A stretch of DNA of 64,000 nt from an uncultured Holophagales bacterium (lineage in GTDB: Bacteria; Acidobacteriota; Thermoanaerobaculia; Multivoradales; UBA5704): positions 1,888,001-1,952,000 of the forward strand of contig CAWJGT010000003.1 in the NCBI GenBank assembly GCA_963842525.1, written 5' to 3'. Position numbers and translations under genes: made by a program. Of the stretch, positions 1 to 64,000 are shown one piece after another (within the stretch, counting starts at the first letter, position 1; every line of letters begins with the position of its first letter). Under the pieces are notes generated by a model. That model did no database searches. It was not told the DNA's origin and was given only the letters and a program-made list of their open reading frames with translations.

Positions 1-1
1 G

Positions 2-2167
2 CCCGAGGAGGCGGTGGACGACCTCGCCCTGCTGCGCCCGCGCGAAGTGCTCTTCCATGCCTGCCGCGGAGGGGACGGCGCCGCGGCTTTTCCTCGCGGC
101 ATCGTCGATTGGGCCGAGCGGGAGTGCCCGTGCCGGACCGAGCTGACCGGCGACCGGCTGTTCGATCCGCACCGGGCCGGCGAGCTGCTGCTGCGTCAGT
201 TCGGTGTCGCCACCCTGCGCGGCTTCGGCCTGGAGGAGGGGGAGCCCGCCGTGCGCGCCGCCGCGGCAGCGCTCGCCTACGCCCAGGAGACGCAGAAGAG
301 CGAGCTTTCCCACGTGCGCGGGATCGCCGTCCAGGAGGCGCGGGACCGCATGGTCCTCGACGCCTCGACCCTTGCCAACCTGGAGGTCTTCCGCAGCCAG
401 CGCGCCGAGCTGGCGGGCCCCCGCCGCCGCGGCACCCTCCTCGCCGTCCTCGACCGCACCGTGACCGCGCCGGGCGGACGCGCCGTCCGCGAATGGCTGC
501 GCCGGCCGCTGGTCGATCCCCCCGCGATCGTGGAGCGCCACCGCGCGGTCGGCGAGCTGGCGGCGGACCATCCGCGCCGCGAACGCCTTCGCGAGCGCCT
601 GGCCCGGGTGGGAGACCCCGAGCGCCTGCTCGCCCGCGCCGTCCTCGGGACCATGACCCCGCGCGAGGCCGCGGCCTTGCGCGACGGCCTCGCCGAGATG
701 CCGGCGGTCCTCGCCGAGCTGACCGATGCCCAGGCCCCCCTCCTCGCCCGGCTCGCCACGGTCGATCCGCTCGTGGACCTCCATGCCGAGCTCGCCCGGA
801 TGCTCGAAGAGGCCCCGGCGCCGAGTCTCCAGGACGGGGGCGTGATCGCCGCCGGGGTCGATCCGGAGCTCGATCGCTTCCGCTCTCTGGCGCGGGACAG
901 CAAGCGGCACATCCTGGCCCTGGAGGTGCGGGAGCGGGAGCGCACCGGGATCTCCTCGTTGAAGATCCGCTACAACCGGGTCTTCGGCTATTACCTGGAG
1001 GTCACGCGGGCGAACCAGGAGCGGGTGCCCGCCGACTACATCCGCAAGCAGACCCTGGTCAACGCCGAGCGCTATGTGACGCCGGAGATCAAGGAGCTGG
1101 AGGAGCAGATCCTCTCGGCCGAGGAGCGGCAGATCGCCCTGGAGCAGGACTGGTTCAAGAAGCTCATCGTCACAATCGTCGCCGCGGCTGCCGGCCTGAC
1201 CGGCCTCGCCGCGGCCGTGGGCACCCTCGACGGCCTGGCTTCCTTTGCCGAGGCCGCGGCCCGCCACCGCTACGTCCAGCCGCGGATGGAGCCGGCGGGA
1301 GGGCCGATCGCGATCCGTGACGGCCGGCACCCGGTGGTCGAGCAGGCGAGCCGCGACGCCTTCGTGCCCAACGACGCCGATCTCGACGAGAGCGCCCGGA
1401 TCGTCCTGCTGACCGGCCCCAACATGGGGGGCAAATCGACCTACCTGCGGCAGGTGGCGCTGATCGCCCTGATGGCGCAGGCCGGGAGCTTCGTGCCGGC
1501 CCAGGAGGCGACCCTCGGGGTGATCGACCGCATCTTCACCCGCGTGGGCGCGTCGGATGACCTCGCGCGCGGGGAGTCCACCTTCATGGTGGAGATGATC
1601 GAGACGGCCAACATCCTGCGCCACGCCACCGACCACAGCCTGGTGATCCTCGACGAGGTGGGACGGGGCACCGCGACCTTCGACGGCCTGTCGATCGCCT
1701 GGGCCATCGTCGAGTACCTGCACGCGCACCGGCGGCCCAAGACTCTCTTCGCCACCCACTACCATGAGCTGACCGAGCTCGCTTCGCTGCTGCCGGGGGT
1801 GGTCAACCGCACCATGGCGGTCAAGGAGTGGGAGGACCGCATCGTCTTCCTGCGCCGGGTGGTGCCCGGGAGCGCCGACAAGTCCTACGGCATCCACGTG
1901 GCGCGGCTCGCCGGCCTGCCCGCCGAGGTGATCACCCGCGCCGGCGAGGTCCTCGCCAACCTGGAGTCCCACGAATACGACCTCACCGGCAAGCCGCGCC
2001 TGGCCCGCGGCCCCAACGCTCCCGAGGCCGGCGAGCCGGCCCAGCTCGCCCTCTTCGCCCCGCCGGAGCAGGTGGTCGCCTCCGTCCTCCGGGAGGTCGA
2101 TCTCGACCGATTGTCGCCCCTGGCGGCATTGAACCTTCTACATAGTCTAAAATCGCGGCTCGTCTGA
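2..2167 (+). CDS. mutS: DNA mismatch repair protein MutS (5' partial, starts before the window)
   Basis: Walker A TGPNMGGKST, RVGASDDLARGESTFMVEM, Walker B ILDEVGRGT, FATHYHEL, SYGIHVA; frame is open back to the window edge. Confidence 0.97.
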   Translation, partial: PEEAVDDLALLRPREVLFHACRGGDGAAAFPRGIVDWAERECPCRTELTGDRLFDPHRAGELLLRQFGVATLRGFGLEEGEPAVRAAAAALAYAQETQKSELSHVRGIAVQEARDRMVLDASTLANLEVFRSQRAELAGPRRRGTLLAVLDRTVTAPGGRAVREWLRRPLVDPPAIVERHRAVGELAADHPRRERLRERLARVGDPERLLARAVLGTMTPREAAALRDGLAEMPAVLAELTDAQAPLLARLATVDPLVDLHAELARMLEEAPAPSLQDGGVIAAGVDPELDRFRSLARDSKRHILALEVRERERTGISSLKIRYNRVFGYYLEVTRANQERVPADYIRKQTLVNAERYVTPEIKELEEQILSAEERQIALEQDWFKKLIVTIVAAAAGLTGLAAAVGTLDGLASFAEAAARHRYVQPRMEPAGGPIAIRDGRHPVVEQASRDAFVPNDADLDESARIVLLTGPNMGGKSTYLRQVALIALMAQAGSFVPAQEATLGVIDRIFTRVGASDDLARGESTFMVEMIETANILRHATDHSLVILDEVGRGTATFDGLSIAWAIVEYLHAHRRPKTLFATHYHELTELASLLPGVVNRTMAVKEWEDRIVFLRRVVPGSADKSYGIHVARLAGLPAEVITRAGEVLANLESHEYDLTGKPRLARGPNAPEAGEPAQLALFAPPEQVVASVLREVDLDRLSPLAALNLLHSLKSRLV

Positions 2168-2177
2168 GAGCCGCACC

Positions 2178-3230
2178 ATGAACGCCGCCGAGCACGTCTT
2201 CGTCGGGATCCCGGGTCCGGAGCTGGATTCGGAGTCCGCCTCCCTGCTGGAGCGATACCAGCCGGGCGGGATCACCCTCTTCGCGCGCAACATCAAAGAT
2301 GCCGAGCAGCTCGGCGAGCTGGCGACCCAGATCCGAAAAGTGCTGCCCGATGCGGTGCTGGCGATCGACGCCGAAGGCGGGCGGGTCGACCGCCTGCGCA
2401 CCATCGTGGGGCCTGCCCCAGCCGCCTCGCTCCTCGCCCGCAAGCCGACCAGCTTCTCGTTCCAGGCCGGGCAGTGGATCGGCCATGCGCTGCGGCTCTT
2501 CGACCTGGACGTCGATTTCGCGCCGGTGGTGGACCTCGACCGCCGCGAGCGCGACAACGCCCTCGACGACCGTTATCTGGGAACTACCCCGACCGAGGTG
2601 GTGCCGCGCGCCCGTGCCTTCCTGCGCGGCCTCCACGCGGGCGGCGCGGGCGGCTGCCTGAAGCACTTCCCCGGCCTCGGCGGCGCGGCCGAGGACACCC
2701 ACTTCAAGGTCTCCTCCGTCTATCTCACCTCGGCGGTGCTGCGGGCGGACCTCGATCCCTTCGAGACCCTGGCCCGGCTCGCCGGCGCGGTCATGGTGGC
2801 CCATGCCATCTATCCGGCCTACGACGCCGGGCAACGGCCGGCGACCCTGTCGGCGCCGATCATCGGCGGGCTGCTCCGCGGGCGGCTGGGTTTCGACGGG
2901 CTGGTGTTCAGCGACGACCTGGAGATGAAGGCGCTGGACGACTGGGGCGACCTCGCCGAGCGCTCCGAGGCCGCCTTCGCGGCCGGCTGCGACGTGCTGC
3001 TCCTCTGCCACACCCTGGAGGCCCTGCCCGACGTGGTGGCGCGCCTGGAGCACCCCGCTCTCGAAGAGCGCCGGCAGGAGGCCCACCGCCGCCTCGACAC
3101 CTACCGGCAGCGCCTGCGCACCCTGCGTTCGGCGCGCGACTACGTCCATTTCATGCGCGGCGACCGGGGCGAGCGGCTGGAGAACATCCGCCAGGCCCTG
3201 GAGCAGATCACGGCCAGCGCGAGCGCCTGA
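2178..3230 (+). CDS. nagZ: GH3 beta-N-acetylhexosaminidase (NagZ-like)
   Basis: GGITLFARN, IDAEGGRVDR, FAPVVD, KHFPGLG...DTH, GFDGLVFSDDLEM. Confidence 0.88.
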   Translation: MNAAEHVFVGIPGPELDSESASLLERYQPGGITLFARNIKDAEQLGELATQIRKVLPDAVLAIDAEGGRVDRLRTIVGPAPAASLLARKPTSFSFQAGQWIGHALRLFDLDVDFAPVVDLDRRERDNALDDRYLGTTPTEVVPRARAFLRGLHAGGAGGCLKHFPGLGGAAEDTHFKVSSVYLTSAVLRADLDPFETLARLAGAVMVAHAIYPAYDAGQRPATLSAPIIGGLLRGRLGFDGLVFSDDLEMKALDDWGDLAERSEAAFAAGCDVLLLCHTLEALPDVVARLEHPALEERRQEAHRRLDTYRQRLRTLRSARDYVHFMRGDRGERLENIRQALEQITASASA

Positions 3231-3302
3231 CCTCACCCCTTTCTCCGATCACGGGGCGTGGGGTTTGGCGGCTGGTAGAATGCTGGTGAGTGAGGAATCA
3301 TC

Positions 3303-3554
3303 ATGCGAGTTCTCGAGATCCCCTACAGTGAAGACCTCCTGATCGCATCAGGCCAGGAGCCTCAGGAGCTGGAGCAGGAGCTGCGCTTTCTGCTCGCTTC
3401 CAGGTTGTTCGAGCTCCGCCGTTTGTCTCTCGGCAAGGCGAGCGAGTTGGCGGGTATTCCCCGCTTGCGGTTTATGGACGAGCTCGGCCGACGCCAGATT
3501 CCTGTGATCAACCTCGCTGAGGACCAGATCCGCGACGAGCTGTGGGATGACTGA
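3303..3554 (+). CDS. UPF0175-family putative antitoxin
   Basis: 83 aa, LSLGKASELAGI..FMDEL pattern; overlaps the downstream PIN gene. Confidence 0.8.
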   Translation: MRVLEIPYSEDLLIASGQEPQELEQELRFLLASRLFELRRLSLGKASELAGIPRLRFMDELGRRQIPVINLAEDQIRDELWDD

Positions 3555-4038
3555 GCTGGTCATCGTCGCAGATTCGAGTCCTCTGATCGGGCTTGCCCGT
3601 ATTGGGCAACTCGAGATTCTCCGCAAACTGGCGTCGAGGGTTCTGATGCCTCCAGCTGTGCGCGACGAGATCACCCTCTACAGCCGGGAGGCCCCGGGCG
3701 CCGCAGTGATCCGTCAGGCTACATGGATCGAGCTCGAGGTGCCTGATCAGCTTCAGGTAGAGCCTCTTACCATCCTGGTGGACCGTGGCGAAGCTGAGGC
3801 CATTGCTCTGGCTCAGAGGCTTTCAGATGCCTTGCTTCTCCTGGACGACGCCAGAGCGCGCCGTGTCGCGGAGAGGTTGGGCATTCGCCGCATCGGCACG
3901 GTCGGCCTCTTGAGACGCGCGAAAAAGGCTGGATTGATCCCGGAGGTCAAGCCACATCTCGAGGCACTCATGGCGAACGGGATCTATATTCATCGGGCGC
4001 TCATCGAAGCTGTCTTGAAAGACCTGGGTGAAGCGTAA
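3547..4038 (+). CDS. DUF3368-type PIN-domain protein (putative toxin)
   Basis: IVADSSPLI, DRGEAEAIALA, LLLDDARAR, GTVGLL. Confidence 0.85.
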   Translation: MTELVIVADSSPLIGLARIGQLEILRKLASRVLMPPAVRDEITLYSREAPGAAVIRQATWIELEVPDQLQVEPLTILVDRGEAEAIALAQRLSDALLLLDDARARRVAERLGIRRIGTVGLLRRAKKAGLIPEVKPHLEALMANGIYIHRALIEAVLKDLGEA

Positions 4039-4082
4039 GAGCGTGGGCCAGGGACGCCCCGGCAGGCACCGCCAGCGCGTAG

Positions 4083-4184
4083 CCTCACCCCCTGTCCCCA
4101 TAGGCGCTTACTTTGCGCCGGCGCTCCCAGGGCCACCCTCCCCTCCCAGAGCAAAGTTAACGCCTATGGGGACAGGGGGTGAGG
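4083..4184. repeat. Perfect 24-bp inverted repeat: truncated BoxC-like ends around an inner IR element
   Basis: 4083-4106 CCTCACCCCCTGTCCCCATAGGCG is the exact reverse complement of 4161-4184; the inner TTACTTTGC / GCAAAGTTAA extends the pairing. Confidence 0.9.
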
Positions 4185-4185
4185 T

Positions 4186-5385
4186 CTACGGATCCGGCGG
4201 GATCATCGGCGCCAGCGACATCTCGTCCGTCTCGTCTGAGGCCTGCTCCTCGGCCGGACGGGCGGGCCCGCGCGGAGGACCGACGACCTGGTCGCGTCCG
4301 CTCTCCTTGGCCTGGTAGAGGCGGCGGTCGGCGCAGGCGAGGATCTCGGCGGCGGTCATGCCGTCCTCCGGCCAGCTCGCGACGCCGATGCTCACGGTCA
4401 GCGAGACCGGCCGGGCGCGGCCGGAGAGGTGGATCGGCGTGGCGGCCACGGTGCGCCGGAAGCGCTCCAGCAGGTCCTGCGCCCGGCTGCTGCGCACCCC
4501 CGGCAGGATGAGGGCGAACTCCTCGCCGCCATAGCGCGCCACCACGTCGCTCTCCCGGCAGGAGCTGCGCAGCGTCTCCGCCACCAGCCGCAGCGCCTCG
4601 TCGCCTCCCGCATGGCCGAAGGTGTCGTTGAAGCGCTTGAACCAGTCGATGTCCAGCATCGCCACGGCGAAGCGTGCGTCCTCGCGCCGCGCCACGGCCA
4701 CCTCCCGTTCGAGCTGCTCGTTGAAGACCGCCCGGTTGAGCAGGCCGGTGAAGCGGTCGCGGGTGGAGAGCAGGCGCAGCTCCCGCGCCCGCACGACGAT
4801 CGTGGCCGCGAGCAGGGTCGCCCCGGCGAGCTGGACGATCCGCCAGAGCTGGTCGCCCCAGCGGAAGATCCCCGCGGCCAGCGCCTCGGCCCAGAGCGCC
4901 AGGCCCACATACTGTAAGAGGCACAGGAGGCCGGTCACCAGGCAGATGCGCGCGTCGTAGCGCAGGCTGGTGGCACCGATCGCCAGGAAATACAGGGGGA
5001 AGATCACCAGGTCGCTGGTGGCCTCCTGCGGCCGGCCGAGGAGGACGAACAGGCAGAGCAGCCCGCTCACCAGGCTGACGTCGAGCAGGCTGCTGGCGAA
5101 GCCCATCCAGGACCGGCCCCAGTTGCGGCGGGTGGCGGAATAGATCATCAACGCGCCGAGCAACCCGCCGCCGGCGATCGCCAGGAGGGCGCGCGGATCG
5201 CGGTCGAGCGGCGAGCGGATGTACTCGTTGGCCGGGATGTAGACGAGGATCAGGACGATGAGGAGCCGGACGCCTGCGATCAACAGCTCGCCGCTGAAGG
5301 CGGCGTCGGAGATCTCGGGCTCCGGCCGCGTCCAGACGCGCCGCCAGAGGGACGGCTCCGCGGGAGGTTGCTCGCTCTTCGGCAT
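4186..5385 (-). CDS. Membrane-bound diguanylate cyclase (GGDEF domain)
   Basis: Several TM segments, then DRFTGLLNR, DIDWFKRFNDTFGHAGGD, RESD I-site, RYGGEEF; ATG 5385 chosen as start. Confidence 0.92.
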   Translation of the reverse strand: MPKSEQPPAEPSLWRRVWTRPEPEISDAAFSGELLIAGVRLLIVLILVYIPANEYIRSPLDRDPRALLAIAGGGLLGALMIYSATRRNWGRSWMGFASSLLDVSLVSGLLCLFVLLGRPQEATSDLVIFPLYFLAIGATSLRYDARICLVTGLLCLLQYVGLALWAEALAAGIFRWGDQLWRIVQLAGATLLAATIVVRARELRLLSTRDRFTGLLNRAVFNEQLEREVAVARREDARFAVAMLDIDWFKRFNDTFGHAGGDEALRLVAETLRSSCRESDVVARYGGEEFALILPGVRSSRAQDLLERFRRTVAATPIHLSGRARPVSLTVSIGVASWPEDGMTAAEILACADRRLYQAKESGRDQVVGPPRGPARPAEEQASDETDEMSLAPMIPPDP

Positions 5386-5514
5386 GGACGGCGCACCTGC
5401 GGGCGGCGGTGCGCCGCGCACGTCGCGCAACACCGCCCGTTCGTCGGAACCCAGGATCCGATCGAGATCAGGTGCCCCAGTCTAGCAGAGCCGGAACGAT
5501 CCCGGCGCGTGATC

Positions 5515-5785
5515 GGGACCGCGGTCGGGGTGACCGGGACCACGAAGCGCGGGCTGCGGACCACGGTGCCTGTGACCGGGCTCGCGGGTCCGGACCGGGC
5601 TTCGCGGTCCGCGCTGCAGGCATCACGGTCCCTGTCACTGGCACGACGATGCCTGTCACAGGGACCACGGTCCGCATCCACGCGCCTGGCGATGCCAGCG
5701 ACATGGACCGCGAAGCCCGGGGGCGCTTTGCGGTCCCGGCGACAGGGAGCACGGAGCCGGTGACAGGGACCGTGGTCCTGGACTG
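5515..5785. repeat. Degenerate 21-bp tandem array (about 13 units, consensus near GGGACCACGGTCCCTGTCACA)
   Basis: Units such as GGGACCGCGGTCGGGGTGACC, GGCATCACGGTCCCTGTCACT, GGGACCACGGTCCGCATCCAC, GGGACCGTGGTCCTGGACTGT. Confidence 0.8.
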
Positions 5786-5794
5786 TGCCGTCCT

Positions 5795-5859
5795 CCCCTT
5801 CCCCCCTCTCCCGGGAGACCGGGAGTGCGGCTGGGAGAGGGGGGCCAGGGGGGTGAGGG
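5795..5859 (-). repeat. BoxC-like palindromic repeat
   Basis: Minus strand CCTCACCCCCCTGGCCCCCCTCTCCC...CCGGGAGAGGGGGG, just after the ssb stop. Confidence 0.8.
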
Positions 5860-5864
5860 ACCGC

Positions 5865-6311
5865 TCAGAACGGGATGTCGTCGTCTTCCGGCTCGCCGCC
5901 GTAGCTGGGCTCCTCGTACGAGGGGCTGCCGCCGGGGGACGATGCTCCGGCGCCGGCCGGCTCGTAATCGCCGCCGCCGCCGGTGCGCGAGCCGAGCATC
6001 TGGAAGTTCTCGCAGATGACCTCGGTGCGATAGCGCTTCTCGCCGCTCTGGCGGTCGTCCCAGGAACGGGTCTGGAGGCGCCCTTCGACATAGATCTGCT
6101 TGCCCTTGGTCAGGTACTGGCCGGCGACCTCCGCCTGGCGTCCGAAGCAGACGATGGTGTGCCACTCCGTCTGGTCCTGGCGCTGGCCGTTCTTGTCCTT
6201 CCACCGGCGGCTGGTGGCCAGGGTGAAGTTTGCGACCGGCTGCCCCGAGGGAAGGGATCGCACCTCCGGATCCTTCCCCAGATTGCCGACCAGAATCACT
6301 TTGTTGATCAT
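5865..6311 (-). CDS. ssb: Single-stranded DNA-binding protein
   Basis: [31 protein letters not shown]-terminal DDDIPF. Confidence 0.98.
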
Positions 6312-6433
6312 GCTCGATTCTCCTCAGGGGTTCGAATCAGGTACGGTATCACACCACTGCCGCGGCCGGCTCTCCCGCCCGCCGGACCCGGCGGCAGGAA
6401 AAAAGTTCCCGGCGGGGGGAAGGGACGTCTCGC

Positions 6434-6883
6434 GTGCGCGTCGTGATCCAGCGGGTGAGCTCGGCGTCGGTCCGGGTCGAGGGCGCGGTAGTTGGAGCAG
6501 TGGGAGAGATCGGCCGCGGTCTCCTCGTCCTGGTGGGGATCGAGCGCGGCGACGGTCCGGCCCAGGTGAAGGCGGCGGCCGAGAAGCTCGCCGGCCTGCG
6601 CGTTTTCGAGGACGAGGCGGGCCGGATGAACCTCGACGCCGCGGCGGCCGGCGGCGCCTTCCTGATCGTCTCCCAGTTCACCCTCGCCGGCTCGATCGAG
6701 CGCGGCCGCCGTCCCTCCTTCGACCGCGCCGCGCCGCCTGCCGAGGCCGAGCCGCTGATCGACGCCCTGGTCGCCGACCTGCGGCAGCGGGGCTTCCGCG
6801 TCGAGACCGGCCGTTTCCGCGCCCACATGGACGTGGCGCTGGTCAACGACGGCCCGGTGACGCTGGTGGCGGATTTCAATTGA
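6434..6883 (+). CDS. dtd: D-aminoacyl-tRNA deacylase
   Basis: MRVVIQRV, SQFTL, NDGPVT. Confidence 0.97.
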   Translation: MRVVIQRVSSASVRVEGAVVGAVGEIGRGLLVLVGIERGDGPAQVKAAAEKLAGLRVFEDEAGRMNLDAAAAGGAFLIVSQFTLAGSIERGRRPSFDRAAPPAEAEPLIDALVADLRQRGFRVETGRFRAHMDVALVNDGPVTLVADFN

Positions 6884-7015
6884 CCTCCGGTTGAGCCCAG
6901 ATGGATCCCAGATGGCCTTCCGGCGAAACCGGCGTTATGATCTCCGGGAAAACCGGATGCGGGTTGACGATCCCGAAGTGGGCCGCTAGTCTCGTCCCAG
7001 AAGCAGGAGGTATCC

Positions 7016-7636
7016 ATGGCCGAGCCGGCACGCCCGCTGAGCCTTCCAGAACGTGAAAACGAGAGAGCCTGGCCTGCCCAGGGAATGTGGACTTATGAAG
7101 ACTACCGCCGCCTTCCCGAGGATGGCCGACGCTACGAGGTCCTCCGAGGTCACCTGTACGTGAGCCCTGCACCCTCGACCGATCACCAGCGCACCGTCAA
7201 CGGGCTGTCCTGGAAGCTCAGCCTGTTCGTGCGTGGCCGTGCCCTGGGCGAGGTGTTCACAGCTCCCTACGACATCCTGCTTCCTCGCGGCATCGCGACT
7301 CCTGTCCAGCCGGACCTGATTTTCTTCCGGAAGGGCAACCTGCCCCGGTCCGGCACGCCGAATTTCCAGGGTATTCCGGACCTGGTGATCGAGGTCCTCT
7401 CGCCTGGTACCCGCCATCTGGACACCCGTAAGCTCGCTGCCTACCTGGAAGCAGGCGTCCCGGAGGTCTGGCACGCGGACCCGCAGGAACAGACGATCGT
7501 CGTCTACGGCTTGAGCGAGGACGGCAAGCGCTACCTTGGGCTGAGCCGGGGCGGCGTCGGAGAGTCGGTCACCTCTCGTGTCCTTCCGGACCTGTGGGTC
7601 GAAGTCTCCGAGATCTTTCCTCCCGAGCCCGAGTAA
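7016..7636 (+). CDS. Uma2/DUF820-family putative endonuclease
   Basis: WTYEDYRRLPEDGRRYEVLRG, QPDL, PDLVIEVLSPGT, YLEAGVPEVW; strong SD AGGAGG. Confidence 0.9.
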   Translation: MAEPARPLSLPERENERAWPAQGMWTYEDYRRLPEDGRRYEVLRGHLYVSPAPSTDHQRTVNGLSWKLSLFVRGRALGEVFTAPYDILLPRGIATPVQPDLIFFRKGNLPRSGTPNFQGIPDLVIEVLSPGTRHLDTRKLAAYLEAGVPEVWHADPQEQTIVVYGLSEDGKRYLGLSRGGVGESVTSRVLPDLWVEVSEIFPPEPE

Positions 7637-8709
7637 GCCTGGGCGGAGAGGAGCTCCGGAAGTGAGGTCCTGACCGGGATCACGTCCAGCGGGATCGGCA
7701 TGAACGAGAGGATGAACATCACCAGGGCGAGCCAGGCAAGGAGCCGCCGCTTGCGGTCCAGCGGGATGCGCTCGTCGCGCAGCGGCGGATGATGGAGACC
7801 GATCAGTAGGACGATCACGCACCAGAGGAGCCAGCCCGGCCAGTAGAAGCCGGTCAGGCCAAGCGCCAGCCAGAGAGGGAGGGCAAGCCGCCGCTGCAGC
7901 CGCCCCATGGCCGCATACAGGATGTGTCCGCCGTCGAGCTGGCCGAGGGGCAGAAGATTGAGGGAGGTGGCGAAGAGCCCGAACCACGCGCCCAGGGCGG
8001 CCGGATGGAGGTTGAGGTACCAGCCTTCTGGGAGCGGGCCGTGGAAGATCCGTGCGGCAATGGCCAGGGCCAGGCACTTGCCGGGGGCGAAGAGGGCGCC
8101 GGACGCCTCCGACTCGGTGGTGGGGACGATCGAGACCACCTGGGAGTGGGCGACCCCATAGAGGAGAAAGGGGATCAGCATCACGAACCCGGCGATGGGC
8201 CCGGCGACGCCCACGTCGAACAGCTCCCGCTTGGACCGGATGGGAGCCCGGATCCGGATGAAGGCGCCGAACGTGCCCAACCCGAAGGGGACCGGCAGAA
8301 AGAAGGGAGGAGTGCAGGGCAGACGATACAGGCGGCAGGCGATGTAGTGCCCCAGCTCGTGCGCGAGGAGGATGACCAGGGCGGAGAACGTGAAGATGAC
8401 GCCGATCCGCAGCAGAGCCGGATCTCTCCAGACGGCGAGCGCCACGCGGGGTGTCAGCACGACACCCCAGGCGGTCGGCAGGTCCGTCTGAACGTCGGTC
8501 CGGCTCAGGAGATAGGTCACCGGCCCCAGGGTCGTCGTGGTCAAGGCGGTCAGCAGGAAGAGCAGGACCGCCAGCCCATACTTCGGCGGCGGGGGTGGCG
8601 GGGCCGGCCGCATGTCCTCGGCCGGAGGAAGCAGCTCGATAACCGGATGACCGGGCCGGCGGAAGGGCAGCGGAGGCCCCTCGGGCCAGGAGCGCGGGGG
8701 CTCATTCAT
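7531..8709 (-). CDS. Site-2 protease (M50) membrane metalloprotease
   Basis: HELGH, GTFGAFIR, AGPIAG, NLLPLGQLDGGH. Confidence 0.92.
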   Translation of the reverse strand: MNEPPRSWPEGPPLPFRRPGHPVIELLPPAEDMRPAPPPPPPKYGLAVLLFLLTALTTTTLGPVTYLLSRTDVQTDLPTAWGVVLTPRVALAVWRDPALLRIGVIFTFSALVILLAHELGHYIACRLYRLPCTPPFFLPVPFGLGTFGAFIRIRAPIRSKRELFDVGVAGPIAGFVMLIPFLLYGVAHSQVVSIVPTTESEASGALFAPGKCLALAIAARIFHGPLPEGWYLNLHPAALGAWFGLFATSLNLLPLGQLDGGHILYAAMGRLQRRLALPLWLALGLTGFYWPGWLLWCVIVLLIGLHHPPLRDERIPLDRKRRLLAWLALVMFILSFMPIPLDVIPVRTSLPELLSAQAYSGSGGKISETSTHRSGRTREVTDSPTPPRLSPR

Positions 8710-8734
8710 CCGAGCTGTTCCGCCAGGAAAGAAA

Positions 8735-9001
8735 TCAGAGGTTCTTCAGATCTTTGCCGGGTTTGAAGCGGACCGTCTTGCCGGGCGAGATCGCAACTTC
8801 GACGCCGGTCTTCGGGTTGCGCCCGACACCCTTCTTGCGGTCGCGCACCTGGAACACCCCGAAGCCGCGGAGCTCGATGCGCTTGCCGTCGCAGAGCGCG
8901 TTCTTCATGGCCTCGATGATGGTGTCGACGGCCTGGGCCGCCTTGACCCGGGGGACGTCGGTGAGCTCCGCGACCTGGTCTACGATATCCGACTTGATCA
9001 T
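8735..9001 (-). CDS. HU/IHF-family DNA-binding protein
   Basis: IELRGFGVF, GRNPKTG, VRFKPGKDL. Confidence 0.95.
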   Translation of the reverse strand: MIKSDIVDQVAELTDVPRVKAAQAVDTIIEAMKNALCDGKRIELRGFGVFQVRDRKKGVGRNPKTGVEVAISPGKTVRFKPGKDLKNL

Positions 9002-9069
9002 TTGTGCTCCGAAACGGCGCCGAGTCTAGCAACGGCTCCGGGGTGAGTCAATCGCGCCGGAGGCCCTCC

Positions 9070-10398
9070 TCAAGACTGGGCTTCTCCCTGTTTTTTGTGA
9101 AGGATACAGCGCTCGAACGCGACGGCCGTGGAGACCGCCAGGCGCTGGAGCTGCTCGAGGTCGAACTTCTTCGCTCCGTCGGCGTAGATGACCATCACCA
9201 GGCGGTCCTTCATGCGCACCGGCAGCATCACGCAGTCGCGGGGGAGGTCTCCACCCCAGGCCCGGGCGAGCTCGCGGTGCGCCGGCATGGGCGGCAGCGG
9301 GCCGATGTAGAGGCTGCTCCCCTGGCGCAGGTTGAGGAAGACCGACGGCTGGTCGAAGCCGACCGAAAACTTGCGGAACGCGGCCTGGTCGATCCCCTCG
9401 CCCGCGGCCAGCCAGGCGCTGACCTTGTCGCGTCCCGTCTGGAAGAGAGCCACGCGGCGGTGGCTCCGGCCCAGGAAGCCGAGGACGATCTGCGCCACGG
9501 TCTCCCGGTCCCACGTTCCCTCGAACGCCTTTTCGACCTCGTCGAGCGTCTTCGGGAGCACGCCCAGCGCCTCCCGCTCCTCCAGGCTCAGCGGCACGCT
9601 CGTGGGCCGCTTGGCGGGGGCCGGGCTGGCTGCGACTGCGGGAGCCGGCGGCGGGGGCGGTGTTGGCTCGGGTGTTGGCGCGGCCTTCGGCGGCTGGACC
9701 GCTGGGGCCGGGGGCGGTACGGCTGAAGCGGGCCGCGGCGCCGGCGGCTTCGGGGGAGCAGGGGCCGGCTGGAACCGCGCGGGAGCAGAGGCCGCCGCCG
9801 TTTCGGGCAGCAGCGGCGGCGGCGCCATCCTGGGAGGGGCGGCACGGACCCCCAGCAGGTCGTCGAGCGGCGTGGCGAGCGTGGTGACGCTCTCGGCGCG
9901 CGTCTCGGGCCTTTCCCAGAAGTAGCGGGCCCGGTTCAGGCGCTCCACCAGCCGGCCGTAGCGGGAGGGGGTCTCTTCCCTGTAGTGCTTCTCCAGCGCC
10001 TCCAGGATGCGCAGCTCATGGGCCACGTAGACCTTCACCCGTTTGCCGGAGGCGAAGGCGATCTCGTCCTGGCAGGCGAGGTTGCGGGCGTCCATCATTG
10101 CCAGGTCGAGCCGGCTCCCCTCCACCCGGAAGGGGATCGCGCGGCAGCGGCGGGCGAGCTTTTCGGGCAGGAGGGCCAGCACCTCCTCGGGGATGCCCCG
10201 CAGGTCGTCGAGGTTGACCGCGGGCACCCCGAGCTGCTCGGCAAGGCCCTTGAGGAGCAGATCCTCGCCGAGGGCGTCGCTCTCCAGCAGACAGGTGCCG
10301 AGGCGGCCGCCGACGACGCTCTGGTTCTGCAGGGCACGGGTGAGCTGCTGGACCGTGATCCAGCCGCGCGCCACCAGGAGCTGTCCGAGCTTGCCCAT
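9070..10398 (-). CDS. MshEN/GspE-N domain protein without ATPase; Pro-rich linker and C-terminal domain
   Basis: KLGQLLVARGWITVQQLTRALQNQ-x5-RLGTCLL tandem motif; no Walker A seen. Confidence 0.8.
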   Translation of the reverse strand: MGKLGQLLVARGWITVQQLTRALQNQSVVGGRLGTCLLESDALGEDLLLKGLAEQLGVPAVNLDDLRGIPEEVLALLPEKLARRCRAIPFRVEGSRLDLAMMDARNLACQDEIAFASGKRVKVYVAHELRILEALEKHYREETPSRYGRLVERLNRARYFWERPETRAESVTTLATPLDDLLGVRAAPPRMAPPPLLPETAAASAPARFQPAPAPPKPPAPRPASAVPPPAPAVQPPKAAPTPEPTPPPPPAPAVAASPAPAKRPTSVPLSLEEREALGVLPKTLDEVEKAFEGTWDRETVAQIVLGFLGRSHRRVALFQTGRDKVSAWLAAGEGIDQAAFRKFSVGFDQPSVFLNLRQGSSLYIGPLPPMPAHRELARAWGGDLPRDCVMLPVRMKDRLVMVIYADGAKKFDLEQLQRLAVSTAVAFERCILHKKQGEAQS

Positions 10399-10531
10399 TC
10401 GTCGCTATCTTGCCACGCCTTGCCGGGTGCTTCTAAATCATTCTTTTTACGCTACTTAACCGTAAGGGCGTCATTATAGAGGCGGCCCGATGGCCTTGTA
10501 AAGCGGCGCGGGGCGCTGCTATCCTGCGGGT

Positions 10532-12598
10532 GTGAAGGGGTTTGTCGCTACACAGTCTGCCGCCCTCTGCTTGACCGGTCTGTTGTTCCAGGCGGCGCAC
10601 GCCGTCCAGGCCCAGACCCCTCAGGTCCCTGTTCGTCCCGCCGCGGAGCCCGGAGCCGCTCCGGACCTCCCTCCGCTCCCTCCGGACGCCACGTTCCAGT
10701 TCACCCTCGCCAAGCTGCTGTCGGTCGAAGGGTCCATCCCCGAGGCGCTCGCCGCCTTCGAGGAGGCCGCGCGGCTGGCGCCCGACTCGGCCTATGTGCG
10801 TCTCGAGCAGGCCCAGCTCCTGGCCCGCATCGCGCAATATGCGCGCGTCCCGGCCACCCGGCAGGAGTACCTGCGGAAGGCGGCCGTGGCGATCGACGAG
10901 GCCAAGCGTCTGGCGCCGGCGAACCTGGACGTCCTGCGCACCGTCGGACAGGTCTATCTCGATCTGTCCACGGACGAGCCCGCCGCCGTCGAGACCGCCC
11001 GCACGGCCCTCGAAGAGGTGCTGCGGCGAGACCCCATGGACATCGCCTCGGCGGTCGCCCTCGGGCAGCTCGACATCGACGCGAAGCAGTACGACAAGGC
11101 GGTGCAGGTCCTGCGCGACCTCATCGTCCGCGTGCCGCAGCAGCGCATGGCCTACGCCCTGCTGGTCGAGGCGCTGCTGCGCGCCGGGAAGCCGGCCGAG
11201 GCCGAGGCGATGCTGGGCGAGATCCTGGGCTTCGACCCCGGGTCTCTCGAAGCCCGCATGACGCTGGCCGACCTCCAGAGCGAGCGCGGCGACCACGAGG
11301 CCGCAGTGGCGACCCTGTCGGCCGCTCCGGAACAGGCCCTCGCCGAGCCGCGGCTGCGGCGCAAGCTCGCCTGGGAGCTCTACCTTTCCGGGAATCTCGC
11401 GGCCGCCCTGCCGGCCGCGGACGCCCTCCTCGCCGGCCACGAGCAGGACCCCGAAGCCGACTCCCTCCGGCTGCTCAAGGGGCTGATCCTCTCGGCCGAG
11501 GGGCGCAACGCCGAGGCCCTGGAGCTGCTGGACCCGATCCGCCGGGCACAGCCGGACAACACCGCCCTCGCCATGACGGTCTCTCGCCTGTATCAGCGGG
11601 AAGGCAGGCACGCCGAGGCCGCCGCCCTGCTGCGCGAGCGGCTCGAGCGGCGATCGCAGGGGGCGCAGGGAGCGCAGGGGACACAGGGTGCGAGCGGCGG
11701 CGCGACCGACAACGAGCAGGAGCTTCGGCTGGAGCTCGCCCAGGTCTACTTCGACGGCAAGGACTGGAAGAAGCTGGACGAGACGCTGGCGCCGCTCCTG
11801 CAATCCGCCGACGACGGGGTGCGCGCGCAGGCGCTGGTCCTGCAGGCGGACGGCCTCGCCGAGGCCAAGAAGTACGACGAGGCGCTGGCCGTCCTCGACC
11901 GCGGCGGGTCCAACCCGCCGAATCCGCCGAATCCAGTTATTGAGAGCCGGCGGGCGGAGGTGCTGATCCGTGCGGGCCGGGAGCGCGAGGGGCGCGAGCA
12001 GCTCGCAGCGCTGGCCAAGAGCGCCGACCCGGCGTCGGTCCTGTCGGCTGTGCAGGCCTTCCATCGCCTCGAGCGCTACGAGGAGTCGATCCCGGTGCTG
12101 CAGGGCCTGATCGCCGCACATCCCGATCAGCTCATCGGCCATTTCCTGCTCGGCGCCGCCTACGAGCGCACCGACCAGCGGGAGAAGGCCGTGGCGGAGC
12201 TCCGCCGCGTCCTGTCGATCGAGCCCGATTTTCATGCCGCTTTGAATTATCTTGGGTATACCTTCGCCGAAGCGGGAGAGAATCTCGACGAGGCGCTGAA
12301 GCTGATCCAGCGGGCGGTGGCGCTCGACCCCGACAACGGGTCCTACGTCGACTCGCTGGGCTGGGCCTACTTCCAACTCGGCCGCCACGACGAGGCTCGC
12401 GGCTATCTCGAGCGGGCCGTCCGCCTCGAACCGACCGATGCGACGCTGCAAGAGCACCTGGGGGACGTCTATGTGGCGCTGGGGCAGAACGATCGGGCGC
12501 GGGAAGCATACCACCGCGCGCTCGAGCTGGGCGACGACAACGCGGAGCAGGTGCGACGCAAGCTGGACCGTCTGGAGAGCGCCACGCCGCGGCGGTGA
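10532..12598 (+). CDS. Exported TPR-repeat protein
   Basis: Signal peptide (AHA), many TPRs, ALNYLGY, YVDSLGWAYF, EHLGDVY. Confidence 0.9.
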   Translation: MKGFVATQSAALCLTGLLFQAAHAVQAQTPQVPVRPAAEPGAAPDLPPLPPDATFQFTLAKLLSVEGSIPEALAAFEEAARLAPDSAYVRLEQAQLLARIAQYARVPATRQEYLRKAAVAIDEAKRLAPANLDVLRTVGQVYLDLSTDEPAAVETARTALEEVLRRDPMDIASAVALGQLDIDAKQYDKAVQVLRDLIVRVPQQRMAYALLVEALLRAGKPAEAEAMLGEILGFDPGSLEARMTLADLQSERGDHEAAVATLSAAPEQALAEPRLRRKLAWELYLSGNLAAALPAADALLAGHEQDPEADSLRLLKGLILSAEGRNAEALELLDPIRRAQPDNTALAMTVSRLYQREGRHAEAAALLRERLERRSQGAQGAQGTQGASGGATDNEQELRLELAQVYFDGKDWKKLDETLAPLLQSADDGVRAQALVLQADGLAEAKKYDEALAVLDRGGSNPPNPPNPVIESRRAEVLIRAGREREGREQLAALAKSADPASVLSAVQAFHRLERYEESIPVLQGLIAAHPDQLIGHFLLGAAYERTDQREKAVAELRRVLSIEPDFHAALNYLGYTFAEAGENLDEALKLIQRAVALDPDNGSYVDSLGWAYFQLGRHDEARGYLERAVRLEPTDATLQEHLGDVYVALGQNDRAREAYHRALELGDDNAEQVRRKLDRLESATPRR

Positions 12599-13352
12599 TC
12601 CTCAAGCCCGGGGTTTCAACCCCAGGCACGGCGCCGTCCTCCTCCTCCTTTTCCTGGCCGCCTGCGCCGGCGGGCCGCGCCCTCGCACGGCCCCGAGCCA
12701 CGACGCCGCGCCGTGGGAGGTCCCCGAGACGGAATTCGGGACCCAGCGGCTCTTCCGGGTGAGCTATTCGGGGCCCGAGGGCGAGGGCTCGTTCCGCGTC
12801 ACCCTCCGCCTGTACGCCATGGAACGCTACCAGCTCCAGGCGGTCGATCCGGTCGGCCGCTCCCTCTGGAGCCTGGACGTCACCGGCGAGCGCGGGCTCT
12901 TCCTCAACCACCGCAACCGCACTGCCTGCGTCTTCGAGGGGAGCTTCGACATCTCCGGCATCTCCCTTGGGCCCTTCCCCCTCCTCACCCTGCCGAGCCT
13001 TCTGCTCGGGCGGGTGCCGTCCCGGCCGGAGGGGGAGGCCGAGAGGAACGGCCGCGAGATCCGCTTCTATGACCCCTCCGGCCGGTTGTGGTCCGCGATG
13101 GTCCGCGAAGGCGGCATGGTGGAGAGCTGGACCCTGATCGAGGAGGGCAAGCCCGCGATCTGGTGGCTCCACAGCGAAGGCTGGAACATCCTGTCGGACC
13201 GCGACCGCGGCGTGCAGGTGCGCTGGCGGGAGGTGCTGCGCGAGAAGCTGGCAGGACCGCCGGCGCCGCTCGAGCGCCCGGCCGGCTACCGCGAGGAGCC
13301 CTGCCGGGACACCACGCTGCCCGAGGCGGAACCTGAGCCTCCCGGTATTTGA
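12595..13352 (+). CDS. Putative lipoprotein in the lolB position (start uncertain)
   Basis: Lipobox VLLLLFLAA-C; follows the TPR gene as lolB does in many genomes; no in-frame start just upstream of the signal peptide. Confidence 0.55.
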
Positions 13353-13655
13353 CAGCCCGGCTTCCTGCCACTACCATATTGGCCCCGGCGCAGGGGCATG
13401 TGCCTCCGCACCGGCCGGATCTGTGAAGGAAGTCTCCTTCCGGCGTTCCCGTGAGCCGCGCTCGGTACTATAATGCCCGGACTAGCTGGCGCGTAACAGA
13501 GCGGCCCCGCGGGAACGGCGCGATCCTGTCCGCCGTCTCACGTTTGAATGGTAGATGCCGCTGCACGGCAGACGAGTCGCTCCGGCGGCGCCACCGTGCT
13601 CAACCGGCGTGCCGCAGCCGGCACAGTTTCGCCAGGGACGACGGAGAGGATGCAA

Positions 13656-14075
13656 ATGGAGATCACAGAGGTCAAGGTCTTTCCGGTGCAAGAGGAAAAG
13701 CTCAAAGCGTTCGTGTCGATCGTCTTTGACCAGTGTTTCATGGTCAACGACATCAAGATCATCCAGGGGCGCGAGGGTCTCTTCATCAGCATGCCGAGCC
13801 GCAAGAAGAAGAACGGCGAGTTCAAGGACGTGGCTCACCCGCTGAACAACGAGACGCGGCGGATGATCGAGGACAAGGTGCTGGGGGAGTACGAGCGGAT
13901 CCTCGGGGAGCGTGGAGAGCGGATGCCGCAGGTGGCGTCGGCGGCGACGACGGACGCAGCCGTGGCTCGCGTCTCGCCGCCGGAGGCGAGCTTCCCCGTG
14001 GCGCCCCCGCCGGAGAGGTCGCTGGAGGAGGTCGAGGAGATGCATCTCCGCGACTCCTTCTGGTCCGTGACCTGA
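13656..14075 (+). CDS. spoVG: SpoVG-family nucleic-acid-binding protein
   Basis: MEITEVKV, LFISMPSRK, FKDVAHP; SD GGAGAGG upstream. Confidence 0.93.
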   Translation: MEITEVKVFPVQEEKLKAFVSIVFDQCFMVNDIKIIQGREGLFISMPSRKKKNGEFKDVAHPLNNETRRMIEDKVLGEYERILGERGERMPQVASAATTDAAVARVSPPEASFPVAPPPERSLEEVEEMHLRDSFWSVT

Positions 14076-14159
14076 GCCCCGGCCCCCGGAGACGGGTGCC
14101 GGACGTGGAGGGATGGCCGCAGGGGTGCTGGCGGCTGTTCCGGGGAGAGCACCCGATCC

Positions 14160-14234
14160 TGGGGCGTCGCCAAGTGGTAAGGCACCAGACTTTGGATCTG
14201 GCATCCGGAGGTTCGAATCCTCCCGCCCCAACCA
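14160..14234 (+). tRNA. tRNA-Gln (anticodon TTG)
   Basis: Acceptor TGGGGCG/CGCCCCA, D-loop AAGTGGTAA, anticodon arm CCAGA-CTTTGGA-TCTGG, GGTTCGAATCC, encoded CCA. Confidence 0.97.
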
Positions 14235-14279
14235 GATCGACGAAGGCAAAGGACCTGCCCGATTCACGGCTCTTCGAGG

Positions 14280-14305
14280 CCCGCCACGAGGCGGGATCTC
14301 TTTTT
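14280..14305 (+). terminator. Possible hairpin terminator or attenuator between tRNA and prs
   Basis: CCCGCC-ACGA-GGCGGG followed by ATCTCTTTTT. Confidence 0.4.
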
Positions 14306-14325
14306 CTCTGCGCAACGAGGGAGTA

Positions 14326-15267
14326 ATGCCTGGCGAGCTGAAGATCTTTGGTGGACGCGCGCACCCGGCCCTGGTGCAGGAAATCTGTGATTCCTTGAAC
14401 CTCGAATCCGGCAAGGTGACCGCCTACAGGTTCTCCGACGGCGAGGTCTTCTGCCAGATCGACGAGAACGTCCGCGGCTCGGACGTCTTCGTCGTGCAGC
14501 CGACCTGCGCGCCGGTCAACGAGAACCTGATGGAGCTGCTGATCATGCTCGACACGTTCAAGCGCTCCTCGGCCTCCCGTGTCACCGCCGTCATCCCCTA
14601 TTACGGCTATGCCCGGCAGGACAAAAAGGACCGGCCGCGCGTGCCGATCACCGCCAAGCTGGTGGCCGACCTGATCTCCAAGGCGGGCGCCGACCGCGTC
14701 CTGACCATGGACCTCCACGCCGACCAGATCCAGGGTTTTTTCGACGTGCCGGTCGATCACCTGTTCGCCGCGCCGGTGCTCCTGGACTCGATCCGCGAGA
14801 TGAGCATCCCCGACCTGGTGATCGTGTCGCCTGACACCGGCGGCGTCGAGCGCGCCCGCGCCATCGCCAAGCGGCTGGAGGTCGGCCTGGCGATCGTCGA
14901 CAAACGGCGCACCGCCCCGAACACCGCCGAGGTCATGCACGTCATCGGCGACGTCGAGGGGTGCAACACCCTGATCGTCGACGACATCATCGATACCGCC
15001 GGCACTCTGACCAAGACGGTCGAGGCGCTGGTCCAGAAGGGCGCCCGCCGGGTGCTGGCCGCCGGCGTCCACGGCGTCCTGTCCGGCCCGGCCCTGCAGC
15101 GCATCCACGAGTCGCCGCTGGAGGCGGTGATCATCACCAATACGACTCCGTTGGAGGAGAAGCTCTCCCGGTGCGACAAGCTGCGCCCGCTGTCGGTCGC
15201 GCCGCTCCTGGGAGACGCCATCCGCCGCATCCACGAGAACAGCTCCGTGAGCTCTCTGTTCGTCTAG
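14326..15267 (+). CDS. prs: Ribose-phosphate pyrophosphokinase
   Basis: FSDGE, PYYGYARQD, DLHADQIQGFF, VSPDTGG, VDDIIDTAGT. Confidence 0.98.
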   Translation: MPGELKIFGGRAHPALVQEICDSLNLESGKVTAYRFSDGEVFCQIDENVRGSDVFVVQPTCAPVNENLMELLIMLDTFKRSSASRVTAVIPYYGYARQDKKDRPRVPITAKLVADLISKAGADRVLTMDLHADQIQGFFDVPVDHLFAAPVLLDSIREMSIPDLVIVSPDTGGVERARAIAKRLEVGLAIVDKRRTAPNTAEVMHVIGDVEGCNTLIVDDIIDTAGTLTKTVEALVQKGARRVLAAGVHGVLSGPALQRIHESPLEAVIITNTTPLEEKLSRCDKLRPLSVAPLLGDAIRRIHENSSVSSLFV

Positions 15268-15292
15268 CCGCGAAAGAAGTGAGGAAAGAACC

Positions 15293-15925
15293 ATGGCTGA
15301 ATTGAGCATCCAGGTCCAGAAGCGCGAGAAGGTCGGCAAGGGAGCCAACCGCAAGGCCCGCGCCCAAGGCCAGATCCCCGCGGTCGTCTACGGCTCCGGC
15401 AAGGAGTCGGTCCCGATCGCCGTCGACCGCAAGACCTTCATCGATCTGATGAAAAAGGCCGGCAGTGAGAACACCCTCTTCCTGCTCCAGCTCTCCGACA
15501 CCGGCAAGGAGCGGCACGCGATGGTGCGCGACATCCAGATCGAGCCGCTGAGCCGGCAGGTGATCCACATCGACTTCCAGCGCGTCGACATGACCGAGAA
15601 GGTGCGCGTCACCGTGCCCATCGAGCAGGTGGGCGCCTCGATCGGCGTCAAGCTGGGCGGCATGATCGACTTCGTGACCCGCGAGGTCCACGTCGAATGC
15701 CTGCCCGGCGACATCCCGAAGCACATCGACCTCGACGTCACGAGCTTCGAGATCGGCCAGCACGCGACGGCCAAGGACCTCACGATGCCGCCGGGGGTCA
15801 CCCTGGCCGACGATCCGGAGAGGGTCATCCTCTCGATTCACCACGCGCGGGTCGAGGAGGAAGCGGCCGAGGGTGAGCGCGCCGAGCCCGAGGTCATCAA
15901 GCGGGGCAAGACCGAGGAGGCATAG
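15293..15925 (+). CDS. rplY: 50S ribosomal protein L25/Ctc
   Basis: GQIPAVVYG, HIDFQRV, C-terminal EPEVIKRGK. Confidence 0.96.
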   Translation: MAELSIQVQKREKVGKGANRKARAQGQIPAVVYGSGKESVPIAVDRKTFIDLMKKAGSENTLFLLQLSDTGKERHAMVRDIQIEPLSRQVIHIDFQRVDMTEKVRVTVPIEQVGASIGVKLGGMIDFVTREVHVECLPGDIPKHIDLDVTSFEIGQHATAKDLTMPPGVTLADDPERVILSIHHARVEEEAAEGERAEPEVIKRGKTEEA

Positions 15926-15928
15926 GAT

Positions 15929-16492
15929 CTGGCCGAGCTCATCCTTGGGCTGGGCAACCCTGGAGCGCAATACGCCGGCACCCGGCACAACGTTGGGTTC
16001 CGGGTGGTCGAGGAGCTCGCGCGCCGTATGGGGGTCCGCCTCGACCGCCTGGAATGCAACTCCCGCCTGGGCGGGGGCGCGGATGGCGTGCCCCTGCTCG
16101 TCCAGCCCCAGACCTATATGAACCGGAGCGGCTACGCCGCGCGCTGCCTGGTCGAGCTGCGCCAGATCGAGCCCGGCTCCATCCTGGTCGTCTACGACGA
16201 GATCAACCTGCCGCTCGGGAAGCTGCGGCTCCGCCGCTCCGGGAGCCCCGCCGGCCACCGCGGTCTGGAGTCGATCCTGGAGAGCCTGCGCACCGACCAG
16301 GTCCCGCGCCTGCGGCTCGGCGTCGCCCCGGCAGACGGCCCACCCCCGGGAGAAGACCTGGCCGGCTTCGTCCTCTCGCCATTCGCGGAGGACGAACGCG
16401 AGGCTGCCGAGGCCATGATCGTCCGCGCCGCCGACGCCTGCGAGGTCTGGCTGCGGGAAGGGATGGACACGGCGATGGGGAAGTTCAATTGA
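15929..16492 (+). CDS. pth: Peptidyl-tRNA hydrolase (probable CTG start)
   Basis: Frame upstream of the listed ORF reads LAELILGLGNPGAQYAGTRHNVGF; also PQTYMNRSG, GHRG, RLRLGV. Confidence 0.95.
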   Translation: MAELILGLGNPGAQYAGTRHNVGFRVVEELARRMGVRLDRLECNSRLGGGADGVPLLVQPQTYMNRSGYAARCLVELRQIEPGSILVVYDEINLPLGKLRLRRSGSPAGHRGLESILESLRTDQVPRLRLGVAPADGPPPGEDLAGFVLSPFAEDEREAAEAMIVRAADACEVWLREGMDTAMGKFN

Positions 16493-16495
16493 TCC

Positions 16496-16545
16496 CGTCC
16501 CCCCTCTCCCCGGCCCTCTCCCCCGTGCCGGTGGAGAGGGAGGAG
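16496..16545 (+). repeat. Short BoxC-like repeat variant
   Basis: CCCCTCTCCCCGGCCCTCTCCCC...GGAGAGGGAG just after the pth stop. Confidence 0.65.
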
Positions 16546-16629
16546 AGCCGCGGCAGGGCCTTGCGCTTCGTCCCCTCTCTGTGTAAAATCTTTGCTCTTT
16601 CAACCGCGGACCGGGGTGTGCTCTGGATC

Positions 16630-16702
16630 CGCACACCCGTTCCTCTCTGTTCCGCCCACGTGAGCGGGACTGTTCAGGCCAAAGGGAGGCTACTCGATAC
16701 CC
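16630..16702 (+). promoter_or_regulatory. Possible S6:S18 autoregulatory leader
   Basis: CCTCTCT can pair with the SD region AAAGGGAGG, with an internal hairpin, directly before rpsF; based on position and pairing only. Confidence 0.4.
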
Positions 16703-17107
16703 ATGCGTACATACGAGCTGATGTTCCTCGTCGACCCGCGCGTCTCCGACGAGGACGTGGTCACGATGACCAACGACTACAAACAGATGATCACGACCGG
16801 CGGCGCCGAGATCACCGCCGAAGAGAACTGGGGCCGGCGCAAGCTTGCCTATCCCATCAACAAGGTGAACGAGGGCAAGTACATCCTGCTCTACATCCAG
16901 AGCCAGGAGGGCAAGACGTCGCTGCCCGAGGTCGAGCACCGGATGCGGCAGAACGACAAGATCCTGCGCTTCCTCACCGTCCGCACCGACGAGGACCTCA
17001 AGAGGGCGGCCCGCAGGCATCCGTCGCCGTCGGGCGCCTCCTCCTCGGCCGCCGACTCCGGCGAGCCGGTCCTGGACGAAGGCATCGATCTTGGAGAGGA
17101 GGTCTAG
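16703..17107 (+). CDS. rpsF: 30S ribosomal protein S6
   Basis: MRTYELMFLVDP, WGRRKLAYPI. Confidence 0.97.
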   Translation: MRTYELMFLVDPRVSDEDVVTMTNDYKQMITTGGAEITAEENWGRRKLAYPINKVNEGKYILLYIQSQEGKTSLPEVEHRMRQNDKILRFLTVRTDEDLKRAARRHPSPSGASSSAADSGEPVLDEGIDLGEEV

Positions 17108-17110
17108 ACC

Positions 17111-17344
17111 ATGGCACGCCCGAGAAAGGTCTTCTTCCGCCGCCGCAAGGTCTGTAAGTTCTGCGCCGACAAGATCGACTACATCGACTACAAGGACGTG
17201 AAGCTGCTGCAGCAGTTCATCCCCGAACGCTCCAAGATCCTCCCGCGCCGGATCTCCGGGACCTGTGCCCGGCACCAGCGCTTCCTGCAACAGGCCATCA
17301 AGCGGGCGCGCCATCTGGCGCTGATCCCGTTCACCACGGATTAG
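17111..17344 (+). CDS. rpsR: 30S ribosomal protein S18 (Zn-binding, C+ type)
   Basis: [26 protein letters not shown]. Confidence 0.98.
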
Positions 17345-17358
17345 GGAGGGGGGACGCC

Positions 17359-17805
17359 TTGAAAGTCATCCTGCTCAGCGACCAGCGCCACGTCGGCAAG
17401 CGTGGCGAGGTGATCGAGGTCAAGCCCGGCTTCGGCCGCAACTACCTCGTGCCCCAGGGGCTCGCCCTCGAGGCGACTCCGGCCAATCTCAAGCTCTTCG
17501 AGCAGCAGCGCGCCAAGATCGACGCGCGGCATGCCAAGGAGCGCGATGCCGCGGCCGAGTTCGCCGCCAAGCTGTCGGGCCTCCGCATCGAGATCCCCAA
17601 GCGGGTCGGCGAGACCGGCACCCTCTACGGCTCCGTGACTGCCGCCGAGGTGGCCGAGCTGCTGGCCCTGAAGGGGTTCGAGGTGGACCGCCGGCGCATC
17701 GACCTCGGCGGCGGCATCAAGACAATCGGCGACCATCCGGTCCGCGTCGACCTGCACTCCGAAGTGGCCGCCGAGGTGACCGTCTCGGTGGTCCCCGCGG
17801 AGTAG
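17359..17805 (+). CDS. rplI: 50S ribosomal protein L9
   Basis: MKVILL, VKPGFGRNYLVP, LYGSVT; TTG start. Confidence 0.97.
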   Translation: MKVILLSDQRHVGKRGEVIEVKPGFGRNYLVPQGLALEATPANLKLFEQQRAKIDARHAKERDAAAEFAAKLSGLRIEIPKRVGETGTLYGSVTAAEVAELLALKGFEVDRRRIDLGGGIKTIGDHPVRVDLHSEVAAEVTVSVVPAE

Positions 17806-17824
17806 AGCCAAAGGCGCGGCGGGG

Positions 17825-19006
17825 ATGGAGCCCGACGCCGTTCCGCCGCGCCGCATCCCATCCCTCGACGACTTCCTCGTCGAGCCCACCCGCGACCTGC
17901 ACGACTGGCAGTGGCTGTGGAGGGGGGACCACCAGTTCCCCGTCCGCAGCCATCGCGGCCTTCTGGGCCGCTTGGTCGTCTTCTTCAAGCGCCTCGTCCG
18001 GCCGCTCGTCCAGACGCCCCAGAACGAGCTCTGGGACCGCCAGCGCACCTTCAACCTGATCCTCCTCGAGCACCTGATCCGCAACGAGGAGCACCGTGGC
18101 GACCACCGCCGCCGCCTCGAATACCTGGAGGCCCTGAATTCCGAGGGCATCCACGAGATCATGCGGCACAACGACGCCCTCTTCGCCCGCGCCGACCAGA
18201 AGCTCGACCGCTACCGCCGCGAGGTCCACGACCTCCTCGGCAGCCTCGGCGCCGCGCTGGCCGCTGTGCAGTCCGCTCCCGAGGTGGGCACCGAGACGCT
18301 GGCCCGCGCCGTCGAGGAGCACGGCTACTTCGAGCTGGAGCGCCGCTACCGTGGAACCGAGGAGGAGATCCTCGACCGCATTTCGGTCTACCTCCCCTGG
18401 CTGAAGACGATTCCCGGCCCGGTCCTCGACCTGGGCTGCGGCCGTGGCGAGTCGCTGGCCCTGCTGCGAGATCAAGGGATTTCAGCGCGCGGCGTGGATT
18501 CGAGCGCCCGCATGGTGGCTCTCTGCCGCGAGCGGGGGTTGGAAGCGGCAGAAGGTGATCTCTTCGGCACGCTGGCCGGGGTGGAGGAGGGGAGCCTGGG
18601 CGGCGTGGTTTCCTTCCACGTCATCGAGCATCTCCCCCCGGCCTCCCTCGACCGGCTCGTGCGCCTTGCCTACAGGGCGCTGAAGCCCGGAGGGGTCCTG
18701 ATTCTGGAGACGCCGAGCCCGTTATCGCTGATCGTCGCCGCGCGCAACTTCTGGCTCGACCCGACCCACGTGCGGCCGGTCCATCCCGAGAGCCTGAAGC
18801 TGATGTACGAGCTCGCCGGCTTCGATCCGGTCGAGCACCTCGACCTCCGCCCGTTCCCCGATTCCGAGCGCCTGCCCGAGATCGACCTGGCGAAGGTCCC
18901 CGAAGACCAGAAACAGCTCGCCGACAAGGTCAACCGCCTGCGCGACCGGATCGACGAGCTGCTGTTCGGGTTCCAGGATTTCGGGATGGTGGGGCGGCGG
19001 CCGTAG
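17825..19006 (+). CDS. Class I SAM-dependent methyltransferase with N-terminal helical region
   Basis: VLDLGCGRG, HVIEHL, LKPGG, FWLDPTH. Confidence 0.88.
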   Translation: MEPDAVPPRRIPSLDDFLVEPTRDLHDWQWLWRGDHQFPVRSHRGLLGRLVVFFKRLVRPLVQTPQNELWDRQRTFNLILLEHLIRNEEHRGDHRRRLEYLEALNSEGIHEIMRHNDALFARADQKLDRYRREVHDLLGSLGAALAAVQSAPEVGTETLARAVEEHGYFELERRYRGTEEEILDRISVYLPWLKTIPGPVLDLGCGRGESLALLRDQGISARGVDSSARMVALCRERGLEAAEGDLFGTLAGVEEGSLGGVVSFHVIEHLPPASLDRLVRLAYRALKPGGVLILETPSPLSLIVAARNFWLDPTHVRPVHPESLKLMYELAGFDPVEHLDLRPFPDSERLPEIDLAKVPEDQKQLADKVNRLRDRIDELLFGFQDFGMVGRRP

Positions 19007-19020
19007 AGGGCGTGCATCCG

Positions 19021-19056
19021 CGGACAGCACTGACATCCCTGACGACTCTGACATCT
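19021..19056 (+). promoter_or_regulatory. Four 9-bp direct repeats, candidate activator-binding site
   Basis: CGGACAGCA CTGACATCC CTGACGACT CTGACATCT at an exact 9-bp period, upstream of a -24/-12 element. Confidence 0.55.
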
Positions 19057-19096
19057 TCCCTGAATGGTCGTTCTTGCTTTCTTTTCTGCCTCTGAG

Positions 19097-19113
19097 TAGG
19101 CATGAGAGTTGCT
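19097..19113 (+). promoter_or_regulatory. Sigma54 (-24/-12) promoter
   Basis: TAGGCATGAGAGTTGCT: GG(19099-19100)-N10-GC(19111-19112), close to TGGCAC-N5-TTGCW. Confidence 0.75.
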
Positions 19114-19145
19114 CATTGCGAGTAGTAACAACCTAAGGAGAGATT

Positions 19146-19628
19146 ATGAGCAACTTCAACTTCCAACTCGGTTTCAACTGGCCCGCGACCCCTCAGAGCG
19201 GGGCGCTACCTCTCAAGTTGGCTCTTCAGACCTTCGACGGCACAACTCAGTCCGGCCCGAATTATAATTTCACGCCACAGTCAGATTATGTTTGCTTCAA
19301 TGCGCTTAACATGACTAGCGGTGCCAACATTAAAGACTATACCATCACCGGTGGTTCGATTACATTCAGCCCCGTGGGGTCGCAGCCGGCCGACTCTCCC
19401 TTCAACCTAACATCATTGCAGATCGGTGAGCTTGGACAAGCGATCGGAATGACGCAGTCGGATCCTACCTTGAATGGTTCGGGTCCGTACTGGGCTCCTG
19501 TTGTCCCACTTATGCAGGTGTACAACCCAGGAACTTACAGCTTTACCGTCACGCTGCTCGTTCAGAAAGGTTCTGCTCAACAAACCTTCGTGATCGACCC
19601 CGAGATGATTATCGAAAGTGCCGGCTGA
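19146..19628 (+). CDS. Small leaderless beta-rich hypothetical protein (C-terminal DPEMII; reminiscent of AidA/PixA or DP-EP proteins)
   Basis: SD TAAGGAG, lower GC than the flanks, GTYSFTVTL..FVIDPEMII; the family resemblance is inference. Confidence 0.75.
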   Translation: MSNFNFQLGFNWPATPQSGALPLKLALQTFDGTTQSGPNYNFTPQSDYVCFNALNMTSGANIKDYTITGGSITFSPVGSQPADSPFNLTSLQIGELGQAIGMTQSDPTLNGSGPYWAPVVPLMQVYNPGTYSFTVTLLVQKGSAQQTFVIDPEMIIESAG

Positions 19629-19631
19629 TGT

Positions 19632-21944
19632 TCAGGGATCCTTGTCGAGTCCCGCGATCAGGCGGTGATATCGGGCATCCGCACGGAGCCCCAGCAGCTC
19701 CGGGTCGTTCTTGACCTCCTCAACGGGCAGGTCGGCTCGCAGCGCCCGCTCGAGCGCTGCGAGCGCCTTCACACGCTGAGCGCAGACCTCATAGGCGACG
19801 GCCATACGGAACCGGGTGGTCGCTTCCTTGCCGGAGAGAGGTTCGAGCTTACCCAACTCCACCAACGCCTCGGCGAGGTCTCCGCGTTTGGCGAGGTACA
19901 GCGCCAAGCGGCTGCGGAGGGTCTGATCACCGGGCGTCGAGCGCAATTGTTCCTTGACGATTTGGATCGCCGTGAGGTACGCCTCGCGCGACCTTTCCTT
20001 CTTGTCCGGAGTCCAGCGGCATGCGTCGCCCAGATTGCCCCAGACCATGTAGTTGTTCGAGCCGCCCGGCATGTCGAGAGCCTTCTCGAAGGCCTCGACG
20101 GACTGTTGATAGAAGCCTTGAGAGAAATGGATCGTCCCGAGGTTGGCATAGAGAGTTGCATCGGATCGAATCTGGAGGGCCTTCTGGAACTGGGAGGCGG
20201 CCTCCGACAGATTCCCTTGCGTGTAATAGGCGACGCCGAGATTCCGGTACGCGATGAAACCGTCCGGAGCCAGCTCGATGCTCCGGCGGAAAGCCGCGAT
20301 GGCCTCATCCGCCCGGCCCATGCGCACGTAAAGCTTGCCGAGCCCATCGAAGTTCATCCTGTGAGGCTGGACCTCCGTCGCCTTCTTGAATGCCGCTTCC
20401 GCCTCTTTGAGCTTCCCCTGGGATTCGTGGATCCTGCCGCCGGCGTAGTAGGCATCGCCATTGGCCGGCTCGAGGACGAGAGCCCGTTCGATGTGCCGCA
20501 GGGCTTCATCGGGGCGCCCCGCGGATTCGAGCGCCAGTCCCAGGCTGACCTGCGCGGCGGCGAGATAGGGATCCAAGGTAACGGCGCGCTCCGCCATGGG
20601 TAAAGCCCGCTGCAGCCAGATCGGGTCCCGGCTGTCGCCTTGGAGCTTGAGCCAGTAGGCTTTCGCGAGCCCTGCATGAGCGGCCGCGTGTGTCTCGTCT
20701 TGGGCCAGGACCCTTTGGAAGCTGTCGATCGCGCGGTCAAGGTTCCCTTTTCTGTCGAACCGATCGAGATCGGCCAGCCCCTGTTGGTAGAGGGTATACG
20801 GCGTGGGCTGGACGAGCGGCGAGCTCAGCAGGTAGAAGGCGACGGTCGCCACGATCAAGAGGAGGGCGATCCCTGCCGCAGTGCGGATGCTGCGGCTGTG
20901 AGCTCTGTGCAGCGCACTCTCCTGGCCCGGCGGACCGTCCAACGACCGAGCAGGCTCGGCGGCGACATAGAGAGCGGCCGGCATGGGCTGACCGGCGGTG
21001 CTCGCGCGCGAGAACAGTGCCGGGGCCGGACCAGCCGGCGGCGCCTCGAAGATGGTCTTTTGATCGGACGGATCGACCTCACCGCGAGAGACCTGTGCTC
21101 CCGCCCAAGAGCCCGGTTGCGCTGCGGCAATCTGATCCAGCGCGACAGCCACTTCCACCGCGCTGCCCGGCCGATCGACCGGCTCCTTTTCCAGAAGCCG
21201 ATCGATCAGGTCCGAAAGCTCGTGCGGCACTCTGGGGCGGAGGCTCGACGCGGGTCGCTGCCGGAAGCTGCAGACGCGCGCGAGTGTGGCCGATGCGGTA
21301 TCGGCCCGAAAGGGTGCCACGCCGGTGACCATCTCGTAGAGAAGCGAGCCGAGGGAGAAGAGATCCGACCGGGCATCGAGGGGCAGCCCCATGGCCTGCT
21401 CGGGTGACATCGCGTAGGAGGTCCCGATGACCACGCCCGGCGCCGACAAGGTCGTCTCCTGCGCTTCGGGCTGGATCTGCTTGGCCACTCCGAAGTCGAG
21501 GATCTTGGCACGCCCGGCGAGGGTCACCATCACGTTGGGGGCCTTCAGATCCCGGTGGATGAAGCCGTGGGCATGCGCCTCGGCGAGCCCTTCGGCGATC
21601 TCGCGGCCCAGGCGCAGGGCATGCTGAGGATCCAGCGGACCTTCCCGCAGGAGCGCCTGGAGCGTCTGTCCGTCCACGAGCTCCATGACGATCCAGTCGC
21701 CTGCCTCCGTCTCTACGATGTCGTAGATGTGGACGATGGCTGGATGGTTCAGGTGCGCCACCGCTTCGGCCTCGCGGCGGAAGCGCTCCCTGCGGTTCGG
21801 ATCCTCGGTGGCAGCCGGGAGGATCTGCTTCAGGGCGACGGGGCGTTTCAGGCGTTCGTCCAAAGCGCGCCAGACGGCTCCCATGCCCCCGGATCCCAGG
21901 GGATCGATCAGACGGTACGGACCGATCTTCTCGTTGGACTGCAT
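19632..21944 (-). CDS. Hanks-type Ser/Thr kinase with TM helix and TPR repeats
   Basis: LGSGGMGAVW, VALK, HRDLKAPN, DFG, MSPEQ; TM AAGIALLLIVATVAFYLL; TPRs; ATG 21944 chosen as start. Confidence 0.93.
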   Translation of the reverse strand: MQSNEKIGPYRLIDPLGSGGMGAVWRALDERLKRPVALKQILPAATEDPNRRERFRREAEAVAHLNHPAIVHIYDIVETEAGDWIVMELVDGQTLQALLREGPLDPQHALRLGREIAEGLAEAHAHGFIHRDLKAPNVMVTLAGRAKILDFGVAKQIQPEAQETTLSAPGVVIGTSYAMSPEQAMGLPLDARSDLFSLGSLLYEMVTGVAPFRADTASATLARVCSFRQRPASSLRPRVPHELSDLIDRLLEKEPVDRPGSAVEVAVALDQIAAAQPGSWAGAQVSRGEVDPSDQKTIFEAPPAGPAPALFSRASTAGQPMPAALYVAAEPARSLDGPPGQESALHRAHSRSIRTAAGIALLLIVATVAFYLLSSPLVQPTPYTLYQQGLADLDRFDRKGNLDRAIDSFQRVLAQDETHAAAHAGLAKAYWLKLQGDSRDPIWLQRALPMAERAVTLDPYLAAAQVSLGLALESAGRPDEALRHIERALVLEPANGDAYYAGGRIHESQGKLKEAEAAFKKATEVQPHRMNFDGLGKLYVRMGRADEAIAAFRRSIELAPDGFIAYRNLGVAYYTQGNLSEAASQFQKALQIRSDATLYANLGTIHFSQGFYQQSVEAFEKALDMPGGSNNYMVWGNLGDACRWTPDKKERSREAYLTAIQIVKEQLRSTPGDQTLRSRLALYLAKRGDLAEALVELGKLEPLSGKEATTRFRMAVAYEVCAQRVKALAALERALRADLPVEEVKNDPELLGLRADARYHRLIAGLDKDP

Positions 21945-21963
21945 AGAGTGGAGCTGCTTGATT

Positions 21964-23598
21964 CTAACGCAAGGGCTGTGAAAAGGAAGGGCGGAGCCCA
22001 AGTTTCTTGATCCGCCTCTTCAGTCCCTCCGCCGAGACCTCGAGCTGTGCCGCCGCCTCGACCAGGCGGCCTCCGCTCCGCAGGAGCGCCTGCTCGATTT
22101 CGGGGCGCTCCAGGTCGGTGGCCTTGCGGGTACGGGAGCAGGCATCGATCAGGAGGTAGAGGGCGGCGCGTGAGATCCCGAGCTGCCCGGCCGCGGCCAC
22201 CGGCTCCCAGCGGTTCGCCCGCAGAGCCGCCACGAGCTCGTCGTCGGAGACCTCCTGGGGGCTGCGCCGGCGAGGGCCAGGCGCTCTCGGCGGCACGGTC
22301 TCCGGCGTGGGCAGGGCTCTGGCCGGCGGCCGGGTCTCGCCTGGGTACGGCACGAGGAGCCTCTCGATCTGCGAGCTGATGCGTACCTGGGCGGACCCGC
22401 GGCTCTCCACGGCGATGGAGCGGACGATATTGCGGAGCTGCCGGATGTTGCCGGGCCAGTCGAAGAGGGCCAGCCGGGCGACCAGAGAGGCGGGGAGCCA
22501 GGGCCGGCCCTCCGGGCCGGAGTCGGTGAGGCGGTGGGCCTCGCCCAGGGCTTCGAGCTCGCGGTGAAGGAAGTGGAGGAGCAGGCGCCCGATGTCGTCG
22601 CGGCGCTGGCGCAGAGGAGGAATGCGGATCTCATAGCCGCTCAGACGGTGGAGCAGGGGTGCGCGAAAGCGGCCGGAGGCGATGGCCGCCTCGAGATCGG
22701 AGTCGGTGGCCGCGATCGTCCGGACATCGACCCGCTGAATCTGCTCCGTCCCGACGGGCTGGATCTCGCCGTTTTCGAGTGCCCGGAGGAGGAGCGGCTG
22801 GACCTCCGGCGGGACCTCGCCGATCTCATCGAGGAAGAGAGTCCCGCCGTCGGCGCGGCTGAAATAGCCCCGCCGCTTCTGGTCGGCTCCGGTGTACGCC
22901 CCCTTGGCGGCTCCGAAAAGCTCCGATGCGGCGAGCGACGCTGGGATGGCACTCATATTGATGGCGAGATAGGGACGGTCGCGCCGCGCGCTCGCCTGGT
23001 GGATTGCCTGAGCCAGCAGCTCCTTGCCGGTGCCCGTCTCGCCGCGCAACAGCACCGGCACCTCCAGATCGGCGATCTGGCGGATCTGCTGGCGCAGCTC
23101 GAGTATCGGCTCGCTCTCGCCGATCAGGCCATAGCGAGGGAGGCCGGGCTCGATGACCGGCCGGAACCGGTGGAGGAGGAGGGCAACCCGGTTCGCCAGG
23201 AGGAGAACGACGCCGCGCTCGATCTCAGGATCGGTGAAGACCCGCTCGCCATGGATAGGCTCTCCTTCGGCGATCACGGAAATTGGTCTGTCCTGACAGG
23301 CCAGGCGGATTCCTCCAGCCGCTTCGGGCAGGAGGACCAGCGGGCGGCGGCTCAGGTGAGGATCTGCCAGGGGTTGCCGCCACGAGTCGCCGGGCTGGGC
23401 GAATGCGGGCTCGAGGCGCGACAGCCGCTCTTCACGGCCGGAGGACAGATCGAGAAGCGCAGCCCTCTCACCGACCCGCTGGATGTCGGGATGCGCCAGG
23501 ATCGTCAACCCGAGGACGGTGGGAGACGCCAGCTCATGCCGGCCGCTCCCTGAGCGGGTCTCGGCGTCCCGCCAGGGTTCACTTCTTTCGAAGGGCAC
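21964..23598 (-). CDS. Sigma54 enhancer-binding protein with two C-terminal HTH motifs
   Basis: GETGTGKE, ELFG..KGAYTGA, LFLDEIGE, WPGNIRQL; two Fis-like HTH segments; no receiver domain recognised. Confidence 0.93.
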   Translation of the reverse strand: MPFERSEPWRDAETRSGSGRHELASPTVLGLTILAHPDIQRVGERAALLDLSSGREERLSRLEPAFAQPGDSWRQPLADPHLSRRPLVLLPEAAGGIRLACQDRPISVIAEGEPIHGERVFTDPEIERGVVLLLANRVALLLHRFRPVIEPGLPRYGLIGESEPILELRQQIRQIADLEVPVLLRGETGTGKELLAQAIHQASARRDRPYLAINMSAIPASLAASELFGAAKGAYTGADQKRRGYFSRADGGTLFLDEIGEVPPEVQPLLLRALENGEIQPVGTEQIQRVDVRTIAATDSDLEAAIASGRFRAPLLHRLSGYEIRIPPLRQRRDDIGRLLLHFLHRELEALGEAHRLTDSGPEGRPWLPASLVARLALFDWPGNIRQLRNIVRSIAVESRGSAQVRISSQIERLLVPYPGETRPPARALPTPETVPPRAPGPRRRSPQEVSDDELVAALRANRWEPVAAAGQLGISRAALYLLIDACSRTRKATDLERPEIEQALLRSGGRLVEAAAQLEVSAEGLKRRIKKLGLRPSFSQPLR

Positions 23599-23630
23599 GC
23601 AACAAGTCTAACCGAGGGCTCGGAAAGACT

Positions 23631-26129
23631 CTACCAGGGCGGCGGCGTGCCCTCCGCCTCCGCCTCCACGTCCTCGCCCTCGCCGCCTTCGTCCTGTTCA
23701 GCCGCCGGCGGGGCCGGCTCCTCCTGCGGTCCGGGTTGGGACGGGGCGGCGCCCGGGGGGGCCGTCTTGCCGGGCATGTTCTCTCCCTCCTTGGGGATGT
23801 AGAACGCCTTCTGCTGGTACCAGGGGAGGCTGTTGATCGTCTGCCACTGGGAGCTGACCTCCTTGGCGGGCTCGGTGCCGGCGACGAAAGCCTCCTGGAT
23901 CGTCCTGCCACCGCCCTTGGCCAGCAGGCCGCTGTAGTACTCGATGTCCTTGAGCTGGACGCCCGGCGGCACCGGGAACGGCTCGTCCTTCTTCATCCAG
24001 CCGTTCTCGATCCCGTCCTCCGCGATCATCTTCCACATCGGCAGCGCAGCCACCGCGCCGCTCATCCCGTAGCCGAGCGGCTTCTTGGCGTCGTAACCGA
24101 TCCAGGTCAGGATCGTGTAGCGCGGCGTAAAGGCCACGAACCAGGCATCCGTGAAGTCGTTCGTCGTGCCGGTCTTGCCCGCGATGTTGATCGGCAGGCG
24201 CTTCAGCTCGTACGCCGTGCCGTGGTCGATCACGCCCTCCATCATGTGCGTCAGCACATAGGCGGTCTGCGGTGTCGTCGAGATGTAGGAGGCGGGGAAG
24301 TGCCGCTCCATCACGTGACCGTCCGGACCTGTCACCGTTTCGATCAGGTAGGGCTCGATGTGCGTGCCCAGGTTGGCGATCGTTGCATAGGCCGCGGCCA
24401 GCTCCATGGGCGTCAGGTCGGCCGCGCCCAGGGCGATGCTCGGATAGTTGGGCAGGCGCGAGCGGATGCCGCAGCGGTAGGAGAAGTCGATCACCCGCCG
24501 GCCGTTCACCAGGTCCCAGAGCTTGACCGCCGGGACGTTGATCGACTGCTCCAGCGCCCGCCGCAGGGTGACGATGCCGGCGTGCTTCTTGTAATAGTTC
24601 TCCGGCCGGTAGCTCATCCGGCCGTCGGCGCCCAGGAAATAGGTCGGCGCGTCGAGCAGCGTGTCAGACGGAGTCCACCCGGCCTCCAGGGCCGCGCCAT
24701 AGACGAAGGGCTTGAACGCCGAGCCCACCTGCCGGCGGGCCTGGGTGACGCGGTTGAACTTGTTGCGCTCGAAGTCCCAGCCGCCCACCATGGCGCGCAC
24801 CGCGCCGGTCTGGTTCTCGAGCACCACCGCAGAGGCCTCCATCCGGGGCTCCTGCTCCAGCATCAGACGGGGCGTGGCAGGCTGCGCCGGCGCATCGGCG
24901 GCCTTCTTGTCCCCCTTCTTCAGCTTCGGCTCCGGAACCTCGAGGCGGAACCAGGCGACCGCGCCGGGCTTGAGGACATCGTCCGGCTGCTTGCGGCGGG
25001 TCCAGGAGATCCCCTGGGCGTCGAGCGTGTAGACCTCGGACCCGATCTTCACCTGCGCGGTGGTCCGCCCGGATTCCAGCACGATTCCCTGATACCAGCG
25101 ACCCGGCACCGGCTTGCCGCTGCCCCAGGTGGGAAGCTGCTGTGAGGCCAGGTCCTCCGCCTTCAGGGTGGCGATGGGCCCGCGCCAGCCGCGCCGGTGG
25201 TCCATGCGCAGGAGCCAGCTCCGCACCGCCTTCTCGGCGGCGCGCTGGATCTGCGGATCGAGCGTGGTCCGCACCTGCAGGCCATCTTCGTAGAGGGCGG
25301 TCGCGCCGTACTTCCCTTCCAGGTACTTGCGGATGTCCTCGGCGAAGTAGGGGGCGGCCCTCTGCTCGGCCTGCTGCGTGGCCACCAGCAGCGGCTGGGC
25401 CAGGGCTTCCTCATACTTGGCCTGGCTGATGAACCGCTCCTCCAGCATCCGGCGCAGGGCGCGGTTGCGGTTCTTGAGCACCTGGTCGGGGGTGCGGTAC
25501 GGGCTGTAGCGGCTCGGCGCCGGGATGATGCCGACCAGGGTCGCCGCTTCGGCCAGAGTCAGCTTGGCGGCCGGCTTGCCGAAGTAATAGCGCGAGGCCG
25601 CCTCGACCCCGTAGTTGCCGTGGCCGATGTTGACCAGGTTCAGATAGAGGGTGAGGATCTGCTGCTTGCTGTAGTTCTTCTCCAGCTCGACCGCGACGAA
25701 GGCTTCCTCGATCTTGCGGCGCCAGGTGCGCTCGCGCGACAGGAACAGGCTGCGGGCGAGCTGCATGGTGATCGTCGAGGCGCCCTCGACCACCCGGCCG
25801 GCACGCAGATCGGTCAACGCCGCGCGCGCGACGCCCATGGCGTCGACCCCGCCATGATGGAAGAAGTTGCTGTCCTCGGAGGCGAGCACCGCTTGTTGGA
25901 GGATCGGCGGGATCTGCTCGGCCTTGAGCATCACCCGCCGTTCGCGGGCGAAGGTGGAGAAGACCGAGCCGTCCCGGGCGAAGAGCTGGGTCACCAGGCT
26001 GGGCGTGTAGCCGGCCAGCTTGGCATCGACGCGCGGCACGTGGATGGCGGCGGCCACGGCTACGCCGCCGATCGCGCCGACGAGCAGGGCGATGAGCACG
26101 GGCACGGTCCAGCGGATCAGGCGGCGCAT
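23631..26129 (-). CDS. Class A penicillin-binding protein (PBP1A family)
   Basis: EDSNFFHHGG, GASTITMQL, RKIEE, SAFK, SIN, KTGT; ATG 26129 chosen as start. Confidence 0.95.
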   Translation of the reverse strand: MRRLIRWTVPVLIALLVGAIGGVAVAAAIHVPRVDAKLAGYTPSLVTQLFARDGSVFSTFARERRVMLKAEQIPPILQQAVLASEDSNFFHHGGVDAMGVARAALTDLRAGRVVEGASTITMQLARSLFLSRERTWRRKIEEAFVAVELEKNYSKQQILTLYLNLVNIGHGNYGVEAASRYYFGKPAAKLTLAEAATLVGIIPAPSRYSPYRTPDQVLKNRNRALRRMLEERFISQAKYEEALAQPLLVATQQAEQRAAPYFAEDIRKYLEGKYGATALYEDGLQVRTTLDPQIQRAAEKAVRSWLLRMDHRRGWRGPIATLKAEDLASQQLPTWGSGKPVPGRWYQGIVLESGRTTAQVKIGSEVYTLDAQGISWTRRKQPDDVLKPGAVAWFRLEVPEPKLKKGDKKAADAPAQPATPRLMLEQEPRMEASAVVLENQTGAVRAMVGGWDFERNKFNRVTQARRQVGSAFKPFVYGAALEAGWTPSDTLLDAPTYFLGADGRMSYRPENYYKKHAGIVTLRRALEQSINVPAVKLWDLVNGRRVIDFSYRCGIRSRLPNYPSIALGAADLTPMELAAAYATIANLGTHIEPYLIETVTGPDGHVMERHFPASYISTTPQTAYVLTHMMEGVIDHGTAYELKRLPINIAGKTGTTNDFTDAWFVAFTPRYTILTWIGYDAKKPLGYGMSGAVAALPMWKMIAEDGIENGWMKKDEPFPVPPGVQLKDIEYYSGLLAKGGGRTIQEAFVAGTEPAKEVSSQWQTINSLPWYQQKAFYIPKEGENMPGKTAPPGAAPSQPGPQEEPAPPAAEQDEGGEGEDVEAEAEGTPPPW

Positions 26130-26250
26130 CGGACGCTGGGCGCCGGGCCGGGGCGGGGCGGAGGAACGGGCGGCGGACGGCGGATCGTATCTCACGGCTT
26201 CATTATAGAGGCGGTCTGGTGATACAACCTTGTCATTCCCGGAGGCGCGC

Positions 26251-26706
26251 ATGACCGAGCCCACCGTCCCCCCGCCGCCACCCCCCTCTCCCTTCCAGCC
26301 GGAGCCGATCCGGCCTGCCCGCGGCGGCTGTCCCAAGCCTCTGCTGATCGGCTGCCTGGCCGCCGTGCTCCTCGGCGGAATCGTCCTGCTGGGTGGCTTC
26401 TATTACCTGGCGAAGAACTACGGCAAGCTGATGGTCTGGTCCTTCGACCGCATCGAAGAGGGGACCAAGGCCGCTCTCCCGTCCGACCTGCCGGCGGACG
26501 AGCGCCAGCGCCTCGACGCGGCGTTCGTCGCGGCCCGCCGGGCTGTCGAGGCCAGCGTCAAGACGCCCGAGCAAGCGCAGCAGATCCAGCTCCAGATGAT
26601 GGACATCACCCGGATGAGCCAGGACGGCCGCGTGACGCGGGAGGAGGTCCGGCAGATGACCGAGGTCCTGGAGAAGATCGCGGGGACCGGGAGCGGCGGG
26701 ACGTAG
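26251..26706 (+). CDS. Hypothetical membrane-anchored protein
   Basis: Pro-rich start, GC..LLIGCL TM segment, helical remainder; host-like codon usage. Confidence 0.75.
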   Translation: MTEPTVPPPPPPSPFQPEPIRPARGGCPKPLLIGCLAAVLLGGIVLLGGFYYLAKNYGKLMVWSFDRIEEGTKAALPSDLPADERQRLDAAFVAARRAVEASVKTPEQAQQIQLQMMDITRMSQDGRVTREEVRQMTEVLEKIAGTGSGGT

Positions 26707-26720
26707 ACATGGGTCGGCCC

Positions 26721-27413
26721 GGCGCTGACTGCGGTCGGGACGATGGTGACAGCGCCCAGCGGCTGGCCGGCCGCGATCCGGATGACGCTGACCGCGTGGA
26801 GCGGCTTGCTGACTCCGGTCCGCGAGCTGCCGACCGCGATTTGACTCTCGTCGACCACGATCTGGATGGCGCCGGCAGCAGTCAGTGAGCCGCTGACCAC
26901 GAACACCGGGCCGTCGACCGGGGACAATGAGGCGCTGACCGCTGTCATCGCGACGCTGACCGCGGTCCGAGAGCCGTTGACCGCGGTCGACGCGACGTTG
27001 TATGCGAACATTTAAGCGCTGGCTTCGAACGAAAGGCCGCTGTACGCGGTCAGCGAGGCGCGGAACGCAGTCAGAGAGATGTTGACTGCTGTCAGCAAGC
27101 TGTTGACCGGGGTCCGAGAGCCATTGACCGCAGTCAGAGAGGTGTTGACCGTGGTCAGTGGGCCGTTGACCGCGGTCCATGCGATCCAGACTGCTGTCAG
27201 CGTGGCGCGGAACGCGAACAACGTGACCCTCATCGCGAACAACGAGCCGCTGACAGCAGTCCGCCCGCCTGCGGCCGCAGTCAACGGAACCCTGAACGCG
27301 GGCAACGCCACGCCCATCGCGAACAGCGGCATCTGAAGAGAATACGACGAGCCGCGACTCGCGGTCCGCCCATAGCCGAACGCAGCCAGTGCGACCCTGA
27401 TCGCGGACAATGA
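26721..27413. repeat. 33-unit degenerate 21-bp tandem array without indels (consensus near GCCGCTGACCGCGGTCAGCGA)
   Basis: Register holds at 26721+21k, e.g. GACGCTGACCGCGGTCCGAGA (26952), GCCGTTGACCGCGGTCGACGC (26973), GCCGTTGACCGCGGTCCATGC (27162). Confidence 0.92.
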
Positions 27414-27487
27414 GGGCTCGAACGGAGTGGAGGGACGTAGGGATTTCGGCTCTGCCGATGTACGATCTCGTCGAGAGGAGCCAGGAA

Positions 27488-27727
27488 ATGGTCAGGAGCT
27501 ACACAGCCCGGTACACGAAGATCGAGAGTGGATACCTGGGCCAGCTCATCGAATGGCCGGAGGTGGTTACGGAAGGGGCGGACATTGAAGACTGCCGCTC
27601 GATGCTGCGGGATGCCCTCCACGAGATGATCCTCGCCTACCGGCAGCAGAGCAGGGAGATCCCCATCGGAAACGACCTCTTCGAGCCGGTCAGCGTCGAT
27701 CTGGATCATGTCCGTCAAACGGCGTGA
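27488..27727 (+). CDS. hicB: HicB-family antitoxin (short form)
   Basis: YTARYTKIESGYLGQLIEWPEVVTEGADIEDC..LRDAL. Confidence 0.85.
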   Translation: MVRSYTARYTKIESGYLGQLIEWPEVVTEGADIEDCRSMLRDALHEMILAYRQQSREIPIGNDLFEPVSVDLDHVRQTA

Positions 27728-27896
27728 CCTGATCAAGTACCTGGAGGAAAACGGCTTCCACCTCCTCCGGGAGGGGGCCAACCACTCCATCTACACCGAC
27801 AAATCGACGACCATCCCCGTCAAACGACACCGGACACTTGACCGCATTACGGCGAACGAGATCTGCAAGCAGGCCGGGCTTCGGCCCAAGTTCTGA
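27708..27896 (+). CDS. hicA: HicA-family toxin
   Basis: KRRDLIKYLEENGF..REGANHSIY..IPVKRH..ICKQAG. Confidence 0.9.
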   Translation: MSVKRRDLIKYLEENGFHLLREGANHSIYTDKSTTIPVKRHRTLDRITANEICKQAGLRPKF

Positions 27897-27898
27897 CG

Positions 27899-29981
27899 GT
27901 GGTCCTTCTCGGTACAGACCTTCCGCACGGGGATCCGTTTCGCCTTGGCTCCCTGGCGGCCCGTCTCGGAGAATGGCCGCTGCTGCTCACTCTTGTGGGT
28001 CGGCAGCTCCAGGAATTGGTCAACGAGGACGGGCTTTCCCTGGGGCAGGCTCTCCAGGATGTCGAGAGTGCTCTCCAGGCCGGAGGACTGACGGCTTTCG
28101 ACCGGGAGGACACCAGGAGCCGACAACGGGCGGTGGCCTTGACCCTGGAGGCCAGCCTGGCCCGCCTGGCTGAGGCAGACCATCGGCGCTATGGCGAGCT
28201 TGCGATCTTTCCTGAGGACAGGGATATCCCCCTGTCGATTTTGGAGCGTCTCTGGGGAGCGAGGCCCTTCGAGGTCCGCAAGCTTTGCGAGCGGCTGCGT
28301 GGCCTCTCGCTCGATTTCTCCTATCTGCGGGCGAAGCTGAAGGCCACCGATATCAGCGCGCTGTTCGCGGACTATGCGCCGTGGAGTCGAGAGGACTGGG
28401 AGCTGAGGTTGATCGAGAGCGCCTTGCGGCTTTCGGCCCACGCCCTGACCGAAGACCCGGAGCAACTCGCGCCGCAGTTGCTTGGCAGGCTGCTGGACCG
28501 GCCGGAGCCCGGTGTTGTGCGTCTTCTTCGGGAAATCGACGAGTCGCATCGACTTGTCGGGTTTCGGCCTAGAAAAGCAAGCCTCGCGCCTCCCGGCGGC
28601 CCGTTGGTCCATACCCTCAGTGGTGCCGGTCACGTGACCGCGATTGCGGTTTTGGACGGCCGGCGGGCCGTCGCGGGCTCAGAAGACGGGAAGCTCCGGC
28701 TGTGGGACCTGGAGAGTGGTGAGATCCTGCGGACTCTCGAAGGGCACGCCGCTGAAGTCAGTCACTTGACGGTGCTGAGCGGGGGACGCCTCCTCTCAGG
28801 CTCCTGGGATGGGACGGTACGACTCTGGGATACAGACGAGGGTCGAATCCTTCGTACGTTCGAGAGCTCACTCCCGGACAGGATCAGTGCGCTGGCGGTC
28901 GTGGGGAACCGATGGATTCTCTCATGCTCGATCCTGGGGATGCTGCACCTTCTGGACATGGGAAGCGGCGAGACTCTGCAAGAGCTTGGTGACCCGGCGG
29001 ACGGGGGGACCACGGCACTGGCAGCGCTGGATGAAAGGCGGGCGGTCTCAGCCACCGAGGACGGAGTGTTGGTCTTGTGGGATGTCCAAAGTCGCACGGC
29101 TCTACGCGTTTTCCAAGGTGCCGTCCGTGGAATCACGGCTTTGGCGGTGTTGAACGAAGAGCGGGTGCTTTCGGGTTCGGCGGACGGGAATTTGACTCTG
29201 TGGGACCTGAAGAGCGGCAGGGAGCTCGAGTTGCCGAGGCCACACGGGCGAGATCACGGGACTGGCGTGGTTGAGCGGTCAGAGAGCGATTTCCGGCTCG
29301 CGGGATGGGACACTGCGGTTGTGGGACCCGGAGAAGGGGGAGACCCTTCGCAGGTTCGAAGGTCACACACTTGGTGTCTCTGCTCTTGCAGTATTGGATG
29401 GCGGACGTGCCGTCTCAGGCTCGCTGGACGGCACTCTCCGGGTGTGGGATCTCTCTGGCAGAGAGACTCCTCGCAGCCTAGAAGATCATCCCGACTATGT
29501 TACCTCGCTGGCGTTCCCGGATAGTACCCAAGTCCTGACAGCATCTCGGGACGGCTCGTTCCGGTTGTGGTACTTGGAGAGGGGTGCGCTCCTACGCGCT
29601 TTTGACAGGGCTGCCACCGGAGGCGTTTGGGCACTGACGGCCTTAAGCGGCCGGCGCATCCTTTCGAACTCGGAGAATTGGGCGCTCCAAGTCTGGAATC
29701 TCCAAACCTTACAAACTCTCCGTGCTCTCGTGGGCCACAGCAGCAGGGTCATGGCCTTGTCGGTTATGGACGAGCGACACGTTGTCTCAGGCGCGTTGGA
29801 TGGAACTCTGAAATTGTGGAATGTGGAAAGCGGCGAAATAGTCCGGACCCTCGTGGGCCATACCAACTCGGTCATGACTGTGGCGGCGGTGGAGGGTCAG
29901 CTCGCCGTTTCAGGCTCTGACGACGGGACACTCCGGCTTTGGGATCTGAAAACCGGCCAGATGGGCGGCGGGTCGGCATAG
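27899..29981 (+). pseudogene. Decayed NB-ARC/APAF-1-like WD40 protein (NTPase missing, frameshifted, 3' truncated)
   Basis: GEWPLLL (GxP motif), LAIFPED winged-helix segment, YLRAKL..LFADY helical segment, many GH..SGS.DGT.RLWD repeats; frame switch near 29230-29238. Confidence 0.8.
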
Positions 29982-30346
29982 ACGAAGAGGTTCTTCGGGC
30001 GGGCCAGGGCAGAGTCGAGAAGGCCAGGGTCCCGGAGGCCCTCCGTGCCCCCGTGCTCGGCGATCAGCATCCGGTGGACGGTCAGGACGACCTGCGTCAG
30101 GAGCCACTCCGGCTCGGAGCTCGACTTGGCGAGCTCGTGCAATACGTCGCGGTGCTCGCGCATCACGCGCTCGGCGGCTCGTACCTGGCGCACAAAGCTC
30201 TCGTCGTAGGGCGTGATTTGGAAGCCGTCCGGGGTCTCAACGAGGTAGAGCGTGTCTCCCTTCTTCACCTTCAGGCGCGTGAGTACCTCCTTGGGCAGCA
30301 CCACCCCGGTCGAGCTTCCTACAGTTGTCAGCTTGAGAGCAATCAT
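29897..30346 (-). pseudogene. AbrB/MazE antitoxin fused in-frame to a truncated Doc toxin
   Basis: LTTVGSSTGVVLPKEVL..LHELAK then EPEWL..HGG..GLRDPGLLDSALARP; Fic motif absent. Confidence 0.85.
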
Positions 30347-30431
30347 GTCTCGACCCTCCGCAGTTCATTATAACGGGTATTAGAACGGGAAGGCCATGCC
30401 CTTCCGCCGCGTTTACGTTAGAATGCCGGCC

Positions 30432-32423
<1,992 letters not shown>

Positions 32424-32465
32424 GCGCGAGAGGATACGGCAGGGGCTGAGTTGGCGGGGCGACGT

Positions 32466-32882
32466 TTATCGAATGAAGCGTATCGGGCAAACCTCGGCTT
32501 TGGCGATAGCGTCAAGCTCGTGGTGGTCGCTGGTCACCAGAGTCGCCCCTTCCCGGATCGTCAGGGCGAGCGCGAAGCAGTCGGCTAGCGAAACACGGCG
32601 CCACTCGGCCTTGAGCTTGCCTGCGAGTTGCCAAACATCCGAGGCCAGCGTCTCGAGAAGCTCGAGGTCATATTCGGCAAAAATCGTCTCGATGCTATTC
32701 GCGTCCTCCATGTTGCCGCGCCGGTAGAGATCGTAGTAGACCTCGCAGGCATTGACCGCATGAATGAGACAGCGGTTTGTGGGTTCTTGCAGCAGCTCCT
32801 CTACCACTTCGGCACCAGGCTCGTCCTCCAGAAGGGCAATGAAGGCACAAGCGTCGAAGACGAACACCGGTTCAGCGGGCAA
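32466..32882 (-). CDS. VapC/PIN toxin
   Basis: VFDACAFIA, NACEVYY, SLADCFALA, LVTSD. Confidence 0.88.
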   Translation of the reverse strand: MPAEPVFVFDACAFIALLEDEPGAEVVEELLQEPTNRCLIHAVNACEVYYDLYRRGNMEDANSIETIFAEYDLELLETLASDVWQLAGKLKAEWRRVSLADCFALALTIREGATLVTSDHHELDAIAKAEVCPIRFIR

Positions 32883-33219
32883 ATTTCCGCTCCTCGATTT
32901 CGATCTCCTCCTGCTTGCGCCTTGCGAGCTCTTCGCTCCCTGAAGTCAGCCCGCGGCCGGCACCCCGCAGGCGCTGCAGGCGCGCACGGCGTTCGTCCGT
33001 GGACAGTTCCCGAAACGACCGTGGATCCCTGGCCAGCTCGGCTGCCAGAGCCGTCAAGCTTCCGCGGGTTTGTGGCGGAGCCGTGACGTGCTCCTCCGTC
33101 CCGCTCTGCTGCGGCACGAGCACAATGAGCTCCGCCGGCCCCGAAGGAATCGTCTCAGGGAACACGATCGTCGCGCGGTGATTCTCCGGGATGATGACCT
33201 GCATTTTGTGGGCCTGCAT
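32872..33219 (-). CDS. Putative antitoxin partner of the PIN toxin
   Basis: Overlaps the PIN gene start; SD AGGAG before ATG 33219; IPSGPAELIVL; acidic tail. Confidence 0.65.
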   Translation of the reverse strand: MQAHKMQVIIPENHRATIVFPETIPSGPAELIVLVPQQSGTEEHVTAPPQTRGSLTALAAELARDPRSFRELSTDERRARLQRLRGAGRGLTSGSEELARRKQEEIEIEERKFAR

Positions 33220-33367
33220 CGCTGGGTCTTCTCCTCGTTTTGAATCCACCCTCGCAGCCTCGCTCACAAGGCGGGCTGGGCTCACTAGCTGCTACGGGAG
33301 TATGCCACGACCTCGGCCCTTGGGCGAATGGCGCAAGAGGCTTGGGGCCGTGCTAGCATGGTGAGCT

Positions 33368-33959
33368 ATGAGCCAGGGGACGGCAGCCAAATCGCCCTCC
33401 GCGCCTGAGCTTTCGCTCGACGAGTGGTTCGCTCTGCCCGAGGATGAGCCCGGCGAGCTCGTGGATGGACGCCTCGAGCAAGAGGAGGTGGCGGACTATC
33501 TTCACGAGCTTCTGGTCGCGCTCCTGGGCCGGAGTCTCGGGAACTGGATCTTCCCGCAAGGGGGGCTGGTCGCCGGCTCCGGGGGCCAAGCTCGCGATCG
33601 GTTCCAGACGCGGCCGGAAACCCGATCTCACAGTCTACTTGCCGGGCAGCCGTCGTCCACCGGCCCGCGGCCTGATCCGCGTCCCGCCCGATATCGCCAT
33701 CGAGATCGTCTCCCCGACGCCCCGCGACGGCCGCCGCGACCGGGTGGAGAAGCTGGCAGACTACGCGGCCTTCGGCGTGGCCTGGTACTGGCTCCTCGAC
33801 CCGCAGCTCCGCAGTCTGGAAGTCCTCGAGCTCGACCCACAGGGAAGTTATCTCCACGTCCTGGGTGCCACCACCGGCACGCTGGAGAAGGTCCCGGGCT
33901 GTGACGGGCTGACGCTCGATCTCGACGCGCTCTGGGCGGCGATCGACAAGCTCGAATAG
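33368..33959 (+). pseudogene. Uma2/DUF820-family endonuclease, frameshifted
   Basis: LPEDEPGELVDG in one frame; RKPDL, PDIAIEIVSP, YAAFGVAWYWLLDP in the next; shift at G5 run 33581-33585 (could be a sequencing error). Confidence 0.8.
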
Positions 33960-34011
33960 CACCACCCCACTTCCCGCGGGAAAACTGTACCTCTTTGCGG
34001 CTCCCGACGCG

Positions 34012-34040
34012 GATGGCCGCCTTTCCGGCGGACCTGCGTC
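34012..34040 (+). promoter_or_regulatory. Candidate ECF sigma promoter, copy 1
   Basis: GATGGCCGCCTT-N11-TGCGTC; same boxes and spacing as 38856-38884 on the minus strand. Confidence 0.7.
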
Positions 34041-34171
34041 TATTCAGGTGAGGGCCGCCGAGTGGCTGACGGTGGACCCAAGAGAAGATAGAGAGAAAAG
34101 TCGAACGCCGCGCCGTCTCAGCAAGGGGCCGCTCATGTCGGGCGGCTTCGACATAGGGAGAGGAGGAGTCA

Positions 34172-34615
34172 ATGAACCATACCATCGAGGTGTCGTTTGT
34201 GGGCACTCGCGTGCATGCCGAGCCCAATCCCTTGCCAACGCGTGGAAACACTCAACAACCACCCCAGACCGTCATCAGTCCTGGAGACACAATAACTTGG
34301 GACTGGAGCCAGGCCGCGCCAGGAAGGAATCTGCAGGTGGTTTTCGTGGAAATGGGTCTTCTGGAGCAGGATGGCAGTGTTGGAAGCAACCAGCCGGTCG
34401 ACCCCCTGGGTCCCTTAAGCAGGCTTTCGCTTGGTGCCAACTTGATCGAGGGTACCGTCCATTCGAACGTCCCCCAGAACGTCAGTCAAGCCCAGCGGTT
34501 CTTCTATAGAATTTTTGAAAACGGCAATCCTCTTGTTTGGGATAACCCGGTGCCGGGGAAGAGCGACCCGAGGATGAACGGCGGCGGCATCGACATCCCG
34601 AACACGCCTCCGTAG
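34172..34615 (+). CDS. Small leaderless beta-rich hypothetical protein (PGDTITW, cupredoxin-like strand pattern)
   Basis: Strong SD GAGGAGGAG, lower GC, no signal peptide. Confidence 0.75.
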   Translation: MNHTIEVSFVGTRVHAEPNPLPTRGNTQQPPQTVISPGDTITWDWSQAAPGRNLQVVFVEMGLLEQDGSVGSNQPVDPLGPLSRLSLGANLIEGTVHSNVPQNVSQAQRFFYRIFENGNPLVWDNPVPGKSDPRMNGGGIDIPNTPP

Positions 34616-34628
34616 GGTATGCTACCGA

Positions 34629-37385
34629 CTAGCTCGCGTCCTTGCCAGACCCGCGGGAGTCGAGGAGTGCCAGGAAATCCGGGTCCTCCTTGAGTGAGCG
34701 GAACTCGGGGATCGTGAACCACTCCCGCCGGATTCTCTTCTCGAAGGCCAGCTTGGCGTAGAAGACGGCCGACACGTGGTCTCCCAGGAGGGCATAGATC
34801 TGTGCGGCCTGATGGAGGATCTGGGCTTCTTCTGGCATCTGTTTGACCGACTCGTCGACGAGACGTTCCGCGTCCACCCGCTGGCCCAGGCGCGCGAGAC
34901 ACTGGGCATGGAGCATGCGGGTGTGTGCATCCAGCGGAGTTGACGGGTTGGCCAGCTCCCTTGCCAGAGTGCGATAGAGGCTTTGCGCTTCGTCCATCTC
35001 GCCCTGGGCTTCGAGCGCGGTGGCCAGGTTGAAGCGGGTCTGGCGGTGGTCGGGCTCGAGAGCGAGAGCCCTCCGGTCAGCCGTGGCGGCCGCGGCGTAG
35101 TCGCCAAGAAGGAAACGGACGAAACCAAGGTTCGTGAGGTTAGGCCGCGTCGGCCGGGTGCGGATCAGATCTTCGTAGAGCGCCGCGGCGCGATTGAGGT
35201 CTCCGAATTGGACTTCCAGCGCCGCCACGTTCTCCCACACGACCTGGTTGTTCGGCTGCTCCGCCAAGAGCGGTTCAAGGCGTTGCCGCGCGGCGTCGCT
35301 CTCGCCCAGCCGGAGCTCCAGTGTCGCCACTTCCAGAATCTTGCGCCAGGTGGGCCGCCGCTGGGCGACTTCGTCCTTCACCCGTCGAGCCTCATTCAGA
35401 TCTCCTTGTGTTTCTAGCAGGTCGGCCTTGGCGCTCAGTACGCGGATGTCGCCGGGAGCCAGACTCTCCAATCGCGCCAACGTGGCACCGGCGGCATCCA
35501 GACGGTTGCCTTCGAGCTCGATTCGGAGGCGGGTGAAGGTAGGTGCCGGATCGAAGGGAGAGATCGCCTCGGCCGGTTCTACAAACGCCAAGGCGCGATC
35601 GATGGCCCCCTGGTTGCGTGCGATGCCCGCAGCAAGCAGATACGCACCGACGAGACCGGGTGACGTTTGAAGCAGAGCGTCCAACCGAGCGAGCTCGTCA
35701 TTTCCGAGGCGTTTGCCGGCATCGACTCGGCGTTCGAGCTCGATGTAGGCGGAATAGTCCTGGGGTCTCACCTGGCTGCCGCGCGACCCCCGCCGGGGCC
35801 GATAATCGGGGTAGAGCTGTTGCAGGCTGCCCCGCACTCCGTCTGCAAGCTGATAAGTGTTCTCAATTCCAACCGGGACTTCGAAGGGCCCGACCGTGCC
35901 CAGGGCCTCGCCTCCGCGCTTGCGGAGGCGCCGGAAGATCACCTGACACCAATCCCCCCGGCAGTTGAGAATGGGCAGGAGCACTTCGTCAGCCTCGGTG
36001 GAGCGCAGCCTTTCCGCCGTGGACCCACTCCCCTCTTCCTGCTCGGGTGGGTCGAGGGGCTGTAGACCTTCGAGCGAGATGAGAGTGGAAAGGATGGCTT
36101 CGATCACCTCGGACGTGACGAAGGCGAGCTCAGGAGTGTCTCCCACCAAGATCGCCGCCGGTCGCAGGACTGCTATCTTCAGAGGGGGTGCTGCAAAGGG
36201 CCAGAGCCTAAAGGCAAGAGCAAAAACGAAAAGAAGGATGACCGCTAGCACTCCGGCGAGGAGGCTCATTTGGAGCGTCTTTATCCGGCGCCCGCGGCGG
36301 AACGCCGGTGACGTCGGCGCCGTGCCCGATTCGAGGTCGGACAACAACTGCGCCGCGCTCGCATAGCGCTCCGCCGGGTCCTTGGCCAGCGCCCGGTCCA
36401 CCACCCGGGCCAGTTCCGGCGGTACGTCCGGCCGGACTTTCTCGAGCGGCTTGGGCTCCTGGGTCAGGATCGAGGAGACCACCGCCTCCATGCTCTCGCC
36501 CCCGAAGGGCCGCCGGCCGGCAACCATTTCGTAGAGCAGCACCCCGAGCGACCAGACGTCGGTGCGGCAGTCCACCGCCTCACCGCGGGCCTGCTCGGGC
36601 GACATGTAGGCAGGCGTCCCCCAACTCGCTCCAGTACGGGTGAGGGAGACCTCTTCGCCTTCCAGCCGGGCGATGCCGAAGTCGAGGATCTTCACCTCGC
36701 CCCGCCGGGTCAGCATGACGTTGGCGGGCTTGATGTCGCGGTGGGTGATCCCCGCCTCGTGAGCACAAGCCAGACCCCGCGCCACCTGGATCGCTATCTC
36801 CCTGGCCTCCGCGAGCGGCAACGGTCCGCGCCTGATCCGCTTTCGTAGGGTCCCGCCCTCGTACAGAGCCAGGACGATATAAAGCCGGCCTTCGCTTTCG
36901 CCGACGTCGTGGACAGTACAGAGGTTGGGGTGGTCCACGGCCGAGGCGGCGCGTGCCTCGCGGAGGAACCGCTCTTTCGCCCTGCGGTCGCGGCTGTACT
37001 CCGGCGGCAGGATCTTGACGGCCACGCGGCGCCCGAGCCGCGTGTCTTCCGCCTCGTAGACCGTCCCCATGCCGCCGCCGCCAATTTCACGGAGAAGCCG
37101 GTACGGACCCACCTGCTGGCCGGAGAGATCGGTCTCACCCTCCTCCTCGTCAGTATCCCCGGCGAGGAGGTCCGGAGCGTACTCGCCGGCCGGTGTGCCG
37201 AGGAAGCCGCCGGCTTGCGCATCCGCTTCCAGGACGGACTCCACCTCGGCGCGCAGGTCCGGGTCGCCGGCGCAGGCTTGATCGAGGAGAGCACCCCGCT
37301 CCGCGGGAGGGAGGTCCAGAGCCACGTCAAGGATCGCCTCGATCCGCCGCCAACGGGTGACATCCACCGGCGGGATCGGCTTCAT
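34629..37385 (-). CDS. Ser/Thr kinase with TM helix and TPR repeats (ECF-associated type)
   Basis: N-terminal RWRRIEAILDVALDL..ACAGDPDLRAEVE, GGGGMGTVY, HRDIKPAN, DFG, YMSPEQ; TM segment; TPRs. Confidence 0.94.
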   Translation of the reverse strand: MKPIPPVDVTRWRRIEAILDVALDLPPAERGALLDQACAGDPDLRAEVESVLEADAQAGGFLGTPAGEYAPDLLAGDTDEEEGETDLSGQQVGPYRLLREIGGGGMGTVYEAEDTRLGRRVAVKILPPEYSRDRRAKERFLREARAASAVDHPNLCTVHDVGESEGRLYIVLALYEGGTLRKRIRRGPLPLAEAREIAIQVARGLACAHEAGITHRDIKPANVMLTRRGEVKILDFGIARLEGEEVSLTRTGASWGTPAYMSPEQARGEAVDCRTDVWSLGVLLYEMVAGRRPFGGESMEAVVSSILTQEPKPLEKVRPDVPPELARVVDRALAKDPAERYASAAQLLSDLESGTAPTSPAFRRGRRIKTLQMSLLAGVLAVILLFVFALAFRLWPFAAPPLKIAVLRPAAILVGDTPELAFVTSEVIEAILSTLISLEGLQPLDPPEQEEGSGSTAERLRSTEADEVLLPILNCRGDWCQVIFRRLRKRGGEALGTVGPFEVPVGIENTYQLADGVRGSLQQLYPDYRPRRGSRGSQVRPQDYSAYIELERRVDAGKRLGNDELARLDALLQTSPGLVGAYLLAAGIARNQGAIDRALAFVEPAEAISPFDPAPTFTRLRIELEGNRLDAAGATLARLESLAPGDIRVLSAKADLLETQGDLNEARRVKDEVAQRRPTWRKILEVATLELRLGESDAARQRLEPLLAEQPNNQVVWENVAALEVQFGDLNRAAALYEDLIRTRPTRPNLTNLGFVRFLLGDYAAAATADRRALALEPDHRQTRFNLATALEAQGEMDEAQSLYRTLARELANPSTPLDAHTRMLHAQCLARLGQRVDAERLVDESVKQMPEEAQILHQAAQIYALLGDHVSAVFYAKLAFEKRIRREWFTIPEFRSLKEDPDFLALLDSRGSGKDAS

Positions 37386-37972
37386 CCGGGGCCTTGGCCG
37401 CCGAGGGCCTGGAAGAGGAAGGCTCGGGCCTTGCGCCAGTCGCGCCGCACCGTCCGCTCCGATGTCCCCATCGCCTCGGCGGTCTCCTCCTCGGTCAGCC
37501 CAGCGAAGAAGCGTAGCTCCACGAGTTGGCTCAGACGCTCGTTGAGAGCCGCGAGCGACGTCAGAGCACGATCCACGGCGAGGACCTCGACGACGCGTGC
37601 CTCCGCATCCGACTCCCCACCTAGGCGCAACTCGTCGAGCGCGATCCGCACGTCCTCGCCGCCTCGCTTCTTCGCCATACGCCGGCGGGCGGAATCCACC
37701 AGGATGTGACGCATGGCAAGGGCGGCCACCGAGAGGAAATGGGAGCGGTCCTCCCAGGTGGTGCCCTGATGGTCCACCAGCTTGAGATAGGCCTCATGGA
37801 CCAGAGCCGTGGTGGTGATCGTCTGCCCCGGCCGCCGGTGCCGGAGCTGGATGCGTGCCATGGCGCGGAGCTCGTCGTAGACCAGGACCATCAGCCTTTG
37901 CGCAGCACTGCCATCCCCCTGGCGCGCTGCGGCGAGGAGGCCGGTGATCTCTCCTGTGGACGTCGAGTCCAT
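37382..37972 (-). CDS. ECF sigma factor, STK-associated (TIGR02999/ECF43-like)
   Basis: EITGLL, VYDELRAMA, TITTTALVHEAYLKL, MRHILVDSAR..KRGG, VELRFFAGLT, TVRRDW; ATGA overlap with the kinase. Confidence 0.92.
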   Translation of the reverse strand: MDSTSTGEITGLLAAARQGDGSAAQRLMVLVYDELRAMARIQLRHRRPGQTITTTALVHEAYLKLVDHQGTTWEDRSHFLSVAALAMRHILVDSARRRMAKKRGGEDVRIALDELRLGGESDAEARVVEVLAVDRALTSLAALNERLSQLVELRFFAGLTEEETAEAMGTSERTVRRDWRKARAFLFQALGGQGPG

Positions 37973-38063
37973 GGCTCCCAGAGTTTTCGAGGACTCTGGG
38001 AAGAATATCCGCCGCCCGGCGGGAATTCAAGCCGGGCGGCGGCGGGCAGGGAGGTGGGGCGGG

Positions 38064-38798
38064 CTAGAAGGTGAATGAGGTCATCAGTGCCCAGCCGAAC
38101 CGTCCCTCCTTCTTGAACCTCACCGCGGTCTCGCCAGATGGGAGCTCCTTACCTTCCTTCAGGCCGTCGCCGAGAACCTGGACGCTCGGGTCGAACGACA
38201 GACCGATTCCAACGTTCACGCTGGCTGATGCTTGGGGGTCTTTTCGGAATCCCCACATGACTCCCACGGCGAGGGAGTCGATTGCGTTGTTGTCGCCGCT
38301 CTGCAGGGCGACGAAAGGGCCGAAACCCCTGAGCGGAGGCTCGGGCGTTTGGCCTTGGCCGGCTTTATCTTTACACCAAGCCGAAGGCGTTGCAGCCGGA
38401 TCCCTGGCTTTCTCCATCTGATTGGCCGCCTTCTTCTTCTGATAGTCGCGCCAGCACCCCACCTTATCGCCGGCCAGGAATACGTGCATCTCCAGGAACA
38501 GTTGCGGGCGCAAGTCGGCCTCTTCATCGACTCGCACGATGCCGCCTTCGATGGCGCCGTCGTCCCCCTCTGTGCCCCCGACGAGCGAGGCCTTCTCGAC
38601 GGCACGGTAACCTCCAAAGCCGCCCATCACGCCGATCCCGGCACCCCACTTCAGTCCCAGGAAGTCGTTGGTCGCCTCTTCCATCTTGGTGGCCATCTCC
38701 ATTTCCATTTGAGTCTGACCCTGCGCCGCCCCGTAGCCACCGATCAGCATCGTCAGTAGGCAAACAAAGATTCGACACCTTCGGCTCGTTCGCTGCAT
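38064..38798 (-). CDS. Exported hypothetical protein, possibly an outer-membrane beta-barrel
   Basis: SD AAGGAGG, signal peptide, amphipathic strands, C-terminal WALMTSFTF. Confidence 0.7.
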   Translation of the reverse strand: MQRTSRRCRIFVCLLTMLIGGYGAAQGQTQMEMEMATKMEEATNDFLGLKWGAGIGVMGGFGGYRAVEKASLVGGTEGDDGAIEGGIVRVDEEADLRPQLFLEMHVFLAGDKVGCWRDYQKKKAANQMEKARDPAATPSAWCKDKAGQGQTPEPPLRGFGPFVALQSGDNNAIDSLAVGVMWGFRKDPQASASVNVGIGLSFDPSVQVLGDGLKEGKELPSGETAVRFKKEGRFGWALMTSFTF

Positions 38799-38855
38799 GG
38801 TGCTCCTCCTTCGGCGAGAGAGGCCAGTCCGGCATGGACGGTCCTCTCTTCTGCT

Positions 38856-38884
38856 GACGCAAGAACTCGCCGAAGGCGGCCATC
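38856..38884 (-). promoter_or_regulatory. Candidate ECF sigma promoter, copy 2
   Basis: Minus strand GATGGCCGCCTT-CGGCGAGTTCT-TGCGTC, about 60 bp before ATG 38798. Confidence 0.7.
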
Positions 38885-38944
38885 ACCTCGGGACGCTGGC
38901 CCAGCGTGCGCTCCGCAGAGCCAGCGTGAGACTCCCGGCGGGAT

Positions 38945-39024
38945 CCGGCGTTGCACAGGTCGGTCTGGATCGCTGGGTTGGACGTGAGGGTGCGGCCACG
39001 GCCTTGCGGTTCATCCGCAGATGG
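38945..39024 (-). pseudogene. Remnant duplicate of internal pfpI segments
   Basis: 38945-39000 matches 40414-40469 at 49/56; 38998-39024 matches 40558-40584 at 26/27. Confidence 0.85.
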
Positions 39025-39043
39025 AAGTCCGGCCGGCTTGAAA

Positions 39044-39583
39044 TCAATGCTCGGGCACGTCCAAATGCCGGACCCGCTCCAGAAGGTAGGCCGGCGGCGA
39101 TCCTTCCAGAGAGACAGGCCAGCCGACGAGGTCGGGACGGCGCCCGAAGAGCACATAGACCTCGCCGTTGCGGCCGGGGCCCTCGCGCAGCCCTTCATTG
39201 ACGACCCACCCGCGCGCGCCTTCTGAAAGCAGAGCCGCGGAGGGCGTCCGGAACCCAGTGGCTCCCAGCTCTCGCAAGCGAGAGGCTTCCTTCGTGCACT
39301 CTGGATAGGTATGGATCCCTCCTATCAGAGTGTCTTCGGGGAGCTCGGCGGTCGAGGCCGGTGGGCCGGAAACTTCCACAGCCCAGATTGCCCTTTGGAT
39401 GCCCGCGAGGTCTGCTGGATCGCGAATCTCTTCGTGGCGGATAAGCTCGGCCCAGGCGCCATCTGGGGTGTCGGCCAGATAATGGACGGGACCCTCGCCA
39501 GGGCCGTTCCAGCGTCCCGGCGGTTGCGCTGCGGTCTCCCAGAGGAACGGGAATCGCGGGTCCGAGTGCCGAAAGAGGATCAC
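39044..39583 (-). CDS. RES-domain toxin
   Basis: LFRH, GRWN, HYLADTPDGAWAE, TPSAA. Confidence 0.85.
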   Translation of the reverse strand: MILFRHSDPRFPFLWETAAQPPGRWNGPGEGPVHYLADTPDGAWAELIRHEEIRDPADLAGIQRAIWAVEVSGPPASTAELPEDTLIGGIHTYPECTKEASRLRELGATGFRTPSAALLSEGARGWVVNEGLREGPGRNGEVYVLFGRRPDLVGWPVSLEGSPPAYLLERVRHLDVPEH

Positions 39584-40206
39584 GTCGCGGGGGAGGCCGT
39601 CAGAGCCTGCGCGAGCTCGCGGAGTCGCCGGAGCTGGAGGGCTTCGGGGTCCCAGTCTCCCTGCATCAGGTCGGCGGGGGTTTTCCCCCCGAGCAGCGTG
39701 CGGGGACGGTCAAACCAGCGGCGGATACCGAAGTCGTTGTAGGCACCGGCCAGATCCCCGACCAGAGTCGCGAGGAAGTGGAGCCGCGCGGCGAGCTTGT
39801 CCGGCGTGGGGCGGGTACCCGAGCGGTAGCGGCGGACGCTGGCCGGAGAGATTCCTAGAAGGGTGGTGATCCGCTCGGTTCCGAGGAGGTCTTCCAATGA
39901 GCGCCACTCATGGGAAGGGGCAGGGGACTCCTCGATCGCTAGAGCGAGACGGTCGAGCAACCGACTCATCTCCGGTCGCCCGATGCGGCCCGAGGGAGCG
40001 GAGAGGGCGGCCTGAATCTCCGTACCGATGCCCGCTGACGCGATCTTGTCGACGACTTCGCGGAAGGAAGAAAGGTCCAGTCGATGAATCTCGAGGTCGT
40101 CCAGGAGGCCCATGGCATCCGCGGTCGAGATCACTCCCACGGCGAGCCGTGCAATCTCAGGAGAGTCGAACGGCTCGGTGGTGGACGTGATCTGGATCGT
40201 GCTCAT
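39580..40206 (-). CDS. Xre/MbcA/ParS-like antitoxin
   Basis: HTH LLGISPASVRRY, C-terminal RRWFDRPRTLLGGKTPADL; overlaps the RES start. Confidence 0.8.
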   Translation of the reverse strand: MSTIQITSTTEPFDSPEIARLAVGVISTADAMGLLDDLEIHRLDLSSFREVVDKIASAGIGTEIQAALSAPSGRIGRPEMSRLLDRLALAIEESPAPSHEWRSLEDLLGTERITTLLGISPASVRRYRSGTRPTPDKLAARLHFLATLVGDLAGAYNDFGIRRWFDRPRTLLGGKTPADLMQGDWDPEALQLRRLRELAQALTASPAT

Positions 40207-40253
40207 GTTCCAGATTGTAGCCGATCTCGGGCCGGCTGGTTGCGATCGCTGTC

Positions 40254-40838
40254 TCAGCGGCTGGCGAAGGCCTCTTCCGGTTGCGTCTGCTTCCGGTGGA
40301 TGCCCTCTCCGATCTCCTCGATCATCTTGCGGTTGAAGGCCGGGATGTCCTGCGGCTTGCGGCTGGTGACCAGGCCGTTGTCGACCACGACCTCCTGGTC
40401 CACCCAGTGGGCGCCGGCGTTGCGCAGGTCGGTCTGGATCGACGGATAGGACGTGACGGTGCGGCCGCGGACCACGTCCGCCTCGACCAGGGTCCAGGGG
40501 CCGTGGCAGATCGCCGCGACCGGTTTGCCAGCAGCGAAGAACGCCTTCGTGAAGTCGACGGCCTTGCGGTTCATCCGCAGGTGGTCCGGGTTCATCACGC
40601 CGCCCGGCAGGAGCAGGGCATCGAAATCCTCCGCACGGGCCTGGTCGAGCGGCTGGTCGACCTTGACCTCCTGCCCCCACTCTGTATGGTTCCAGCCCTT
40701 GACCCGGTCCTTCTTGGGCGAGACGACGACGGTCTTCGCCCCGGCCTCGTCGAGCGCCTTGCGCGGCTCCAAGAGCTCCACCTGCTCGAATCCGTCGTCG
40801 ACCAGAATTGCAACCTTCTTTCCTTGCAGCTCGTTCAT
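40254..40838 (-). CDS. pfpI: PfpI/DJ-1 (YhbO-like) protein
   Basis: DGFEQVEL, LLLPGG..NPD, AICHGPW, LVTSRKP. Confidence 0.93.
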   Translation of the reverse strand: MNELQGKKVAILVDDGFEQVELLEPRKALDEAGAKTVVVSPKKDRVKGWNHTEWGQEVKVDQPLDQARAEDFDALLLPGGVMNPDHLRMNRKAVDFTKAFFAAGKPVAAICHGPWTLVEADVVRGRTVTSYPSIQTDLRNAGAHWVDQEVVVDNGLVTSRKPQDIPAFNRKMIEEIGEGIHRKQTQPEEAFASR

Positions 40839-40945
40839 GGTGTTCTCCTTCCCTGTTGGAGAGACTGCATGGAATCGGCCGCACCACCCCGCGGCGGCGA
40901 CCCGGCGTACAGCCTCAAATCGCCGGGTCTCTGTTAGGTTTTTCG

Positions 40946-40961
40946 TGCAAGCGGGGTGCCC
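40946..40961 (-). promoter_or_regulatory. Sigma54 (-24/-12) promoter for pfpI
   Basis: Minus strand GGGCAC-CCCGC-TTGCA, GG-N10-GC spacing, about 110 bp upstream of the ATG. Confidence 0.65.
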
Positions 40962-41143
40962 GGTGTCGGATGAGCTGCTGGACGGCCGGCGGTAGAGCGC
41001 TCAGGTCACACCGCCCCTGTCACGCCTTCCGGCCGGCGCGTACCTGTTTGAGTGAGGGCGAACACAGCCAGCTTCAAGAGCGGTGGGGATGTCCTGCAGC
41101 GTGAGGCTCGTGGTTCGCCCGCGAGCTCGGAAAGGGGGAATCC

Positions 41144-41695
41144 ATGCGAGCCCTGGGTCAGAGAGTGCCTGTTTCGAAGCTGGTCGTCCTCGTCGTTTTC
41201 GCTTTTCTCGTCTCGGTGCCCGCGGCTCACGCGGTGCTCGGCAACTCGGCACAGCCGCTGACGGGCGCCTGGGTGCTGGATGCGGGGAGCGCCGCGCGTC
41301 CGGCGCACCTCGAGTGCGCGGGGACGACCGCCGACGGGCGCATCGTCCTGCGGAACGCGGGCGACGAGGCCGCGATCCTCTTCTTCGCCAGCGGCGAGAG
41401 CCAGGTTCTGGCTCCCGGAGAGGAGCTGGCCGTGGAGGAGGACGCCGCCGCGGTGATCGGGACCCACCAGTGCGTCTGCAAGTGCACCTGCACGGCGGCC
41501 GACGGGTCGACGGAGGGCATCAGCTTCCCGTGCGACTCCAACACCGGGCCGGACCCTTGCCCGGCGTCCAACGGCTCCGGCTGCTTGTTCGCCGATGCGG
41601 ATAAAGAGGGCACGCTCTCCGGCTGCAAGAGGTGGTACATCCCGATTAGACCCCCAGCCCCAGCCCCGGCACCGGGCCAGCCGGCCGGGGGCTAG
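41144..41695 (+). CDS. Secreted cysteine-rich hypothetical protein
   Basis: Signal peptide ending AHA; CVCKCTC plus further Cys in the C-terminal third. Confidence 0.7.
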   Translation: MRALGQRVPVSKLVVLVVFAFLVSVPAAHAVLGNSAQPLTGAWVLDAGSAARPAHLECAGTTADGRIVLRNAGDEAAILFFASGESQVLAPGEELAVEEDAAAVIGTHQCVCKCTCTAADGSTEGISFPCDSNTGPDPCPASNGSGCLFADADKEGTLSGCKRWYIPIRPPAPAPAPGQPAGG

Positions 41696-41717
41696 CCCTC
41701 GGGTCTTCCCACGCCGC

Positions 41718-41760
41718 AAAAAAACGCCTGGCTCCTTGCTGAGGGGCCGGGCGTCTTTTC
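41718..41760. terminator. Intrinsic terminator, possibly bidirectional
   Basis: A-run, ACGCCTGGCTCCT / AGGGGCCGGGCGT stem, CTTTT. Confidence 0.7.
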
Positions 41761-41839
41761 GTCGTTCAGGATGCGCCCGGGCATTCCCGGCCGGGATATC
41801 CTGTTTTGACAGTCCGGCCTTGCGCCGTACCGATCCGCC

Positions 41840-43678
41840 ATGGAGCACCACGACCACCTCGTTGCACGCATCCGGGAGCTTCCGGACCGCCCGGGCATCT
41901 ACATCTTCAAGGATGCCGAGGGGAAGGTCCTGTACGTCGGCAAGGCGAAGTCGTTGCGCAAGCGGGCGTCGTCCTACCTGGTGCGGGACCATGAGCCGCG
42001 CCTTGCGGCCATGGTGTCGGAGGCGGTGGACCTGGAGTTCCTGGTCACCGACTCCGAGGCCGAGGCGCTCCTTCTCGAAAACAACTGGATCAAGAGGAAG
42101 CGGCCCCGGTACAACGTCCTGCTGCGGGACGACAAGACCTATCCTTATCTCAAGCTGACGCTCCAGGACGAATACCCGCGGATCGCCTTCACCCGCCGGG
42201 TGCGGGAGGACAAGGCCGAGTACTTCGGACCCTTCCTGCCCGGCGGGCTCGCGCGTAAGGCCATCAAGCTGGTCCAGAAGCTGTTCCAGATCCGGGTCTG
42301 CCGCATCGAGATCGACGGCCGCCTCGCCCGGCCGTGCCTCTATTACGACATGCACCGCTGCCTGGGGCCCTGCGTCGCCAGCCTGACCACCAAGGATGCC
42401 TACGACGAGGCGGTGCAGCAGGCGCGTCTCTTCCTCTCCGGGCGCAACGAGCAGCTCATCCGGCGCCTCAAGAAGGAGATGTGGGAGGCCGCCGAGGCCA
42501 TGGACTACGAGCGGGCCGCCCAGGTCCGCGACACCCTGGCCGAGGTCGAGGCCACCAGCCAGCGGCGCAAGCTCTCGTCGGTCGAGGACGAGGACCTGGA
42601 CGTCTACGGCGTCCACGTGACGGGCGGCAACGCCGCGGTGGTGTCCCTGGTGATGCGCGGCGGCCAGGTGCTCGACCGCCGCGAGCTGTTCTGGGAAGCG
42701 ATGGGGGAGATCACCCCGGAGCGCCTCCTCTCCGAGATCCTGCCCCAGATCTACGACCGCACGACCTTCATCCCCAAGGAGATCCACCTGCCGGTGGCGA
42801 TCGAAGGGGAGGAGGCGCTGCTGGAGTGGCTGTCCGGGAAAAAAGGGGAAAAGGTCTACCTGCGGATGCCGTCGCGCGGCCCCAAGGCCGAACGGGTCAA
42901 GCTGGCGATGCACAACGCCGAGCTGGCCCATCAAAGACGGTTCCGCGGCGGCGGCCAGGAGTCGCCCGGGGCCACGGCCCTTGAACGGCACCTCCACCTG
43001 CCGGACGTGCCGCGCCGCATCGAAGGCTTCGATATCTCCCATTTTCAGGGTGGCGAGACGGTGGCCTCGATGGTCGTCTGGGAGGAGGGGAAGATGCGCA
43101 AGGGCGAGTACCGCAGCTTCAACATCCGCGGCCTCACCCTGCCGGACGATTTTGCCTCGATGCGCCAGGTCGTCGAGCGCCGCTACCGGCGCCGGCTGGA
43201 GGAGGTCGGGGCAATGCCCGACCTGATCCTGATCGACGGCGGGCGCGGCCAGCTCAACGCAGCCCTGGACGCCCTGGCCGAGCTGGGTGTGGAGGACACG
43301 CCGATCCTGGGGCTGGCCAAGCGGGAGGAGGAAATCTATCTTCCGGACCTGCCCGAGCCGCTTCGGCTCCCCAAGGAGGACCTCGGCCTGCGGCTGCTCC
43401 AGCAGATCCGCGACGAGTCCCACCGTTTCGCCGTCTCCCGCCACCGCGCCCGGCGGTCCGCCCGCACCCTGCACAGCCGGCTCGACGAGCTGTCCGGCAT
43501 CGGCCCGCGCCGCCGCAAGATGCTGATCCAGCGCTTTGGCAGCGTCGAAGGGGTGAGGAATGCCCCGCTGGTGGAGCTCCAGGGCGCCCTCGGCCAGGTC
43601 ATGGGCCGGAAGATCTTCGATCAGCTCCACGCAGCAGCAGAAACAACAGTGATCTCGACACAAGTGCTGGATGGCTGA
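41840..43678 (+). CDS. uvrC: Excinuclease ABC subunit C
   Basis: PGIY..YVGKAK GIY-YIG domain, DDKTYP, FDISH, IDGGRGQL, RDESHRFA, HhH GIGP. Confidence 0.98.
   Translation: MEHHDHLVARIRELPDRPGIYIFKDAEGKVLYVGKAKSLRKRASSYLVRDHEPRLAAMVSEAVDLEFLVTDSEAEALLLENNWIKRKRPRYNVLLRDDKTYPYLKLTLQDEYPRIAFTRRVREDKAEYFGPFLPGGLARKAIKLVQKLFQIRVCRIEIDGRLARPCLYYDMHRCLGPCVASLTTKDAYDEAVQQARLFLSGRNEQLIRRLKKEMWEAAEAMDYERAAQVRDTLAEVEATSQRRKLSSVEDEDLDVYGVHVTGGNAAVVSLVMRGGQVLDRRELFWEAMGEITPERLLSEILPQIYDRTTFIPKEIHLPVAIEGEEALLEWLSGKKGEKVYLRMPSRGPKAERVKLAMHNAELAHQRRFRGGGQESPGATALERHLHLPDVPRRIEGFDISHFQGGETVASMVVWEEGKMRKGEYRSFNIRGLTLPDDFASMRQVVERRYRRRLEEVGAMPDLILIDGGRGQLNAALDALAELGVEDTPILGLAKREEEIYLPDLPEPLRLPKEDLGLRLLQQIRDESHRFAVSRHRARRSARTLHSRLDELSGIGPRRRKMLIQRFGSVEGVRNAPLVELQGALGQVMGRKIFDQLHAAAETTVISTQVLDG
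43586..43632 (+). repeat. 47-bp direct repeat, copy 1 (inside the uvrC 3' end)
   Basis: 46/47 identical to 44285-44331. Confidence 0.95.
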
Positions 43679-43727
43679 TAGTCTGTTCCTCTTAGGAAGG
43701 CCTCAAGGTTCGTTGAAATAGCCCTGG

Positions 43728-44034
43728 GTGAAGAGAATGTATTTGAAAGAGGTTCTTTGGAAGGACGCGTTTGTTGAAAAACTTGAAGCCAAACACGCCG
43801 TCAGTACGGATGAGGCCGAGCAGATCTTGTTCTCACAGCCGCACGTCCGGAGAAGCTCAGAAAGGGCGAGTGAAAGGCGAAGATCTGTATGTCGCTTATG
43901 GGCAGACGAACGATGGCAGGTACTTGGTTGTATTCTTCATCCGTAAGCATCAAGCCGCCGCCTTGCCTATCTCGGCACGCGACATGACGAGCTCGGAGCG
44001 GAGGTACTATGAGCGCGAAATCGAAACAGGTTGA
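43728..44034 (+). pseudogene. BrnT-family toxin, frameshifted
   Basis: W...VEKLEAKHAVSTDEAEQIL in one frame; YGQTNDGRYLVVFF..ISARDMTSSERRYY in another; shift near 43851-43855. Confidence 0.8.
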
Positions 44035-44275
44035 CCCAATCCCGGATGAGTTCGCCAGCTATGAAGAGGCGGCGGAGTTTTGGGACTCACATGACACAAC
44101 CGACTACCCGGAGAGCTTTGAGACTGTTGCTGTGGATGCGGAGCTGAAGCGGCGACGCTTTGAGGTAGAAGTGGACGAAGATTTGATGAGAGAGCTCTCG
44201 GTTCAGGCTCAAGAACGCGGACTTGCAGTGGGCCGCCTCGTCAACGAAATGTTGAGAGAAAAGATCCACGCATAG
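44009..44275 (+). CDS. BrnA/CopG-type antitoxin
   Basis: IPDEFASYEEAAEFWDSHDTTDY, RHH-like C-terminus. Confidence 0.85.
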   Translation: MSAKSKQVDPIPDEFASYEEAAEFWDSHDTTDYPESFETVAVDAELKRRRFEVEVDEDLMRELSVQAQERGLAVGRLVNEMLREKIHA

Positions 44276-44284
44276 TGGACTCTA

Positions 44285-44425
44285 GCCCTCGGCCAGGTCA
44301 TGGGCCGGAAGGTCTTCGATCAGCTCCACGCCGCGCCGATTCAGCCGATTCCGCCGGCTCCGGACGACGCTGTGCTTCCGGACGATGTGGTCCAGGAAGA
44401 CCCGCCGGAGGCCGCGGCTTCCTGA
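44285..44425 (+). pseudogene. Displaced alternative uvrC 3' end (includes direct repeat copy 2, 44285-44331)
   Basis: Reads ALGQVMGRKVFDQLHAAPIQPIPPAPDDAVLPDDVVQEDPPEAAAS-stop. Confidence 0.85.
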
Positions 44426-45974
44426 TCTTCGCCTTCCGTTCGAAGACGTAGACGATCTGACGGTTGCCGCGCCACCAGCCTTCGGTGGTCGGCGTCGGGT
44501 GCTCGCCGAAGCGGGCGCGCAGCTTGTAGCCGCGACGCACCATGTGGATCGCCGCGACGTCGATGGGGTCGCGGCCGTCCTTCAGAAGGACGCCGGCCAC
44601 GACGAAATGGGGCCGGCGGGTGCGGATCGACGGCAGCGCCCGGGGCCACCGCCGCAGCACGGGATGGGAGCGCATCCGGGCGGTTTCTCTCTCGACGAAT
44701 GCCAACTCGCGGACCAGGAGCACGGTGTGCTGCGGCCCTGTGTTCGCCACCAGCCAGTCCATGGCTTCCTTCCGCGAATCGACGAGGCGCAGCCGTTCCA
44801 GCGCATAGCCCGCCAGGGGGACGCCGAAGAGCAGGATCACCAGGGCGACCGCTCCGGCGTCGGCCCAGAGCGGCCGACTGAGGCGCTCCCGGATTTTGGC
44901 GTACAGGATCGCCACGGCGATACAGGCCAGGGGGACCAGGGGGAGGAGGTTGCGGAACGCCTGGAAGGACTGCCGTCCGTAGAGGACCAGGCAGATGGCC
45001 GTGAAGAGCAGCCAGCCGCAGACGGTGCCGCGCAGACGGCGATCCCACAGGGCCAGGGCCAGGCCAATGGCGGCGAGAGCCATGTAGATGAACCCGAGCT
45101 CCGGGCGCTCGTAGGGGAGGTCCCACTCCGCCCGCAGGAAGGCCTGCTTCCAGAGGACCTCGGTTTTCAGGTGCGCGTAGATCACGGCCTGGGTGTGGAT
45201 GGAATTCACGATGTCGCGCGGGTGCAGGACGACCGCCGGCATGCCCGCGACCGCGCCGAGCACCGCCCCGGCGCCCGCCAGGGCGCCGCGCCGGAACCTC
45301 TCCTTCCAGGAGACCTTCTCGAGGACCATGGTGAGGGCGAACGCCGCGAGGATCGAGACGGCCGGGTACTTGGAGGCGAAGGCAAGGCCGGCCATGGCGC
45401 CCGCGGCCAGCGACTCGAGGCCCGGCCGCGAAGACGTGCGGGCGCGGTCCGTGAAGTTGAGGCAGGCGAGGACGAAGAGGGTGGCGTAGGGGTCGACCGT
45501 AGCGATGGCGCCGCGGATGGCCAGAGCGGGCGTCAGGGCCGCCAGGAAGGCCGCGAAGAGGCCGGCCGCCGGACCCGCGAGCCGGCGGGCGAAGGCACCG
45601 GTCAGGATGACGACTCCAAGGCCGACCAGAGCGCTCAGCAGCCGACCGAGCGCCATCAGCTCGAAAGGCTCCAGGATGTCGTAGATCTCGCGCCCGGTGG
45701 AGAGGTCCTCGCGCATCGGCCGGCCATGGACCGCGGTGTAGACGGGACCGTAGAGCCGCGCCGCCGCGGTCACGGCGGTGACCGGGAGCTGCGGGTACAT
45801 ATACCAGCGCGGGTCCCAGCCGCCGTTGCGCAGGAGCGGGACCACGGGGTGGAGGTAGTTCCCCTCGTCGATATAGGCCATGTAGGGCTTGGCTGACATC
45901 AGGGGCGCCAGGCGCACCGCCGCCGCGAGGAGGAGGATGGCGGTCCAGGCCAGCAGGGAGAAGGGTCGTTTCAT
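44298..45974 (-). CDS. GT-C fold (ArnT/PMT-like) membrane glycosyltransferase, paralog 2
   Basis: YIDE loop, YPQL, GLAFASKYP, RNLLPL, many TMs; start overlaps the stop of paralog 1. Confidence 0.85.
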   Translation of the reverse strand: MKRPFSLLAWTAILLLAAAVRLAPLMSAKPYMAYIDEGNYLHPVVPLLRNGGWDPRWYMYPQLPVTAVTAAARLYGPVYTAVHGRPMREDLSTGREIYDILEPFELMALGRLLSALVGLGVVILTGAFARRLAGPAAGLFAAFLAALTPALAIRGAIATVDPYATLFVLACLNFTDRARTSSRPGLESLAAGAMAGLAFASKYPAVSILAAFALTMVLEKVSWKERFRRGALAGAGAVLGAVAGMPAVVLHPRDIVNSIHTQAVIYAHLKTEVLWKQAFLRAEWDLPYERPELGFIYMALAAIGLALALWDRRLRGTVCGWLLFTAICLVLYGRQSFQAFRNLLPLVPLACIAVAILYAKIRERLSRPLWADAGAVALVILLFGVPLAGYALERLRLVDSRKEAMDWLVANTGPQHTVLLVRELAFVERETARMRSHPVLRRWPRALPSIRTRRPHFVVAGVLLKDGRDPIDVAAIHMVRRGYKLRARFGEHPTPTTEGWWRGNRQIVYVFERKAKIRKPRPPAGLPGPHRPEAQRRPEPAESAESARRGADRRPSGP

Positions 45975-47533
45975 CGGGCCTCGAAGATGTACACGATCTG
46001 CCGGTTGCCATGCCACCAGCCGTTGTGGGCCGGCGTGGGCTGCTCCCCGAAGCGGGCGCGCAGCCGGTAGCGGCGCTGGACGAAGGGATGCGCCGCGGCG
46101 TCGTTCGGCGCCTGGTCCTTCCTGAGGAGGACCCCGGCCACCAGGAAGCGCGGGCTGCGGCCCCGGACGGTGGGAATCGCCCTCGGCCAGCGCCGGACCA
46201 GGGGCTTCGCCCGCAGGCGGGCGAGCTCGCTGCGGACGAACGCCAGCTCCTGCACGACGACCGCGGCATCCTCTGGTCGCGCGTTCTCCGCAAGCCAGTC
46301 CACGGCCTCGGTCCGCGCGTCGCGGAGCCGGTAGCGGTCGCGGGCGTATCCTGCCACGGGGAGGCCGAAGAGGAGGAGGACCAGGGCCGCCGCCGCCAGA
46401 TCCAACCACAGCGGCCGGCGCATGCTGTCTCGCACCTTGGCAAACAGCACCCCGATGGCGATGCAGCTCATGGCCACCAGGGGGAGGAGGTTGCGGAAGG
46501 GCTGGTAGGCCTGGCGGGTGAACAGGAACAGGGCGACGGCGAGGTAGGCGACCCACCCCCAGGCGGTCCTGGACGCGCGCTCGTCCCGCACGGCCACGAC
46601 GAAGCCGGCCGCGGCGAGCCCCAGGAACACGAGCCCGACCTCCGGGTGCTCGTAGGGGACATCCCATTCCGCCCGCACCAGCGCCTGCCGCCAGAGGACG
46701 TCCTCCGACACGCGGTGCGAATACATCCACCAGTTGCGGCGCAGCGCGGTCACGACGCCCTCGGTGTTGGCGAGGATCGCCGGCATGGCGGCGAGCGCGG
46801 CAACGATTGCGGCGGCCCCGGCGAGGACCAGCCGGCGGAGCTTCTCCTTCCAGGGGACCTTGTCGAGGAGCACGGTCGTGGCAAACGCCACGGAGACCAG
46901 GACGGCCGGGTATTTTGCGGCGAAGGCGAGGCCGGCCATGGCTCCGGCGGTGAGCGATTCGCGGCCCGGGTAGGCCGAGGTCCGCGCGCGGTCCGTGAAG
47001 AGCAGGCAGGCGAGGACGAAGAAGGAGGCCCAGGGATCGACGGTGGTGACGGCGCCGCGGATGGCGAGAGCGGGGGTCAGGGCGGCGAGAAAGGCAGCGA
47101 AGAGCCCGGCCGGGGTCCCTGCGAGACGGCGCGCGAGGAGGCCGGCGAGGAGGACGGTCCCGAGCCCGGCCGCCAGGGTCAGGAGCCGCCCGATGACGAG
47201 CAGGTCGAACGGCTCCAGCACGTCGTAGAACCCGCGCCCCATCGACAGGTCGCCGCGGAACGGCCGGCCGTGGACCGCGCCGTACACCGGGGCGTAGAGG
47301 CGCGCCGATGCCGTCATGGCGATCAGGGGGAGCTGGGGATAGAGATACCAGCGCGGGTCCCAGCCGCCGGTGCGCACGAGCCGTGAGACGTGGTGGAGGA
47401 CGTTCCCCTCGTCGACGTAGTTGATATAGGGCCTCCCGGCCAGAAGAGGCGACAGGCGCACCGCCAGGGCGAGGAGCAGGATGGCGGTCCACGCCAGCTT
47501 CGGGCACGCCAGTTTCGGGAAGACACGGCTCAT
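45971..47533 (-). CDS. GT-C fold (ArnT/PMT-like) membrane glycosyltransferase, paralog 1
   Basis: YVDE loop, YPQL, GLAFAAKYP, RNLLPL. Confidence 0.85.
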   Translation of the reverse strand: MSRVFPKLACPKLAWTAILLLALAVRLSPLLAGRPYINYVDEGNVLHHVSRLVRTGGWDPRWYLYPQLPLIAMTASARLYAPVYGAVHGRPFRGDLSMGRGFYDVLEPFDLLVIGRLLTLAAGLGTVLLAGLLARRLAGTPAGLFAAFLAALTPALAIRGAVTTVDPWASFFVLACLLFTDRARTSAYPGRESLTAGAMAGLAFAAKYPAVLVSVAFATTVLLDKVPWKEKLRRLVLAGAAAIVAALAAMPAILANTEGVVTALRRNWWMYSHRVSEDVLWRQALVRAEWDVPYEHPEVGLVFLGLAAAGFVVAVRDERASRTAWGWVAYLAVALFLFTRQAYQPFRNLLPLVAMSCIAIGVLFAKVRDSMRRPLWLDLAAAALVLLLFGLPVAGYARDRYRLRDARTEAVDWLAENARPEDAAVVVQELAFVRSELARLRAKPLVRRWPRAIPTVRGRSPRFLVAGVLLRKDQAPNDAAAHPFVQRRYRLRARFGEQPTPAHNGWWHGNRQIVYIFEAR

Positions 47534-47579
47534 GAGAGCTTGCGATTCTATCCTCTGAAGAAGTGGTATTATTTAGCCA

Positions 47580-48311
47580 GTGCCCCAGACTTTGCCGTCC
47601 CGTCGCTTCCTCTCGGAAGAGGAGTATCGCGTCTTCACCGAGCGCATCGGCCGCAGCCTGGCCGAGCGGCCGGTCCGCCTGGACGGGGCGGAGCACCGCG
47701 AGCGCGTGGCCGACCTCCTGCGGCGGGTCGGGGAGGCGAGCTTCTACGAGCTCCTCGACATCGATCCCGCCGCGTCGGCCCGGGAGGTCCACGAGTCCTA
47801 CGAGCGGACGGCCCGGATGGTCCATCCCGGCAACGCATCCCAACTGGACCTGACCGGAAGGGAGGGCGTCCTGGAGGTGCTCTTCGAACGGGTCACCGAG
47901 GCCTATCTCACCCTGAGCGACATGGACCGGCGCAAGCGGTACGACCGCCAGCGCCCGGGCGGCTGGTGGCGCACGTCCGCGGCGCGAAAAGTCTCCCGCG
48001 AGGAGGAGGCGCAGCGCCTCTACGAGAGGGCCCGGGCGTTCGTGGCCGCCGAGCAGTACCACGCCGCGGTCGAGCTGCTGCAGGAAGCGGTGCGCGCAGC
48101 CCCCAGGCCCGAGCACTGGGTCCTCCTGGGACAGGTCCAGGCGAGAAATCCCCACTGGCTGCGCAGCGCCGAGGACAGCTTCCGCCGGGCTCTGCAGATG
48201 GGCTCGAAGGACCCCACGCTGCCCTCGTCCCTGGCTCTCGTCCGCGACGAGATGAAGCGCCGGGAGGCCGGCGAAGAGATCGAGACGGACGGGGAAGTCG
48301 AGATCGTCTGA
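47580..48311 (+). CDS. J-domain-like plus TPR protein
   Basis: FYELLDI...Y...ARMVHPG...FERVTEAYLTLSD..RRKRYD, then TPR-like helices. Confidence 0.75.
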   Translation: MPQTLPSRRFLSEEEYRVFTERIGRSLAERPVRLDGAEHRERVADLLRRVGEASFYELLDIDPAASAREVHESYERTARMVHPGNASQLDLTGREGVLEVLFERVTEAYLTLSDMDRRKRYDRQRPGGWWRTSAARKVSREEEAQRLYERARAFVAAEQYHAAVELLQEAVRAAPRPEHWVLLGQVQARNPHWLRSAEDSFRRALQMGSKDPTLPSSLALVRDEMKRREAGEEIETDGEVEIV

Positions 48312-48328
48312 TCGCGTTATGATGGGTT

Positions 48329-48744
48329 GACGCTGGAGAGCTTCCAAGCGGTCGCTCCGGACGGCCTTCGGGCCGGGCCGGGGAGGAAAGTCCGAGCTCC
48401 AACGGGCAGCATGCTCGCTAACGGCGAGGCGCGGCGACGCGACGGACAGTGCAACAGAAAAGATACCGCCGGGTCCTCTTCGGAAGATCCGGTAAGGGTG
48501 AAATGGTGCGGTAAGAGCGCACCGCTCCGGGGGCGACTCCGGAGGCATGGAAAACCCCATGCGGAGCAAGACCAAATAGGGGGGCGTCAATGCGGGCAGC
48601 CCGTCCCGCGCCTGGGCCTTCGGGTCCGGGGACAGTTCCCGGGTAGGTTGCTGGAGGCCGGCGGCAACGCCGGTCCCAGAGGAATGACCGCTACCCGGCT
48701 TCGGCCGGGGATACAGAACTCGGCTTACGGAGCTCTCCAGCGTC
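48329..48744 (+). ncRNA. rnpB: RNase P RNA (type A)
   Basis: GAGGAAAGTCCGAGC, AGTGCAACAGAAA, GGGTGAAATGGTGCGGTAAGAGCGCACC, ACAGAACTCGGCTTA; terminal helix GACGCTGGAGAGCT / AGCTCTCCAGCGTC. Confidence 0.97.
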
Positions 48745-48780
48745 TTTGATTTCTCTTCCTGATTCTCGGCCCCGAGCGGA

Positions 48781-48909
48781 CCTCACCCCCGGCCCCTCTC
48801 CCATCTCCCGCCCACCCTATCCCCGGGAGAGGGGAGAAAACCTGTCAAATGTCCCCCCTCTCCCGGGGTGGGAGGGAGGGGTGGCGGGAGAGGGGGTCAG
48901 GGGGTGAGG
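48781..48909. repeat. Inverted pair of BoxC-like repeats
   Basis: CCTCACCCCCGGCCCCTCTCCC...GGGAGAGGGG then the mirror copy ending GGGGGTGAGG. Confidence 0.85.
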
Positions 48910-49803
48910 GTCCAACTTCCCCCTCCCGCCGGCCCTGGCGACCGGGTGGGCGTGGCGGCCCTTTCGGGGTTGGTCCAGGCCGACAAGCTCGCGGCCGGCG
49001 TCGAGACCCTTCGCCGGCTCGGTTTCGAGCCGGTCCTCGCCGACAATCTGACCGCGCAGGACGGGCTCTTCGCGGGGAGCGACGAAGTGCGTCTCGCGGC
49101 GTTCCACCGCCTCGCCGCCGACCCCGGCCTGCGGGCGATCTTCTTTGCCCGGGGCGGTTCCGGGCTGCTGCGCGTGCTGCCGGGCCTCGACTGGGACCTG
49201 CTGCGCCGGCATCCCCGCGCCTACGTCGGCTACTCGGACCTGACCCCTTTTCTCCACGAGGTGGTGCGGCGGCTCGGCCTCGTCGCCTTCCATGGTCCGA
49301 TGGTCGCCGCCGAGCTGGCGCGCGAGCTCGCGCCGGACGAGGAGAGCAGCCTGCTCGACGCCCTTGCCGGTCGCTATCCGGCGTCGCTGCCGTTCCAATC
49401 CTGGCTCCGGCCGCCCGCGGGCGCCGCTCCGGTCAGGGGCCCGCTGCTCGGCGGCTGCCTGAGCCTGCTGGTCTCGGTGCTCGGCACTCCCTGGTCGCCG
49501 GACCTCGACGGCGCCGTGCTGTTCTGGGAAGACGTCAACGAGCCGCCGTACCGCATCGACCGTATGTTGACCCACTTACGGCTGTCGGGTAATCTCGCGA
49601 AGATCGAGGGAATGATCGTCGGCCATCTGAACGGTGCCGCCACCGACTGGCCGGCGTTGGTGGCCGGCAGCGTCGCCGATTTCTCCTGGCCGTTGGCCTG
49701 GGGTCTCGAGAGCGGCCATCTCCAGCCCAACTGGACGCTCCCCCTGGGGCTTCCGGCGCGCCTGGAGAGCGACGACTGCCGGCTCTGGCTCGGGGAAGGA
49801 TGA
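48904..49803 (+). CDS. ldcA: LD-carboxypeptidase (S66)
   Basis: ARGGSG, VGYSDLT, FHGPM, GGCL, FWEDVNE, SGH; start chosen at GTG 48904. Confidence 0.88.
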   Translation: MRVQLPPPAGPGDRVGVAALSGLVQADKLAAGVETLRRLGFEPVLADNLTAQDGLFAGSDEVRLAAFHRLAADPGLRAIFFARGGSGLLRVLPGLDWDLLRRHPRAYVGYSDLTPFLHEVVRRLGLVAFHGPMVAAELARELAPDEESSLLDALAGRYPASLPFQSWLRPPAGAAPVRGPLLGGCLSLLVSVLGTPWSPDLDGAVLFWEDVNEPPYRIDRMLTHLRLSGNLAKIEGMIVGHLNGAATDWPALVAGSVADFSWPLAWGLESGHLQPNWTLPLGLPARLESDDCRLWLGEG

Positions 49804-49810
49804 GCAGCGC

Positions 49811-50611
49811 ATGAACAATCCCGTCTTCAAGACGACCAGCGGCGGCGCCGCCGCACCCTCCCGGAAGAGCACGGGCTACCTCGTCGAATTCAAGGACGGA
49901 GACTTCGTCTTCCGCGAGGGCGACCTCGGCACGGAGATGTACATCATCCACGAGGGCAAGATCGAGATCCTCAACCGCATGGGCGGCAAGGACGTCGTCC
50001 TCGCGGTGCTGGAGAAGGGCGACTTTTTCGGCGAGATGTCCGTCCTGGAGGACCTGCCGCGGGCCGCCTCGGCGCGGGCCCTCACCGACACACGGCTGCT
50101 CAAGATCAACGGCTCGACCTTCGACCAGATGCTGCGCGACAACCCGGAGGTCGCGGTCCGCATGATGCGCAAGCTGTCCCGGCGGTTGCGCGAGACGGAC
50201 GAGTTGCTGCGCGGGACCACCTCATTCAAGAGCGACAGCACGCCGCTGTCGCGCGAGGTGCCGACGCCCATGGCCCAGGCTCCGGCGGAAGGCCCCGAGA
50301 GGCTGATCCACGACCCGTCAGGAATGGAGCTGCCGCTCGCGACCGGCCCCGAGACCACCATCGGCCGGAAGGACCCGGTCACCGGCATCTATCCCGACAT
50401 CGACCTTTCGCCGCTCGACGTCCAGCGCTCGGTCAGCCGGCGTCACGCCAAGATCTACCGCCGGGGCACGAAGTTCTTCCTCGGCGAGGAGATCGGCACG
50501 ATGAACAGCACCTTCCTCAACGGCAGCCGGCTGGAGACGGGCATCCCGTCCGAGATCCACCCCGGGGACGAGCTGCGCTTCGGGGTCGTCGTCCTGCGGT
50601 TCCAGCCCTGA
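49811..50611 (+). CDS. cNMP-binding plus FHA domain protein
   Basis: FREGD..MYII.EG, GDFFGEMS..PRAASA; FHA motifs IGR, VSRRHA, NSTFLNG, GDELRFG. Confidence 0.88.
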   Translation: MNNPVFKTTSGGAAAPSRKSTGYLVEFKDGDFVFREGDLGTEMYIIHEGKIEILNRMGGKDVVLAVLEKGDFFGEMSVLEDLPRAASARALTDTRLLKINGSTFDQMLRDNPEVAVRMMRKLSRRLRETDELLRGTTSFKSDSTPLSREVPTPMAQAPAEGPERLIHDPSGMELPLATGPETTIGRKDPVTGIYPDIDLSPLDVQRSVSRRHAKIYRRGTKFFLGEEIGTMNSTFLNGSRLETGIPSEIHPGDELRFGVVVLRFQP

Positions 50612-50840
50612 CCTCACCCCCTGTCCCCCTCTCCCATCGCCCCCCCACCGACCGGGAGAGGGGGGACGTCGCTGAAGCCGTTGTGGCGAGCCCTCCCTTC
50701 CTGCGGATGGATATCGCCGTGGGGAACGTCTGTTGGAGCCTCCGTGTCCACTCCAGCTTACTTCGTCTCAATCGCCTGGCCTGCGTTCCCCCTCTCCCGG
50801 AGGAAGGGGGGGCGATGGGAGAGGGGGACAGGGGGTGAGG
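50612..50840. repeat. Inverted pair of BoxC-like repeats (REPIN-like composite)
   Basis: CCTCACCCCCTGTCCCCCTCTCCCATCGC at 50612 mirrored by GCGATGGGAGAGGGGGACAGGGGGTGAGG ending at 50840. Confidence 0.9.
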
Positions 50841-52907
50841 CCTCTTTCCGACCCCCTCCGCACCTTCCCCGGCATCGGCCCAGCGCGCGCCCGGTCGCTC
50901 GCCGAAGCCGGCTACCAGACGGCCGCGGACCTGGTGCTCCATCTGCCGCATCGCTATGAGGACCGGCGCGAGGTGCGGCCGGTCGCCGCGGCTGCGGCCG
51001 GCGTTGCGGCCACGTTCCGCGGCCGGCTTGCCCACATGCGCCGGATCCGCACCCGGCGGCGCGGTTTCAACCTGGTGCGCGGCGTCCTGGAGGACGGCAC
51101 CGGAGCGCTGGCGGTCGTCTGGTTCAACCAGCCCTATCTGGCGAACCGGGAGATGGAGGGAGAGGACTGGCTCCTTCATGGCCCGGTGCGGGAAACGAAG
51201 GACGGCTTGGAGCTGCTGAGCCCCACCTGCGAACGAGCGGATGCCGCTCTGCACAGCGCCTGCATTGCGCCGGTCTACCCGGCGATTTCTCAGGTCCGCG
51301 GCCTCGGACCGCAGTCGCTCCGCCGGCTGATGGATACGGTCCTCCGCGAGGTCGACCTCCCGGCGCAGGTGCTCGAATTCGTCCCACGGGAGCTGCTGGA
51401 CCGCCACGGCCTGCCGCCTCTGGGCGAGGCGCTGGAGCTTCTTCATCATCCAGATGACGGCACGGACCCGGAAGCTCTCAACCAACGGCGGAGCCCCGGT
51501 CACCTGCGCCTGCTCTACGGCGAGCTCCTGGAGATGCAGCTCGCCCTCGGCCGCCTCCGCGAGCGCGAGACCGCGCAGCCGCGCGTCCTTATTTATAAGG
51601 TCGACGACCCCATCCGGCACGCCGCCCGCGAAGTCCTGCCCTACCGGCTCACCGCGGCCCAGAAGCGCGTCCTGCGCGAGATCGTGGCCGACCTCCAGAG
51701 ACCACAGCCCATGCTCCGCCTCCTTCAGGGGGACGTGGGAAGCGGTAAGACGATCGTCGCGGCCCTGGCCCTGGTCGTGGCCCTGGAGAACGGCTACCAG
51801 GGCGCCTTCATGGCCCCTACCGAGTTGCTCGCCGAGCAGCACTACGCCAACCTGGAAAGGCTGCTCGGGCATCGCTACCGCCTCGGCCTCGTCGCCGGAG
51901 GCAAAGGCAGCCGGGCCGGCCGCGTCAGGGAACAGCTCGCAGCGGGAGAGATCCAACTCGCCGTTGGGACCCACGCGCTGATTCAGGAGAGGGTCGAATT
52001 CCGCCGCCTCGGGCTCGCCGTGGTGGACGAGCAGCACCGGTTCGGCGTAGCCCAGCGGACCCTGCTGCGCCGCAAGGGCGACCGGCCGGACCTCCTCGTC
52101 ATGACCGCGACGCCGATCCCGCGCACCCTCGCCCTCACGGCCTGGGGTGACCTCGACGTCTCCACCCTGGACGAGATGCCGCCCGGGAGGACGCCGGTCG
52201 AGACGAAGGTCGTCCCGGCAAAAGACCGCCGGAAGGTCTACACAAGGCTGCGCAAAGAGCTGGCCGCCGGAGGCCGCGCCTACGTGGTGGCACCGCTCAT
52301 CGAAGGCAGCGCCCAGGTCGCGGCGGCCTCGCTGGACGAGGTGGAAGAGCACGTCCGCCGCGAGCTCCCGGACCAGCCCTACGCTGTCCTCCACGGCCGC
52401 CTGCCCTCTGGCGAGAGGGAGCGGATCATGGCCGCCTTCGCCGCCGGGGACGTGCGCGTCCTCGTCGCCACCACGGTGATCGAGGTCGGCGTGGACGTGC
52501 CCGAAGCGACCTGCATGGTGATCGAGAGCGCCGAGCGCTTCGGCCTCGCCCAGCTCCACCAGCTCCGCGGCCGGGTGGGACGAGGCCTGAGGCCGTCCCT
52601 CTGCTTCGCCCTCCACGGCCGCCTCACGGAAGAAGCGAAGCAGCGCCTAGAGGTCTTCGCACGCACCCAGGACGGCTTCGAGATCGCCGAGGCCGACCTG
52701 CAGATCCGCGGCCCCGGAGACGTCCTGGGCACCCGCCAGGCCGGCCTGCCGCTCCTCCGCTTCGCCCGCCTGCCCGAAGACTTCGACTGGCTCGTCCAAG
52801 CCCGCGACGACGCCCGCGACCTCCTCCCCCGGCTCGAAGAGCCCGAGCTGGAAGCCCTCCGCCGCCACACCGACTGGTGGCTGGAAAGGTTGGGGGGCTT
52901 CGAATAA
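50835..52907 (+). CDS. recG: ATP-dependent DNA helicase RecG
   Basis: QGDVGSGKT, MAPTELLAEQH, DEQHRFGV, MTATPIPRT, QLHQLRGRVGRG, RGPG..GTRQ; start chosen at GTG 50835. Confidence 0.97.
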   Translation: MRPLSDPLRTFPGIGPARARSLAEAGYQTAADLVLHLPHRYEDRREVRPVAAAAAGVAATFRGRLAHMRRIRTRRRGFNLVRGVLEDGTGALAVVWFNQPYLANREMEGEDWLLHGPVRETKDGLELLSPTCERADAALHSACIAPVYPAISQVRGLGPQSLRRLMDTVLREVDLPAQVLEFVPRELLDRHGLPPLGEALELLHHPDDGTDPEALNQRRSPGHLRLLYGELLEMQLALGRLRERETAQPRVLIYKVDDPIRHAAREVLPYRLTAAQKRVLREIVADLQRPQPMLRLLQGDVGSGKTIVAALALVVALENGYQGAFMAPTELLAEQHYANLERLLGHRYRLGLVAGGKGSRAGRVREQLAAGEIQLAVGTHALIQERVEFRRLGLAVVDEQHRFGVAQRTLLRRKGDRPDLLVMTATPIPRTLALTAWGDLDVSTLDEMPPGRTPVETKVVPAKDRRKVYTRLRKELAAGGRAYVVAPLIEGSAQVAAASLDEVEEHVRRELPDQPYAVLHGRLPSGERERIMAAFAAGDVRVLVATTVIEVGVDVPEATCMVIESAERFGLAQLHQLRGRVGRGLRPSLCFALHGRLTEEAKQRLEVFARTQDGFEIAEADLQIRGPGDVLGTRQAGLPLLRFARLPEDFDWLVQARDDARDLLPRLEEPELEALRRHTDWWLERLGGFE

Positions 52908-52921
52908 GGCGGGAGGGGGAA

Positions 52922-53039
52922 CCCCTGGGACCGCGGGCGTCCCGCCCGCACAGACTTCAAGCGACCAGTGCGTTGCCGCTATTTTTACGGCAGCTCCAAC
53001 ATCGAGGAAGGGCGGGCGAGACGCCCGCGGTCCCAGGGG
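52922..53039. repeat. Inverted REP-like pair (second repeat family)
   Basis: 52922-52949 CCCCTGGGACCGCGGGCGTCCCGCCCGC matches the reverse complement of 53012-53039 at 27/28. Confidence 0.85.
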
Positions 53040-53090
53040 GAAACGGCTCGGCCCCGGGTGGCTGCATTACACTTTCGCAAGGAGGGGAAC

Positions 53091-53245
53091 ATGAGCCAAT
53101 CAACCATCACCGGCAAAGACCACATTGCCTTTCTCCGCAGACAAGGCTCGATTCGGGTCGGACCCGGCTCGACCGTCAAGGACATCCAACGAGCCCGCAA
53201 GTTGCGGGGGATCAAAAAGGGATGAAGCCGATCCTGATTGTTGAA
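53091..53245 (+). pseudogene. Probable remnant of an AbrB antitoxin and the first codons of a PIN toxin
   Basis: SD AAGGAGG, MSQSTITGK (AbrB-like start) joined to a short tail; ATGA-coupled MKPILIV start at 53222. Confidence 0.5.
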
Positions 53246-53256
53246 AGACCACGCCC

Positions 53257-54708
53257 ATGGCTTCCGAGACCTCCGGCCCCGTGTTCGTTCTCGACGTCGG
53301 CACCGATGCCGACGCGGGCGTCGTCCGCCTCCACCTGACGGACGAGCACGGCGACCGCCAGGTCGGCGATAACCAGGTGCGCCTCGCGGAGCACAGCGCG
53401 GCGCTATGGCAGGGGCTGTTCGACACGCGCGCCTTCGTCCGGACCTATGCGAACAGTATGCGCTTCACTGACCGGCCTGCGACGTCGGCGGAGCTACTCG
53501 CACAGATCGGCGTCTTCCTGGGAGAGAAGATCCTCGGCCCCGAGATCATGGAGGCGCTTCACGCGGGGAAACATCACCGGTCGCTGCTGGTCCGGCAGCC
53601 GCTGGTTCCAATGGACCGCCCGGAGGACCGCCTCGCGTCGGCGTTCGCCCGGGTGCCCTGGGAGATCGCGCGGCCTGCGGCCGGCCAGGAGCAGCTTCTC
53701 GAACGCAACCTGGTGGTGCGGATGGAAGCGTTGGGCGCGTCCCCATCCTATGCGCCGCCTCCGCCGGGTCCGGACGAGACGCTGCGGGTGCTCCTGGTCT
53801 TCGCCGAGGCGCCGGGCTCGCGTCCGCTCGCCATGCGGCTCGAGCGGGAGCAGCTCCTCGGGCTCTTCTACGACGAGGTGATGCCGCGGCGCCGGGTGTC
53901 CGTGGATGTCCTCTGCCACGGCGTCACCCGAAAGGCCTTGAGCGAGAAGGTCCGCGACGCGGCTGGCTATCACGTGGTGCACTGGAGCGGCCACGGCCAT
54001 CACAATCTCCTGGAGCTGCAGGGCGAGGATGGCAAGAGGGATCTTCTGACGGGCGCCGCCCTGGTGGACCTCTTCGCTGATGCCGGTGGCTTCATTCCCC
54101 AACTCGTCTTCTTGAGCGCCTGCCTCTCGGGCACCCTGGTCGGCGCTCGCGACTGGGCGGCGCTGGAAACCATCCTCCGCGAGGGGGAGGCGGGTGTGCG
54201 TAAGTCCGAGCCGGAGCCGGACAAAATCGAGCAGTTGACTGCGGAGCAGCCTGGCTATACCGGCACCGCCCTCGCACTGCTCGGAGCCGGTGTGCCGCAG
54301 GTGGTGGCGATGCGCTACGAGGTGGGCGACGCTTACGCCCGCGACCTCGCCGGTCTCTTCTACCGCAGGCTGTTCGTCGATAGTCAACCCAAGGCACCGG
54401 CGAGCGCGCTGTCCCTGGCCCGCGGGGAGCTGTTGGATCGGCAGGCAGGCGAGCACGATGTGGTCGATCACGCCACGCCGCTTCTCTTCGGCAGCGCCGC
54501 GGGTCCTCTCTCGGCGCCTCCAGGCCGAAGCTCTGCCCTGGCCTTCCGCCGGCCGCGCCCACAGCCGCTCCTGACGGACAGCCGCGAGCTCGACCGGCCC
54601 GCGGAGCTGGTGGGCCGCGGCGCGCTCACGGAGTGGAACGTGGAGATCGACGGGCTGCAGGCGCGGATCGATCAGCACGTGGAGGAGGTGCGGCGGGGGG
54701 TGGAATGA
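53257..54708 (+). CDS. CHAT (caspase-like) domain protein, apparently internally deleted
   Basis: VPWE, VVHWSGHG, VFLSAC, GVPQVVAMRYEV; ends about 28 aa after LVGR. Confidence 0.8.
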   Translation: MASETSGPVFVLDVGTDADAGVVRLHLTDEHGDRQVGDNQVRLAEHSAALWQGLFDTRAFVRTYANSMRFTDRPATSAELLAQIGVFLGEKILGPEIMEALHAGKHHRSLLVRQPLVPMDRPEDRLASAFARVPWEIARPAAGQEQLLERNLVVRMEALGASPSYAPPPPGPDETLRVLLVFAEAPGSRPLAMRLEREQLLGLFYDEVMPRRRVSVDVLCHGVTRKALSEKVRDAAGYHVVHWSGHGHHNLLELQGEDGKRDLLTGAALVDLFADAGGFIPQLVFLSACLSGTLVGARDWAALETILREGEAGVRKSEPEPDKIEQLTAEQPGYTGTALALLGAGVPQVVAMRYEVGDAYARDLAGLFYRRLFVDSQPKAPASALSLARGELLDRQAGEHDVVDHATPLLFGSAAGPLSAPPGRSSALAFRRPRPQPLLTDSRELDRPAELVGRGALTEWNVEIDGLQARIDQHVEEVRRGVE

Positions 54709-54767
54709 CCTCACCCCCTGGCCCCCTCTCCCATCTCCCACCTTTCCATCCCCGGGAGAGGGGGGAC
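54709..54767 (+). repeat. BoxC-like repeat
   Basis: TGA-CCTCACCCCCTGGCCCCCTCTCCC...CCGGGAGAGGGGG. Confidence 0.85.
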
Positions 54768-54838
54768 GTTGTTGAAGCCGTCCTCCGCATTGCCGTCTGC
54801 CTGTATACTGAGTTGGATGTCTGCAAGGGAGGTGTGCA

Positions 54839-55069
54839 GTGGCCAAGGCTGCCGTTGAGCTCGCACAAGCCAAGGACCAGTTGGCGCAATTGATCGAGGA
54901 GGTCCAGAGCGGGATCGAGCTCGTCATCACGCGCGACGGCCTTCCCGTGGCCCGGCTCCTGCCGGCCTTGGAAGCTCCATCCGATCGCGTACCGGGCAGC
55001 GCCAAGGGTCTGTTCACCGTACCTGACGACTTTGATTCCCCGCTTGAGGATTTCCGCGAGTACGTGTAG
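54839..55069 (+). CDS. Phd/YefM-family antitoxin
   Basis: AKDQLAQLIEEV..G.ELVITRDGLPVARL, RVPGSAKG..VPDDFDSPL. Confidence 0.9.
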   Translation: MAKAAVELAQAKDQLAQLIEEVQSGIELVITRDGLPVARLLPALEAPSDRVPGSAKGLFTVPDDFDSPLEDFREYV

Positions 55070-55077
55070 GCCCCTGC

Positions 55078-55463
55078 ATGCTGCGAGCTCTGCTGGACAC
55101 GCACAGCTTTCTCTGGTTTGTCACTGCAGATCCGAAGCTCAGCGCCACGGCGGAGGGTCTGATCTCCGTTGGAAGCAACGAATTCCTTCTCAGTGTGGCA
55201 TCCGTCTGGGAGATCGCAAGGTGAGCATCGGCCGCCTGCCTATTCCTGAGCCGCTCGACACGTTTATCCCTGAGCACCTCCGCGCCAACCGTATCGGCCT
55301 GCTGCCGATCGAGCCCAGGCATGCCTTTGAAGTTGCCCGACTGCCCCTCCATCACCGCGATCCTTTCGACCGCTTGCTGATCGCCCAGGCGATCGTCGAA
55401 GGTCTGCCGATCGTCAGCGCGGATTCTGCCTTCGATAGCTACTCCATCGAGCGGCTTTGGTAG
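55078..55463 (+). pseudogene. VapC/PIN toxin, frameshifted
   Basis: LLDTHSFLWF..SVASVWEIA then a stop; KVSIGRL..HHRDPFDRLLIAQA continues in another frame (shift near 55215-55218). Confidence 0.88.
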
Positions 55464-55469
55464 GCTGCT

Positions 55470-55522
55470 GTGGCCCCGCCCAGGGTTGACACCCTGGGCT
55501 ACCGAATGCCGCCCTCCGGGCT
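55470..55522. repeat. REP-like hairpin (third family)
   Basis: GCCCAGGGT-TGAC-ACCCTGGGC; resembles the fragment at 12604-12626. Confidence 0.55.
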
Positions 55523-55612
55523 CGTCCTTCATGCTGCTCCGCGTGCGGTCGTGCCGCTGCCGCTCAATAAAGGCTGCGGCGGTCGCACGGGCTCGGCATG
55601 CTACGCTCGCCC

Positions 55613-56875
55613 GTGTCCACTCACGAGGTCAGCATCTGCGAGCCGGGAGCCGGAGGAGTAAGAGTGCTCCTCGTCGCCAACACCCTGCCGCCCCGGGACG
55701 TTTCCGGGGTCGGGGAACAGGTGCTACAGTTGGCGGCCGGCCTGCGGGAGACCGGATGCGAGGTGGAGGTGCTGGGCCGTGGCTCTGGCGGCGTCGCGGG
55801 TCCGAAGGTCCTGTTCCCTCTTTTTGCGGTGACGGCGGTCTGGCGGGCGCTGCGGCGGTTCCGGCCCCATGTGGTGCAGGTCCATGAGTCGGATGGCGGT
55901 CTGGCCGCGCTCCTCGTTGCGATCGTGGCGCCGCTCCTGGTGCCGCGCCCGAAGCTGGTGGCCCTCCTCCAGGTGAGCTATGTCGAGGAGCTGCGGGCGG
56001 TGCGGCCTCTGCGGGCTGCGGACGGGCGGGTGTTGGGCCGGCCGGGCGGCATCGAGCGGCGTTTCCGCTGGCTCAAGGCGCCGGTCCAGATCGTCCTCGG
56101 CTGCGTCACCGCCTGGACGGCTGATCTGGTGCTGACGCCCAGCGCGGCTACGGGTGACGAGGTGCGCCGCGATTATGGTGTGGGCGAAGTGGCGGTCGTC
56201 CCCAATGTGACGGGTGGGCTGGAGGTGGGGGCGCCGGTGGCCGAGCCCGGAGAGTCGCCCGGCTATCTGCTGTTCGTCGGCCGCCTGCGCATCCGCAAGG
56301 GGGTCGAGGTGCTGCTGGAGGCTTTGCGGTCTCTGGACGCGCGGCTGCTGATCGCGGGGGATGGCGAGCACCGGGCCGCTCTGGAGCGCCGGGCAGCGGA
56401 GCTGGAGCTGGTCTCGAAGGTCCGCTTCCTTGGCCGCCGCGACGCCGCGCAGGTCCGGGGTTTGCTCCGTGGCGCGCGTGCCTTGGTGGTCCCCTCGATC
56501 TACGAGGGGATGCCGCTGGTCGTGCTGGAGGCGATGGAGGCCGGCTTGCCGGTTGTTGCCAGCCGGGTGAGCGGCATCCCCGAGGTCGTGGAGGACGGCC
56601 GGACCGGCTGGCTGGTGCCGCCGGAGGACCCGGAGGCTCTTGCCGGTGCGCTGGCCGAGGTGCTGGCGGATCGGGAGGAGGCGGGGCGGCGTGGTGAAGA
56701 AGGGAAGCGGCGGGTGGAGGAGCGGTTTCGGCCGGCTCATGCGGCGCGGGTGTGGCGCGAGAAGATCCTCACCCCCTGTCCCCCTCTCCCATCGCCCCCC
56801 CTGCCGCCGGGAGAGGGGGGACGTGGAGGAGGCGATGTGCAGCAAACGGGATCGGATGGGTTTCGGGGAGTGTGA
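55613..56875 (+). CDS. GT4-family glycosyltransferase (C-terminus runs into a repeat)
   Basis: FVGRL..RKG, PSIYEGMPLVVLEAM, GIPEVV; start uncertain. Confidence 0.9.
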   Translation: MSTHEVSICEPGAGGVRVLLVANTLPPRDVSGVGEQVLQLAAGLRETGCEVEVLGRGSGGVAGPKVLFPLFAVTAVWRALRRFRPHVVQVHESDGGLAALLVAIVAPLLVPRPKLVALLQVSYVEELRAVRPLRAADGRVLGRPGGIERRFRWLKAPVQIVLGCVTAWTADLVLTPSAATGDEVRRDYGVGEVAVVPNVTGGLEVGAPVAEPGESPGYLLFVGRLRIRKGVEVLLEALRSLDARLLIAGDGEHRAALERRAAELELVSKVRFLGRRDAAQVRGLLRGARALVVPSIYEGMPLVVLEAMEAGLPVVASRVSGIPEVVEDGRTGWLVPPEDPEALAGALAEVLADREEAGRRGEEGKRRVEERFRPAHAARVWREKILTPCPPLPSPPLPPGEGGRGGGDVQQTGSDGFRGV

Positions 56876-56971
56876 GGAGAGATTGCATCGACCTTGCCAC
56901 GAACGCATCGCCTGCGTCCCCCCTCTCCCGGTCGGGGGGAGTGCGATGGGAGAGGGGGACAGGGGGTGAGG
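56767..56971. repeat. Inverted pair of BoxC-like repeats (REPIN-like composite)
   Basis: Same termini as 50612-50840. Confidence 0.9.
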
Positions 56972-57034
56972 TTCTTGGCCGGGAGGATGGATAATCGGAG
57001 GGGTTGACGGAATGACGCTCAAAGGACTCCAACC

Positions 57035-57541
57035 ATGATGGGACGCGCTCTGCTGATCGTCGGCGTGATGGCGACGCTCGGCCTCATCGCTTCGGCGGTT
57101 CTGGGCTATGGCCTGGACATTCCGACCGATCCGGACATGCCGCGCCATGTCCTCGTGGCCCTCGCGTCCAGCCTGCTGCTCCTGTTTTCCCACTGCTGGA
57201 TCATGTTCTACCTGATCGGTACCGGGAAGGCGATCAAGGACGTGGTCAAGGAACACGGGCTGGAGGCGCAGATCGTCGAGGACACCAAGCGCTTCAAGAA
57301 CCTCTCCTATCCCTGGCTGATGCTCGCCATGGGCCTCGCCATGGCGGCCTTCATCCTCGGCGGCGGTGCGGCCACCGGCTCGCTCCCGTCGTGGGTCCAT
57401 CACGTCCTCTCCTATCTGGCCCTGGCGACCCAGTTGAAGGCCCTGTGGGTGGAGTGGCGCGTGCTGGACGAGAACGAGCGGCTCATGGCGAGCGTCGACC
57501 GCCGGATCCTCGCCCTGCCGGCCGGAGGGAGCGCGGCGTGA
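57035..57541 (+). CDS. Hypothetical four-TM membrane protein
   Basis: Four hydrophobic segments with intramembrane His residues; GTGA-coupled to the next gene. Confidence 0.75.
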   Translation: MMGRALLIVGVMATLGLIASAVLGYGLDIPTDPDMPRHVLVALASSLLLLFSHCWIMFYLIGTGKAIKDVVKEHGLEAQIVEDTKRFKNLSYPWLMLAMGLAMAAFILGGGAATGSLPSWVHHVLSYLALATQLKALWVEWRVLDENERLMASVDRRILALPAGGSAA

Positions 57542-58488
57542 TCCATGCCGCGCATCGGGACCCCAACGCCCGGGTCGCCGTCGTTCTGGTGAACTGGAAC
57601 GGCGCCGGGGACACGCTCGCGACCCTGGCTTCGCTCGACGAGGTCGTGGGCGCCGAGGCGCTGCGCGTGATCGTGGTCGACAACGGCTCGACGGACGACT
57701 CGGTCGCCCGTCTGCGCCGCGAGCGGCCGGGGCTCGAGCTGGTCGAGACGGGCAAGAACCTGGGCTTCGCGGGCGGCAACGACGTCGGCATCAAGGCGGC
57801 CCTCGAAGCTCCGGAGGTCGGCTGGGTGCTCCTTCTCAACACCGACGTCGAGGTCGATCCCGGCTTCCTCGCGCCTCTGATCCGCGCCTGCGAGGACCCC
57901 GACATGGGTGCGGCCGGTCCGAAGATCTACTACTACGATCATCCCGACCGGCTGTGGGCCGCGGGCGGTCGCCTGCGCATCCGCGAGACGGTGGCCGTCG
58001 AGCTCGGCCGCGGCAAGCTGGACGGTCCGCGCTGGAACCGGGCGCGGGACGTCACGTATCTGACCACCTGCTGTTTGCTGATCCCCCGGGACGTGCTGGA
58101 GGAGGTCGGCCCCCTGGACCCGGCGTACTTCATCAACGTGGACGACGCCGACTGGTGCCGCCGCGCCCTGGACGCCGGCTACCGGCTGCGCTATGTGCCG
58201 GAGAGCCGCATCTGGCACAAGGTGGCGGTGGCGACCGCGGGCTCCTATACCCCGATGAAGACGTTCCACACCGGGCGGAGCAATGCAGTCTGGGTGCGCC
58301 GCCACGCCGGGCTTTTCGGGCTTGTCCGCTTCGTGGCGGCCAACCTGCTCGCCCTGCCGGCCGCATTCCTGCGCGAGCTGCCGCGCGGCAACGTCCAGGC
58401 GGTGCGGGCGAAGGCCCGCGGCGTCCTGAGCGGGCTCACCGAGCCGCTGCCGGAGCCGCCCGAGCCGCTGCGCAAGGAGCGCTCCTGA
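57538..58488 (+). CDS. GT2-family glycosyltransferase
   Basis: VVLVNWNG, VVDNGSTD, NLGFAGGN, LLNTD, DDADW, IWHK. Confidence 0.92.
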   Translation: MIHAAHRDPNARVAVVLVNWNGAGDTLATLASLDEVVGAEALRVIVVDNGSTDDSVARLRRERPGLELVETGKNLGFAGGNDVGIKAALEAPEVGWVLLLNTDVEVDPGFLAPLIRACEDPDMGAAGPKIYYYDHPDRLWAAGGRLRIRETVAVELGRGKLDGPRWNRARDVTYLTTCCLLIPRDVLEEVGPLDPAYFINVDDADWCRRALDAGYRLRYVPESRIWHKVAVATAGSYTPMKTFHTGRSNAVWVRRHAGLFGLVRFVAANLLALPAAFLRELPRGNVQAVRAKARGVLSGLTEPLPEPPEPLRKERS

Positions 58489-59190
58489 GTGAACCCCGAA
58501 CGCCTCTTCGCCGCGGGGGTGCAGTACCTGCTGCTCCTGCTCGCCCTCTCGGCCCGCGAGGCGGCTCGCGCCTGGACGGCGGACCGCCTCGGCGATCCCA
58601 CGGCGCGCAGCCTGGGCCGGGTGAGCCTCAACCCGGTGCGGCACCTCGACCTCTTCGGCTCGGTGCTGCTGCCGCCGCTGCTTCTCGCTTTTGGCGCCCC
58701 GGTCTTCGGCTGGGGGAAGCCGGCGCCAGTGACGGGCCAGGGCTTCCGCAATCCCTGGCGGGACGGCATCCTGACCGCCGCGGCCGGGCCGATGGCCAAC
58801 TTCCTCCTCGCCCTGGTCGCCACGTTCGCGCTGATCGTGGCTGTAGCCAACCACGGTCCGGAGGGACGGCAGGCGGCCATGCGGGCGCTCCTGCCCCTGC
58901 TCCCTACTTCGGGTGTCGCGGAAGGATTGTCCAGCTTCCCGCTGATGTTCACGCTGGTGCGGATGGCGACGATCAACGCTTTCCTGGGCGTTTTCTTCCT
59001 GATCCCGGTGCCGCCGCTCGACGGCGGGGTGATCGCGCTCCATCTCCTCCCTCCGGATTGGGCGGAGAAGCTTGCGGTGATCCGGCCGTACGGAATTATG
59101 ATCGGCATGGCCCTCGCGGTCTTCAATGTCGTGACGCTGGTGCTGCTGCCCTTCTATGGCATCCTGAGCGTCCTCGTCCAACTCGTCTGA
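58489..59190 (+). CDS. Site-2 protease homolog lacking HExxH (probably inactive)
   Basis: LGDPTARSLGRVSLNP..HLD, FGWGKP, AAGP.AN, PVPPLDG; HEAAH position reads REAAR. Confidence 0.85.
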   Translation: MNPERLFAAGVQYLLLLLALSAREAARAWTADRLGDPTARSLGRVSLNPVRHLDLFGSVLLPPLLLAFGAPVFGWGKPAPVTGQGFRNPWRDGILTAAAGPMANFLLALVATFALIVAVANHGPEGRQAAMRALLPLLPTSGVAEGLSSFPLMFTLVRMATINAFLGVFFLIPVPPLDGGVIALHLLPPDWAEKLAVIRPYGIMIGMALAVFNVVTLVLLPFYGILSVLVQLV

Positions 59191-59194
59191 GGGA

Positions 59195-60034
59195 GTGACC
59201 GTGAGCGCCGAAGACTTCTCCGAAGCATCCGCAGAGGCCCTCTCGCAGGAGGGCTCCTCGGGAGGGCTCCTCCCGGAGTCGTGGCGCGTCCATCTCCCGG
59301 TCTTCGAGGGGCCTCTCGACCTCCTCCTTCATCTGATCAAGATGAACAAGGTGGAGATCACCGACATCCCGGTGGCGACGATCTGCGACCAGTTCCACGC
59401 CTACCTGCAGCTCATGGAAGAGCTGAACCTGGACATCGCCGGCGAGTACATCTACGAGGCGGCGCTGCTGATCCATCTCAAGTCCAAGCTGCTGTTGCCG
59501 CGTCCGCCCAAGGCCGAGGGCGAGCCGGAGGAGGATCCGCGGCAGGAGCTGGTGGAGCGGCTGCTCGAATACCGCCGCCTCAAGGAGGCCGCGCAGTCGT
59601 TGGCCGAGCTCGACCGGCTGCGCATGGGCATCTGGACCCGCCGGCCGCAGCCGATGCCCAAGCCCGATCCGGAGGAGGCCGAGGAGGTCGAGCTCGGCGA
59701 GATCTCGCTCTTCGACCTGCTCGGGGCCTTGAAAGGCGCCCTGCTGCGTTACGAGCGGGAGCATCCGCCGCCGCTCCAGCTCACCCTGGAGGCGTACTCG
59801 GTCCGCGGCCAGTTCGAGCGCCTGCTCGGCCGGCTGGACGCAGGGCGCCCCTTCGACCTGCTCGACGACCTGCGCACCCGCTCCTGCCGTTCGGAGGCCA
59901 TCGCCGCCTTCCTGGCGGTGCTGGAGCTGGCGCGGCTCAACCTCGTGCGCATCCACCAGACCGAATCCGGGGACATCCTGCTCTACCGGACCACCCGCGA
60001 GCTCGGAGTGCACGACATGGAGGCGATCGGCTGA
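59195..60034 (+). CDS. scpA: Segregation and condensation protein A
   Basis: FEGPLDLLLHLI, KSKLLLP, DPRQELVERLLEY, FLAVLEL. Confidence 0.96.
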   Translation: MTVSAEDFSEASAEALSQEGSSGGLLPESWRVHLPVFEGPLDLLLHLIKMNKVEITDIPVATICDQFHAYLQLMEELNLDIAGEYIYEAALLIHLKSKLLLPRPPKAEGEPEEDPRQELVERLLEYRRLKEAAQSLAELDRLRMGIWTRRPQPMPKPDPEEAEEVELGEISLFDLLGALKGALLRYEREHPPPLQLTLEAYSVRGQFERLLGRLDAGRPFDLLDDLRTRSCRSEAIAAFLAVLELARLNLVRIHQTESGDILLYRTTRELGVHDMEAIG

Positions 60035-60750
60035 TGAACGAGCGCCACGACATGGAGGCGGCGATCGAGGCGGTGCTCTTCGTCTCCTCCGAGCCGGTGC
60101 CGCGCGCGCGGCTTCTGGAGATGTTCGACGAGGACGAGCGTGAGCAGGCGGCCGAGGCCCTGGAGGCGGTGGTCGCCCGCTATGCCTCCGACGCCGAAAA
60201 CCCCTCGCGGGGTGTGATGGTGGAGGAGGTGGCGGGCGGCGTGCGCATCGCCACGCGTCCGGAGATGGTGGGATGGCTCCGCCGCTTTTTCGACGTGAGC
60301 GGCGGGACCAAGCTCTCCATGGCGGCCCTGGAGACCCTGGCGATCATCGGCTATCGGCAGCCGGTCACCGGCCCGGAGATCCAGGAGCTGCGCAGCGTCA
60401 ATCCGTCGGGGGTGCTCAAGACCCTGCTGGAGCGCCGGCTCGTCCGCATCGTCGGCCGCAAGGAGGTCGTCGGCAAGCCGTTCCTCTACGGCACGACCAA
60501 GGAGTTCCTGGTCCATTTCGGCCTCAACAGCCTGCGCGATCTGCCGCCTCTGGAGGAGTTCGAGGAGACTTTCGGAGCGATCGCCGCAGGCGAGGGCTCC
60601 GCCGAGCTCAGCCAGGCGATGCTGGACAGCGTGGCGCCACAGACGGAGGCCACCGAAGGTGACCGGGAGGAGCGCATCCTCCGCGAGGCCGCCGCGCTCG
60701 AAGAAGAGGCCGCGGACGAGGATCCGGAGATGGAAGCCGAGGCGTCATGA
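60034..60750 (+). CDS. scpB: Segregation and condensation protein B
   Basis: IEAVLF, LSMAALETLAIIGYRQPVT, YGTTKEFLVHFGL..LPPL. Confidence 0.96.
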   Translation: MNERHDMEAAIEAVLFVSSEPVPRARLLEMFDEDEREQAAEALEAVVARYASDAENPSRGVMVEEVAGGVRIATRPEMVGWLRRFFDVSGGTKLSMAALETLAIIGYRQPVTGPEIQELRSVNPSGVLKTLLERRLVRIVGRKEVVGKPFLYGTTKEFLVHFGLNSLRDLPPLEEFEETFGAIAAGEGSAELSQAMLDSVAPQTEATEGDREERILREAAALEEEAADEDPEMEAEAS

Positions 60751-61949
60751 GCGAAGAGCGCCTCCAGCGTCTCCTGGCCCGTGCCGGCATCGCCTCCCGG
60801 CGCAAGGCCGAGGAGCTGATCCGCGAAGGCCGGGTCACGGTCAACGGGCAGGTGGCGGAGATCGGCGCCAAGGCCGACCCCGGGCGGGACGCGGTCAAGG
60901 TGGACGGCAAGCGGGTCCAGCCCCAGACCGGCCCCGGCCGGTACATTCTGCTCAACAAGCCCCGGGGCGTGATGTCGACCGTTGCCGACCCGCAGGGCCG
61001 GCGGACGGTCCTCGACCTGATCCCGCCCGCGCTGCGCAAGGCCCTGGTGCCGGTGGGGCGGCTCGATTATGAGACCGAAGGCCTGATCCTGCTGACAGAC
61101 GACGGCGACTTCGCCGAGCACGTCGCTCATCCGCGCTACGGCGGGGTCAAGACCTACGAGGTCAAGGTGAAAGGGGAGCCCTCCCAGGCCGTGCTCGACC
61201 GCCTGCGCGAAGGGATCGTGATCGACGGCAAGCGCACCGTGCCCGCGCGGATCAAGCCGCGCCAGGCGAAGGGGTCGGACAGGCGGCGGCGGTCGCACCA
61301 CGACGACGACGAGGGGCACAACACCTGGTGGATCGTGGAGCTGACCGAAGGCCGGACGCGGCAGATCCGCGAGATGTTCGTGCGCATCGGCCACCCCGTC
61401 CAGAAGCTGCGCCGGGTGGCGATCGGTCCGCTCAAGGACCCCCACATGCCGCTGGGCACCTTCCGCGAGCTGACCGAGCGCGAGGTCGAGACGCTGCGTC
61501 GGATCACTGCGAAGCCCAAGAAGCGGGCCGCGCCGCCGAAGAAGAGGACGGCCCCTCACCCCCCTGGCCCCCCTCTCCCACGCGCACTCCCAGCCGCCCG
61601 GGAGAGGGGGGAAAAGGCACCGCCGCGGAAGGCTCCGGCGGTGAAGAAGAAGGCCACGCCGGCGAAGAAAGCGGCCCCTCACCCCCGGCCCCTCTCCCAT
61701 CGCCCCCCCGTCCCCCGGGAGAGGGGGGAACAGCTCGCCACGACAGCGGCACCGCGGAAGAAAGCCGCGCCGGCCAGGAAGGGAGCCCCGGCGAAGAGGT
61801 CCGCGCCGGCCAAGAAGGGAGCCCCGGCGAAGCGGTCGGCGCCAGCGAAGAGAGCTGCTCCGGCGAGAAAAGCTGGAGACCGCCGGGCGGCGGCCCGCAA
61901 GACATCAGGGAAGAGGCCGGGGAGCGGTCCGCGGCGGAGCCGGGGCTAG
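60747..61949 (+). CDS. rluB: 23S rRNA pseudouridine synthase (RluB/RsuA family) with a long basic tail
   Basis: S4 domain SRRKAEELI..GRV.VNG, LNKPRG, VGRLDYETEGL, EGRTRQIR; follows scpAB. Confidence 0.9.
   Translation: MSEERLQRLLARAGIASRRKAEELIREGRVTVNGQVAEIGAKADPGRDAVKVDGKRVQPQTGPGRYILLNKPRGVMSTVADPQGRRTVLDLIPPALRKALVPVGRLDYETEGLILLTDDGDFAEHVAHPRYGGVKTYEVKVKGEPSQAVLDRLREGIVIDGKRTVPARIKPRQAKGSDRRRRSHHDDDEGHNTWWIVELTEGRTRQIREMFVRIGHPVQKLRRVAIGPLKDPHMPLGTFRELTEREVETLRRITAKPKKRAAPPKKRTAPHPPGPPLPRALPAARERGEKAPPRKAPAVKKKATPAKKAAPHPRPLSHRPPVPRERGEQLATTAAPRKKAAPARKGAPAKRSAPAKKGAPAKRSAPAKRAAPARKAGDRRAAARKTSGKRPGSGPRRSRG
61554..61730 (+). repeat. Two BoxC-like repeats in-frame within rluB (about 61554-61613 and 61677-61730)
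   Basis: CCTCACCCCC..CCCTCTCCC..CCGGGAGAGGGGGG, translated as PHPPGPPLP..RERGE and PHPRPLSH..RERGE. Confidence 0.9.
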
Positions 61950-61952
61950 ACG

Positions 61953-62639
61953 GTGGACGCGGCTGGTCCCCTGATCGTGGCCATCGACGGCCCGTCGGGC
62001 GTGGGCAAGAGCACCGTCTCGCGGCGTCTCGCGCGGCGTCTCGGCATTCCCTTCCTGGACACCGGCGCCATGTATCGGGCCCTGGGCCTCAAGGTCCTGG
62101 AGAGCGGGGCCGACCCGCGGGACTGCGAGGCGGTCGAGGCAATCACCGCGTGTGCCGCGGTCAGCCTCCACCGCCGGGACAACGGCATCTTCGAGGTCCT
62201 CCTCGACGGCGAGCCGGTCGAGCCGCGCATCCGCACTCCGGAGGTCAGCGATGCGACCTCCACCATCTCCGCCTATCCCGAGGTGCGCCGCCGCATGGTG
62301 GCCCTCCAGCAGGAGGCCGCGAGCCTCTTCGGCGGCGTCCTGGAGGGGCGGGACATCGGCACGAGGGTCTTTCCCGGCACCCCTTACAAGTTCTTCCTCG
62401 ACGCCCGCACCGATGTCCGCGGCCAGCGCCGCTTCGACGAGCTCGTCCAGACCGGCCATCCGATCACCTACGAGCAGGTCCTCGAAGAGATGGCCAGCCG
62501 CGACCTGCGCGACAGCACCCGCGAGGACTCCCCGCTCACCCGGGACGCCAGCTACACCTTCGTCGACGCCTCGGACCTGACGGTCGACGAGGTCGTCGAG
62601 GAAATGGCGCAACGGATCGGGATATGGCCTGCGAAGTAG
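61953..62639 (+). CDS. cmk: Cytidylate kinase
   Basis: AIDGPSGVGKST, DTGAMYR, EGRDIGT, RDLRDSTR.DSPL. Confidence 0.97.
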   Translation: MDAAGPLIVAIDGPSGVGKSTVSRRLARRLGIPFLDTGAMYRALGLKVLESGADPRDCEAVEAITACAAVSLHRRDNGIFEVLLDGEPVEPRIRTPEVSDATSTISAYPEVRRRMVALQQEAASLFGGVLEGRDIGTRVFPGTPYKFFLDARTDVRGQRRFDELVQTGHPITYEQVLEEMASRDLRDSTREDSPLTRDASYTFVDASDLTVDEVVEEMAQRIGIWPAK

Positions 62640-64000
62640 GAGCCGCTCCAGCTACGATAGGCTCTTTGAGCTCCCTGGCCGAGTTGGATACCCGGAAGCT
62701 GAATCGCAACGCCAAGCGCGAAATGCGCAATCGAGAGATTCATCTTCCGCCTCTCGGGGTCTACCGCTGGTGGGCTCGACGCAGCGCTTCGACCTTTCGG
62801 GAGGTACTTACGGCTTTTTCGAAGGCACGCTCAGGCAAGCTGACCATAGCAGATCCGTTCGCCGGAGGTGGAGTCATTCCACTGGTTGCTCTCCTTGAAG
62901 GTCATCGAGTCTATGCTCAGGACATCAATCCCTGGGCCGTTGGAGGGCTAATAACAACTCTGGGCTTGCCCTCCGCCGAGGAACTTAGACGAACGAAAGA
63001 TAAGCTGGCTGATAACGCAAGATCCCTTCTCGCAAAGGCATACGCCACAAATCTGCCTGACGGGACACCCGCATGGATCACGCACACCTTCCGAGTTGCT
63101 GTTGCTGCCTGTTTAAAGTGTGGCCATGACTTCCGTCTATTTCCTCATGCGCTTGTGACGCGCTGCAGTCGTAAGGACCGTGCACGGGCTACCGATGCAT
63201 TTTGGGCCTGCACGCACGGGCATCTATTTCGTGCCGCTCTGGCAAATTCCGTAGAGTGTCCCCATTGCATGGAGTTAGTTCCAGCGTCGGCCTCGTACAC
63301 CGAGGGTCGTCTTGCCAGTTGCCCTGCTTGCGGTATCTCCGAATCGCTCGCTGCCTTTGCCTCCCGCGATTGGAAATGGGAGGTCGTCCTCATCGAGCGA
63401 GTGGCGGAGGGGAGGAGGATGATTGATCTACCAACGGTCGTCGAGCTTGAGCAAGCCTCTGATGACGTCTGGAAGCCGAAGGGGACGCTTGGAAAAATCC
63501 GAGAAGGGCGTGAGACGCGGGTGCTATTGCGGCACGGATTTAGACAGTGGGAAGATTGTTATCCGAATCGCCAGCGCTTCATCCTTGAATCGCTGCTTGC
63601 CGGAGTCGAGGAGGTTTCCGAGCGGGAAGACGTACGGCGCGCGCTTCAATGGATTCTCTGGGGACAGGCGGAGATGGCAGGTTATCTATCGCGGTGGGAC
63701 CGTTTTTATCTCAAGAGTTACGAAGCAATGGCAGGGCACCGTTTCAACTTCACGACAATGCCGGTAGAGCAAAACGTCTGGGGTATCGCGCCGTGCGGTA
63801 GAGGGACGTTCGAACGCCGAGTTGCGGCAGTGTGCCATGCTTCTAGCTGGTTCCAAGCTGAACTCGGGCGCCAGCTTCGCGTCGAAGGTCTTCTACAGCC
63901 TGGAACCTCCGACCCTGGATCGCTAGAATCTGATGTACGAGTGGCCCTAGGGCATTCTGGGGCCATGCAGATGCTTAACGCAAGTGTAGACTTGGTTCTA
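62624..64000 (+). CDS. DUF1156/COG1743-type Zn-ribbon adenine DNA methyltransferase (3' partial; absent from the ORF track)
   Basis: Manual translation from ATG 62624 is open to the edge: VYRWWARR, ADPFAGGG..QDINP, CLKC, CPHC, CPAC, LLRHGFRQWEDCYPNRQ, ending SVDLVL. Confidence 0.85.
   Translation, partial: MACEVGAAPATIGSLSSLAELDTRKLNRNAKREMRNREIHLPPLGVYRWWARRSASTFREVLTAFSKARSGKLTIADPFAGGGVIPLVALLEGHRVYAQDINPWAVGGLITTLGLPSAEELRRTKDKLADNARSLLAKAYATNLPDGTPAWITHTFRVAVAACLKCGHDFRLFPHALVTRCSRKDRARATDAFWACTHGHLFRAALANSVECPHCMELVPASASYTEGRLASCPACGISESLAAFASRDWKWEVVLIERVAEGRRMIDLPTVVELEQASDDVWKPKGTLGKIREGRETRVLLRHGFRQWEDCYPNRQRFILESLLAGVEEVSEREDVRRALQWILWGQAEMAGYLSRWDRFYLKSYEAMAGHRFNFTTMPVEQNVWGIAPCGRGTFERRVAAVCHASSWFQAELGRQLRVEGLLQPGTSDPGSLESDVRVALGHSGAMQMLNASVDLVL

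Follow-up and report, generated by a model that had tools for sequence, protein, structure and literature searches.

The closest described counterparts of cassette B, one of the two cassettes reported here, are EcfK–PknS of Xanthomonas citri and EcfP–PknT of Vibrio parahaemolyticus, in which, according to passages of PMC13147305 and PMC8999054, an ECF sigma factor is encoded beside a transmembrane kinase. Passages of PMC13147305 name as the hallmark of group ECF43 a Hanks-type kinase gene next to that of the sigma factor, and also describe the architecture of PknS: an N-terminal extension, a kinase domain, a transmembrane (TM) segment and periplasmic TPRs. For sigma region 2.2 of this group, passages of PMC13147305 and PMC8999054 give the consensus QTTA/STTA. 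The known EcfK and EcfP regulons comprise a T6SS cluster and polymyxin-resistance genes. To our knowledge, it is established for only a few species which signals kinase-activated ECF43 sigmas respond to and which genes they control. A different class of activator is represented by the NtrC-type bEBPs, which respond to two-component phosphorylation and in which an AAA+ sigma54 activator domain stands between a regulatory domain at the N terminus and an HTH at the C terminus. The idea that bEBPs may receive input from Ser/Thr kinases as well goes with the FHA-domain bEBPs of Myxococcus xanthus, reportedly described by Jelsbak et al. 2005. Among the papers listed by literature searches, none described a Hanks kinase directly controlling a sigma54 activator via a non-receiver N-terminal domain.

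In the stretch of DNA analysed here (64,000 nucleotides, hereafter the window), two cassettes share one layout. In cassette A, a sigma54 activator (bEBP) gene is followed by a kinase–TM–TPR gene that is opposed by a 160-aa gene, small A; in cassette B, an ECF sigma gene is followed by a kinase–TM–TPR gene opposed by a 147-aa gene, small B. Each small gene faces its kinase gene with only 3 bp (A) or 13 bp (B) between the stop codons, and each activator gene (bEBP, 21964–23598; ECF sigma, 37382–37972) lies directly upstream of its kinase gene on the same strand, just as a preliminary description of this DNA had it. In both kinases a Pkinase domain is followed by a single hydrophobic stretch around residue 374 and, towards the C terminus, by TPRs. 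We lean towards reading the window as two independent one-signal transmembrane Ser/Thr-kinase pathways, each with its own activator and its own gene for a small beta-rich protein; the leaning applies to this explanation as a whole, phosphorylation pathways, promoter targets and small-protein outputs taken jointly. In each pathway the Hanks-type receptor kinase would sense a periplasmic signal through its TPR domain and phosphorylate the transcription activator encoded just upstream, and the activated factor would then drive a dedicated promoter of the small cytoplasmic beta-sandwich protein whose gene meets the kinase gene tail to tail.

The small genes stand out from their surroundings. The GC content of the window is 0.676 and the GC3 of neighbouring genes is about 0.9; a clear deviation was seen only for small A (GC 0.526, GC3 0.615), small B (GC 0.572, GC3 0.669) and, to a lesser degree, a 244-aa ORF next to cassette B. 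Strong ribosome-binding sites end 4 nt 5′ of the ATG of small A (AAGGAGAG) and 3 nt 5′ of that of small B (GGGAGAGGAGGAG). Maximal Kyte–Doolittle 19-residue means of 0.72 (A) and 0.66 (B) indicate no hydrophobic segment, and neither protein has a signal peptide. Composition and hydropathy thus confirm the lower-GC, leaderless character ascribed to these genes earlier, and the peptide motifs quoted at that time are present in the proteins. The word 'inserts', also used then, is borne out in part, by the composition of the small genes and to a smaller extent by that of the 244-aa ORF; the bEBP has relatives in the same bacterial class that are 70–82% identical. Neither small gene has a paralogue in the window, a sigma70-type promoter upstream or a tblastn match among plasmids; Pfam, NCBIfam and PADLOC hold no family for small A, small B or the 244-aa ORF, and Rfam gave no match across positions 17000–41000. 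The two kinases do match kinase models of PADLOC, but with nothing beyond their catalytic domains, and a known defence system was rejected for this reason.

Cassette B follows the described pairs closely. The ECF sigma (37382–37972, minus strand) matches PF07638 (2e-49) and TIGR02999 (208.7 bits against a cutoff of 126), and its stop codon overlaps the start of the kinase B gene by 4 bp. In region 2.2, aligned by eye, residues 53–60 read TTTALVHE where other sigmas have DAEDxxQE, so that DAED is replaced by uncharged residues, including the conserved Thr of a TTTA motif. Kinase B (34629–37385, minus strand) has an N-terminal extension of about 90 aa (residues 1–94), a Hanks kinase domain (Pkinase, 95–348), a TM segment near 372–394 and a periplasmic region with TPRs at about 650–900, and thereby shows every element of the PknS-like architecture. 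The extension, the cytoplasmic kinase domain, the periplasmic TPRs and the Thr-bearing replacement of DAED are all shared with EcfK–PknS and EcfP–PknT as passages of PMC13147305 and PMC8999054 describe them. These sequence features, with the PF07638 and TIGR02999 models equated by inference with group ECF43, make cassette B a typical ECF43/PknS-type pair. If its sigma factor behaves like EcfP and EcfK, it would bind core RNA polymerase only once a threonine of the TTTA motif is phosphorylated.

Small B (34172–34615, plus strand) encodes a leaderless, predicted all-beta protein of a second unannotated family. The preliminary description expected a promoter of the matching class before each small gene. 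This held for the sigma54-type site at small A, described below; before small B, the generic ECF pattern GAAC-N14-19-GTC has no match, and a different, 29-nt promoter-like motif, GATGGCCGCCTT-N11-TGCGTC, was found instead. It occurs exactly twice in the window, each time before a gene start flanking the ECF–kinase pair: once 132 bp upstream of the small B ATG (34012–34040, plus strand, 0 mismatches) and once 58 bp ahead of the ATG start of the 244-aa ORF (38856–38884, minus strand). The expected number is 0.13, and none of 100 shuffles contained two or more copies, a statistic that is inflated since the motif was defined after being seen. No unusual degree of structure was found for the putative 5′ leader of small B (z = −0.42). 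The 244-aa ORF (38064–38798, minus strand) has a signal-peptide-like N terminus and a C terminus ending in ...SFTF, features that, judged by eye, make it a probable envelope or outer-membrane protein; a terminator-like hairpin (38009–38022, minus strand) separates it from the ECF gene. The shared motif makes this ORF a candidate second ECF target, and the cassette B regulon would then probably consist of small B and the secreted 244-aa protein, both preceded by the same −35/−10-like motif. Such a regulon, a 147-aa leaderless beta protein plus a secreted protein, differs from the known EcfK and EcfP regulons.

In cassette A the activator is of another type. The bEBP (21964–23598, minus strand) combines a Sigma54_activat domain (PF00158, 1e-60), an HTH_8 (1e-12) and a 157-aa N-terminal domain, and displays the motifs of a sigma54 activator: a GETGTGKE Walker A, a GAYTGA loop and LFLDEIGE. 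Its N-terminal domain matches no known family and no PDB sequence; it is not a receiver, and no FHA or GAF domain can be recognised in it, an FHA-like look being noted as an impression from the sequence only. The family of this domain numbers 368 proteins or more, and the NCBI organism names listed for them are all Thermoanaerobaculia. The cassette A protein thus differs from NtrC-type and FHA-domain bEBPs in its N-terminal domain and in its partner, a conserved neighbouring Hanks kinase. This kinase A (19632–21944, minus strand) carries VALK, HRD and DFG motifs, a TM segment and a periplasmic TPR domain ending in a TPR_END_plus module; it does not have the N-terminal extension found in kinase B. 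The longest ORF extends to 22001, with the TM segment at about residues 375–392 of that long form, whereas translation probably begins at the ATG at 21944. The non-receiver N-terminal domain of the bEBP would be the target of kinase A, and the bEBP would act on the −24/−12 promoter of small A. Being compact and conserved, with just three genes and one evident promoter target, cassette A would offer a clean system in which to test kinase-to-bEBP signalling.

Small A (19146–19628, plus strand) encodes a leaderless, predicted all-beta protein of an unannotated family that has 43 matches at E ≤ 1e-3, 16 of them below 1e-10, among 1.84 billion representatives searched. An alignment of 37 members left out P0037, P0038, P0050 and P0052, which are long multi-domain Ig-like, cadherin or repeat proteins, and P0041 and P0044, which match in the N-terminal half only. 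Residues D151-P152-E153 are invariant in all 37 aligned members, which places an Asp-Pro 9 residues from the C terminus of small A.

A genome scan with an 8-sequence alignment of the A family returned seven stretches that matched the pattern, of which two were confirmed (loci L001 and L002). Against the A-family HMM, the small genes of these loci score 82 and 53 bits, and in both (2/2) a kinase–TM–TPR gene is directly adjacent to the small gene. The neighbourhood search thus bore out the predicted pairing for the A family: the adjacent kinases are orthologous and collinear with kinase A, with 50% identity over 661 aa in L002 and 32% over 797 aa in L001. In L002 the two genes again converge, their stop codons 13 bp apart, and a sigma54 site, TGGCGTACGCCTTGCA, precedes the small-gene ATG by about 35 nt; the L002 contig ends inside the kinase gene, which leaves the activator side outside the contig. 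In L001 the small gene follows the kinase gene in tandem rather than convergently, no good −24/−12 site precedes it, and the 8.4-kb contig contains no bEBP or ECF gene. A chimeric protein of another Thermoanaerobaculia MAG (P0069) joins bEBP residues 1–190 (70% identity) to kinase A residues 252–785 (55% identity), and the bEBP and kinase genes are therefore neighbours in that MAG too. The A family keeps its kinase neighbour across two acidobacterial classes, the cassette recurs in related soil bacteria, and its three genes, bEBP, kinase and small A, form a conserved module of Acidobacteriota-like genomes.

The preliminary description went further and proposed one recurring system with an interchangeable activator. 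The layouts are indeed parallel; homology between the components is less evident. Between small A and small B, BLASTP found nothing, hhalign gave a probability of 0.2% and an HMM cross-search produced no match, and the two kinases share 42% identity in the catalytic domain and otherwise a generic TPR similarity. As no locus with an A-family gene and an ECF, or with a B-family gene and a bEBP, was seen, the 'interchangeable activator' is an analogy between two modules.

Fold predictions give the two small proteins some traits in common. AF2 models are all-beta for both (pLDDT 90 for small A, 73.9 for small B), and both retrieve SO1698, if only weakly. This member of the DP-EP family (PF08985, DUF1888) from Shewanella oneidensis is said to be a self-cleaving Asp-Pro 'aspartic peptidase'; names of PDB mutants place its cleavage motif, D116-P117, near the C terminus of chains of up to 122 residues. 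For small B, SO1698 heads the PDB fold matches (E 4e-4, probability 1.0, TM 0.37–0.43); for small A it is among the top, weak matches (E 0.04–0.05, TM 0.32–0.50). Likewise small, leaderless and beta-rich are the PixA/AidA proteins (PF12306; 4lzk; Bnr1/AidA of Burkholderia cenocepacia), which in passages of PMC9060813 are strongly regulated outputs of signalling (quorum sensing). They are under LuxR-type regulators, whereas the regulators of small A and small B here would be a kinase plus a bEBP or ECF. Chain 4lzk_B, matched by small A only, ranks second there (E 0.037, TM 0.28) and falls short of a PixA/AidA fold assignment.

The likeness to DP-EP and PixA that had been noted from motifs is therefore echoed in part. 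Foldseek links to these folds are weak overall (TM-scores 0.26–0.50, E-values 4e-4 to 0.05). Among language-model look-alikes in the Atlas, the same 136-aa, 54-member DP-EP-annotated cluster appears for both small proteins, PF08985 is found on 11–17% of members of the look-alike clusters, and those of small A include an AidA/PixA cluster (score 0.87). Pfam lends no such backing: neither small protein nor any of the 37 A-family members matched PF08985 or PF12306 at E-values up to 1–10, and PDB sequence profiles gave nothing meaningful for either family. The small proteins form two separate unannotated families that may be remote relatives of the DP-EP/PixA beta-sandwich proteins. Like SO1698, small A has an Asp-Pro near its C terminus and, by analogy, may cleave itself at the invariant Asp151-Pro152 bond, although it has no Pfam match to that family; the B family differs from SO1698 in having D141-x-P143 (D-I-P in small B) rather than D-P.

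These comparisons also bear on whether the cassettes are unrelated units, in which case the 'recurring system' would be a chance resemblance in appearance, at least as regards cassette B. Such genomes commonly contain Hanks kinases with TPR sensors as well as small lineage-specific genes, the two activators are of different classes, and the missing homology between the small proteins and the generic likeness of the kinases fit this reading. We nevertheless find it doubtful, given that both small genes combine low GC and a strong SD with a tail-to-tail position 3–13 bp from the kinase stop, that the L002 small gene likewise has low GC3 (0.68 versus 0.88 for its kinase), and that both proteins are predicted all-beta, with SO1698 among their top PDB relatives and one DP-EP-annotated Atlas cluster in common. 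If the two families proved to be structurally related, proteins of this kind might be a general class of output that receptor Ser/Thr kinases control in Acidobacteriota-like bacteria.

The small protein had also been proposed as the ligand of the TPR domain. Since the TPRs come after the only TM segment and positive residues are found on its kinase side, the TPRs are predicted to be periplasmic, and this topology, combined with leaderless small proteins, argues against the ligand idea. In a broader form, the small proteins would interact physically with the kinases, as ligand, substrate or feedback modulator, rather than be transcriptional outputs alone, with their invariant tails docking into the TPR superhelix, for example, or with the proteins binding the cytoplasmic kinase or juxtamembrane part. 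Adjacency of kinase and small A is the conserved part of the cassette, in the window and at both other loci, including L001 with no activator nearby; both families have invariant C-terminal tails (DPEM(I/V)V in A, GGGID-P-TPP in B), which the models show as disordered, and TPR domains often bind short terminal peptides. With the TPR domain predicted on the far side of the membrane from proteins that have neither a signal peptide nor a hydrophobic segment, such a partnership seems unlikely to us. A more specific version, in which the DP-EP-like small proteins are dedicated, co-evolving kinase partners and the periplasmic TPR sensor of the neighbouring kinase reads the 9-residue C-terminal peptide of cleaved small A, or protein from damaged kin cells, as an autoinduction or danger-sensing loop via bEBP (A) and ECF43 (B), is very improbable.

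The reading that we prefer, small proteins as transcriptional outputs, places a regulated promoter before each small gene. Small A is preceded by a sigma54-type −24/−12 element, AGGCATGAGAGTTGCT (19098–19113, plus strand), a consensus match with GG-N10-GC and TTGC, 33 nt before the ATG; the −24 GG and −12 GC are correctly spaced, and use of this promoter by the bEBP is predicted. The window contains 15 matches to the sigma54 consensus with up to two mismatches against 18 expected; because the consensus is not enriched, the weight of the site comes from its position and from the one orthologous locus, L002. The self-contained sense-and-respond unit proposed in the preliminary description is supported, for cassette A, by this conserved site together with the conserved kinase/small-gene synteny and, for cassette B, by the ECF43 hallmarks and the unique motif on both flanks of the ECF–kinase pair.

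Elements of an alternative-sigma type positioned before both small genes also weigh against regarding the small ORFs as recently acquired or orphan genes that ended up downstream of kinases without being under their control. In favour of this reading, the GC and GC3 of the two ORFs depart strongly from those of the genome, and word-based searches found few relatives, one for small A and four for small B, the latter all on short contigs; against it, the A family is real, with the matches given above, and retains its kinase neighbour in two classes. We regard an orphan origin as barely credible.

TGACA/TGTCA half-sites upstream of two sigma54 promoters were also considered, and their counts are too few to be meaningful. 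Farther upstream of small A, about 45–75 bp from the −24 element, lie tandem 9-bp GAC(A/G)-containing repeats (19023–19055, plus strand) in three overlapping copies with 9-bp spacing. Their sequence and placement make them a candidate enhancer, to which the bEBP might bind, and at the orthologous L002 locus GAC-rich direct and inverted repeats are found at a similar distance.

The preliminary description had claimed one shared layout for the two cassettes, which was borne out by an ORF map and a Pfam scan. In cassette A, the gene of the sigma54 activator (bEBP; 21964–23598, minus strand) precedes that of kinase A (19632–22001 as the longest ORF, minus strand), which is convergent with the small A gene (19146–19628, plus strand) with stop codons 3 bp apart. 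Alignment with the start of a related kinase (locus L001, discussed below) makes ATG 21944, 19 nt past the bEBP stop, the likely start of kinase A. In cassette B, the ECF sigma gene (37382–37972, minus strand) overlaps the kinase B gene (34629–37385, minus strand) by 4 bp, and the small B gene (34172–34615, plus strand) converges on the latter with stops 13 bp apart. Both kinases have intact catalytic motifs, one hydrophobic segment near residue 374 and C-terminal TPRs that finish in the NCBIfam TPR_END_plus module. No hydrophobic segment was found in small A or small B. The low GC content described for the two small genes was confirmed (0.526 and 0.572 for small A and small B, respectively, versus 0.676 in the window), as was the strong Shine–Dalgarno sequence upstream of each; their GC3 is 0.61–0.67 versus approximately 0.9 in housekeeping neighbours, and third-position GC is still highest in the coding frame of both. 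A sigma70-type promoter was detected ahead of neither gene.

The ECF sigma of cassette B matches PF07638 and TIGR02999 above cutoff and carries TTTALVHE in sigma region 2.2, where canonical sigmas have DAEDxxQE. As described in two papers (PMC13147305, PMC8999054), the ECF43 signature is QTTA/STTA with a phospho-threonine, the group's hallmark is adjacency to a Hanks kinase, and in PknS the kinase domain follows an 83-aa N-terminal extension and is linked through a TM segment to periplasmic TPRs; compared with that account, kinase B has the same architecture of extension, kinase domain, TM segment and periplasmic TPRs. The region upstream of small B lacks a generic ECF promoter pattern. The motif GATGGCCGCCTT-N11-TGCGTC occurs exactly twice in the 64 kb, each time without a mismatch: 132 bp upstream of small B and 58 bp upstream of a 244-aa ORF (38064–38798, minus strand) that precedes the ECF gene. 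Its expectation is 0.13 at three or fewer mismatches and two copies were seen in 0 of 100 shuffles, a statistic that overstates the case because the motif was defined after being seen. The spacing would fit a −35/−10 pair. The 244-aa protein, which has a signal-peptide-like start, ends in ...SFTF and matches no known family, is separated from the ECF gene by a terminator-like hairpin. Cassette B is a predicted pair of the ECF43/PknS type, flanked by two genes that carry the motif upstream. Read by eye, an 8-bp inverted repeat, CCCAGAGT...ACTCTGGG, lies just before the ECF start (within 37973–38030, minus strand), its 3′ arm extending into the GGGAG ribosome-binding site, and a weak sigma70-like pair, TTGAAT-17-TATTCT, overlaps the hairpin.

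A word-based search returned a single relative of small A; exhaustive HMMER against 1.84 billion representatives yielded 43 A-family proteins at E ≤ 1e-3, 16 of them below 1e-10. The family alignment comprised 37 of the 43, omitting four long proteins of Ig-like, cadherin or repeat type and two that match the N-terminal half only. Throughout this alignment P85, D151, P152 and E153 are invariant and DPEM(I/V)V forms the C terminus; none of the 37 proteins matches a Pfam family.

A genome scan with the A-family pattern matched seven stretches, two of which were confirmed as loci (L001 and L002), and the small genes of both match the A-family HMM (82 and 53 bits). In L002, from a Thermoanaerobaculia MAG, the small gene is convergent, stops 13 bp apart, with a kinase-TM-TPR gene whose product aligns with kinase A at 50% identity through 661 residues, sensor domain included. 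Approximately 35 nt ahead of the small-gene ATG lies TGGCGTACGCCTTGCA, whose window counterpart, AGGCATGAGAGTTGCT at 19098–19113, has the same geometry; the contig stops inside the kinase, short of where an activator gene would be expected. In L001, from a Pyrinomonadaceae MAG, the small gene lies in tandem 63 bp downstream of its immediate neighbour, a kinase gene whose product shares 32% identity with kinase A over 797 residues. Neither a bEBP nor an ECF gene is present on this 8.4-kb contig, and no good −24/−12 site was seen in the locus. Just upstream of the L001 kinase, a small ORF (1940–2404, plus strand) of no known family has a signal-peptide-like start, MRLCTLRLVRTCLACLALSCLAG... The L002 small gene (7611–8129) is also low in GC3 (0.68 versus 0.88 in its kinase); in L001 the drop is absent (0.87 versus 0.92). 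Rather than pointing to recent transfer, the low GC may be characteristic of part of the A family.

Searching with the N-domain of the bEBP yielded 368 relatives, and among the best 120 of these every NCBI organism name was Thermoanaerobaculia. One relative, P0069 (704 aa, annotated 'TPR protein', from a Thermoanaerobaculia MAG), is a fusion of residues 1–189, corresponding to bEBP residues 1–190 (70% identity), with residues 190–704, corresponding to kinase A residues 252–785 (55% identity), so that the AAA+ and kinase domains are largely missing. Whether it is an assembly join or arose through natural deletion, it shows bEBP and kinase orthologues side by side and in the same orientation in another genome. 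With L001, L002 and P0069, the kinase–small A and bEBP–kinase pairings are therefore each seen outside the window. Cassette A is, as far as this small sample suggests, a conserved module.

The preliminary description had likened motifs of the small proteins, taken to be beta-sandwich proteins, to those of AidA/PixA and DP-EP proteins. Both are predicted to be all-beta with weak structural matches to such proteins. No sequence kinship between small A and small B was detected by BLASTP, hhalign or HMM cross-search. AF2 models had pLDDT 90 and pTM 0.84 for small A, and pLDDT 73.9 and pTM 0.74 for small B, the latter from only five sequences. In Foldseek searches of the PDB, small B had only three matches at E ≤ 1e-3, all to the self-cleaving DP-EP protein SO1698 (TM 0.37–0.43), and small A had none at that threshold; its rank 2 was PixA (4lzk; E 0.037, TM 0.28) and ranks 3, 4, 7, 8 and 10 were SO1698 (TM up to 0.50). 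Atlas look-alikes of both include partly DP-EP-annotated clusters, one 136-aa, 54-member cluster being common to the two, and those of small A an AidA/PixA cluster, at scores of 0.87–0.94 with recognition values under the tool's reliability level. SO1698 has a D116-P117 site, as implied by its PDB entries, paralleled in the A family by the invariant Asp-Pro 9 residues from the C terminus; family B carries D-x-P instead. A remote link of the small proteins to DP-EP/PixA beta-sandwich proteins is plausible but unproven.

As to function, the small protein had also been suggested to be the ligand of the TPR domain. This reading clashes with the predicted topology; we retain it as a rival on two grounds, namely that the pairing of kinase and small gene is what is most conserved and that invariant, disordered tails occur in both small-protein families. 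Two parallel pathways are the best-supported reading. In each, periplasmic TPR sensing would activate the kinase, which would phosphorylate the co-encoded activator; this in turn would drive transcription from a dedicated alternative-sigma promoter, producing the small cytoplasmic protein and, in cassette B, the secreted 244-aa protein as well. The cassette B pathway would follow known ECF43 biology, whereas we infer the step from kinase A to the bEBP, whose 157-aa N-domain matches no known family, only from conserved adjacency.

The cassettes are surrounded by housekeeping genes (SpoVG, prs, L25, pth, S6, L9, PBP1A, UvrB and UvrC), among which toxin–antitoxin and WD40 genes are scattered. Small mobile-type genes are dense between them (27410–27727, 29897–30346, 32466–33285, 33444–33959 and 43771–44034), a set comprising UPF0150/HicB-like, MazE-Fic/Doc fusion-like, PIN with an upstream partner, Uma2 endonuclease and BrnT toxin ORFs. 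WD40 repeats are encoded by each of two overlapping plus-strand ORFs in different frames (27899–29524 and 29271–29981), which may represent a frameshifted or disrupted WD40 gene. The best sigma54-consensus match of the window, GGGCACCCCGCTTGCA (40946–40961, minus strand; one mismatch), lies approximately 108 bp upstream of a DJ-1/PfpI gene (40254–40838).
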